Shown here: positions 1 through 27,944 of the stretch, piece by piece
Numbering within the stretch: position 1 is the stretch's first letter
How the letters are laid out: the number at the start of each line of letters is the position of its first letter
Notes under the pieces: model-generated
What the model was told of the DNA's origin: nothing
The model's input: only the letters and a program-made list of their open reading frames with translations
Database searches by the model: none
Source: Patescibacteria group bacterium
Lineage (GTDB): Bacteria; Patescibacteriota; Minisyncoccia; UBA9983
DNA: 27,944 bases
Reading direction: 5' to 3'
NCBI GenBank assembly: GCA_018901555.1
Contig: JAHIER010000057.1
Location: forward strand, 1-27,944
Translations under genes and position numbers: made by a program

Positions 1-603
1 CATCGAGCCGCTCTCGGTATTTCAGAAAAATCTGATGCTCTTTGTTTGGTTGTTTCTGAAGAAAGGGGAATTATTTCTTTGGCGCGCAATGGAAAAATTA
101 AAAATATTGACAATATTAAACAACTGGAAAACGAAATCAGAAATTTTTTTAATGAAAAATTTCCGGAGAAAAAAACAAAAAGTTATAAAAAAATAATAAG
201 TAAAAACATTATTCCGATATGTTTATCTTTGGGTATCGCCCTGACTTTTTGGTCAGTTATTAATTATCAACCAACTATAATTCAAAAAAATTATCTTGCA
301 TCGATTGAATTTCGCAATCTTTCTAATAATTTTATTTTAGAAGATTTAAGCGATTCAGAAATAATAATAACTTTATCCGGATATGAAAAAGATTTTAAAT
401 TACTTGATTCAGCGTCTGTGAGGGCTTCTTTAAATCTTGCCAGTCTTAATCTGGGACCGCATAAATTATTAATAAGCAAGGAGGATATAAAAAAACCTTC
501 AGATTTTTCTGTTGTTAAAATTGAGCCATCCAGTATTAAGTTCAGCCTAAATGTTCTTGAGCCAGAGCCAGTAATTCAAGAAGAACAAATAATTAAACAA
601 TAA
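1..603 (+). CDS. Diadenylate cyclase (DisA_N/DAC domain, CdaA-like) C-terminal part fused to a TM helix and a YbbR/CdaR-like domain; 5'-truncated by the window edge
   Basis: Frame 1 is open from base 1 and reads [23 protein letters not shown], the end of the DAC RHR motif. A hydrophobic stretch ([18 protein letters not shown]) follows, then a YbbR-like beta-rich segment (IIITLSG...[19 protein letters not shown]...[11 protein letters not shown]). Confidence 0.85.
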
Positions 604-605
604 TT

Positions 606-3017
606 ATGAAATCATATAATTTCAAAAAAATTGAAAAAAAATGGCAGGAAAAATGGAAGAAAGACAAGATTTATAATTCTAAAGATTTTGTAAGAGGAAA
701 AAAGAATTTTTATCATCTTGTAATGTTTCCGTATCCTTCAGGCGATCTGCACATTGGCCATTGGTATAATTTTGCTCCAGCTGATGTTTATGCGCGTACT
801 AAAATGATGCAGGGTTTTAATGTTATGTCGCCAATGGGCTTTGATGCTTTTGGGTTGCCAGCTGAAAACGCAGCTATTAAAAGAGGCATTCATCCTAAAG
901 ATTGGACTTATAAAAATATTGAGACCATGACTAGTCAACTAAAAAGCATGGGTAATATGTACGATTGGAACAGAAAAATTATTACTTCTGATCCTGAATA
1001 TTATAAATGGACCCAATGGATGTTTTTGCAATTGTATAAACACGAGCTGGCTTATAAGAAAAAAGCAGCAGCTAATTGGTGTCCCAAATGTCATACTGTT
1101 TTAGCTAATGAACAAGTCGTAAATGGAAAATGCGAGAGATGTGAAGCAGAAGTTGTTCAAAGAAATATAGAACAATGGCTTTTTAAAATTACTAAGTATG
1201 CAGATAAATTATTAAAAGATATAGATAAAGTTGATTGGCCAGAAAAAACAAAAATAATGCAAAAAAATTGGATTGGCAGATCAGAAGGCGCATTAATAAA
1301 ATTTAAAATTTCTAATTCTCAATTTTCAATTGATGTTTTTACCACAAGAGTTGATACAATTTTTGGTTGTACCTATGTAGTTTTAGCTCCAGAGCATGAA
1401 TTAATCCGCCAGCTGGCGGAAAAAATTGAAAATTATAACGAAGTTACTAAGTATATAGATGATGCTAAAAGAAAATCAGAATTACAGAGAGCGGAATTAG
1501 AAAAAGACAAAACCGGAGTTAAATTAGAAGGTGTTATGGCTGTAAATCCTTTTGATAATGAAGAAGTGCCAGTTTTTACAGCTGATTATGTTTTGGGTCA
1601 TTATGGCACAGGCGCGGTTATGGCTGTGCCGGCGCATGATGAAAGAGATTTTGAATTTGCTAGAAAATATGATCTTAAAATAAAACAATCAGTCAGTGGG
1701 GGCAAGCCTGAAGATAAATTATTTACAGAGGATGGGATTCTTGTTAATTCTGGCAAGTTCACAGGCTTATTATCAGAAAAAGCCAGAAAAGAAATGGGAA
1801 AATGGCTTGAAAAAAAGAAATTAGGCAAAAGAACTGTTAAATATAAATTACGCGATTGGCTTGTTTCCAGGCAAAGATATTGGGGATCTCCGATCCCTAT
1901 TATTTATTGTCCTAAATGTGGAATAGTAACAGTGCCTGAAAAAGATTTGCCAGTTTTATTGCCTAAGGTTAAAAATTATTTACCAACAGAAGAAGGTAAA
2001 TCACCACTGGCTCATTCAAAAAATTTTATTAATATTAAATGTCCCAAGTGTAATGGGCCGGCTGAAAGAGAAACAGATACAATGGATACTTTTGTTTGCT
2101 CTTCTTGGTATTATCTTGCATATGTTATGCGAGGAATTTCCAATTTCCAATTTCCAATTTCTAAATATCAGAAAGCCTTTAAGCGGTGGTTGCCGGTTAA
2201 TATGTATGTTGGCGGGGCAGAACATACTGTTCTTCATCTTCTTTATTCAAGATTTTTTACAAAAGCCTTAAAAGATTTTGGCTATGTAGATTTCAAAGAA
2301 CCTTTTATGTCTTTAAGACATCAAGGAATTATTTTAGGTCCTGATGGTCAAAAAATGTCAAAATCACGAGGCAATGTTATTGATCCTGATGAATTAGTGA
2401 AAAATTTTGGGGCGGATGTCGTACGGATGTATCTATGTTTTATGGCGGAATACTCGCAAGGAGGCCCGTGGAATCCAACCGGTATTATGGGCATAAAAAG
2501 ATTCCTAGAAAAAGTTTGGAAATTAGCGGACAAGGTTAAACCCAATGTTCCTCACAAAGGTTTAACCTTTGTGTTGCATAAAACTATTAAAAAAGTGACG
2601 GAAGACATTGAAAATTTTAAATTTAATACTGCCATCAGCTCTTTAATGATATTGGTTAATGAAATGGAAAAACAGCCAGCATTAGAAGTTAAAAATTGGA
2701 AATTGATAATTCATTTAATTGCTCCTTTTGCTCCGCATCTGGCGGAAGAATTATGGCAAAGTTTAGGACACAAAAAATCAATTTTTTTATCCACATGGCC
2801 CAAATATGATTCTAAGAAAATAAAGGAGGAAAAAGTTAAATTAGTTATACAAATAAATGGTAAAATGAGGGATATTTTTGAAGTATCAGTTGGTATAAAA
2901 GAAAAGGAAGCAAAGGTCTTGACATTGAAAAGGGAAAATGTTAAAAAGTGGATAGGCAATAAAGCCGTTAAAAAAACAATATTTATACCTAATAAATTAA
3001 TAAACATAGTTATATAA
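606..3017 (+). CDS. leuS: Leucine--tRNA ligase
   Basis: MFPYPSGDLHIGH (HIGH), GFDAFGLPAENAA, editing-domain GTGAVMAVPAHDERD, KMSKS, C-terminal VIQINGK. Confidence 0.99.
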   Translation: MKSYNFKKIEKKWQEKWKKDKIYNSKDFVRGKKNFYHLVMFPYPSGDLHIGHWYNFAPADVYARTKMMQGFNVMSPMGFDAFGLPAENAAIKRGIHPKDWTYKNIETMTSQLKSMGNMYDWNRKIITSDPEYYKWTQWMFLQLYKHELAYKKKAAANWCPKCHTVLANEQVVNGKCERCEAEVVQRNIEQWLFKITKYADKLLKDIDKVDWPEKTKIMQKNWIGRSEGALIKFKISNSQFSIDVFTTRVDTIFGCTYVVLAPEHELIRQLAEKIENYNEVTKYIDDAKRKSELQRAELEKDKTGVKLEGVMAVNPFDNEEVPVFTADYVLGHYGTGAVMAVPAHDERDFEFARKYDLKIKQSVSGGKPEDKLFTEDGILVNSGKFTGLLSEKARKEMGKWLEKKKLGKRTVKYKLRDWLVSRQRYWGSPIPIIYCPKCGIVTVPEKDLPVLLPKVKNYLPTEEGKSPLAHSKNFINIKCPKCNGPAERETDTMDTFVCSSWYYLAYVMRGISNFQFPISKYQKAFKRWLPVNMYVGGAEHTVLHLLYSRFFTKALKDFGYVDFKEPFMSLRHQGIILGPDGQKMSKSRGNVIDPDELVKNFGADVVRMYLCFMAEYSQGGPWNPTGIMGIKRFLEKVWKLADKVKPNVPHKGLTFVLHKTIKKVTEDIENFKFNTAISSLMILVNEMEKQPALEVKNWKLIIHLIAPFAPHLAEELWQSLGHKKSIFLSTWPKYDSKKIKEEKVKLVIQINGKMRDIFEVSVGIKEKEAKVLTLKRENVKKWIGNKAVKKTIFIPNKLINIVI
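1405..1420. repeat. Perfect 16-bp palindrome TCCGCCAGCTGGCGGA in leuS
   Basis: GC-rich self-complementary 16-mer encoding IRQLAE. Confidence 0.85.
2135..2162 (+). repeat. Heptamer tandem repeat (AATTTCC)x3 + AATTTCT in leuS
   Basis: Direct inspection; encodes ISNFQFPIS. Confidence 0.92.
2553..2573. repeat. In-frame palindrome CACAAAGGTT-T-AACCTTTGTG in leuS (HKGLTFV)
   Basis: Perfect 10-bp arms; 20 nt identical to 8597-8616. Confidence 0.95.
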
Positions 3018-3022
3018 TAAAA

Positions 3023-4051
3023 ATGCTGCAGCTTTCTTTTAACCCAAAATCAGTCACCAAAATTCTTACAATGCCATTAAATGACAGAACAAGGGATATT
3101 ATTTTCCAGCGTTTTGGTATTGGTCAGTCAGACGAAAGAAAAACCCTGGAAGCTATTGGCCAAACTTATGGGATTACTCGTGAAAGGATAAGGCAGTTGG
3201 AAAATTTTGCCTTGAAATCTATAAGACAGAATGATAATTTTGAACGCGCTACGGATGCTTTTGCAGAATTAAAAAATGCTATTTATCAAAAAGGAATTCT
3301 TTTGTCTGAAAAAGAAATTTTAGAAACCTTGGCAAAAGATATTTCCGCGCGCAATCATCTTCATTTTTTGCTTGTCTTGGGAGATGATTTTAAGAAATTG
3401 AAAGAAGATGAAGAATTTTATCATCGTTGGACTATTGATGAGGAAAGATCTGAAATAATTCATAATATTTTAAGAAAACTGTATAAAGATATAGAAAAAG
3501 AAGAATTGATGCCGGAAAAAGATATTGTTGCTTTAACTCAGGAATATGCAAAAGAAAATCTGAAAGAAAAAATATTAGAAGAAATGATTTTTTCTTGGTT
3601 AAGAATTTCAAAATTAATAGACCGCAATGCTTTGGGCGAATGGGGTCCAATTTCTTCAGAAAATATAAGACCAAGAGGTGTGCGAGATTTAGCTTTTCTT
3701 ATTTTTAGAAAAAGCGGTTCACCATTGCATTTTACCGAAGTGGCTAATTCAATTTCCAGCACTTTTTCTAAAGAAGCTCATCCAGCCACGGTTCATAATG
3801 AATTGATAAAAGATCCTAGATTCATTTTAGTTGGCAGAGGAATTTATGCTTTGAAAGACTGGGGATATAGTTCTGGCACGGTTCGCGACATAATCAAAAA
3901 TATTTTAAAATCATCTAAAAATTTAACTAAAGAAGAAATAATCAAAAAAGTTTTAAAGGAGCGTTATGTAAAAGAGAATACAATTCTTGTTAATTTGCAA
4001 AATAGGAAGTATTTTAAAAGAAACAAGGACGGCGCATATTCAATCGCATAA
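3023..4051 (+). CDS. Sigma-70 region-4-like HTH protein with C-terminal HARE-HTH/RNAP delta-like winged helices
   Basis: N-terminal RFGIGQSDERKTLEAIGQTYGITRERIRQLE is a sigma4 HTH pattern. C-terminal SPLHFTEVANSI...HNELIKDPRFILVGRGIYALKDWG resembles delta/HARE-HTH. No sigma region 2 is recognisable. Confidence 0.75.
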   Translation: MLQLSFNPKSVTKILTMPLNDRTRDIIFQRFGIGQSDERKTLEAIGQTYGITRERIRQLENFALKSIRQNDNFERATDAFAELKNAIYQKGILLSEKEILETLAKDISARNHLHFLLVLGDDFKKLKEDEEFYHRWTIDEERSEIIHNILRKLYKDIEKEELMPEKDIVALTQEYAKENLKEKILEEMIFSWLRISKLIDRNALGEWGPISSENIRPRGVRDLAFLIFRKSGSPLHFTEVANSISSTFSKEAHPATVHNELIKDPRFILVGRGIYALKDWGYSSGTVRDIIKNILKSSKNLTKEEIIKKVLKERYVKENTILVNLQNRKYFKRNKDGAYSIA

Positions 4052-4058
4052 TTTATTT

Positions 4059-5240
4059 ATGTCTTTACCTGTCCCTTTATTTATTCAGGATATCTTTTTT
4101 AAGATTTGGGAATTCATTTTAGCCAGTTATATATGGTGGCTACCTATTTTTTTAATTGCCATTTTTGGGAATCTTTGGGTTTATTATGCCAGATCAAAAT
4201 TTCTCTACGGACTTAGCTGGATACTTTTAGAAGTAAAATTACCTCGTGAAATAACAAAAACTCCGCGCGCCATGGAGGTATTTTTAAATTCTTTGCATAT
4301 AACCAAGGATGGCAATATGCTGGAAAAATATTGGCAAGGATTTTTAAGGGTTTGGTTTAGTTTGGAAATCGTGGGAATTAATGGTGAGGTTCATTTTTTT
4401 ATTTATACACAAAAATTTTTCCGAAATTTAATAGAAGCTCAATTATATGCTCAATATCCTGATGCTGAAATTGTTGAAGCAGAAGATTATACTAAAGCTA
4501 CATTCCCATTAGAAGATCTCGGCATTAAATGGGGTTGTTTTGGCACGGAATTCGTTCTTACTGCCGAAGATGCTTATCCGATTAGAACATATGTTGATTA
4601 TGGACTGCATGAGGCGCTTGTGAAAGAGGAGCAGAAGACAGATCCAATCACCGCTTTTGTGGAGCTCCTCGGATCTTTAAAACAAGGAGAACAAATTTGG
4701 TTTCAAATTTTAGTCAGGGCTACAAAAAAAGATTGGAAGGAAGAAGGAAAAAAACTTGTGGATAAATTAATGGAAAGAGATAAGGTATTAAAAGAAGGCG
4801 AGCATAACAGAAAATTGTCGTCCGGAGAAGTGGAAACAATAAAAGCAATTGAAAGAGATGTTTCTAAGCTTGGTTTTGATACTGGTATTCGAATACTTTA
4901 TCTGGCTAATAATGAAAGTTTTAATCCTATTAATATCCCATCAATGATAGGCACAATGAAACAGTACAATGCCGTTAACCTTAACGGCTTTGAGCCGGCC
5001 AACTCAACTTCTGTTGACTATTTTTTAAAAAAGAAAAGGGAAGCCAAAATGAAATTAAAAATGATTAATGCTTATCGTATGCGCTCATATTTTTATATGC
5101 CTTATCCCAAAATGCCTTTTGTTTTAAACACAGAAGAATTGGCAACGATTTATCATTTTCCTGGTCGAGTATCAGAAACCCCGACTTTTAGCAGAATTGA
5201 GGCAAAGAAGAGCGAACCACCAACAAATCTTCCTATTTAG
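4059..5240 (+). CDS. Hypothetical protein with N-terminal transmembrane segment
   Basis: Long ORF; the likely start is ATG 4059 (MSLPVPLF...), 7 nt after the upstream stop, not the track start 3987. Hydrophobic ILASYIWWLPIFLIAIFGNLWVYY; C-terminal PFVLNTEELATIYHFP. Confidence 0.8.
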   Translation: MSLPVPLFIQDIFFKIWEFILASYIWWLPIFLIAIFGNLWVYYARSKFLYGLSWILLEVKLPREITKTPRAMEVFLNSLHITKDGNMLEKYWQGFLRVWFSLEIVGINGEVHFFIYTQKFFRNLIEAQLYAQYPDAEIVEAEDYTKATFPLEDLGIKWGCFGTEFVLTAEDAYPIRTYVDYGLHEALVKEEQKTDPITAFVELLGSLKQGEQIWFQILVRATKKDWKEEGKKLVDKLMERDKVLKEGEHNRKLSSGEVETIKAIERDVSKLGFDTGIRILYLANNESFNPINIPSMIGTMKQYNAVNLNGFEPANSTSVDYFLKKKREAKMKLKMINAYRMRSYFYMPYPKMPFVLNTEELATIYHFPGRVSETPTFSRIEAKKSEPPTNLPI

Positions 5241-5242
5241 AT

Positions 5243-6199
5243 ATGAATTTTAAATATCGAAACCTTTTTGATTTTTCAATTATTTTAATTCTTTTCATCT
5301 TATTTTTTTATTGGATAAGTTTCCCAGCGCCTAAAGATTTTCCTGTAAACGGTTTTGTGCAGATTGAAGACGGATTATCAGTGCTTCAGGCAGGAGAAGC
5401 TTTAAAGAAAGGCAATGTTATTAGATCGTGTACAATTTTTGTCTTACTATCTAAAATAATGGGAATTGAGAAAAAGATTAAATCAGGAGAATATTTTTTT
5501 GAAAAACCGATATCCGTTGTAGAAGTAATTAAAAGATTAGGCGATGGCAATTACGGATTGCGTCAGAAAAAAATAACCATTACTGAAGGAGCAGCCTTAA
5601 AAGATATTGTTAATATTTTTAAAGATTTTAATAATTTTAAAGAAGAAGAATTTTATCTTATTACTAAAGACCCTTCATTAGAAGGTTATCTTTTCCCTGA
5701 TACCTATTTTGTTTTACCCAGTATTGATGCTACTGGAGTTGTTAAAATTATGAAAATAAATTTTGAAGAAAAAATAAATAGTTTAAAGGAAGAAATCGAA
5801 AAAAATAATCACAATCTTAATGAAATTATTACCATGGCTTCTTTAATTGAAAAGGAAGTATCTAATTTTGATGACAAGAAAATTGTTTCAGGCATTCTTT
5901 GGAAAAGAATAGGAAAGGGTATGCCCTTGCAGGTAGACGCTATTTTTGTTTATTTATTAGGAAAAACAAGCGCTGAACTTACTTTGGATGATTTAAAAAT
6001 TGATTCGCAATATAATACTTATACTAATAAAGGTTTACCGCCGACTCCTATTTGTAATCCTGGTTTGGAAAGCATAGAAGCAACGCTTCGGCCGATTGAT
6101 TCTTCTTATTTTTACTATTTGTCTGACAAAGAGGGGAATATTCATTTTGCCAAAAATTTTGAAGAACATAAAGTTAATAAAAACAAATATTTGCGTTAA
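5243..6199 (+). CDS. mltG: Endolytic transglycosylase MltG (YceG family)
   Basis: N-terminal TM, ITITEG, LEGYLFPDTYF, MASLIEKE (catalytic Glu), LQVDA, SQYNTYTNKGLPPTPICNPG. Confidence 0.96.
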   Translation: MNFKYRNLFDFSIILILFILFFYWISFPAPKDFPVNGFVQIEDGLSVLQAGEALKKGNVIRSCTIFVLLSKIMGIEKKIKSGEYFFEKPISVVEVIKRLGDGNYGLRQKKITITEGAALKDIVNIFKDFNNFKEEEFYLITKDPSLEGYLFPDTYFVLPSIDATGVVKIMKINFEEKINSLKEEIEKNNHNLNEIITMASLIEKEVSNFDDKKIVSGILWKRIGKGMPLQVDAIFVYLLGKTSAELTLDDLKIDSQYNTYTNKGLPPTPICNPGLESIEATLRPIDSSYFYYLSDKEGNIHFAKNFEEHKVNKNKYLR

Positions 6200-6289
6200 A
6201 AAACAGTTTTTTGGGTAATCCACAGTTTCAGGTCTGCCCATTTAAATTAATGGTAAAATAAATATCAAAGGTCGGGTCTTTAATATTGA

Positions 6290-6511
6290 ATGAATTTTAA
6301 TAAAATGAATAAATTAAACGCGCTAGATTTAATCTCTTTAATTCTTATGATTGTTGGCGGTTTGAATTGGGGATTGGTTGGTGTAATAAATTTAAACATT
6401 GTTGATGCTATTTTCGGAGTAGGATCTCTTCTTTCATCAATTGTTTATATTTTAGTTGGTTTGGCTTCTGTGTATATATTAGTAATGCTGGGAAAATTAA
6501 AAAGAGCATAA
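6290..6511 (+). CDS. DUF378 family small membrane protein
   Basis: LILMIVGGLNWGLVG...IVYILVGLASVY matches the DUF378 pattern; ATG 6305 is an alternative start. Confidence 0.9.
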   Translation: MNFNKMNKLNALDLISLILMIVGGLNWGLVGVINLNIVDAIFGVGSLLSSIVYILVGLASVYILVMLGKLKRA

Positions 6512-6537
6512 TCTGAAAAATTTTTCAAAAATGAAAT

Positions 6538-6572
6538 AGTCCGGCGGTTAATCCGTCGGACTTTTTCTTTTT
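6538..6572. terminator. Intrinsic terminator between convergent DUF378 and signal peptidase genes
   Basis: AGTCCGGCGG-TTAAT-CCGTCGGACT stem-loop followed by TTTTCTTTTT. Confidence 0.88.
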
Positions 6573-7039
6573 TACAATTTTTTATTGGCCACAATTAAGC
6601 CAGATAAAATTGATGTCATCGTTATTAAAAAAAAGATAAGAGGTTTTTCTAAAAAATTTATAGAAAATAAATATCCCAACAACGGTATATTCATTAAAAA
6701 TAACCATTCAGCTTGGTATGTCGCAATTATTTGATCATCATTCTCATTATTATCTCCCTTAGTAATAAGATAATAACCATCTTTTCCTAGTTTTTCTTTG
6801 ACACGATGAATAAGAGAATCCGGTCCAGTATTAATCGCGACAATATTTCCAACTTCTATTTCTTTGGGTGTTGTTTTTTTTAAAATAGCCAAATCCCCAT
6901 TTTTTATCCCTGGCTCCATACTATTGCCAGAAACAGCTGAAATATTAAATTCAAATTTTTGATTCAGATTAAAAAACCAAACATAGAAAAAGAAAATTGA
7001 AAGAATTAAGAAAAAAACAGAATAACTATAACGTTTCAT
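6572..7039 (-). CDS. Signal peptidase I, S26 family, Ser/His (SipW/archaeal-ER) type
   Basis: N-terminal TM, VSGNSMEP (catalytic Ser), LIHRV (His), LITKGDNN..DD, C-terminal TM. SD-like AAGGGGGTGA at 7041-7050 on the - strand. Confidence 0.9.
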   Translation of the reverse strand: MKRYSYSVFFLILSIFFFYVWFFNLNQKFEFNISAVSGNSMEPGIKNGDLAILKKTTPKEIEVGNIVAINTGPDSLIHRVKEKLGKDGYYLITKGDNNENDDQIIATYQAEWLFLMNIPLLGYLFSINFLEKPLIFFLITMTSILSGLIVANKKL

Positions 7040-7115
7040 CTCACCCCCTTTTTAATGTTCTAGTTTCTTTATAGCAGATTGAATAATTTTTTCAAGGTGA
7101 TAAACTTTTATAATC

Positions 7116-7493
7116 ATGGATCAAGGGAAATTTGAACAAATGGTAACAGAAGGAATCAATGCTATTCCGGAAAAATTTTTAGAAAAATTAAGCAATGTGG
7201 CTATTGTTATAGAAGATGAGCCTAGCAGCGAGCAAATCAAAAAGATAAACTTATGTCCACAATGGGCTCTTTTCGGTCTTTATGAAGGTATCCCGCAATC
7301 TTCTAGGGGTGTTTATTATAGTCATCCGCCGGACAAAATTACCATTTTTAAAAAATCAATTGAAGAACAAGCCAATAATGATAATGATGTAAAAGAAATA
7401 GTAAAAAATACTGTTTGGCATGAAATCGCTCATCATTTTGGCATGAATGAAGAAAGGGTAGAAAGGGCTGAAAAAAGAAGACGGATAAAATAG
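7116..7493 (+). CDS. Zincin-like metallopeptidase family protein (DUF1025/Zincin_1)
   Basis: LFGLYEGIP, PDKITIFKKSI, TVWHEIAHHFG (HExxH). Confidence 0.92.
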   Translation: MDQGKFEQMVTEGINAIPEKFLEKLSNVAIVIEDEPSSEQIKKINLCPQWALFGLYEGIPQSSRGVYYSHPPDKITIFKKSIEEQANNDNDVKEIVKNTVWHEIAHHFGMNEERVERAEKRRRIK

Positions 7494-7546
7494 GATAGAT
7501 GATTTTCCGTTTTGTTATTCATAAATAATATTATATAATATTATTT

Positions 7547-8188
7547 ATGAATACTATAAATAAAAATCAAATTCACTGGATTATTTTTGCTTTATCAATT
7601 TTAATTTTTTCTTTAATATTTATGCGCGCTTTTTCAAATTTTGAGGACGAACAAAAGAAATTAATGGCTTCTTTAGAAATAAAAAAAGTTATTTCTTCAG
7701 GCAATGTTATTGCTGAGATGGAAACTAATTATGGCCAAATAAAACTGGAGCTTTTTAGCAATGATGCGCCTAAAACAATAGAAAATTTTGTTAATCTTGC
7801 AAAATCGGGTTTTTATAAAAATACAAAATTTCATCGTGTGATAAAAGATTTTATGATTCAAGGCGGTGATCCTAATAGCAAGAATGATGATTGGTCAGAT
7901 GATGGACGCGGTGGGCCAGGTTATGTTTTTGATGATGAAATTAATTCTTATAAAGTTGTTCGCGGAGTTATTGCTATGGCTAATGCCGGACCCAATACTA
8001 ATGGCAGTCAGTTTTTTATAGTTACAACTGGCACTGCTCCTTGGCTAGATGGTCTCCATACAGTTTTTGGCAAGGTTATAGAAGGCATGGATGTGGTAGA
8101 TAAAATTGAAAATATTAAAACAGATAAGGCAAAAGAAGATCATCCCATAGAAGATGTTATTGTTAAAACGATAGATATTATTGAATAG
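7547..8188 (+). CDS. Cyclophilin-type peptidyl-prolyl cis-trans isomerase with N-terminal membrane anchor
   Basis: APKTIENFVNLA, FHRVIKDFMIQGGDP, AMANAGPNTNGSQFFI, WLDGLHTVFGKV. Confidence 0.97.
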   Translation: MNTINKNQIHWIIFALSILIFSLIFMRAFSNFEDEQKKLMASLEIKKVISSGNVIAEMETNYGQIKLELFSNDAPKTIENFVNLAKSGFYKNTKFHRVIKDFMIQGGDPNSKNDDWSDDGRGGPGYVFDDEINSYKVVRGVIAMANAGPNTNGSQFFIVTTGTAPWLDGLHTVFGKVIEGMDVVDKIENIKTDKAKEDHPIEDVIVKTIDIIE

Positions 8189-8230
8189 ATCTCTTTTTAT
8201 TTCTAATTTTTTTCATAAATTTTAAAATCT

Positions 8231-9295
8231 ATGAAAAATAAAAAAGTTTTGATAGCTATGAGTGGCGGAGTGGATAGTTCTGTTGCTGCTTATTTATTAA
8301 AAAAAGAAGGTTATAATTTAACCGGAGTATTTTTTGATTTGGGGCAGATTAATTGTCAAGCATCTTTAAAAAGCGCTGAAAAAACGGCTAAAAAAATTGG
8401 CATTCCTTTAAAAAAAATAAATCTGCGCAACCAGTTTAAAAAAATGGTTATAAATAAGTTTTTAAGTGAATTTAAAAAAGGCAATACGCCTAATCCTTGC
8501 GTGGTTTGCAATAAAAAAATTAAATTTGAAAATCTTTTGAGCTTGGCGAATAAAATGAAGATTAATTATATTGCGACCGGACACTACACAAAGCCCCACA
8601 AAGGTTTAACCTTTGTAAAATTACTACTGGCAAAAGATAAAACGAAAGATCAGAGTTATTTTTTATATAATCTTAATCAGAAAATTTTAAGCAGGACAAT
8701 TTTCCCATTAGGAAATTTAATCAAAGAACAGGTTAAAAAAATGGCTGATAATTGGAAACTGCCTTATTTAAAAAAAGAAAGTCAGGATATTTGTTTTTTA
8801 AAAGGAGATCATAATAATTATTTGAGAAAAAATCTAAAAAAAATAAAGTTGGGCAAAATTGTTGATAGTCATAGTAAAATTTATGGAACTCATTGCGGTT
8901 TGCCGTTTTATACTATTGGCCAGAGAATAGATTTGGGAGGATTACCAATTCCGTATTATATTGTAGCTAAAAATAGAAAAAGAAATTTATTAATAATTGC
9001 TAGTCTGGTTGAAGAAAAAAAATACTGGAAAAAAGAAGTAAAAATAAAAAATGTAAATTGGATATCTGGTAAAGCGCCGAACTTGGACATTAAATGTCCA
9101 AGTGGACATTTAATGTCCAAGTTGTTAAAAGCCCGTATCCGTTACCGCCAGCCACTTGAAAATTGTAAATTAAAAATTGAAAATTCTAAAAACTATTTTG
9201 TAACTTTTAATAAACCTCAAAGAGCTGTAACCTCGGGGCAATCACTAGTCATTTATAAGGGTCAAGAATTAATCGGTGGCGGAATAATTATATGA
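8231..9295 (+). CDS. mnmA: tRNA-specific 2-thiouridylase MnmA
   Basis: AMSGGVDSSV, TPNPCVVCNKKIKF, IATGHY, KDQSYFL, ESQDICF, YTIGQR, QRAVTSGQ. Confidence 0.97.
   Translation: MKNKKVLIAMSGGVDSSVAAYLLKKEGYNLTGVFFDLGQINCQASLKSAEKTAKKIGIPLKKINLRNQFKKMVINKFLSEFKKGNTPNPCVVCNKKIKFENLLSLANKMKINYIATGHYTKPHKGLTFVKLLLAKDKTKDQSYFLYNLNQKILSRTIFPLGNLIKEQVKKMADNWKLPYLKKESQDICFLKGDHNNYLRKNLKKIKLGKIVDSHSKIYGTHCGLPFYTIGQRIDLGGLPIPYYIVAKNRKRNLLIIASLVEEKKYWKKEVKIKNVNWISGKAPNLDIKCPSGHLMSKLLKARIRYRQPLENCKLKIENSKNYFVTFNKPQRAVTSGQSLVIYKGQELIGGGIII
8597..8616. repeat. In-frame palindrome CACAAAGGTTTAACCTTTGT in mnmA (HKGLTFV)
   Basis: Identical to leuS 2553-2572 and read in the same frame. Confidence 0.95.
9081..9122. 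repeat. 42-nt double palindrome in mnmA (GGACAT-N3-ATGTCC x2)
   Basis: ACTTGGACATTAAATGTCCA-AG-TGGACATTTAATGTCCAAGT: 20-nt perfect arms, each half itself palindromic. Confidence 0.95.
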
Positions 9296-10182
9296 AAAAA
9301 GTAAGGGCTTTGGTTTTATTTTCTGGCGGGTTGGATTCTATTTTAGCTGTTAAAGTTTTAGAGGAACAGGGGATTGATGTGACTGCGGTGAATTTTGCCA
9401 GCTATTTTTTTGATAGTGAACAGGCTAAAAAATCAGCCGAAGAAAATAATATAAAATTAAAAATCATAAAAAATAAATTTCCTCAATATCATTGGCAGAT
9501 TGTAAAAAACCCAAAATACGGTTATGGACGCGCTATGAATCCATGCGCTGACTGCCATTTATTAATGGTTAAAAAGGCAGGAGAAATTATGAAAAAAGGC
9601 AAATATGATTTTTTAGCTACCGGAGAAGTTTTGGGGCAAAGAGGATTTTCTCAAAACAAAAATGCCTTGAAAAATATCGAAGAACATTCTGGCATAAAAG
9701 GAAAACTGTCAAGGCCATTAAGCGCTGGATTATTAAAACCAACAGAAGTTGAAAATTCAGGTTTAGTTAATAGAGAAAAACTTTTTAATTTTAGCGGTAA
9801 GGGCAGGAAGAGGCAGATTGAATTGGCAAAAAAATTGAAAATAAAATATTATCCCTCACCAGCTGGAGGTTGTCTTTTAACTGACAAAGAATTTGGCCAT
9901 CGTTTAAAATTAATGATGGAAAATTTTGGAGCAGATGATATTGTTGTTTCAGATTTTGTTTTATTGAAATTCAGCCGTCATTTTTGGTTTGATAAAAATT
10001 TAATTATTGTTGGTAAAAATAAAGACGAAAATAACAGATTAAAAAAATTAAAACAAAAAAACGATATTTTATTAAGACCAGATTTTCCCGGTCCGAGCGT
10101 TTTAATAAGGGGAAGAAAAATTAATCAGGGAATAATTGAAGAAGCTCAAAAATTAATTAAAAAATATTCTAAAAAGATGTGA
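9292..10182 (+). CDS. ThiI/MnmA-like PP-loop (adenine nucleotide alpha hydrolase) putative tRNA thiolase, without THUMP domain
   Basis: LFSGGLDS, MNPCADCH, ATGEVLGQR, PAGGCLLTD, C-terminal IIVGKNKDEN (DUF814/NFACT-R-like); ATGA overlap with mnmA. Confidence 0.82.
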   Translation: MKKVRALVLFSGGLDSILAVKVLEEQGIDVTAVNFASYFFDSEQAKKSAEENNIKLKIIKNKFPQYHWQIVKNPKYGYGRAMNPCADCHLLMVKKAGEIMKKGKYDFLATGEVLGQRGFSQNKNALKNIEEHSGIKGKLSRPLSAGLLKPTEVENSGLVNREKLFNFSGKGRKRQIELAKKLKIKYYPSPAGGCLLTDKEFGHRLKLMMENFGADDIVVSDFVLLKFSRHFWFDKNLIIVGKNKDENNRLKKLKQKNDILLRPDFPGPSVLIRGRKINQGIIEEAQKLIKKYSKKM

Positions 10183-10201
10183 TTTATGTTATTGTAATTT
10201 T

Positions 10202-11983
10202 ATGATATCAAGGGAAATCAGAGATAAATTTTTAGAGTTTTTTACAGAAAAAGGGCATACTGTGATTTCTTCAGCTTCTTTGATTCCAAGCGAAACTGAT
10301 CCAACCGTGCTTTTTACAACGGCTGGCATGCATCCTCTAGTGCCATATCTTTTGGGAGAAAAACATCCGGGCGGAAACAAAATTGCTAATGTTCAAAAAT
10401 GTATCAGAACAGTTGATATTGATGAAGTAGGCGACATTAGTCATCTTACTTTTTTTGAAATGCTGGGAAATTGGTCATTTGGATCTTATTTTAAAAAAGA
10501 GGCTATTGAATGGAGTTGGAAATTTTTAACTGCTCCTAATTGGCTGGGACTTGATCCTGATAAAATTGCAGTTTCTGTTTTTCAAGGAGATGATAATGCT
10601 CCTTTTGATGAGGAATCTTACGAAATTTGGGAAAAAACCGGACTTTCTAAAAAAAGAATTGCTAAACTTCCTAAAGAAAATAATTGGTGGGATTCTCCTG
10701 GCGCAACAGGGCCTTGCGGGCCTGATACGGAAATGTTTTATTGGATGGGTAATTCAGAAAAAGCTCCGGAAACATTTGATCCTAATGATAATAACTGGCT
10801 GGAAATCTGGAATGATGTTTTTATGCAATATAATAAAATAGCAGAAGGACGCTACGAACCTTTAAAACAAAAAAATGTTGATACTGGAATGGGGTTGGAA
10901 AGAATCGCCATGGTCATGCAGGATGTTTCAACTGTTTATGAGACCGATTTATTTTTGCCGATCATGAGAAAAATTGATGAGCTTGGACATTTGATGTCCA
11001 ACGGGACATCGGATGTCCTTAGGTCAAAAAGAATTATTGCTGATCATATTAAGGCTGCGGTTTTTATAATTTCTGATGAAGTAGAGCCGTCAAATACCGG
11101 CCGTGGTTATGTGTTAAGAAGATTAATAAGAAGGGCAATAAGACATGGAAAATTATTAGGTATTGAAAAATTTTTTATAAATAAAATAGCCGAATCTGTA
11201 ATAGATATTTATAAAGAGCAATATCCTGAACTATTGAATAATGAATTAGAAATTATGAATGAATTAGAAAAAGAAGATGAAAAATTTAGAAAAACTTTAG
11301 ACCAAGGCATAAAAGAATTCAATAAATTAAAAGAAATTACTGGTAAAGATGCTTTTAACTTGTATCAAACTTATGGTTTTCCTTTTGAAATGACAAAAGA
11401 GATAGCAACAGAAAAAGGAATAGAAATAAATGAAACAGAATTTAAAGAAGAGTTTAATCTCCATCAGGAACTTTCTAAAACCGCATCTGTCGGCATGTTT
11501 AAGGGCGGATTGGCTGATTCTGGCGAGCAATCAAAAAAATATCATACAGCAACACATCTGCTTTTGTCAGCCCTGCGTCATATTTTAGGAAATCATGTTG
11601 AGCAAAAGGGAAGTAATATTGATTCCGAGCGCATGCGTTTTGATTTTTCTCATTCGCAAAAAATGACTGAAGAAGAAATTAAAAAAGTTGAAGATATAGT
11701 TAATGAAAAAATTAAAGAAAATTTGCCAGTATCCTGTGAAGAAATGAATTTAGAGGAAGCAAAACAAAAAGGCGCTTTAGGATCTTTTGAGCAAAAATAT
11801 CTTGCCTGCCGGCAGGCAGATGGTGATAAAGTAAAAGTGTACTCAATAGGGTCTTTTAGTAAGGAAATTTGCGGAGGACCTCATGTTGAAAATACTGGCG
11901 AGATTGGTGATTTTAAAATTATAAAAGAAGAAGCCAGTTCAGCTGGCGTGCGCAGGATTAAGGCAATTGTGGAAAACTCTTAA
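10202..11983 (+). CDS. alaS: Alanine--tRNA ligase (short, 593 aa; lacks C-Ala domain)
   Basis: TVLFTTAGMHPL, HLTFFEMLGNWSFGSYFK, DTGMGLER, GRGYVLRRLIRRA, editing HTATHLL and EICGGPHV; ends just after GVRRIKA. Confidence 0.98.
   Translation: MISREIRDKFLEFFTEKGHTVISSASLIPSETDPTVLFTTAGMHPLVPYLLGEKHPGGNKIANVQKCIRTVDIDEVGDISHLTFFEMLGNWSFGSYFKKEAIEWSWKFLTAPNWLGLDPDKIAVSVFQGDDNAPFDEESYEIWEKTGLSKKRIAKLPKENNWWDSPGATGPCGPDTEMFYWMGNSEKAPETFDPNDNNWLEIWNDVFMQYNKIAEGRYEPLKQKNVDTGMGLERIAMVMQDVSTVYETDLFLPIMRKIDELGHLMSNGTSDVLRSKRIIADHIKAAVFIISDEVEPSNTGRGYVLRRLIRRAIRHGKLLGIEKFFINKIAESVIDIYKEQYPELLNNELEIMNELEKEDEKFRKTLDQGIKEFNKLKEITGKDAFNLYQTYGFPFEMTKEIATEKGIEINETEFKEEFNLHQELSKTASVGMFKGGLADSGEQSKKYHTATHLLLSALRHILGNHVEQKGSNIDSERMRFDFSHSQKMTEEEIKKVEDIVNEKIKENLPVSCEEMNLEEAKQKGALGSFEQKYLACRQADGDKVKVYSIGSFSKEICGGPHVENTGEIGDFKIIKEEASSAGVRRIKAIVENS
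10983..11018. repeat. Double palindrome in alaS (GGACAT-N3-ATGTCC x2)
   Basis: TTGGACAT-TTG-ATGTCCAA (10983-11001) and GGACATC-G-GATGTCC (11004-11018). Confidence 0.92.
11803..11818. repeat. Perfect 16-bp palindrome TGCCTGCCGGCAGGCA in alaS
   Basis: GC-rich self-complementary 16-mer within an apparent 7-aa insertion (LACRQAD). Confidence 0.9.
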
Positions 11984-12003
11984 TATTTGCTATAATATAT
12001 TTA

Positions 12004-13179
12004 ATGGCTCTTTTAGGTGGAAGAAAAAAAGAAGAAATAATTGCTGTCATAGATTTAGGTAGCGCTTCGGTTGGCGGAATGTTGATTAAAAAAACTGCTA
12101 AATCAGGACAAGAAATAATTACCAGCACAAGGGTGCCCATAAATTTTTTAATGGATGTTGATTTCCAGGCATTTTGGCGTTGCGCTGTTAATTCTTTAAA
12201 TAAAGTAATGTCCCAGCTTCTTAAAGATTATCCCAAGGGACCTGATAAGGTACTTTGCGCTTTTTCTCATCTCTGGGTTATTTCTCAAACACGGGTTATA
12301 AAAGTAAAAAAGAATGAAAAATTTAAAATAGATAAAACCTTCCTTGATAAAATTATAGAAAATGAAATAAAAACTTTTAAAATACAGGGCCAAACTCAGA
12401 TAGCAAGTTTAAAAGAAAATGTTGAACTAGTGGAATATAAAATTATGCGCACTTCTCTAAATGGTTATAATGTGGAAAATCCATTTGATAAATGGACTAA
12501 AAGATTTAGCGCCTATGTGCATATGAGTTTGATTGACAATAGTATAAAAAAAACTTTACAAGAATCTTTTCTTAAAAATTTTGGCGATGTAACGATTGAG
12601 TTTAGAACAATGCCTTTTATTATTTTTAGTATCCTTAAAAATTTAGACAAGATTGACGAGGGTTTTTTATTTTTGGACATCGGCGGAGAAACCAGTGATA
12701 TTTCTTTGGTTCGCAGAAATGTATTAGAAGAAACTATTTCTTTCCCGCGCGGGAAAAACTTTTTAATAAGAAAAGTAGCCAGTGCTTTTAAAACTTTTGT
12801 TGATGACGCAATTTCCATATTAAATAGTTATCAAAACAATCAAATTTCTCCGGCAATTTTAGAAAAGTTAATTCCTATTATTGAATTTGCTAAAAAAGAA
12901 TGGAATGATTATTTAGAAAAAACCATGCAAGAACTTTCTCGGGAATTACCGTTGCCTAAAAAAATTCTAGTGGTTAGCAACACGAGTGTTTTTGAAGAAT
13001 TTGTTCAGGGCGTAAAAAATGAATCGCTTGCCAAATTTACTATTTTGTCTAAACCTTTTGAATTGGAAAGAATTTCTGCTGAAGCCTTGAAGGATCACTT
13101 TATTTTTAAAAGAAATATTAATGTAGATAATGATGTTTTTTTAATGCTAGAATCAATTTTTGCTGATAAATTTTTATAA
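12004..13179 (+). CDS. FtsA/PilM-like actin-fold protein
   Basis: Phosphate-1-like IAVIDLGSASVGG and phosphate-2-like LFLDIGGETSDISLV...FPRGKNFLIRKVA; divergent from canonical FtsA. Confidence 0.72.
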   Translation: MALLGGRKKEEIIAVIDLGSASVGGMLIKKTAKSGQEIITSTRVPINFLMDVDFQAFWRCAVNSLNKVMSQLLKDYPKGPDKVLCAFSHLWVISQTRVIKVKKNEKFKIDKTFLDKIIENEIKTFKIQGQTQIASLKENVELVEYKIMRTSLNGYNVENPFDKWTKRFSAYVHMSLIDNSIKKTLQESFLKNFGDVTIEFRTMPFIIFSILKNLDKIDEGFLFLDIGGETSDISLVRRNVLEETISFPRGKNFLIRKVASAFKTFVDDAISILNSYQNNQISPAILEKLIPIIEFAKKEWNDYLEKTMQELSRELPLPKKILVVSNTSVFEEFVQGVKNESLAKFTILSKPFELERISAEALKDHFIFKRNINVDNDVFLMLESIFADKFL

Positions 13180-13185
13180 TAAGTT

Positions 13186-14337
13186 ATGGATAGCAATTGG
13201 AAAAAAGAAATTCAAGACAGAACTGAAAAAGTTCCCGTTTCTGGGGGCCGGTCTAATAAAACCGGAAAAATTTCTTTTGATGATATTGTTTTTATGCCTG
13301 CTCAGTTGTCAAAAAAACCGGTTGATTATTTTAAAGATAAGATAAGCTCAAAAACGATTATCGGGGAAAATAGCAAAAAACCAATTGAGCTAGAAACTCC
13401 GATTTTAATCGCTGGCATGAGTTTTGGCGCTTTAAGCAAGGAAGCAAAAATTATTTTAGCTAAGGCTTCTACTTTAGCAGGCACGATGGCCAATACAGGC
13501 GAGGGGGGAATGTTAGAAGAAGAAAGAAAATTTGCAAAAAAACTTATCATTCAATATTCAACTGGACGTTTTGGAATTACTGAAGAAATATTAAAAAAAG
13601 CTGATGCAATTGAAATAAAAATAGGACAAGGAGCTAAGGGCGGTCAAGGAGGTCTTTTGCCGGCCAGCAAAGTGACAGAAGAAATTGCCAAAGTTAGAAA
13701 GATTGAATTTGGCAAAGATGTTCACTCGCCAGCTTATCATCCTGATATTAAAAATCCGGAAGACCTTAAAGAAAAAGTGCAATGGATAAGAAAAATTACT
13801 GGTGGTGTTCCAGTAATTATAAAATTTGCCGCTGGCAATATTAAAAAAGATATTGAAATCGCGGTTAAGGCTGATCCGGATATTATAGCTATTGACGGTA
13901 TTGAGGGCGGTACAGCTGCGGCGCCAAAAGTGATGTTGGACGATGTAGGGATCCCTTCTGTTATCGCTTTGATTGAAGCAAGAAAGGCGCTGGATAAAAT
14001 TGGCGCCAGGCAAGAATTATGGATAGCTGGAGGTTTTGGGAAAGGTTCTGATATCGCTAAAGCGCTTGCCTTGGGGGCTGATGCTGTTTTTTTAGGGACT
14101 TCTTTGTTAATAGCAATGGGATGTATTTATTGCCAGCTTTGTTATCAAGGGAAATGTCCTAAGGGTATTGCCACTCAGGATCCAGAATTAAGAAAAAATT
14201 TAGATATTGAAGAAGCATCTAAAAAGGTGGCTAATTTTATTAAAAATTGTACAGAAGAAATAAAAATGATTACCGGGGCTTGTGGCGAAGATGATGCGCA
14301 CAAACTTAATAAAGATCATCTTTATTTTTATAAATAA
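13186..14337 (+). CDS. FMN-binding glutamate synthase family protein (stand-alone FMN/3Fe-4S module)
   Basis: AGMSFGALS, NTGEGG, IEIKIGQGAKGGQGGLLP, DGIEGGTAAAP, GCIYCQLCYQGKCPKGIATQDP. Confidence 0.93.
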   Translation: MDSNWKKEIQDRTEKVPVSGGRSNKTGKISFDDIVFMPAQLSKKPVDYFKDKISSKTIIGENSKKPIELETPILIAGMSFGALSKEAKIILAKASTLAGTMANTGEGGMLEEERKFAKKLIIQYSTGRFGITEEILKKADAIEIKIGQGAKGGQGGLLPASKVTEEIAKVRKIEFGKDVHSPAYHPDIKNPEDLKEKVQWIRKITGGVPVIIKFAAGNIKKDIEIAVKADPDIIAIDGIEGGTAAAPKVMLDDVGIPSVIALIEARKALDKIGARQELWIAGGFGKGSDIAKALALGADAVFLGTSLLIAMGCIYCQLCYQGKCPKGIATQDPELRKNLDIEEASKKVANFIKNCTEEIKMITGACGEDDAHKLNKDHLYFYK

Positions 14338-14351
14338 AAAATTATAAATAT

Positions 14352-15596
14352 ATGTCAAAAATTATAATCAACGATATTATTAAAAAAAATAAGATTCCTC
14401 GAGAAACAATCAGGACTGCAAAAAGAATTCAAAAATCGGAGATTGAAACAAAAGAAGAGATAACGTCTCAAAAAAAACATGGTTTTTGGTTTAAGATATT
14501 CCTTTGGATTTTATGTATTGTAATTTTTCTTGTTATTTTGAATTTTGGAATTAATCTTTTTTCTTCAATATTGGTTAAAATTACACCAGTTCAAGAGTTT
14601 GTAAATGTTGATTTGAATTTAAGGGCAGAACGCGGCGCTGTTTCGGGAAAATTGCCGTTTGAAATAGTTCAGATGGAATATCATCAAAGTCAGGCAATAA
14701 CAGCTACTGGTGTCAATTCTGACGGCCAGAAAGCCAGTGGTCAGATCGTTGTTTATAATACTTATAGTTCAGTTGCTCAACTTCTTATTGCTAATACGCG
14801 CTTTGAAACGCTAGATGGTAAAATTTATCGCATTAAAGACAAAATTACTGTGCCAGGCGGAGGATCAGTGGAAACAACCGTTTATGCAGATCAGCCCGGC
14901 GAAGAATACAATATTGGATTGGCAGATTTCACTATTCCTGGATTCAAGGGTGATCCTCGCTATGAAAAAATTTACGCTCGTTCAAAAACAAAAATGATTG
15001 GTGGATCTAAGAATGCTTCAGCTTTTCTTGCAGAGGGCGATATTAAAAAGGCAAACGAAGAATTGGAGAATAAAATAAAAAATTATCTTTCAGAAAATAT
15101 TTCTAAACAAAAGCCTAGTGGCTATATTTTTTTTAGCAATGGATTAATTATTAGTTCTTCTGAAAATATTGATAATCCTCAAAAAGGTGATATTGGCAAA
15201 GAATTTGTTTTTAGTCAAAATGGAATAGGAGTAGGATTCTTAATAAAGAATGAAAATTTGTCAAAAGAAATTATTAAAAGATATTTTAATCAAGATATGA
15301 TTAATAAAATTAAAATTGTTGATTTGGAAAAACTCAAATTTAATTTGTTAAGCGATAATCAGGAGAATACGGAGATAAATTTTGGATTGAAAGGAAGTGC
15401 GCATTTTGTTTGGAAAGTTGACGAAGAAACATTACTAAACGATCTTTCAGGATTAAGTGGCAGTGATTACGGCTTAGTTTTTAAAAATTATTCAGCCATT
15501 GAATCAGCCGAGGTTATTTTTAAGCCCTCTTGGTGGCATATTATTCCCCAAAATAAAGCCCATATCCATTTTGAGGAAATTCTTAAAACTGAATAA
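14352..15596 (+). CDS. Single-pass membrane protein with baseplate J/gp47-like extracytoplasmic domain
   Basis: Basic N-terminus, TM (IFLWILCIVIFLVILNFGINLF), then KASGQIVVYN...NTRFETLDGKIYRI...VYADQPGEEYNI, reminiscent of the baseplate-J beta domain. The domain call is from pattern recognition only. Confidence 0.6.
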   Translation: MSKIIINDIIKKNKIPRETIRTAKRIQKSEIETKEEITSQKKHGFWFKIFLWILCIVIFLVILNFGINLFSSILVKITPVQEFVNVDLNLRAERGAVSGKLPFEIVQMEYHQSQAITATGVNSDGQKASGQIVVYNTYSSVAQLLIANTRFETLDGKIYRIKDKITVPGGGSVETTVYADQPGEEYNIGLADFTIPGFKGDPRYEKIYARSKTKMIGGSKNASAFLAEGDIKKANEELENKIKNYLSENISKQKPSGYIFFSNGLIISSSENIDNPQKGDIGKEFVFSQNGIGVGFLIKNENLSKEIIKRYFNQDMINKIKIVDLEKLKFNLLSDNQENTEINFGLKGSAHFVWKVDEETLLNDLSGLSGSDYGLVFKNYSAIESAEVIFKPSWWHIIPQNKAHIHFEEILKTE

Positions 15597-15605
15597 AAAA
15601 CAATA

Positions 15606-15639
15606 AAAGAATAATTTAAAGAGTAAAGAATAATTTAAA
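15606..15639 (+). repeat. Tandem 15-bp direct repeat AAAGAATAATTTAAA (period 19)
   Basis: Copies at 15606-15620 and 15625-15639. Confidence 0.7.
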
Positions 15640-15677
15640 AAGTGAGGTTTGTTAATTTAAGATTTTAGAAATCTTTC

Positions 15678-15699
15678 ACGATCGTAAAATTTATCTAAA
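15678..15699. repeat. 22-bp direct repeat copy 1 (ACGATCGTAAAATTTATCTAAA) with palindromic core
   Basis: Exact match to 16319-16340; ends 1 nt before the ATG at 15701. Confidence 0.95.
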
Positions 15700-15700
15700 A

Positions 15701-16261
15701 ATGAAGAAAGAGAAAAAAATAAAAATCGCAAAAATAATTTTGAAAACAGTGGCTGCAGCAGACATTATAAGTATGATTATTTTGGCGCCAAATGCTTTGC
15801 AATGTTTGGATATGTTTTATGACAGAAGAAAAAGAAAATACAATCCAAAGTACTACATTCAAAATACAATAGGAAGATTAAAAAATCAGGGTTTAATAAA
15901 ATTTGAAACAAAAAATGGTAAAAAATTTGTTCGACTTACTGAAAAGGGTGAAAAAGAATTATTAAAATATCAACTGCAAGAATTAGTTGTTAAAAAACCT
16001 AAAAAATGGGATGAAAAATGGCGTGTTATTATTTTTGACATAAAGGAAAAAAGAAGAAAAACAAGAGATGAATTACGCAGAGAATTAAATAATTTAGGAT
16101 TTATTAAACTTCAAAACAGTGTTTGGGTATACCCCTATGAATGTGAAGAAATTATTATAATGTTAAAGGCGTATTATTTAATAGGAAAAGATGTTTTATA
16201 TATGACAGTGGAAAAAATAGAAAATGACAGGTGGCTTAAAGAAGAATTTAAACTTAAATAA
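15701..16261 (+). CDS. PaaX-like protein: winged HTH plus Cas2-like ferredoxin-fold domain
   Basis: IQNTIGRLKNQGLIKFETKNGKKFVRLTEKG (wHTH); KWDEKWRVIIFDIKE...RDELRRELNNLGFIKLQNSVWVYP (PaaX central/Cas2-like). Confidence 0.85.
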   Translation: MKKEKKIKIAKIILKTVAAADIISMIILAPNALQCLDMFYDRRKRKYNPKYYIQNTIGRLKNQGLIKFETKNGKKFVRLTEKGEKELLKYQLQELVVKKPKKWDEKWRVIIFDIKEKRRKTRDELRRELNNLGFIKLQNSVWVYPYECEEIIIMLKAYYLIGKDVLYMTVEKIENDRWLKEEFKLK

Positions 16262-16318
16262 TTTATTCGTCAATTTAAATTATTTAATAATTAAGTATAA
16301 AAGAATTAGAGATTTTAT

Positions 16319-16340
16319 ACGATCGTAAAATTTATCTAAA
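16319..16340. repeat. 22-bp direct repeat copy 2 (ACGATCGTAAAATTTATCTAAA)
   Basis: Exact match to 15678-15699; here TACGATCGTA (16318-16327) is a perfect 10-bp palindrome. Confidence 0.95.
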
Positions 16341-16357
16341 TGGGGAGGTGAATTAAA

Positions 16358-16456
16358 TTGGGAGAATTTAAGCAGAGGAAAGGAGAATTTAAGCATGGGA
16401 AAAGTAATATTATAGACGAAAAGGGAAAATACCCCTTTTGTGTGGATAAGTATTGA
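16358..16456 (+). CDS. Putative 32-aa small protein (MGEFKQRKGEFKHGKSNIIDEKGKYPFCVDKY)
   Basis: GGAGGTGA SD at 16344-16351, TTG start 6 nt later; internal 14-bp repeat GGAGAATTTAAGCA with a 21-nt period. Not in the ORF track. Confidence 0.3.
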   Translation: MGEFKQRKGEFKHGKSNIIDEKGKYPFCVDKY

Positions 16457-16481
16457 CATAAAATATTGGTTCTGCTAATAT
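16441..16481 (+). promoter_or_regulatory. Sigma70-type promoter of the infA-rpsI operon with adjacent DnaA box
   Basis: TGTGGATAA (perfect DnaA box, 16441-16449); TTGACA 16453-16458, 17-nt spacer, TG-n-TAATAT 16476-16481. Confidence 0.8.
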
Positions 16482-16496
16482 AAAAAAGTCATACAA

Positions 16497-16712
16497 ATGG
16501 CAGATAGGTCTGAAACAACAACTATAGGAATTGTCATAGAGGCGTTGCCCAATGCTACGTTTCGTGTTCGTCTTGAAGACAATAGAGAGGTTTTTACTTA
16601 TATTTCAGGCAAAATGAGAATGTATAGAATAAAAGTTCTTGTAGGTGATAAAGTAAAAGTTGAATTCAGTCCTTATGATGATAAAAAGGGCAGAATTATA
16701 CAAAGAATGTAA
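16497..16712 (+). CDS. infA: Translation initiation factor IF-1
   Basis: [18 protein letters not shown]...[31 protein letters not shown]. Confidence 0.98.
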
Positions 16713-16721
16713 TTAAATAAT

Positions 16722-16838
16722 ATGAAAGTTAGAACTTCAGTAAAAAAAATTTGCAGAGATTGTAAAATGGTCCGAAGAAGAGGTCGGATTTATGTTATTT
16801 GCAAAAAAAATCCAAAACATAAACAAAGACAAGGATAA
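16722..16838 (+). CDS. rpmJ: 50S ribosomal protein L36 (missing from ORF track)
   Basis: Hand translation [38 protein letters not shown]; Zn-ribbon CxxC...C...H; canonical position between infA and rpsM. Confidence 0.98.
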
Positions 16839-16840
16839 TT

Positions 16841-17224
16841 ATGAGAATAGCCGGAATAACAATTCCAGACAATAAAAGATTGGATGTGGCGCTCACATAT
16901 ATTTTTGGTATTGGTCGTTCCAAGGCTCAAAAAATTCTTCAGGAAGCCGGAGTTGCCATTGATAAAAAGGTAAAAGATTTATCCGAAAAAGAATCTAGTG
17001 CTATTCGTGGAGGAGTTGAAAAAAATAAAACAGAAGGAGATTTAAGAAGAGCCATTTCAGCCGAAATAAAAAGATTAAAGGAAATAAAATGTTACCGCGG
17101 TATCAGACATATTAAATTATTGCCGACAAAAGGACAGCGTACTAAAACAAATTCAAGAACCATAAGGCCATATCAGGGTCGTAAAACAATGGGTAGCGGT
17201 AAAAGAAAATTAGATAAGAAATAA
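16841..17224 (+). CDS. rpsM: 30S ribosomal protein S13
   Basis: MRIAG..IP.NKRLDVALTYIFGIG...YRGIRH...LPTKGQRTKTNSRT. Confidence 0.98.
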   Translation: MRIAGITIPDNKRLDVALTYIFGIGRSKAQKILQEAGVAIDKKVKDLSEKESSAIRGGVEKNKTEGDLRRAISAEIKRLKEIKCYRGIRHIKLLPTKGQRTKTNSRTIRPYQGRKTMGSGKRKLDKK

Positions 17225-17231
17225 AATTAAT

Positions 17232-17666
17232 ATGGGAAAAAAGAGAATTGCAAAAAAAGGAAGCGGGTCAGTTGACCAGGGATTAAAAGAACGTTCATTA
17301 AGCAAGATCCCTAAGAAAAAAATAGTGAACGGGATTTTGAATATTCAGTCAACTTACAATAATACAATAATAAATTTAAGTGATGAAAAAGGCAATACTT
17401 TTCTTTGGGCCTCAAGCGGATCACTCGGTTTTAAGGGCACAAAAAAGAGCACTCCTTTTGCTGCTTCTAAAGTTGCTGATTTAATTGTTGAAAAAGCAAA
17501 AATAATAGGGCTTAAAAGTGTGGACGTTGTTCTTAAAGGTGTTGGCTCTGGAAGAGAATCTGCTATCAGAACTTTTGCTTCTAAGGGTATAGAAATTAAT
17601 TCAATTAAAGATGTTACACCAGTGCCGCATAATGGCCCTAAACCGCGTAAACCAAGACGCGTATAA
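17232..17666 (+). CDS. rpsK: 30S ribosomal protein S11
   Basis: STYNNTII, KKSTPFAA, GVGSGRESAIR, DVTPVPHNG. Confidence 0.98.
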   Translation: MGKKRIAKKGSGSVDQGLKERSLSKIPKKKIVNGILNIQSTYNNTIINLSDEKGNTFLWASSGSLGFKGTKKSTPFAASKVADLIVEKAKIIGLKSVDVVLKGVGSGRESAIRTFASKGIEINSIKDVTPVPHNGPKPRKPRRV

Positions 17667-17672
17667 AAAATT

Positions 17673-18305
17673 ATGATGGATGTAAAATGCAAAAAATGTA
17701 TAAGGGTAAATGAAAAACTTTTTCTAAAAGGAGAAAAATGTTTTTCGGCTAAGTGTCCTTTAGCTAGGAAGGCCACAAAAGGTCGACCACGAAAAATCGT
17801 TAAACATCCCAAAAGAGGTTTGTCTGAATATGGATTACAAATGAGAGACAAACAAAAAGTAAAATTAACTTACGGCATTAGCGAAAGACAACTGATCAAT
17901 TTTGTTAAAGAGGCCGGTAAAAAAAAGAATGAAGATATAAGTTTAAGACTTTATCATTTTTTGGAAATGCGTATTGATAATACTGCTTTTAGAACTGGTT
18001 TTTTTGATTCTCGGACTAAATCAAGGCAGGGAGTTTCTCATGGCCATATAATTGTCAACGGCAGAAGAGTTAATATCCCGTCTCTCAGAATCAAAATTGG
18101 AGACAAAATAGCCATCCGGCCACAATCATCTGTCAAAGGTCTTTTTAAAGATCTTGATATAAAAATAAAAAAATATAATCCTCCGTCTTGGATTAATTTA
18201 GATAAAGAAAAGAAAATCGGAGAAATTATTGGAGTTCCATCTTTGGCAGAGGAACCAACAATACATCAGCAATTAAATTCAATCATAGAATTTTATAGTC
18301 GTTAA
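17673..18305 (+). CDS. rpsD: 30S ribosomal protein S4
   Basis: KCKKC...KC...KC N-terminus, SEYGLQMRDKQKVK, LEMRIDN, VSHGHIIVNGRRVNIPS. Confidence 0.97.
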   Translation: MMDVKCKKCIRVNEKLFLKGEKCFSAKCPLARKATKGRPRKIVKHPKRGLSEYGLQMRDKQKVKLTYGISERQLINFVKEAGKKKNEDISLRLYHFLEMRIDNTAFRTGFFDSRTKSRQGVSHGHIIVNGRRVNIPSLRIKIGDKIAIRPQSSVKGLFKDLDIKIKKYNPPSWINLDKEKKIGEIIGVPSLAEEPTIHQQLNSIIEFYSR

Positions 18306-18339
18306 TTTTTATTAGAAGTCTAAATAAAAACTTTTTTAT

Positions 18340-19308
18340 ATGGATTACAGTATTAATATGCCCTTAAGGCCAAGAATTGTTGAAGAAGATGGTGAAAAGG
18401 GCGTTTATGAAATAGACGGGCTTTATGCCGGTTATGGTCACACGCTCGGCAATTCTTTAAGAAGAATTATATTGTCATCATTGCCGGGATCTGCCATTAC
18501 TAAAGTTAAAATAGAAGGAGCTTCGCACGAGTTTTCCAATCTTCCTGGCATTAAGGAAGATGTTATTAATATTATTCTTAATCTTAAAAGATTAAGATTT
18601 AAAATGCATACTGATGAAATTCAAAAAGCAACAATTTCTGTCAAGGGGATAAAAAATATTACTGCTAAAGATATTAAATTACCGACTCAGGTTGAAATTT
18701 TAAACAAAGAAATGCCTATCGCGACTCTTACTAGCAAAGATGCAAAATTAGAAATTGAAATAACCATAGAAAAAGGCTTGGGTTATATTACCAGAGAAGC
18801 TTTGCATAAAGAAAGAGTAGAAATAGGAATGATTCATTTAGATGTTCTTTTTACGCCTATTAGAAGAGTTAATTATGAAGTAGAGAATATGCGTGTCGGT
18901 GACCGCACTGATTACAATAGATTAAGATTTTTCATACAAACTGATGGTTCTGTTTCCCCAAAAGAAGCTTTGGAAAAATCAATTGAAATAATGATTAGTC
19001 ATTTGAGGTCAATCAGAGGATTTCAGGAAACAGAGATAGAAGAAGATTTAGAAGAAGAAAAAATTGAAACTGACAAAGAAATAGATAAAAAAATCAAAAA
19101 AGATGATACGGAAATTCTTAAAACCAGAATTGAAGATTTGCCTCTTTCTTCTCGCACAGCCAAAGCGCTTACTATTTCTGGAATCAGGACACTTGGCGGG
19201 CTGGCTAGAAAAAAAGAATCAGATCTGTTAGAAATAGAAGATGTGGGCAAAAAGGCTGTTGAAGAAATAAAAGAAGCCTTGGAAAATTACGGATTATCAT
19301 TAAAGTAA
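18340..19308 (+). CDS. rpoA: DNA-directed RNA polymerase subunit alpha
   Basis: GYGHTLGNSLRRIILSSLPG, HEFSNLPGIKEDV, FTPIRRVNYEVENMRVG, alpha-CTD IEDLPLSSRT. Confidence 0.99.
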   Translation: MDYSINMPLRPRIVEEDGEKGVYEIDGLYAGYGHTLGNSLRRIILSSLPGSAITKVKIEGASHEFSNLPGIKEDVINIILNLKRLRFKMHTDEIQKATISVKGIKNITAKDIKLPTQVEILNKEMPIATLTSKDAKLEIEITIEKGLGYITREALHKERVEIGMIHLDVLFTPIRRVNYEVENMRVGDRTDYNRLRFFIQTDGSVSPKEALEKSIEIMISHLRSIRGFQETEIEEDLEEEKIETDKEIDKKIKKDDTEILKTRIEDLPLSSRTAKALTISGIRTLGGLARKKESDLLEIEDVGKKAVEEIKEALENYGLSLK

Positions 19309-19315
19309 TATAATT

Positions 19316-19663
19316 ATGCGTCATAAGAAAAAGGGCAGAAAATTAGGAAGAAAAAAGAATGCTAGAAAAGGGCTTTTAAAGGCGCTGGCTGTTAGTTTGG
19401 TTAAGAGCGAGAAAATAAAAACAACCGAAGCTAAAGCTAAAGAGCTCAGGCCTTTTATAGAAAAACTTTTAACTAAAGCCAGAGAAGAGAAGTTGAGTAA
19501 TCGCAGATTGATTATCGCTAAAATAGGCGAGGCTCCTGCTAAAAAACTTTTTGAAAAGATTGGGCCAAAATATAAAAATAGAAAAGGCGGTTATACTAGA
19601 ATTATTAAATTAGCCCGCCGTCAGGGAGATGCCAGCAAAATGGCAGTAATAGAATTTGTATGA
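19316..19663 (+). CDS. rplQ: 50S ribosomal protein L17
   Basis: MRHKKKGRKLGR, IKTTEAKAKELR, RKGGYTRIIK, RQGDAS.MAVIEFV. Confidence 0.98.
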   Translation: MRHKKKGRKLGRKKNARKGLLKALAVSLVKSEKIKTTEAKAKELRPFIEKLLTKAREEKLSNRRLIIAKIGEAPAKKLFEKIGPKYKNRKGGYTRIIKLARRQGDASKMAVIEFV

Positions 19664-20007
19664 AAAAAGAATACACCATAGACGCAAAAGGAAAATCATT
19701 GGGCAGAGTTGCTTCTGAGGCAGCTGCTATTTTGCGCGGGAAGAATAGTCCTGATTTTATGCCTAATATTGCGCCAAATATCAAATTAACTATTACTAAT
19801 GGCGATAAATTTAGAGTTACCGGCAAAAAAATGAAACAAAAAAGATATATGAGGCATTCTACTTATCCTGGAAATTTAAAAATTTTAAGAATGGAAGAAG
19901 TAGTTGATAAAAAGGGCAAAGAATATTTATTAAAAAAAGCCGTAGATGGAATGTTGCCTAAAAATAAACTTAGAAAAATAATGATTAAAAATTTAATTAT
20001 TAAATAA
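19660..20007 (+). CDS. rplM: 50S ribosomal protein L13
   Basis: IDAKGKSLGRVASEAAAILRGKN.P.FMP, YMRHSTYPGNLK, AVDGMLPKNKL. Confidence 0.97.
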   Translation: MKKEYTIDAKGKSLGRVASEAAAILRGKNSPDFMPNIAPNIKLTITNGDKFRVTGKKMKQKRYMRHSTYPGNLKILRMEEVVDKKGKEYLLKKAVDGMLPKNKLRKIMIKNLIIK

Positions 20008-20011
20008 TTTT

Positions 20012-20452
20012 ATGACAACCGCCAAGAAAACAAAGGAGACAAAAGAAAAGAAGCCGGCAAAAAATACTTATTTTGAAGCCATAGGCAGAAGAAAAACTTC
20101 AATAGCCAGAGTGAGGCTTTTTAATAAAGGAGAATCTGGCATTATTGTTAATAATAAAGATTTTAAAAAATATTTTCCTACAGCAGAATTGCACAATGTT
20201 ATTGAAGATCCGCTCAAGAAAATGAAACTTGCTGAAAGTTTTAAAATCACAGTGAAAACTTCTGGCGGGGGAGTTAGCTCTCAGGCAGAAGCAGTTCGGT
20301 TAGGAATTTCTAGAGCCTTGGTTAAATTTAATGCAGAATTCAGAAAAAGATTAAAGAAAGCGGGATTTCTTAAAAGAGATCCTCGCACAAAAGAGCGTCG
20401 TAAGTTCGGTTTAAAGAAAGCAAGAAAAGCTCCGCAATGGAGTAAGCGATAA
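20012..20452 (+). CDS. rpsI: 30S ribosomal protein S9
   Basis: GRRKTSIARVRL, GGGVSSQAEAVRLGISRAL, RDPRTKERRKFGLKKARKAPQWSKR. Confidence 0.98.
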   Translation: MTTAKKTKETKEKKPAKNTYFEAIGRRKTSIARVRLFNKGESGIIVNNKDFKKYFPTAELHNVIEDPLKKMKLAESFKITVKTSGGGVSSQAEAVRLGISRALVKFNAEFRKRLKKAGFLKRDPRTKERRKFGLKKARKAPQWSKR

Positions 20453-20459
20453 AAGATTA

Positions 20460-20544
20460 AAGCCTCGGTTTTCCCGGGGCTTTTTACTTGGGGGTTTCAC
20501 CCCCAAGTCCTTGTATTTGTTGACGTGGCATTGGGAAAATGATA
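20460..20544 (+). repeat. Composite element copy 1: terminator hairpin + U-tract + 23-nt palindrome ACTTGGGGGT-TTC-ACCCCCAAGT + promoter-like tail
   Basis: AAGCCTCGG-TTTTC-CCGGGGCTT then TTT (20460-20485) terminates rpsI; palindrome 20486-20508; CTTGTATTT 20510-20518; GGAAAATGATA 20534-20544. Homologous to 21072-21147. Confidence 0.92.
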
Positions 20545-20588
20545 GGAATTAAATAGATTTGAAACTTAAAAAGGGGGAAATTATAACT

Positions 20589-20975
20589 ATGAGTATACTT
20601 GATAGGCCATGCAGTTCACCTAAAGAAGCATTTTTAGTAGCTCAAGGGCATTGTATTACTACAAAAAGAGATGTTTGTTATGCTTATGATGGAGTCGGAT
20701 GTAGTTCTTGTCCAAAATATAAAGAAGGATTAAAAAGAAGAAAAGAAAGAATAAAAAAAGAAAAAAAACAAACTCTGAAAGAAGTTGTAATAGACATAGA
20801 CCCAATTTTTAAAAGCAAGGCGATTATGAGGATAAGAAAAATTAATTCGTATTATTACTTTGAAATTGGAGAAGTCTATAAAGATCAGCCTGATTTATTT
20901 TGCAAAAAAAGATCAATTGTTTTAACATATGAAGAAAAAAAGATTGCAGTAAAATTGCTGGCTGAGCGGGGGTAA
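20589..20975 (+). CDS. Hypothetical 128-aa Cys-rich, basic protein
   Basis: ORF with AAGGGGG SD about 10 nt upstream of ATG 20589; five Cys and one His in the N-terminal 31 aa (C..HC..C..CSSC); no family recognised. Confidence 0.65.
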   Translation: MSILDRPCSSPKEAFLVAQGHCITTKRDVCYAYDGVGCSSCPKYKEGLKRRKERIKKEKKQTLKEVVIDIDPIFKSKAIMRIRKINSYYYFEIGEVYKDQPDLFCKKRSIVLTYEEKKIAVKLLAERG

Positions 20976-21062
20976 TGCATGGTTGCATTATCAAGGCACC
21001 ACCTTGATAGGATCAGGCAAATCACCGTTTGAATTCGGGTTTGATTCCCAACTCCCGCTCCA
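20966..21062 (+). ncRNA. Non-canonical tRNA-like cloverleaf, Gly-type acceptor stem, putative ACC anticodon, long variable arm, encoded CCA
   Basis: Acceptor GCGGGGG/CTCCCGC + T73 + CCA; D arm ATGC(A)-TGGT-(T)GCAT; anticodon arm ATCAAG-GCACCAC-CTTGAT; 26-nt variable region; T arm TCGGG-TTTGATT-CCCAA; intrinsic terminator 10 nt downstream. Confidence 0.6.
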
Positions 21063-21071
21063 AATAAATTT

Positions 21072-21147
21072 AAGCCTCGGCAAAACCGAGGCTTTTTACT
21101 TGGGGGTGAAACCCCCAAGTTCTTGTATTTTTGGCTGGAAAATGATA
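21072..21147 (+). repeat. Composite element copy 2: terminator + 23-nt palindrome ACTTGGGGGT-GAA-ACCCCCAAGT + grpE promoter
   Basis: AAGCCTCGG-CAAAA-CCGAGGCTT then TTT (21072-21097); palindrome 21098-21120; CTTGTATTT 21122-21130; GGAAAATGATA 21137-21147. Confidence 0.92.
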
Positions 21148-21151
21148 AAAT
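21123..21151 (+). promoter_or_regulatory. Putative sigma70 promoter of grpE-dnaK (probably leaderless mRNA)
   Basis: TTGTAT 21123-21128, 17-nt spacer, TG-n-TAAAAT 21146-21151; ATG 7 nt later, no SD. Confidence 0.65.
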
Positions 21152-21158
21152 ATTATTA

Positions 21159-21746
21159 ATGACTGAAGAAAAAAATACTAATAATAACGGCAATGATAAT
21201 GAAAATCTTGAAGATATTGTTGTTGAGGAAGAGGGAATTCCGGCTGATTTGCAATTGAAAAAACTTCGGGAAAAGCTGAAAAAATGCATGGCGGAAAAAG
21301 AAGAATATTTGGCCGGCTGGCAGAGAGCTAAGGCAGATTTTATTAATGCTAGAAACGAAGAAAAAGAGAATCGAACAGAATTGTTGAAATTTGCCAATGA
21401 AGAAATTATTGAGGATATTCTGCCGGTTTTAGACAGTTTTGATCTTGCTTTTAATAATGAAAATTGGCAAAAACTTGACAAAATATGGCAAGAAGGTATA
21501 AAATTAATATATAACAAATTTATAGATACTCTAAAGAAACACGGCATAGAAAAAATAGAAACTATAAATAAGAAATTTAATCCTGAAGAACATGAATCAT
21601 TAGGGGAGATTGAAATTGAAGACTCGCCTCGCGGCGAAGCGGGTAAAAATAAAGAGGGAGTTGTTTTGGAAGAAATTCGGAAAGGATATAAAATTCATAA
21701 TAAATTATTAAGACCTGCTCAAGTCAGAGTAGGAAAAACAAAATAA
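21159..21746 (+). CDS. grpE: Nucleotide exchange factor GrpE
   Basis: WQRAKADFINAR, ILPVLDSF, FNPEEHESL, KGYKIHNKLLRPAQVRV; start taken at ATG 21159. Confidence 0.97.
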   Translation: MTEEKNTNNNGNDNENLEDIVVEEEGIPADLQLKKLREKLKKCMAEKEEYLAGWQRAKADFINARNEEKENRTELLKFANEEIIEDILPVLDSFDLAFNNENWQKLDKIWQEGIKLIYNKFIDTLKKHGIEKIETINKKFNPEEHESLGEIEIEDSPRGEAGKNKEGVVLEEIRKGYKIHNKLLRPAQVRVGKTK

Positions 21747-21752
21747 AAAAAT

Positions 21753-23663
21753 ATGTCAAAAATATTAGGTATAGACTTAGGCACAACTAATTCAGCCATG
21801 GCCATTGTAGAGGCTGGCGAACCAAAGATTTTGGAAAACCAGGAAGGCAATAGAACAACCCCTTCCATGGTTGCTATTTCCAAAACCGGTGAAAGACTGG
21901 TTGGACTTTTGGCTAAAAGACAGGCAGTAACAAATCCGCAAAATACAATTTTTTCTGTTAAGCGTTTAATTGGCAGAAGATTTGAAGATGACGAAGTGCA
22001 AAAAGATGTTAAATTAATGCCTTACAAAATTGAGAAAAATAATGAAGGAGGCGCTTCGGTTATGATGAATGGCAAAGGTTACAGGCCGGAGGAAGTTTCC
22101 GCTATGATTCTGCAAAAAATGAAACATGATGCTGAAGCCAGATTAGGCGAAAAAATTGAAGAAGTCATTATTACAGTGCCGGCTTATTTTAATGATAGCC
22201 AGAGAAAAGCTACCAAAGATGCCGGTGAAATTACTGGATTAAAAGTTAAAAGAATTATTAATGAACCAACAGCTGCGGCCTTGGCTTATGGTTTCAATAA
22301 AAAGAAAAATGAGCAGATTGTTGTTTATGATTTTGGCGGAGGCACCTTTGATGTCTCGGTTTTGGAAGTTGGCGATGATGTTATTGAAGTCAAATCTACG
22401 GATGGCGATACTCATTTGGGCGGTGATGATTTTGATCAGAAAATAATCAGCTGGATTGTTGAAGAATTTAAAAAAGAAAGCGGTATAGATATTTCAAAAG
22501 ACTTTATTGCTCTTCAGCGCCTTAAGGATGCCGCAGAAAAAGCTAAGCATGAACTTTCTAGCACGCCGGAAACTGAAATTAATATTCCTTTTATTACTTC
22601 AGACACTTCCGGGCCCAAGCATCTTGTTTTAAAAATGACCAGGGCTAAATTGGAAGATTTAGTAGGAGAATATATTAAGAAATCAATCAATATTACCAAA
22701 CGCGCCATTGAAGCTTCTAGTTTTAAAATTTCTGACATTGATGAAATTATTTTAGTTGGCGGACAAACCAGAATGCCGGCTATCCAAAATGCAATCAAAG
22801 ATTTTTTTGGCAAAGAGCCGAATAAATCAATTAATCCTGATGAGGTTGTTGCTTTGGGCGCTGCTGTGCAGGCCGGTGTTATGCAGGGCGATGTCAAAGA
22901 CGTGCTTTTACTTGACGTTATCCCTCTTTCTTTAGGCATTGAAACTTTGGGCGCTATCTCTACAAAAATTATTTCTAAAAATACCACTATTCCTACTAGC
23001 AAGTCTCAAGTTTTTTCCACTGCTGCTGATAATCAAACTTCTGTAGAAATTCATGTGTTGCAAGGTGAAAGGGAAATGGCAGGCGATAATAAAAGTTTGG
23101 GCCAATTTATTTTAGACGGTATTCCGCCGTCTCAGCGTGGCATGCCTCAGATTGAAGTTGTTTTTGATATTGATGCCAATGGTATTCTTAGTGTAACAGC
23201 TAAAGATAAAGCTAGTGGTAAAACCCAATCTATTCGTATTGAGGCTTCTTCCGGCTTGTCTAAAGATGATATTGAAAAAATGAAAAAAGACGCGGAAATT
23301 TATGCTGAAGAAGATAAAAAGAAAAAAGAATTAATTGAAATTAAAAATAATGCTGACACTTTAGTTTATACTGCTGAGAAGTCATTACGCGAAGCAGGGG
23401 ATAAAATTCCAGCTGATACTAAAAAACAAATTGAAGAAAAAATAGAAGCTGTTAAAAAAGTTAAAGATGGAGAAGATGTTAATGCTATAAAAAATGCTGT
23501 TAGCGAACTTTCAGCTGTTGTTCAAAAAATAGGGGAAACAATGTATAAACAAGCACAGCAAACTAGTAATGAAGGCAAATCTGAAGACAAATCGCGAGAT
23601 GCAGAGTTTGAAGATTCTTCAAAAAAGTCAGAACAAGATAAAAAAGACGACGAAAACAAATAA
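21753..23663 (+). CDS. dnaK: Chaperone DnaK (Hsp70)
   Basis: [57 protein letters not shown]. Confidence 0.99.
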
Positions 23664-23681
23664 TTTTGTTATAATTTAAAT

Positions 23682-24764
23682 ATGGTAGATTATTACGACA
23701 TTTTGGGCGTGACTAAAAGCGCCTCTAAAGAAGAAATTAAAAAAGCTTACCGCAAGCTGGCTCATAAATATCATCCTGATAAAAATCAGGGTGATGATGA
23801 AAGATTCAAGGAAATCAATGAAGCTTATCAGATTTTGGCTGATGACAAAAAAAGAGGCGAGTATGATACCTATGGCCGGGTTTTTAGCGAAAATATGGCT
23901 GATGGAGGACAGCCGGGTATGGATTTCAATGACTTTAATTTTGGTGATTGGGATTTTTCTGGCCAAGGCGGATCCGCTTTTGGTGGAGACATCTCAGATA
24001 TTTTTGAAAACATTTTTGGCGGAGCCACTACTACCAAACGCAAAAAAAGAGGACGGGATATTTCTATTGATTTGGAAATTCCTTTTGAGGAATCAATTTT
24101 TGGCACAGAAAGACGCATTATACTTTCTAAAATAGCGGTTTGCGACAAATGCAAAGGCGAAGGAACAGAACCAGGTTCTGATTTTAAGAAATGTTCATCT
24201 TGCGAAGGAACTGGCCGAGTACATGAGACCAAAAAATCTTTTTTTGGCACTTTCACAACAGCTCGAGAATGCAGCAATTGTTTTGGTAAAGGGAAAATTC
24301 CTGATAAAAAATGTTCTGGTTGCAAAGGGCGTGGAGTTTTTCCCAAAAAAGAAGAAGTGATTATTAAAATACCAGCCGGGATTTATGATGGTGAAATGAT
24401 AAAATTAACTGGCATGGGCGAGGCTATTTCTAGCGGAATAGCCGGAGACCTTTATATTAAAGTCCATGTTAGTCAGCACCAGGTTTTCAAAAGAGAAGGA
24501 GGAAATCTTATTATGGATATGAATATTAAAATGTCTGACGCGCTTTTGGGCGCAGAAAAAGAAATTAAAACTTTGGATGGCAAGATAAAATTAAAAATAC
24601 CGGCTGGTATTGATTCTGGAGAAATTTTAAGAATTAAGGGCAAGGGCGTGCCTAGTCAGCAGGCGCGGGGAGATTTAATGATAAAAGTTTTTGTCCGCAC
24701 TCCTAAGCATGTTTCTTATAAAGCCAAAAAACTTATTGAAGAATTAAAACAAGAAGGAGTTTAA
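23682..24764 (+). CDS. dnaJ: Chaperone DnaJ
   Basis: J-domain with HPD, G/F region, four CxxCxGxG repeats, C-terminal substrate-binding domains. Confidence 0.99.
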
Positions 24765-24780
24765 TATTATAATTAATTTT

Positions 24781-25278
24781 ATGAATATAGAAGCTGTTTC
24801 AAAAATTTTATCTAATCCATCATGGGATTTAATTGTTTTGTTTTTCTTTATTGCCGTAGGATTTTTTTACGGCTTGATGGCTGGTAAATCAAGAATGATT
24901 TCTTTTTTAGTTTCTTTATATATTTCAGGATTTCTTTTTGATAAATTTTATTATTTAGATCAATTAATAAAAACGGATAGTTTGACCAGCACTTTTATGG
25001 CGCGAATCGGAGTTTTTTTGGTTGTACTTTTTATTATTAATCTTTTGTTTTCAAAAGTTTTAAGATTGAGTTCTGATGGCAGCGAGAAAAAATGGTGGCA
25101 GGCGCTTTTATTAAGTTTTCTTTCGGCCGGGCTTTTGTTCAGTTATCTTTTCCATCTTTTTCCAGCCAAAGATTTATTTACTTTTTCGCCCATAGTTCAA
25201 AACATTTTTGCTTCGGACAGCGCCTTTTTCTGGTGGCTTACTCTGCCCTTAGTAGCTCTCTTTTTTGTGCGAAGATAA
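24781..25278 (+). CDS. Hypothetical integral membrane protein (about 4-5 TM; CvpA-like at best)
   Basis: Strongly hydrophobic ORF directly after dnaJ. Confidence 0.75.
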   Translation: MNIEAVSKILSNPSWDLIVLFFFIAVGFFYGLMAGKSRMISFLVSLYISGFLFDKFYYLDQLIKTDSLTSTFMARIGVFLVVLFIINLLFSKVLRLSSDGSEKKWWQALLLSFLSAGLLFSYLFHLFPAKDLFTFSPIVQNIFASDSAFFWWLTLPLVALFFVRR

Positions 25279-25338
25279 ACTTGAAATCATCATGGAGGTA
25301 TTTAAAAAAGATTGGTTGAAGATTTTTAAAAGAAATTC

Positions 25339-25367
25339 TTGACATTTTAGAGCAAATATCTTAATTT
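25339..25367 (+). promoter_or_regulatory. Sigma70-type promoter
   Basis: TTGACA 25339-25344, 17-nt spacer, TAATTT 25362-25367. Confidence 0.7.
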
Positions 25368-25406
25368 AAACTTAGATTAATCAATCAGAAAGGGGGTGAT
25401 AAAGGA

Positions 25407-25553
25407 ATGGGAAAAAAGAATTATCAAAAAACTAGTACTGGTAAAAAATTCTACGACAAAAAAGGATTCAATCGGTACAAAGAAGAAGGCAAGAAGGGAA
25501 CCTATGGCAGCAATTACCGCCTCGGAATCGGAACAAAAAAATTTAGTAAATAG
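25407..25553 (+). CDS. Putative 48-aa basic small protein (MGKKNYQKTSTGKKFYDKKGFNRYKEEGKKGTYGSNYRLGIGTKKFSK), not in ORF track
   Basis: Own promoter, SD AAGGGGGTGA (25390-25399) 7 nt before ATG, own terminator. Confidence 0.65.
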   Translation: MGKKNYQKTSTGKKFYDKKGFNRYKEEGKKGTYGSNYRLGIGTKKFSK

Positions 25554-25575
25554 AAGGGTGGTGGCTTCTAATCTA

Positions 25576-25602
25576 AAAAGGGCGAATTAAATTCGCCCTT
25601 TT
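25576..25602. terminator. Intrinsic (bidirectional-type) terminator
   Basis: AAAAGGGCGAAT-TAA-ATTCGCCCTTTT. Confidence 0.9.
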
Positions 25603-25674
25603 GTTTGCAAGCATTGGAATACTTGTTATAATTAAACAAAGGTCTTAATGATTAAAATATAATATATTAAAAAT

Positions 25675-26244
25675 ATGTCTAAAAATATAAAAATTATTAT
25701 AGTAATCTTGGCAATTATTATTATTGCCGGAATTTTATTTTATACAAATATTAATAGAAACGATAATGAGCAGGGACTTATTGGTGGTCAAGCTGATGAT
25801 CATGGTTGTCTTGGTCCGGCTGGCTATTCTTGGTGCCAGTCTCAAGATAAATGCTTGAGGATTTTTGAAGAATTTTGTCCTGACGCTGTAACAGATTTAA
25901 TCGACTCTCTTAATAAAGTCAGTGGAGTGACGTTAACTTCCAAAGGAGAATCAGAATTTGCTTGGGTTATTATGAAAAATAACAATATCAGTCAAGTCAA
26001 AATCCCAAGTGTTTTATATTCAGCTGACAATGTTAAAACATCTGATTATGAAAAAATTGAGCAATACATGAAAGATAATTTTGAAATGAATGATTATAAT
26101 ATTGCTGATGGACCTATGGGAGGATTACGAGGATATTATGGTAATTATATGGCTTGCATTGTGTTTTTCCAGAAAAAATCTTTAGGGGATGATAATTTAA
26201 ACGTAACTTTGCAGTGCGGTTATTTCAATAAAAACGAAAATTAA
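25675..26244 (+). CDS. Membrane-anchored/secreted protein with Cys-rich GG-D-HGC-GY-WC-C-E-C motif
   Basis: N-terminal signal/TM (IIIVILAIIIIAGILFY), LIGGQADDHGCLGPAGYSWCQSQDKCLRIFEEFC; upstream TG-n-TATAAT at 25627-25632. Confidence 0.85.
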   Translation: MSKNIKIIIVILAIIIIAGILFYTNINRNDNEQGLIGGQADDHGCLGPAGYSWCQSQDKCLRIFEEFCPDAVTDLIDSLNKVSGVTLTSKGESEFAWVIMKNNNISQVKIPSVLYSADNVKTSDYEKIEQYMKDNFEMNDYNIADGPMGGLRGYYGNYMACIVFFQKKSLGDDNLNVTLQCGYFNKNEN

Positions 26245-26253
26245 AAAAAATGG

Positions 26254-26326
26254 GCTCGGCAGGGGTTGGGGGAAGAAAGTGGTTTCCAAAAGTGGATGGA
26301 AACGCCTCCAATTGTCCCTGCCGAGC
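26254..26326. other. Long GC-rich imperfect hairpin (candidate structured RNA / terminator)
   Basis: GCTCGGCAGGG/CCCTGCCGAGC (11 bp perfect), TTGGGGG/CCTCCAA, GTTTCCA/TGGAAAC; A-tract at 26243-26250 (U-tract on - strand). Confidence 0.8.
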
Positions 26327-26330
26327 AAAG

Positions 26331-26402
26331 TCAGCAGCCGTCTGAACTGCCACAATTCATTGCTAATGTGCCAAAAATTAAAAGTCTATTCTTGCGTCTC
26401 AA
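26331..26402 (-). CDS. Putative 23-aa peptide MRRKNRLLIFGTLAMNCGSSDGC
   Basis: Perfect SD AAAGGAGGTGA (complement of 26408-26418) 5 nt before TTG; - strand promoter TTGACT-17-TATTGT; long hairpin directly downstream. Confidence 0.5.
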   Translation of the reverse strand: MRRKNRLLIFGTLAMNCGSSDGC

Positions 26403-26434
26403 AAAAATCACCTCCTTTCTCATATCTAAAAATT

Positions 26435-26480
26435 ACAATACCTTTTTTCTCTTGAAAAGTCAAGGGAAATTTGATAGAAT
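26435..26480. promoter_or_regulatory. Back-to-back overlapping divergent promoters
   Basis: + strand: TTGAAA 26452-26457, 17 nt, TG-n-TAGAAT 26475-26480 (rsmI). - strand: TTGACT (26463-26458), 17 nt, TATTGT (26440-26435). Confidence 0.6.
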
Positions 26481-26489
26481 TAATTCATT

Positions 26490-27170
26490 ATGGATAATGG
26501 AATTCTTTATATAGTAGCCACGCCAATCGGCAATTTAGAAGATATTACTTTGCGCGCCTTGAGAATTTTAAAAGAAGTTGATTTAATAGCTTGCGAAGAT
26601 ACGCGCGTAACTAGAAAATTACTTGATCGTTTTGAAATTAAAACTCCGACTGTTTCTTATTTTCAGCATTCTAAACCAACTAAAATAAATAAAATAGTTG
26701 GAGAATTGCAGTATGGGAAAAACATTGCGTTGGTGACCGATGCTGGCACGCCAGGCATCAGCGATCCCGGAAATCTTTTAATCAGCGAGTGCGTAAAAAA
26801 CAAAATTAAAATTGTTCCAATTCCCGGTCCAAGCGCTTTAACTGCATTAGCCAGCGTGGCAGGTATTGATATGCAGAAATTTATTTTTATGGCTTTTCCT
26901 CCGCACAAAAAAGGGAGAGAGAAATTTTTTAAAGAAGTTGTTGCTGATAAATATCCTGTTATTTATTATGAATCTCCGCACCGGATTATTAAAAATTTGG
27001 AATTGCTTTCCAGCTTGACTGATAAAAAAATAATTATTGGCAGAGAATTAACTAAAATGTTTGAAGAAATTTTCCGTGGCAATATTAAAGAAGCCTTGAT
27101 TTATTTTAAAAATAAAGATAAATTAAGAGGAGAATTTGTAATAATAATCTATCCCAATGGGAATCATTAA
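26490..27170 (+). CDS. rsmI: 16S rRNA (cytidine1402-2'-O)-methyltransferase
   Basis: LYIVATPIGNLEDITLRAL, IACEDTR, LVTDAGTPGISDPG, IPGPSA, YESPHR, RELTKMFEE, RGEFV. Confidence 0.98.
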   Translation: MDNGILYIVATPIGNLEDITLRALRILKEVDLIACEDTRVTRKLLDRFEIKTPTVSYFQHSKPTKINKIVGELQYGKNIALVTDAGTPGISDPGNLLISECVKNKIKIVPIPGPSALTALASVAGIDMQKFIFMAFPPHKKGREKFFKEVVADKYPVIYYESPHRIIKNLELLSSLTDKKIIIGRELTKMFEEIFRGNIKEALIYFKNKDKLRGEFVIIIYPNGNH

Positions 27171-27178
27171 AAAAGGAG

Positions 27179-27868
27179 ATGATTGTGAAAATTGCAAAAA
27201 TTGTACAAGCTTTAACTTATTGGCCTATTTACGGTTCGCTCCGTATTTTTGCCAGATATACAGTTGAAGGACAAGAAAATATTAAAGGGCTCGAAAATAA
27301 AGGAGTTATTTTTGCTTCTAACCACACATCTTATGCAGATGGTCCGATTTGCGCAGCTTCTATGCCTAGAGCTAGTTGGTATCCGCACGAGTTTTTTCCA
27401 ATCAGATTTATGGCTTGGAAAAAATTTTTTAAATGGATTCAGGGCATGCCTTTTATTCCGCCATTAAGTTTTTTTGTAGCTGCTTATGTGCGTTACAATG
27501 GCTCAGTGCCAGTGGAAAAGGCTGGCGGAAACCTTCTAAGGGCTCTACGACACGCTATAGAGGCCTTAAGGGCAGGAGATAAGCTTTGGATATATCCGGA
27601 AGGAGGAATCACCAAGGACGGCAAATTACAGTTAGGCAAAAGAGGAATAGCTTTTTTGCATCAGCAGACTAAGACTCCTATTGTGCCAGTGGCTCTTATT
27701 GGAACTCGCAAAGCTTTTTTATTCCCGAAAATTTTCAGCACTTTATCAGGCAGAAATAAAATTAGAGTTCGGATCGGCAAGCCAATTTATGATATCAGCA
27801 ATGTTTCTTTAGAGGATGGGACTGCAATTATTATGAAAGAAATAGGCAATCTCTTAGAAATAAGATAA
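27179..27868 (+). CDS. Lysophospholipid acyltransferase (PlsC-like)
   Basis: FASNHTSYAD (HX4D), WIYPEGG, GKRGIAFL, TPIVPV; GTG 27185 is an alternative start better spaced from AAGGAG. Confidence 0.9.
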   Translation: MIVKIAKIVQALTYWPIYGSLRIFARYTVEGQENIKGLENKGVIFASNHTSYADGPICAASMPRASWYPHEFFPIRFMAWKKFFKWIQGMPFIPPLSFFVAAYVRYNGSVPVEKAGGNLLRALRHAIEALRAGDKLWIYPEGGITKDGKLQLGKRGIAFLHQQTKTPIVPVALIGTRKAFLFPKIFSTLSGRNKIRVRIGKPIYDISNVSLEDGTAIIMKEIGNLLEIR

Positions 27869-27898
27869 AGCCCGGCCTAGATTCAGCCGGGTTTTTTT
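27869..27898 (+). terminator. Intrinsic terminator
   Basis: AGCCCGGC-CTAGATTCA-GCCGGGTT followed by a T-run. Confidence 0.85.
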
Positions 27899-27910
27899 AT
27901 TATCAATAAA

Positions 27911-27944
27911 TGTCAACGTGGCACGTTGACGTGGCAGGTTGACA
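27911..27944. repeat. Palindromic / 13-bp tandem motif at window edge
   Basis: GTCAACGTG-G-CACGTTGAC perfect inverted repeat (27912-27930); tandem ACGTGGCACGTTG / ACGTGGCAGGTTG; ends in TTGACA. Confidence 0.75.

Follow-up and report, generated by a model that had tools for sequence, protein, structure and literature searches.

What are the short palindromes that lie in frame within essential genes at this locus, and which protein spreads them? The window, i.e. the whole stretch of 27,944 nucleotides analysed here, belongs to the 525-kb, 85%-complete genome of a Patescibacteria member (Paceibacteria-type) from groundwater, of which approximately 95% is open frame. The stretch is present in the groundwater runs X1-X3 and in metatranscriptome X9. 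Every palindrome named in the original prediction, which had been made from the window alone, was found at its position; the units measure 16-44 nt, and all of them recur elsewhere in the genome except the element in grpE. Rfam and ARAGORN revealed no RNA gene in the window. We consider it likely (probability around 0.8) that the palindromes are REP-type elements, most of them part of a REP/RAYT system that has expanded within the genome.

The palindromes are strongly enriched over chance. Perfect hairpins (stem of at least 8, loop of at most 4, GC of at least 40%) numbered 138 genome-wide, whereas Markov shuffles yielded 3-16 and triplet shuffles 5-9 (typically about 8); when one mismatch was tolerated, 188 loci were obtained compared with 38-48 in shuffles. 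At least 12 families can be distinguished among the perfect hairpins, their cores measuring approximately 21 nt; the families examined have 7-16 copies each, and 17 inverted doublets of at least 33 nt are present in the genome. Two thirds of the perfect-hairpin loci (78 of 117) are located within open frames, approximately 10% of all open frames hold a hairpin, and the reading frames concerned remain open. Since approximately 95% of the genome is open frame, it is mostly frame-keeping copies that survive. The depletion of stop codons in the families themselves is mild, 4.8 of 6 frames being open as compared to 4.2 of 6 for arm-shuffled palindromes (P 0.02). Almost none of these elements occur in the block of ribosomal-protein genes, as had been noticed before: no hairpin with a GC content of at least 30% is present between positions 12758 and 20363. 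The original picture of several dispersed families of short palindromes, in frame in essential genes and donating peptides of seven residues, is thus supported by the enrichment, by the open frames and by the alignments described below.

The clearest insertions were found in alaS and grpE. The alaS element at 11801-11821 encodes the seven residues LACRQAD and encloses a palindrome of 16 nt (11803-11818), which is present in this genome in three exact copies and two copies with one mismatch. The grpE element at 21624-21644 encodes SPRGEAG, forms an imperfect 10+1+10 palindrome (with the imperfect palindrome at 21625-21641 inside it) and is single-copy in this genome. Mapping onto orthologues showed that both insertions are lacking in 15 relatives, the congener G001 included, and in the DNA alignment to this congener each corresponds to an exact gap of 21 nt. 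A gapped-pattern search of metagenome contigs for the empty alaS site gave nothing. Further upstream in alaS, in a variable loop of the protein, a degenerate doublet at 10983-11018 (LGHLMSNGTSDVL) belongs to the ACTTGGACAT.. family of mnmA; a degenerate copy of the mnmA-type element had been assumed at this site.

The elements of mnmA and leuS are less simple, so that the earlier statement that insertions are mostly 21 or 42 nt in length holds for the clean 21-nt insertions of alaS and grpE but not for these two genes. In mnmA, a perfect inverted doublet of 44 nt (9080-9123; ACTTGGACAT.. family, peptide LDIKCPSGHLMSK) has the appearance of a REPIN and accounts for a net gain of approximately 10 rather than 14 residues; it is missing in most homologues, and some have variant cores. 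The second mnmA element (8597-8616) is a copy, in the same frame, of a 20-mer from leuS and adds approximately 3-5 residues net to a hypervariable, length-variable loop, in which MnmA homologues bear other palindrome-type peptides. No MnmA homologue above 64% identity was found in the protein collection, and presence or absence can be read only against different species. The leuS partner of this element, a palindrome of 21 nt at 2553-2573 with the core CAAAGGTTTAACCTTTG and the peptide HKGLTFV, lies in a hypervariable linker of LeuRS and does not lengthen the protein relative to the shortest homologues; its family comprises 6-7 copies in the genome. The same linker carries a different long palindrome in five other genomes of the family, i.e. 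six palindromes in six genomes. Finally, a loop-less, GC-rich palindrome of 16 nt at 1405-1420 (three copies in this genome) encodes the peptide IRQLAE in frame and leaves the length of the protein unchanged in an alignment of 18 LeuRS sequences. Simple insertion explains neither this element nor the mnmA doublet.

Outside of genes, two palindromes of 23 nt (20486-20508 and 21098-21120) are mutual reverse complements, each following a terminator-like hairpin (20459-20483 and 21072-21094, respectively). They represent the ACTTGGGGGT.. family (7 copies in the genome), whose ACTTGG..CCAAGT foot is common to two RAYT-linked families, and the segment of approximately 600 nt that they bound is missing from the syntenic G003 contig. 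The contig, and with it the window, ends in overlapping copies of the GTCAACGTGGCA.. family (27910-27944), a composite also denoted GTCAACGTG….

A candidate enzyme for such elements is encoded elsewhere in the genome. That no RAYT is present is correct for the window; genome-wide, however, 16 matches to Y1_Tnp (PF01797) were obtained, 14 of them above the Pfam cut-off, and two palindrome families of these genes are shared with the window. The only NCBIfam match of the RAYT-like proteins is REP_Tyr_transpos, below its equivalog cut-off. The proteins share the motifs NH[FY]H, LFQG and YIHLNP, and two histidines (H90 and H92, the HUH motif) as well as Y150 are invariant across 14 paralogues, at pairwise identities of 22-81%. 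An AlphaFold model of one paralogue (pLDDT 83) has as its top Foldseek match in the PDB the entry 4er8 (E 4e-7, TM 0.64), which is E. coli TnpA-REP bound to a REP hairpin; the TnpA proteins of IS608 and ISDra2 follow in the list of structural matches. As regards binding and cleavage of single-stranded REP DNA, the likeness of a predicted model to this complex is only suggestive. TnpB (PF07282, PF01385) was not detected in this 85%-complete genome. Of 17 further genomes in the family, 15 have Y1_Tnp genes, and the one RAYT-linked palindrome family that was compared across genomes is genome-specific.

Enzymes and palindromes are linked by their arrangement. All 15 complete RAYT-like genes have a palindrome of their own at a distance of up to approximately 40 nt from an end, and in most cases the loop on one side is inverted relative to that on the other. 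GC-rich hairpins flank 11 of the 16 RAYT-like genes as compared to 68 of 404 other genes, and they occupy both flanks in 5 of 16 and 6 of 404 cases, respectively. The family of mnmA 9081 and alaS 10983 brackets the RAYT-like gene G000:C75:1426-2073, and the composite found at the contig end (27912) brackets G000:C24:1423-2070 on both sides. Closely related enzymes also have similar palindromes: the mean similarity score was 14.7 in the six RAYT pairs of at least 55% identity, a threshold chosen post hoc, compared with 5.3 otherwise (permutation p 5e-5). Over all pairs, a Mantel test of RAYT identity against palindrome similarity gave a rho of 0.13 (p 0.11), the signal being confined to close pairs. 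The feet of the hairpins are symmetric (‘double foot’: ACTTGG..CCAAGT, TGTC..GACA, ACCGAC..GTCGGT), and neither a GTAG or CGTC guide nor any other one-sided tetranucleotide was apparent in oriented flank alignments. No RAYT was found beside four families of the window (1405, 11803, 2553/8597 and 20486/21098).

We therefore propose that the genome harbours REP-type elements as singlets of approximately 21 nt and REPIN-like inverted doublets of approximately 42 nt, together with 16 diverged genes for putative tyrosine transposases of the Y1/HUH type, each with a palindrome family of its own. By analogy to E. coli TnpA-REP and to the TnpA proteins of IS200/IS608, each enzyme would recognise its own hairpin on single-stranded DNA and would cut and rejoin the strand beside it, by which hairpins could be copied or renewed. 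The copies that survive would be those that keep the frame, as a unit of seven codons with few stop codons does, in length-tolerant surface loops, where they are presumably translated.

The original prediction had named another protein as the best candidate for a binder or mobiliser in the window, the PaaX_M/Cas2-like winged-helix protein encoded at 15701-16261 on the plus strand (Pfam PaaX_M, E 1e-21), which shares the PaaX_M domain with the PaaX repressor (TIGR02277), as do its paralogues. The gene is indeed bracketed by a palindrome-cored repeat, and six PaaX_M loci (5-6 paralogues) are present in the genome. The upstream copy (15667-15699, plus strand) forms an imperfect palindrome around ACGATCGT; the other one (16319-16340, plus strand) is located between the PaaX-like gene and infA, and these direct repeats at 15678 and 16319 have just one further, weak copy. 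Each PaaX paralogue has such a private repeat, which is AT-richer, 33-44 nt in length, present in 2-3 copies and unrelated to the in-frame families. The detector that found hairpins beside 11 of 16 RAYT-like genes found no dispersed palindrome beside any of the six PaaX_M loci, whereas the RAYT-like genes explain the bracketing family by family. Co-occurrence across genomes, which had been suggested as a way to connect the palindromes to a protein, does not discriminate: among 27 genomes, related to each other and thus not independent, with 20-100 kb sampled per relative, the palindrome excess correlates as weakly with PaaX genes per Mb (rho 0.39) as with RAYT genes per Mb (rho 0.40), and the two gene densities correlate with each other (rho 0.65). 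Binding or mobilisation of the dispersed palindromes by this protein or one of its paralogues is highly improbable; the PaaX/Cas2-like gene, which is missing from the syntenic G003:C10, is a separate self-bracketed unit without a part in the dispersed system.

Even less weight can be given to an origin without any dedicated enzyme, by formation in place (template switching or hairpin-directed repair) or as artefacts of assembly. Replacement without a change in length at some sites would fit such an origin, as would the fact that contigs terminate in palindrome repeats; however, identical 19-23-mers are found at up to 16 unrelated loci, homologues with the same peptides are present in assemblies made independently (NCBI, JGI, ENA and Logan), and the reading frames are kept open. 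More difficult to place are the two 16-mers without a loop (1405 and 11803), which may belong to something other than the RAYT system. They recur across genera with up to 16 copies, the exact leuS 16-mer being present in 10 and that of alaS in 6 of the 18 family genomes, and at the coordinates compared no Y1_Tnp or PaaX_M match is located beside them; in G007, two copies of the leuS 16-mer that are 1.3 kb apart bracket no gene, each being located within a different ORF. This recurrence, the lack of a loop and the substitution of sequence at constant length in leuS would all be expected if some of the palindromes, these 16-mers above all, were bound as double-stranded DNA by a conserved dimeric protein, or represented some other motif under selection, instead of being transposase-driven REPs. 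We regard this as unlikely, because the alaS copy is a clean insertion of 21 nt, the module size of the grpE insertion and of the RAYT-linked cores, because the copies of different genomes occupy non-orthologous sites, in the manner of mobile elements, and because assemblies break at repeats, so that a cognate gene may be unassembled. A tentative and rather doubtful extension of the REP/RAYT reading is that fixed loops of essential proteins serve as ‘landing pads’, where hairpins of one REP family are exchanged for those of the next, in some cases without any change in protein length; insertion would then not be random but a REP-targeted replacement or homing, with a repeat unit tuned to seven codons, and the cross-genus GC 16-mers, having neither a RAYT nor a PaaX partner, would then constitute a further palindrome system.

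Among known systems, the REP/RAYT pairs or ‘REPtrons’ of E. coli, Pseudomonas and Stenotrophomonas (PMC3116915, PMC3733652, PMC6006769) come closest to the REP/RAYT system proposed here. In both, the protein has the HUH/Y1 fold and its gene is flanked by cognate hairpins, which are also dispersed as singlets and as inverted doublets; a genome encodes several diverged RAYTs, to each of which a separate family belongs, without TnpB. Intragenic REPs, also in tRNA synthetase genes, and in-frame REPs within tnpAREP genes have been reported already (PMC3733652, PMC6006769). The present elements differ in being symmetric, with cores of approximately 21 nt and without the GTAG/CGTC guide, and in being intragenic for two thirds, whereas known REPs are mostly extragenic; moreover, 16 RAYT-like genes reside here in only 0.52 Mb of a streamlined patescibacterial host. 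The protein motifs resemble those of Quentin's subclass 2.1 RAYTs, yet this subclass is listed without REPs. We found no publication that joins RAYT with Patescibacteria, CPR or Parcubacteria. In Rickettsia, palindromic elements are described, in the account given in PMC3733652, as in-frame repeats that add peptide segments to genes which remain functional. In-frame insertion in conserved genes occurs here as well (alaS, grpE and mnmA). The Rickettsia elements are approximately 100-150 bp in length, whereas the present units measure 21-42 nt and have cognate RAYT-like genes; we know of no cognate transposase for the former. In elements of the IS200/IS605 type, subterminal hairpins are likewise recognised by a Y1 HUH transposase. 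Here, however, the copies of the gene have diverged (22-81% identity) instead of being identical, TnpB was not detected and the repeats have spread without the gene.

Ultra-small streamlined genomes are expected to lose selfish DNA, but this genome of 0.5 Mb retains 16 genes resembling hairpin-specific transposases, and approximately one in ten of its open frames contains a repeat-encoded peptide, aminoacyl-tRNA synthetases and a chaperone cofactor included. If the enzymes are active, this would be a natural system for writing short peptides into loops that belong to essential proteins, and it would also give rise to variation in protein length and to breaks in the assembly of Patescibacteria genomes. 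To annotators, the repeats explain why odd peptides such as LGDSVSK, VGNLVSD and LDIKCPS recur in unrelated proteins.

In the genome under study (84 contigs, 525 kb, 34% G+C, 85% complete), 138 perfect hairpins with a stem of at least 8, a loop of at most 4 and a G+C content of at least 40% were counted, compared with 3–16 in Markov shuffles and 5–9 in triplet shuffles. With one mismatch permitted, the count was 188 hairpin loci versus 38–48 in the shuffles. Clustering separated the hairpins into at least 12 families, the cores of which are mostly 21 nt long and built as 10+1+10 or 9+3+9. Open frames accommodate 78 of the 117 perfect-hairpin loci, and 65 of 616 frames are affected; inverted doublets are intragenic in all 17 cases, and hairpin-derived peptides recur, for example LGDSVSK, VGNLVSD, VKHSVFD and LDIKCPS. 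All elements listed for the window by the original prediction are present where it had placed them, so that its observation is confirmed. As it had also noted, the ribosomal block is almost devoid of hairpins, with none of at least 30% G+C between 12758 and 20363. Three further GC-rich hairpins lie at 4967–4992, at 12739–12758 and, in an intergenic position, at 6538–6562; the last may be a terminator. An AT-richer peptide, ..LKSQISNLK.., recurs in the unrelated proteins LeuRS, MnmA and AlaS of the relatives L002, L015, L165, P0013 and P0036, and this recurrence suggests further palindrome families beneath the GC filter. The same peptide is also present at the leuS 1405 site of relatives.

Clean insertions are found in alaS (LACRQAD, 11801–11821) and grpE (SPRGEAG, 21624–21644). 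None of the 15 relatives compared has either peptide, and DNA alignment with a congener (G001) gives gaps of exactly 21 nt at both sites, with a junction ambiguity of at most 2 nt. The 44-nt doublet of mnmA is missing in most homologues, while some have a doublet with other cores (LETGFPSGNPVSK, LDTRCPKGHRVS); its net gain is about 10 amino acids, not 14. At 8597 the mnmA element lies in a hypervariable loop with a net gain of about 3–5 amino acids. The leuS element at 2553 sits in a hypervariable linker, where the protein is not longer than its shortest homologues, and that at 1405 replaces sequence at unchanged length. A long palindrome occupies the LeuRS linker in 6 of 18 genomes, with a different family in each, and another genome, G003, has one of its own palindrome families at both the leuS-linker and the mnmA site. 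Judged from these comparisons, the sites are reused and the occupying palindrome family turns over.

An EYYHIxNRG N-terminus and a PNHFHLL motif are common to several genes that have identical palindromes on both sides. Pfam Y1_Tnp matches 16 loci in the genome, 14 of them above the cut-off, and the sole NCBIfam match is REP-associated tyrosine transposase, under the equivalog cut-off. A structure model from 14 paralogues (pLDDT 83) has as its best PDB match 4er8, the E. coli TnpA-REP with a bound REP hairpin (E 4e-7); next come the TnpA proteins of IS608 and ISDra2. The two HUH histidines and the tyrosine in YIHLNP are invariant among the paralogues. Each of the 15 complete RAYT-like genes has its own palindrome no more than about 40 nt from an end, and the loop sequence is mostly in opposite orientation on the two flanks. 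Eight RAYT-like genes additionally contain their palindrome in frame, at one shared loop ahead of the HUH motif (e.g. C81:277-918, C12:4192-4857, C83:4138-4914 and C76:13300-14064). The RAYT-like gene on contig C75 carries a palindrome copy of the C81 family in place of its own. RAYT pairs of at least 55% identity (n = 6) have similar palindromes (permutation p 5e-5, with a threshold picked post hoc). Y1_Tnp genes are present in 15 of 17 other family genomes with 1–9 matches each, the genome under study having the most; in one relative, the palindrome family abundant in our genome directly adjoins a Y1 match. TnpB was not found in the 85% complete assembly. The mobile-palindrome reading of the original prediction is supported. 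Catalysis by the RAYT-like proteins, the way in which the palindromes spread and the translation of the inserted peptides are inferred.

The partner originally proposed, the PaaX/Cas2-like protein, finds no such support. Its gene has a PaaX_M domain and is one of six PaaX_M loci (window 15667–16340, flanking repeats included, and contigs C17, C65, C5 and C60/C19), two of which are probably halves of one gene split across two contig ends. Most of these paralogues have a 33–44-nt imperfect palindrome with a CGATCG-type core up- and downstream; for the C5 copy, only the one upstream was found. These repeats are private and present in 2–3 genome copies. One detector scored a flanking GC-rich hairpin at none of the 6 PaaX loci, compared with 11 of the 16 RAYT-like genes and 68 of 404 further genes. 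Nothing links the PaaX/Cas2-like gene to the in-frame palindromes. In the otherwise syntenic contig C10 of G003 the gene and its repeats are absent and infA follows directly. A solo copy of one private PaaX repeat is located at C51:5663-5706.

Several window elements can be assigned to RAYT-linked families. The ACTTGGACAT.. family, seen at mnmA 9081 and alaS 10983, lies on both sides of the RAYT-like gene of C75, and the composite at the 3' end of the window brackets one on the short contig C24. The intergenic ACTTGGGGGT.. family has the same foot as two RAYT-linked families, the enzymes of which are 71% identical; no gene belonging to this family itself turned up. The grpE element is single-copy, and in the incomplete assembly no RAYT accompanies the families at 2553/8597, 1405 and 11803. 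The loop-less GC 16-mers at 1405–1420 and 11803–11818 occur verbatim in 10 and 6 of 18 family genomes, respectively, in up to 16 copies, and no Y1_Tnp or PaaX_M match adjoins them at the coordinates compared; the only RAYT-linked family followed through these genomes is abundant in ours alone. Both 16-mers, 8 nt apart, are found at G005:C14:18738-18777.

REP/RAYT systems ('REPtrons') are well described, and the present genome is a very dense instance of a variant of their layout. It differs in its symmetric units of about 21 nt without a GTAG or CGTC guide, in the mostly intragenic position of the elements, in 16 enzyme genes within half a megabase and in the host phylum, Patescibacteria, to which no paper that we found links RAYT. 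Intragenic REPs, some in tRNA synthetases, were described by Di Nocera et al. (PMC3733652), and tnpAREP genes of subclass 2.4 with in-frame REPs by Quentin et al. (PMC6006769). The RAYT-like proteins share the motif set of subclass 2.1 in the latter study (NH[YF]H, FQ, Y[IV]HLNP), a subclass recorded there without REPs.

The top LeuRS matches from named genomes are Patescibacteria MAGs of the Paceibacterota/Parcubacteria type. The window, one complete contig (C82) of 27.9 kb, encodes, nearly all on the + strand, among others leuS, mnmA, a ThiI-like gene, alaS, the PaaX_M/Cas2-like gene, infA, rpmJ, a ribosomal-protein/rpoA block, grpE, dnaK and dnaJ. Three gene-sized segments (6197–8230, 9292–10182 and 13186–14337), one with the ThiI-like gene and one with a Glu_synthase-domain gene, are absent from an otherwise collinear G003 contig. 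A segment of about 600 nt (20452–21123) has no counterpart in the syntenic G003 contig; it contains an ORF without a Pfam match (20559–20975) and a tRNA-like stretch without an ARAGORN or Rfam call (20966–21062), and it is bounded on either side by a terminator hairpin with the 23-nt palindrome, the two copies being inverted relative to each other.

Follow-up and report, generated by a model that had tools for sequence, protein, structure and literature searches.

The GGACAT-N3-ATGTCC doublets embedded in the mnmA and alaS genes of a Patescibacteria group bacterium are very probably REPIN-type elements of a REP/RAYT-type system, that is, pairs of inverted copies of a 23-nt REP-like hairpin accompanied in the genome by a cognate RAYT-like gene of the Y1/HUH class. 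An exact search of the stretch of DNA analyzed here (27,944 nt; hereafter, the window) located the motif at only four positions, starting at 9085, 9104, 10985, and 11004; none occurred in 100 dinucleotide shuffles of the window (mean 0, maximum 0), and allowing up to two mismatches added no site in the window. The four sites make up two doublets, one in each gene, as originally predicted, and the unit starts are 19 nt apart in both; for alaS, a spacing of about 19 nt had been claimed. The features of the window are as follows.

8231-9295, plus strand: mnmA, tRNA 2-thiouridine synthase, 354 aa (Pfam tRNA_Me_trans plus M and C domains)
9081-9122, no strand assigned: inverted, REPIN-like pair of GGACAT-family hairpins in mnmA (N284-K297 of MnmA)
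9081-9103, no strand assigned: mnmA unit 1, a complete 23-nt hairpin ACTTGGACAT-TAA-ATGTCCAAGT with a 10-bp stem and a 3-nt loop
9103-9122, no strand assigned: mnmA unit 2, TGGACAT-TTA-ATGTCCAAGT
10202-11983, plus strand: alaS, short AlaRS, 593 aa (Pfam tRNA-synt_2c and tRNA_SAD)
10982-11020, no strand assigned: degraded doublet of the GGACAT hairpin family in alaS (L261-L273 of AlaRS)
10983-11001 and 11003-11018, no strand assigned: the two units of the alaS doublet

The mnmA doublet is indeed a 42-nt palindrome with a 2-nt center (AG) and, upon recomputation, perfect 20-nt arms, in which each half is itself a hairpin with the 7-bp stem TGGACAT/ATGTCCA and the loop TAA (first half) or TTA (second half). 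Unit 1 exactly matches the frame ACTTGG-N11-CCAAGT, and unit 2 is its reverse complement, without a left foot of its own; the 19-nt spacing results from the sharing of a 4-nt foot by two 23-nt units. The palindrome had been described as 14 codons; the encoded peptide, NLDIKCPSGHLMSK, stands, with the small correction that the encoding stretch is 9080-9121, so that palindrome and codons are out of register by 1 nt. The alaS pair, within 10982-11020 that encodes LGHLMSNGTSDVL, is imperfect, with non-complementary loops (TTG and CGG) and a degraded outer foot, and is probably an older copy that has begun to decay. Folded as single-stranded DNA, the mnmA doublet yields one 20-bp hairpin (−20.6 kcal/mol, z = −11) and the alaS doublet reaches −13.6 kcal/mol (z = −6.4); none of the 200 shuffles folds as well as either. 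An Rfam search at both doublets produced no family, only chance sub-threshold matches.

Additional copies are present outside the window: the 525-kb genome contains 11 exact GGACAT-N3-ATGTCC sites, and the two doublets belong to a 23-nt hairpin family with the consensus ACTTGGACAY-N3-RTGTCCAAGT that occupies 12 loci, mostly as inverted, REPIN-like pairs. Variants detected in the genome search (such as GGACAC..GTGTCC and GGAGAC..GTCTCC) preserve the pairing by compensatory changes. Nine of the 12 loci lie in frame within genes; the hosts, seven of which have strong Pfam matches, include LigA, Fmt, Tgt, MetRS, and an IleRS-type synthetase along with MnmA and AlaRS. The hairpins occur in both orientations and are translated in three frames (GHLMSK, LDIKCPS, WTLNVQ), all of which stay open.

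These observations bear on two explanations that do not involve a mobile hairpin. The doublets had also been called tandem operator-like, that is, double-stranded DNA sites for a dimeric, palindrome-recognizing regulator, which would account for the perfect dyad symmetry and the fixed 19-nt spacing in both genes. We consider this highly improbable: the loci are mostly located deep inside unrelated coding sequences rather than in promoter regions, a dozen hairpin families share the design but not the sequence, Y1 genes have flanking families of their own, compensatory variants that keep the pairing are a mark of a folded single strand, and the spacing is explained by the common foot. Alternatively, selection at the protein level could have led MnmA and AlaRS, both of them tRNA-handling enzymes, to acquire the GHLMS-type peptide convergently as a functional motif. 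To this possibility we give almost no credence because the same DNA is read elsewhere in three frames, yielding unrelated peptides, and because the identity resides in the DNA, synonymous positions included; furthermore, the peptide is absent from most AlaRS sequences and from 96 of the 120 MnmA homologs, in which the loop is short and unoccupied. Thus, the outcome that had been named as contrary to the repeat interpretation, no further copies and peptides conserved in distant MnmA and AlaRS, did not materialize.

The family is one of many in this genome. Perfect hairpins with a stem of at least 8 bp and a 3-nt loop number 156, compared to 10 in a shuffle, and 100 perfect units fall into 13 families, with 3–14 perfect units per family. 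At least a dozen other families have the same design (10-bp stem, 3-nt loop) but different sequences; the conserved foot is ACTT...AAGT in the ACTTGGACAY family, with ATGTC...GACAT and TGTGC...GCACA among the others, and the ends of the genome's hairpins carry no GTAG or CGTC tag. Inverted orientation was found in 11 of the 14 doublets genome-wide. Two thirds of the perfect units (66 of 100, with crude ORF calls) are inside ORFs; the genome has almost no intergenic space (ORFs cover 91% of the roughly half megabase), and two thirds of the hairpins are in frame within genes. Within families, single units lean toward one orientation with respect to the strand of the host gene (for example, 8:3, 7:1, 6:1), a tendency on which we do not rely, given the small numbers, the post hoc choice of the majority class, and an assembly too fragmented for a comparison with the direction of replication.

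Short, dispersed motifs inside coding regions also bring to mind DNA-uptake signals or other marks of genomic self. Uptake-type signals, too, are short and over-represented, frequently form inverted pairs, and can reside within genes, and Patescibacteria presumably rely on DNA taken up from outside. Nevertheless, a lineage has one such signal, which is conserved and present in very many copies, whereas here the copy numbers are low, many families coexist in one genome and differ between close relatives, and the hairpins are specifically associated with Y1 genes, which makes this explanation extremely improbable.

The genome contains 15 matches to PF01797, and among the 14 Y1 genes for which flanks were examined, 10 have a multi-copy hairpin of their own at the gene ends or inside; the internal hairpins are found at recurring positions within the reading frames. 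The gene associated with the ACTTGGACAY family, located on contig C75 and referred to here as C75, is:

C75:1441-2076: Y1/HUH gene, with family hairpins at 1398-1420 and 2082-2104

The hairpin ACTTGGACATTTAGTGTCCAAGT is located 21 nt upstream of the C75 start codon and 6 nt after the stop codon. Together with the dispersal of the family and the prevalence of inverted doublets, this bracketing bears out the part of the original prediction that referred to BIME/REPIN-like doublets. The exact variant that flanks C75 includes a T-G wobble and has only three copies in the genome; therefore, the assignment of the C75 enzyme to the mnmA and alaS copies is based on family resemblance. In C75 and C81, members of the ACTTGG clade, the hairpins before and after the gene have the same orientation. 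A PaaX/Cas2-like gene, another candidate partner of the hairpins, was set aside: it is a syntenic neighbor that the nearest relative, L093, has as well, and the 9 kb of L093 sequence read contain no hairpins of the ACTTGG type.

By sequence, the Y1 proteins of this genome (about 210–250 aa) are distant relatives of the characterized RAYTs. The HUH motif residues H80 and H82 and the catalytic Y140 are invariant in 38 sequences, and the sole NCBIfam match is NF047646 (REP-associated tyrosine transposase), at 24–42 bits, below the 80-bit cut-off. A search of the PDB with the C75 protein as a single sequence gave no match, and a profile search gave only weak, non-significant ones (E = 0.02–0.08); the link to TnpA-REP accordingly comes from the sub-threshold NCBIfam match and the fold search. 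In the latter, the AlphaFold model of the C75 protein (pLDDT 84.9) best matched 4er8_A, TnpA-REP with a REP hairpin (E = 6e-7, TM 0.67 by target), with the TnpA proteins of IS608 and ISDra2 coming second. The best pairwise identity among the 14 Y1 paralogs is 81%, with most pairs at 40–63%; hence these are not IS copies.

We infer that the hairpins are mobile and are mobilized by the C75 enzyme. By analogy with the biochemistry of TnpA-REP and IS608, the Y1 enzyme would bind the folded hairpin on single-stranded DNA, cut at its foot, and join the hairpin elsewhere, possibly beside an ACTT. Survival would be limited to insertions that leave an open frame free of stop codons and fall into tolerant surface loops, so that the hairpin DNA would be translated as an extra protein loop, which in MnmA is predicted to form a beta-hairpin.

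The closest known counterparts are the REP/REPIN-RAYT systems, or REPtrons, such as E. coli TnpA-REP with REP/BIME and the Pseudomonas REPINs (PMC3116915, PMC3333891, PMC2817692, PMC8266576). The likeness extends to short, dispersed palindromic units, inverted pairs able to form one longer hairpin, a Y1/HUH gene bracketed by the same repeat and distinct from an IS copy, the coexistence of several distinct enzyme/repeat pairs in one genome, and the predicted fold of the C75 protein (4ER8 being E. coli TnpA-REP); REPs that are perfect palindromes are one of the recognized groups (PMC8266576). The differences are that most units here are within reading frames, not extragenic; that the GTAG or CGTC tag of the described REPs (PMC3733652) is missing, the foot being ACTT/AAGT; that the spacer between units is only 0–3 nt and the whole doublet about 40–48 nt; that families are small; that the Y1 proteins score far below the NCBIfam RAYT cut-off; and that the Y1 genes themselves contain hairpins. 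Furthermore, 1.3–1.8 RAYTs per replicon have been reported (PMC5581495), compared to 15 Y1 genes in about 0.5 Mb here.

The IS200/IS605 elements (IS608, ISDra2) share with this system a Y1/HUH enzyme and subterminal hairpins, with recognition on single-stranded DNA being likely here as well, and also the same-orientation hairpins on both sides of the gene seen in the ACTTGG clade. They differ in that, here, the diverged Y1 gene does not multiply as an IS, the hairpins to its left and right have the same sequence instead of forming distinct ends, and the dispersed unit is the hairpin alone rather than the gene. We know of no dedicated transposase for the long RPE-1 elements of the Rickettsia type. 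Intragenic REPs and Rickettsia palindromic elements are in-frame repeats in known genes, often dimers encoding 20–30 residues, with hosts that include tRNA synthetases, DNA ligase, and repair genes, and have been interpreted as inserts that permissive regions can tolerate (Di Nocera et al. 2013, PMC3733652). The palindromes described here likewise reside in frame in similar housekeeping genes; however, intragenic copies are the majority here and the minority in those genomes, and here one and the same protein loop harbors different families in different lineages.

The kind of system is already known; what sets this case apart is the Patescibacteria host, the lack of the GTAG/CGTC tag, the intragenic location of two thirds of the units, and the turnover at a fixed site. 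To our knowledge, nearly all work on REP/RAYT systems concerns Proteobacteria, in which REPs are extragenic by name and there is usually one enzyme per genome. A literature search of incomplete coverage, which leaves absence unproven, found no paper on REP/RAYT in Patescibacteria/CPR, and neither the HUH survey (PMC6006769) nor the RAYT survey (PMC5581495) mentions these bacteria. That a genome of about half a megabase carries 15 Y1 enzymes and about a dozen hairpin families has several implications. The hairpins provide a natural catalog of loops in essential enzymes that tolerate 7–16 extra residues; they explain many of the repeated peptides and odd insertions that pipelines for annotation and alignment encounter in proteins of Patescibacteria; and the perfect 23-nt substrates, together with the small enzymes, would be well suited to the biochemistry of hairpin choice by HUH enzymes.

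Both doublets of the window are located, as predicted, in length-variable loops of confidently identified proteins (E = 5e-65 and 4e-141 for the Pfam matches of MnmA and AlaRS, respectively). In the AlphaFold model of MnmA (mean pLDDT 92), the insert is a beta-hairpin (strands 286–288 and 294–296) in the C-terminal barrel, and the alaS doublet maps to the variable loop between the motifs DLF.PI and R(I/V)IADH. Both sites are unoccupied in L093 and in most of the 28 relatives. The in-frame part of the claim of in-frame insertion holds, but a clean 14-codon insertion has to be rejected: compared with L093, the nearest unoccupied homolog, the doublets represent replacements within variable loops with a net gain of 10 residues in MnmA and 6 in AlaRS. 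The relatives are distant (the best MnmA homolog among 5.8 billion proteins is 64% identical, and the closest relative about 64–68%), and among these relatives, at most 68% identical in MnmA, no clean occupied/unoccupied polymorphism, exact junction, target duplication, or target motif was found. In L093, the unoccupied alaS site has an ACTT at its left edge, which is only a hint.

The relatives L090 and L091 contain a near-identical mnmA doublet at the same site (40 of 42 nt), although the rest of mnmA is only 65% identical between the lineages that share it (47–50% at third codon positions); the difference between 95% and 65% identity has a P of about 7e-6. The L091 doublet is the exact reverse complement of that in the window, with the center CT instead of AG. 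The orthologous alaS doublet is present in L090 and L091 as well (33 of 39 nt), whereas in L092 the site is differently filled; the loops, spacer, and foot account for all 8 alaS differences from L091, with the 24 stem bases left unchanged (P about 0.002). The higher conservation of the mnmA doublet and the alaS stems points to constraint in place or repeated refreshment, as opposed to a purely neutral relic.

Constraint in place would imply that the hairpins are retained as functional elements for the cell or the RAYT system rather than tolerated as selfish insertions, for example, as DNA or mRNA hairpins used by the Y1 enzyme or another factor, or in the pacing of replication, transcription, or translation. 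This alternative concerns what the hairpins do, not what they are. Apart from the conservation, it would fit the occupation of the same MnmA loop by REP units in other lineages, from several genera, and the recurring positions of the hairpins within the Y1 genes. We nevertheless consider it unlikely because the host genes are unrelated, with three frames and both orientations used, most homologs, including the sister sequence, have a short loop without the element, and, between L090 and L091, which are close to each other, the doublet (38 of 42) is no better kept than the gene (85%). In the MnmA tree, the inserts are confined to one clade of 33 sequences; the sister sequence of the window lacks the insert, and at least seven gains or losses are required across the tree.

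The family swap seen in the close relatives L094 and G011 fits turnover of REPIN-type elements from an active pool as well as it fits constraint in place. Their mnmA genes are 89.8% identical but the doublets differ at 10 of 42 positions, which form five mirrored pairs, and the G011 doublet matches the hairpin that flanks the Y1 gene of G011 itself; judging from these sequences, one family has been exchanged for another at the same loop. More speculatively, and less likely than not in our view, the surface loops (MnmA residue 284 and the AlaRS loop before RIIADH) might be fixed landing pads from which RAYT-type enzymes repeatedly excise, flip, and replace cassettes. If so, cassette exchange would keep the hairpin pristine while the surrounding gene diverges, and the housekeeping proteins of ultra-small bacteria would have their small beta-hairpins rewritten again and again, perhaps to the benefit of the cell or the enzyme. 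In any case, related lineages in which a given loop is filled, has its doublet flipped, or is taken over by another family offer a clean test of REPIN persistence, with a hairpin far better conserved than its host gene even as the loop changes hands between families.

The paired GGACAT-N3-ATGTCC palindromes in mnmA and alaS are very likely elements of the REP/REPIN type, translated along with the host genes and belonging to a RAYT-like system. The motif starts at positions 9085, 9104, 10985 and 11004 and occurs nowhere else in the 27.9-kb window, the chance expectation being 0 (100 shuffles); a search of the window allowing two mismatches produced no extra site. The four sites form two pairs, in the genes for MnmA and for a short AlaRS, with the same start-to-start spacing of 19 nt, which confirms the pairing claimed in the original prediction. 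The two doublets have the following properties:

9081-9122, mnmA: 42-nt palindrome with perfect 20-nt arms and the centre AG; either half folds as its own hairpin (loops TAA and TTA, in this order); fold of the single-stranded DNA, -20.6 kcal/mol (z = -11)
10983-11018, alaS: perfect GGACAT/ATGTCC arms, non-complementary loops (TTG and CGG) and degraded outer bases; fold of the single-stranded DNA, -13.6 kcal/mol (z = -6.4)

Both folds are far better than that of any of 200 shuffles. The peptides originally read from the two doublets were right; relative to the codon boundaries, the mnmA palindrome is shifted by 1 base. In a structural model of MnmA (pLDDT 92), the insert forms a small beta-hairpin within the C-terminal barrel (strands 286-288 and 294-296, local pLDDT about 82-84).

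The genome-wide search proposed along with the original prediction detected 11 exact copies of the motif in the source assembly (84 contigs, 525 kb, 34% G+C, 85% complete) and, with variants included, a family of 12 loci, of which 8 or 9 are close pairs and 3 are lone units. The window is contig C82 of this assembly, and the names given to homologues of its proteins indicate Patescibacteria. The full unit is 23 nt long, ACTTGGACAY-N3-RTGTCCAAGT, and the variants (for example, GGACAC..GTGTCC) retain pairing through changes on both sides. Nine of the 12 loci lie within open reading frames (ORFs), and seven of these host genes have strong Pfam matches:

NAD-dependent DNA ligase
Met-tRNA formyltransferase
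tRNA-guanine transglycosylase
MetRS
IleRS-type synthetase
MnmA
AlaRS

The DNA of the family is translated in three frames, as GHLMSK, LDIKCPS or WTLNVQ, and its identity thus resides in the DNA rather than in the protein.

The GGACAT family is one of many. The genome contains 156 perfect hairpins whose stem is 8 bp or longer and whose loop is 3 nt, compared to 10 in a shuffle. Counting those with at least three units, 13 families hold 100 perfect units (3-14 each), and their stems differ, examples being CGGAAAC, CCGACCC, TGGAGAC, CAAACAC, GCAACAT, CCAAGGG and TGGGGGT. Among these units, 66 are inside ORFs (46 host ORFs altogether), 31 are intergenic and 3 are at gene edges, fractions that are only approximate because they depend on our own simple ORF calls (91% coding). 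Close pairs of perfect units are mostly inverted (11 of 14).

Several other families are represented in the window. The CAAAGGT-TTA-ACCTTTG hairpin (six copies in the genome) lies in frame at 2555-2571 in leuS and at 8599-8615 in mnmA; the latter copy occupies a second variable loop, between ATGHY and KDQSYFL, which is plain in L093, the nearest available relative (Logan SRR22387953), and accommodates other REP-type or low-complexity inserts in further relatives. Two intergenic copies of ACTTGGGGGT-N3-ACCCCCAAGT, at 20486-20508 and 21098-21120, are in opposite orientations; this family has five perfect copies in the genome and shares the ACTTGG...CCAAGT foot, the outer part of the hairpin, with the GGACAT family. 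Short GC-rich palindromes at 1405-1420 (leuS), 11803-11818 (alaS) and 27913-27929, of the TCCGCCAGCTGGCGGA, TGCCTGCCGGCAGGCA and TCAACGT families with at least three genome copies, are probably additional families of the REP type.

Comparison with relatives reveals both empty and occupied sites. L093, which shares the gene order from mnmA to alaS with the window except for two extra genes, lacks the doublet in both genes and has closely similar flanks, the empty sites reading ...DL-KTIY-KARIR in MnmA and ...EL-SSKDDTK-SKRI.. in AlaRS. The short MnmA loop is present in 96 of the 120 best homologues, and the loop is also unoccupied in most of 28 related genomes. Two other relatives, L090 (GCA_017973895.1) and L091 (GCA_041643235.1), carry the GGACAT doublet in both genes at the sites occupied in the window, and a third, L092, has one unit in mnmA but lacks the element in alaS.

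Conservation of the doublets between the window and L090/L091 (identical positions in the doublet; identity in the rest of the gene; identity at third codon positions)
mnmA doublet: 40/42; 65-66%; 47-50%
alaS doublet: 33/39; 69-71%; 51-54%

The excess conservation of the mnmA doublet over its gene is significant (P about 7e-6). The alaS doublet differs from that of L091 by 8 changes that spare all 24 stem bases (P about 0.002, post hoc test); this alaS copy, shared with L090 and L091 and with the outer foot lost, is the older one. The pattern of changes in alaS, taken with the strong conservation of the mnmA doublet, implies either replenishment of the hairpins from an active pool or constraint on them where they sit.

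Between mnmA and alaS, the window encodes a ThiI/MnmA-like PP-loop protein (9292-10182; judged from the Pfam matches of the L093 counterpart), which is present in L093 and missing from L090, L091 and L092, where mnmA directly precedes alaS. In REP-free relatives, the variable loops are occupied by an SQISNLKS-like low-complexity peptide and KIKNQN-like runs (AlaRS of L050, L054 and L066; MnmA of L011 and L013), which look like a different short-repeat family at the same permissive sites.

The MnmA loop shows signs of turnover. In L091, it carries the doublet of the window in exact reverse complement, as can be told from the centre, CT instead of AG, the sole asymmetric bases. The same loop is occupied in other genera by units from different families (with GGAAAC, GGACAC, GGGAGC and other cores), and in the related genome G017, the doublet is located 9 nt further upstream and its removal restores the plain ...ISGAPNLLKARIR. 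A phylogeny of 119 MnmA sequences, inferred with the insert columns left out, places all REP-type inserts within one clade of 33 sequences, 12 of which have an insert; the tree as a whole requires seven or more gains or losses, and the sister sequence of the window's MnmA has no insert. The mnmA genes of L094 (JGI 3300027921) and G011, another relative, are 89.8% identical outside the doublet, and 10 of the 42 doublet positions differ between them, in five mirrored pairs that affect the foot, the stem and two positions of the loop in each arm. Such mirrored differences are not explicable by independent point mutations, and the sequences point either to replacement of the doublet as a unit or to copying of one arm from the other. 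The G011 doublet has the sequence of the hairpin bracketing the Y1 gene of G011 itself.

The candidate partner enzymes are Y1/HUH proteins, with 15 matches to Pfam Y1_Tnp in the genome. For 10 of the 14 Y1 genes with flanks examined, a multi-copy hairpin is found just outside the start and the stop, with further copies in many cases within the reading frame, and each bracketed gene has its own hairpin family. The gene of the GGACAT family is on contig C75 (1441-2076, 211 aa), with a 23-nt unit 21 nt before the start and another 6 nt after the stop; its closest paralogue, on contig C81, is 72% identical. Thus, the BIME/REPIN-like alternative offered initially is supported by the existence of a family, the inverted pairs and the bracketed Y1 gene; the operator-like alternative was rejected.

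The HUH histidines (H80 and H82) and the tyrosine Y140 are invariant across 38 sequences. The sole NCBIfam match of the Y1 proteins, to "REP-associated tyrosine transposase", scores 24-42 bits and so stays below the cut-off of 80. Sequence searches of the PDB with the C75 protein yielded no significant match; the best match of its AlphaFold model (pLDDT 84.9) is 4er8_A (E = 6e-7, TM 0.67), E. coli TnpA-REP in complex with its REP hairpin, followed by the IS608 and ISDra2 transposases. The Y1 paralogues are at most 81% identical to one another, indicating that the gene does not itself spread in the way of an insertion sequence. The protein family has more than 4,600 homologues, with the given source names mostly Patescibacteria "transposase" (some are called RayT by JGI). 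Of the 31 related genomes searched, 23 have Y1 genes and 16 have the ACTTGG-N11-CCAAGT frame, compared to 0-1 matches for a reversed control pattern.

Some Y1 genes are themselves hosts. The C75 gene contains an in-frame TGGAGAC hairpin of a sister family (1887-1909), at an alignment position matching that in the C81 paralogue, which carries in-frame hairpins at 438-460 and 718-738; five other paralogues have their own hairpin in the loop preceding the HUH strand.

By analogy with TnpA-REP and IS608 (PMC3333891, PMC3479197, PMC8266576), the RAYT-like enzyme would bind the folded hairpin on single-stranded DNA, cut it at the foot and join it elsewhere. With intergenic DNA almost nil in this genome, most landings would be in genes, and survival would be limited to insertions in tolerant loops that preserve the frame and introduce no stop codon. 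The hairpins could be merely tolerated or maintained for a purpose.

The system would work in the manner of the REP/REPIN-RAYT systems of Proteobacteria; however, it belongs to a different phylum, Patescibacteria, for which our literature search found no paper on REP/RAYT. It also lacks the GTAG or CGTC tag, and its doublets are very short and perfect. The copies are mostly inside genes, whereas in-frame REPs in known genes, synthetases and a ligase included, were previously reported as a minority class, like the Rickettsia palindromic elements (PMC3733652). There are 15 enzymes in half a megabase, compared to 1.3-1.8 per replicon (PMC5581495), the enzyme genes themselves contain hairpins, and one protein loop is re-used by different families. 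Given these differences, we place the system outside the curated RAYT equivalog.

Finally, mixed doublets, in which units of two different families adjoin, are present at C41:4163-4200 (in the Tgt gene), C34:5981-6033 and C58:1731-1783, each on a different contig of the source genome, and suggest that landing occurs preferentially at a hairpin already in place.

Follow-up and report, generated by a model that had tools for sequence, protein, structure and literature searches.

The interval between rpsI and grpE in this genome raises the question of whether a 97-nt sequence that folds like a tRNA is a tRNA that translates, a tRNA derivative that works outside translation, a processing signal at the end of an mRNA, or a dying tRNA gene. 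The window, which here means the whole stretch of 27,944 nt that was analyzed, is contig C82 of a patescibacterial genome from a groundwater metagenome assembly (G000; 525 kb in 84 contigs, 34% GC, 85% complete). The genes rpsD, rpoA, rplQ, rplM, and rpsI are followed by a gene encoding a 128-aa protein, here called hyp138, then by the element itself and by grpE, dnaK, and dnaJ (Table 1). An earlier sequence-only reading of this DNA had folded the element by hand and had placed an intrinsic terminator behind it; the sequence and the fold are as described there, and the terminator is present together with its T run. The terminator stem differs in sequence between G000 and G001, which is the other species of the same genus in the genome set (94% complete), and the hairpin still forms in both. 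The minimum free energy of the element is -38.2 kcal/mol (z = -3.87), and none of 200 shuffled sequences folds as well.

Table 1. Features of the locus, with positions counted from the first letter of the window
Feature	Position	Strand	Observation
68-nt double-hairpin block, copy 1	20451-20518	+	Direct repeat D1 with 21063-21130; 81% identity, spacing 612 nt
hyp138 gene, 128-aa Cys-rich basic protein	20589-20975	+	Homologs with 79% and 70% identity
tRNA-like RNA, 97 nt, 7-bp acceptor register	20966-21062	+	Relaxed ARAGORN, sub-threshold Rfam tRNA-Sec match, fold z = -3.87, homologs and covariation
Acceptor stem, 5' strand GCGGGGG, pairs with 21052-21058	20966-20972	+	Invariant in 4 sequences
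D arm: 4-bp stem AUGC/GCAU, loop AUGGUU	20975-20988	+	Extendable to 6 bp with UGGU loop
'Anticodon' arm: 7-bp stem (20990-20996 with 21002-21008), 5-nt loop CACCA (20997-21001)	20990-21008	+	
Extra (variable) arm, 27 nt, irregular hairpin	21010-21036	+	27 to 29 nt in all versions
T arm: 3-bp stem GGG/CCC, loop UUUGAUU, then unpaired A64 and A65	21037-21051	+	
Acceptor 3' strand CUCCCGC, U73, encoded CCA	21052-21062	+	All versions identical except position 67 in L104
68-nt double-hairpin block, copy 2	21063-21130	+	The two copies bracket hyp138 and the RNA
Intrinsic terminator hairpin and T run	21072-21094	+	3' of the element
Second palindromic hairpin, after the terminator	21098-21120	+	

The element is represented by three species-level versions, namely, that of the window, that of G001, and a 118-nt long form found on a metagenomic contig (L095) and on two NCBI MAG contigs (L103 and L104), which are counted as one lineage because they are 99.5 to 99.8% identical to each other. 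The long-form contigs share the order hyp138-RNA-grpE with the window, and in G001 the RNA lies directly after rpsI and before grpE, without hyp138. A BLAST search of 100 relatives returned only G001. Covariance model R1 of the element, applied to 150 relatives across the class, returned no further full-length homolog and only tRNAs of about 78 nt. With model R2, neither the whole order (18 genomes, coextensive with the family, 16 of them besides G000 and G001) nor 150 genomes sampled across the phylum gave a further full-length homolog; the matches were again only tRNAs of about 78 nt. When 185,579 species genomes were scanned twice for exact patterns, the only matches were G001 and some due to chance; a match in the Legionellaceae (L073, 24.6 bits) was placed among the latter, as the pattern itself had selected it. 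The DNA behind rpsI contained nothing tRNA-like in any of 15 other family genomes, and none of the tRNA-Gly(CCC) genes of family relatives lies near rpsI or grpE, and the element is therefore no positional ortholog of these genes. In G000, the RNA is single copy, and no further copies of its extra arm or anticodon arm were found, which means that these arms are not repeated mobile hairpins in that genome. The distribution is best read as that of a single-copy RNA gene confined to a narrow clade and restricted to one genus.

ARAGORN at default settings found no tRNA in the whole window. A relaxed run of a tRNA finder, which the sequence-only reading had named as a check, recovered the element: at an 80% threshold, ARAGORN called a 97-nt tRNA at exactly 20966 to 21062, with the same acceptor stem, T arm, and long extra arm and with an undecidable anticodon (tRNA-?, Val or Gly, 'ac'). 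A further ARAGORN call made with introns allowed, a tRNA-Trp(CCA) with a 2-nt 'intron', was rejected as an artifact of forcing a 7-nt loop. Rfam at gathering thresholds returned nothing at the element. In E-value mode, its best match was the selenocysteine tRNA family (tRNA-Sec, RF01852), with 31.7 bits against a cut-off of 47 (E = 1.8e-4), and this was the top Rfam family for all three versions (31.7, 25.4, and 24.0 bits). A search of G001 with RF00005 listed 46 tRNAs, with the element not among them. One groundwater metatranscriptome contained 39% of the sampled words from a 231-nt stretch, and no RNA runs were listed for the element alone.

Over 97 nt, the window and G001 versions differ by 5 substitutions and one 2-nt indel, which corresponds to an identity of about 93 to 95%. 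Between the same two genomes, the ribosomal protein genes share 74 to 76% DNA identity and GrpE shares 65% protein identity, and the DNA just upstream of the element is unalignable. The median identity of their same-anticodon tRNA pairs (n = 22) is 81.5%, with a range of 68 to 99%, and only 4 of these 22 ordinary pairs are as conserved as the element. Across four distinct sequences, all eight substitutions at paired positions keep the pairing. Two pairs changed on both sides, both of them in the long form: the D-stem pair 10:25 (A-U to G-C) and the seventh pair of the 'anticodon' stem (G-C to A-U). Four further changes are one sided and compatible, affecting the D-stem pair 11:24 (U-A to U.G, long form), the T-stem pair 51:63 (G-C to G.U), the acceptor pair 6:67 (G.U to G-C, L104), and the outer pair of the extra arm (G.U to G-C, long form). 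Homologs with compensatory changes, for which the sequence-only reading had proposed a search, thus exist, and the pattern of substitution indicates that the element is a real gene maintained by selection.

The acceptor end and the elbow are those of a canonical tRNA in all versions, with GCGGGGG/CUCCCGC, U73, an encoded CCA, a UUYGAUU T loop, and GG in the D loop, and U8 and A14 are retained as well. The sixth acceptor pair (6:67) is G.U, but it is G-C in L104. An alternative 9-bp acceptor register would start at 20964, where the bases before G1 (GA; GG in G001) can pair with U73 and C74, and a 9-bp stem is what the tRNA-Sec model draws for the element. The two additional pairs are A-U versus G.U and give no informative covariation, and the U73-CCA placed exactly after a 7-bp stem favors the 7-bp register. 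The D loop of G001 has two additional U residues. The extension of the D arm onto a UGGU tetraloop that had been suggested can indeed reach 6 bp, but the extension pairs never vary. The long extra arm was seen correctly, its length being 27 nt rather than the 26 nt then given; in the long form, its sequence is mostly replaced and the hairpin fold is kept. The C-A mismatch read earlier in the T stem is real, and the homologs extend it to both outer pairs: two of the three lineages lack pairing at 49:65 and 50:64, the AA is invariant, and only 51:63, 52:62, and 53:61 hold across lineages, so that the stem amounts to 3 bp plus AA and not the 5 bp of a canonical elongator tRNA. The C56U deviation described there applies to the window only, whereas G001 and the long form have the canonical T loop UUCGAUU.

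The acceptor, D, and T parts point to a glycine tRNA, as had been proposed. Canonical tRNAs score next after the element's own homologs with model R1, and 27 of the 28 best R1 matches fetched from the relatives (150 searched) are tRNA-Gly genes with UCC, CCC, or GCC anticodons. Traits of the tRNA-Gly type in the element include the acceptor start GCG/CGC, UA at positions 8 and 9, a small D loop with GG, and the T-arm core GGGUUCGAUUCCC. The best reading of these traits is that the element descends from a tRNA-Gly. All glycine identity elements had been said to be present, which is correct against the E. coli rule set (identity set from PMC9976931) but does not carry over to the host. The pairs G1-C72, C2-G71, and G3-C70 of the element are common to all five native tRNA-Gly genes of G000 and G001, but all five of these have A73, whereas the element has U73 in every version. 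G10 is absent from two of the three versions, as pair 10:25 is A10-U25 in the window and in G001 and G10-C25 only in the long form, and the tRNA-Gly combination of G10-Y25 with a short variable region of 4 to 5 nt is lacking, the variable arm having 27 to 29 nt. C35 and C36 are invariant, but they lie within a 5-nt loop or, in the long form, within an internal loop. G000 encodes a dimeric GlyRS (contig C65, about 8983 to 10251), and GlyQ was not found in this genome. Dimeric GlyRS relies on the first acceptor pairs and on C35 and C36 and may not need base 73 (PMC9976931). Putative glycylation by the dimeric GlyRS is the likeliest candidate charging and our best guess; charging by SerRS would also suit the long arm and U73, by analogy with allo-tRNAs (PMC5389517).

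The 'anticodon' arm has none of the canonical 7-nt loop, U33, and unpaired positions 32 and 38. The pair G32-C38 noticed by the sequence-only reading is real, and as 32:38 covaries from G-C to A-U as a seventh stem pair, the loop has 5 nt. This loop reads CACCA in the window and AACCA in G001, position 33 being the sole loop base that differs between these species; the absence of U33, likewise noticed before, extends to all versions, and the position varies (C, A, and C). In the long form, the 'anticodon' stem has 8 bp and a 5-bp hairpin of about 17 to 20 nt sits inside the loop, with only ACCA left on the 3' side. The ACC that had been called an anticodon is invariant in the loop, but it is better named an ACCA loop motif. 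Because the long form stands for one species, its loop insertion could be recent inactivating damage rather than tolerance; the lineage with the insertion also shows both compensatory changes, not decay. The tRNA-Gly genes found have UCC and GCC anticodons in G000 and CCC, GCC, and UCC anticodons in G001, and since these native tRNAs cover all glycine codons, the element is unneeded for decoding. According to Sanderson and Uhlenbeck (2007), as cited in PMC7826273, pairs 49:65, 50:64, and 51:63 set the affinity for EF-Tu; with these pairs mostly lost from the T stem, weak binding to EF-Tu may reasonably be expected. The proposal that the RNA is probably nonribosomal gains from the covarying closing pair, the 5-nt loop, the missing U33, the loop hairpin in one lineage, and the 3-bp T stem, and to judge from these features, ordinary decoding on the ribosome is very unlikely.

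The neighboring hyp138 is a conserved 128-aa protein with four cysteines and a KRRKERIKKEKK stretch (window, 20589 to 20975; L095, 928 to 1320; L105, 1087 to 1473), and it has no match in Pfam or in the Atlas. Its final three codons and stop codon fall inside the first 10 nt of the RNA, and the two genes overlap in four loci (window, L095, L103, and L104). Where they overlap, the C-terminal ERG and the stop codon of hyp138 are supplied by the RNA gene; in L105, hyp138 ends in KL-stop, followed by a terminator and no RNA. hyp138 was rejected as an obligate partner, because the RNA occurs in G001 without the protein, and the protein in L105 without the RNA. The earlier analogy with glycine donors of Fem transferases is not supported by a partner enzyme: FemAB (PF02388) was not found in G000 (85% complete) or G001 (94% complete), and neither a FemX-like GNAT (Acetyltransf_6, PF13480) nor an MprF C-domain (PF09924) was found in G000. 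SelA was also not found in the genome, and a tmRNA is encoded there.

Each of the two 68-nt blocks around hyp138 and the RNA consists of a terminator hairpin and a 23-nt palindrome (ACTTGGGGG..CCCCCAAGT), and the hairpin loops are inverted between the copies. The palindrome occurs three further times in the genome (contigs C1, C35, and C65). In the long-form species, rpsI and hyp138 are separated by an additional 66-aa ORF that has a hairpin block of its own (L095, 593 to 793; L103, 2160 to 2360). The rpsI-grpE gap seems to collect small gene cassettes divided by the same double-hairpin block. The metagenomic contig L094 (1 to 360) is 99.6% identical to the window from the palindrome at 21098 into grpE (21093 onward), its upstream DNA is unrelated, and rpsI, hyp138, and the RNA are not there; the contig either marks a rearrangement whose breakpoint lies at the palindrome or is a chimera produced by the assembly.

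The element is probably a tRNA mimic or aminoacyl carrier that derives from a tRNA-Gly, matures as tRNAs do, and is excluded from translation. On this reading, transcription would take place at the 3' end of an mRNA (that of rpsI in G001 and that of hyp138 in the window) and would stop at the element's own terminator, and RNase P together with 3' trimming would release the RNA. The RNA may then be charged, most likely with glycine by the dimeric GlyRS, and the crippled T stem and loop would keep it off EF-Tu and the ribosome, and its role, as a mimic of tRNA or a carrier of aminoacyl groups, would lie outside translation. In loci with the hyp138 overlap, the RNase P cut would remove the hyp138 stop codon, and maturation of the RNA and full-length translation of hyp138 from one and the same transcript would therefore be mutually exclusive. 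A more specific proposal, that the RNA is a charged, ribosome-excluded tRNA-Gly mimic serving a tRNA-dependent enzyme or sensor, with its maturation coupled to the silencing of hyp138 via a non-stop mRNA, is put forward as a tentative possibility. If the charged mimic is real, its roles could include, for example, those of an envelope glycyl donor, of a decoy against toxins that target tRNAs, or of a regulator acting on GlyRS or on the stress response.

The main rival, which we regard as unlikely, is a cis-acting tRNA-like element for processing or stability that would show RNase P where to cut the upstream mRNA at its 3' end and would have no role as a free RNA; at the overlap, hyp138 would be switched off through a non-stop mRNA handed to the tmRNA system. 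The position of the RNA, always at the 3' end of a coding transcript and just before a terminator, agrees with such a role, as do the overlap with the hyp138 stop codon in four loci and the tmRNA of the genome. However, a bare RNase P signal needs no invariant 'anticodon' stem, no extra arm, and no encoded U73-CCA, and the RNA is 93 to 95% identical between species in spite of different upstream genes (rpsI versus hyp138).

Use in translation, either as a tRNA-Gly(ACC) that reads GGU or as a serine-charged, allo-tRNA-like missense tRNA, with the long form as a recently killed copy, appears quite improbable. In its favor are the invariant ACC of the loop, the tRNA-Sec family as top Rfam match, and the activity in E. 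coli translation of irregular tRNAs whose stems and arms are long (PMC5389517); an A34 tRNA-Ser is also present in a genome of the same class. Against it stand the missing U33 at a variable position, the covarying Watson-Crick pair 32:38 that leaves a 5-nt loop, the 3-bp T stem, and glycine codons that are already covered, and the long form shows compensatory changes rather than decay despite its insert. Decay of a tRNA-Gly into a pseudogene broken by small hairpin insertions is a reading that is already disfavored and highly improbable. It agrees with the hairpin structure of both the long-form insert and the extra arm and with the position of the element between duplicated palindrome blocks, but eight substitutions without a disruption make a decaying pseudogene a poor fit, and an identity of 93 to 95% exceeds the 81.5% median of true tRNAs between the same species while the flanking intergenic DNA is unalignable. 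The 'decayed atypical tRNA' that the sequence-only reading had left as an option does not fit a conservation equal to that of the best-conserved true tRNAs or stems in which every substitution keeps its pair.

Among known RNAs, a tRNA mimic or carrier kept out of translation would work most like the staphylococcal nonproteogenic tRNA-Gly, tRNA-Other, and the nontranslating allo-tRNAs, and the element lacks some defining features of each. The nonproteogenic tRNA-Gly isoacceptors of staphylococci are donors for FmhB, FemA, and FemB (PMC7826273). The element shares with them an acceptor stem of the glycine-tRNA type and the status of an extra gene beside a full decoding set, but it has none of their 7-nt UCC anticodon loop, short variable region, and 5-bp T stem, and no Fem-family gene was found with it. 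The allo-tRNAs described by Mukai et al. in 2017 (PMC5389517), some of which are thought to be nontranslational, resemble the element in a sub-threshold match to the tRNA-Sec model and in U73, and its 27-nt V arm, its 'anticodon' stem of 7 to 8 bp with covariation, and a D stem extendable to 6 bp with UGGU also agree with theirs. The 12-bp acceptor branch that defines the allo-tRNAs (8/4 or 9/3) is not formed cleanly, as the branch of the element can be drawn as 7+3 or, if the AA forms a 2-nt bulge, as 9+3, which would resemble a 9/3 allo-tRNA; the element lacks a 7-nt anticodon loop, and its acceptor, D, and T sequences are of the tRNA-Gly type and not of the tRNA-Ser type. Patescibacteria, to which the host belongs, are absent from the groups listed for allo-tRNAs in that study. 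Bacillus cereus tRNA-Other, for which effects on the cell wall, antibiotic resistance, and the iron response have been reported (PMC3399842), is likewise derived from a tRNA, works outside translation, lies beside variable or inserted DNA, and is perhaps part of a longer transcript; however, the two are unrelated in sequence, and tRNA-Other has a cloverleaf of ordinary size. Selenocysteine tRNA (RF01852) has the same long extra arm and long D and anticodon stems (24 to 31.7 bits), but the scores are far under the 47-bit cut-off, the loop CACCA contains no UCA anticodon, and SelA was not found. The element is absent from Rfam and missed by standard tRNA finders, and it is best read as an irregular, nondecoding tRNA-like RNA.

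Other unusual tRNA genes were observed in related genomes. In the same family, a contig of another genome (L061; contig C3 of G011) encodes, on the minus strand at 1420 to 1610, a 98-nt irregular tRNA that ARAGORN calls tRNA-Ala(GGC); it has a D arm of the tRNA-Ser/Leu type, a long hairpin in place of the anticodon arm, and a U-CCA end. A second tRNA-like sequence, missed by ARAGORN, follows directly after it. Odd tRNA-like genes may be more common in this family than its annotation would indicate. A genome of the same class (G024) yielded an ARAGORN call of a tRNA-Ser with the anticodon ACU (L063, 1526 to 1616), and such an A34 tRNA-Ser is unusual for bacteria. In G000 itself, ARAGORN called a 'tRNA-Stop(tta)' on contig C64 (1943 to 2016). 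This is more likely a tRNA-Lys(UUU) drawn one base out of register, because the loop reads CUUUUAA by eye; G001 has a Lys(UUU) call.

The reach of these findings is limited to three closely related species, the only ones in which the element has been seen, and covariance model R2 is ready for use on more metagenomes. At the overlap with the hyp138 stop codon, whether RNase P processing competes with translation can be put to the test. The element joins the top half of a tRNA-Gly to a closed anticodon arm. Few tRNA mimics outside translation are known and each of them is informative, and the element offers a small and clean test case. Patescibacterial genomes are among the smallest known, and with this RNA, nonessential as it looks, kept at 93 to 95% identity between species whose true tRNAs share about 80%, it must have a role that matters.
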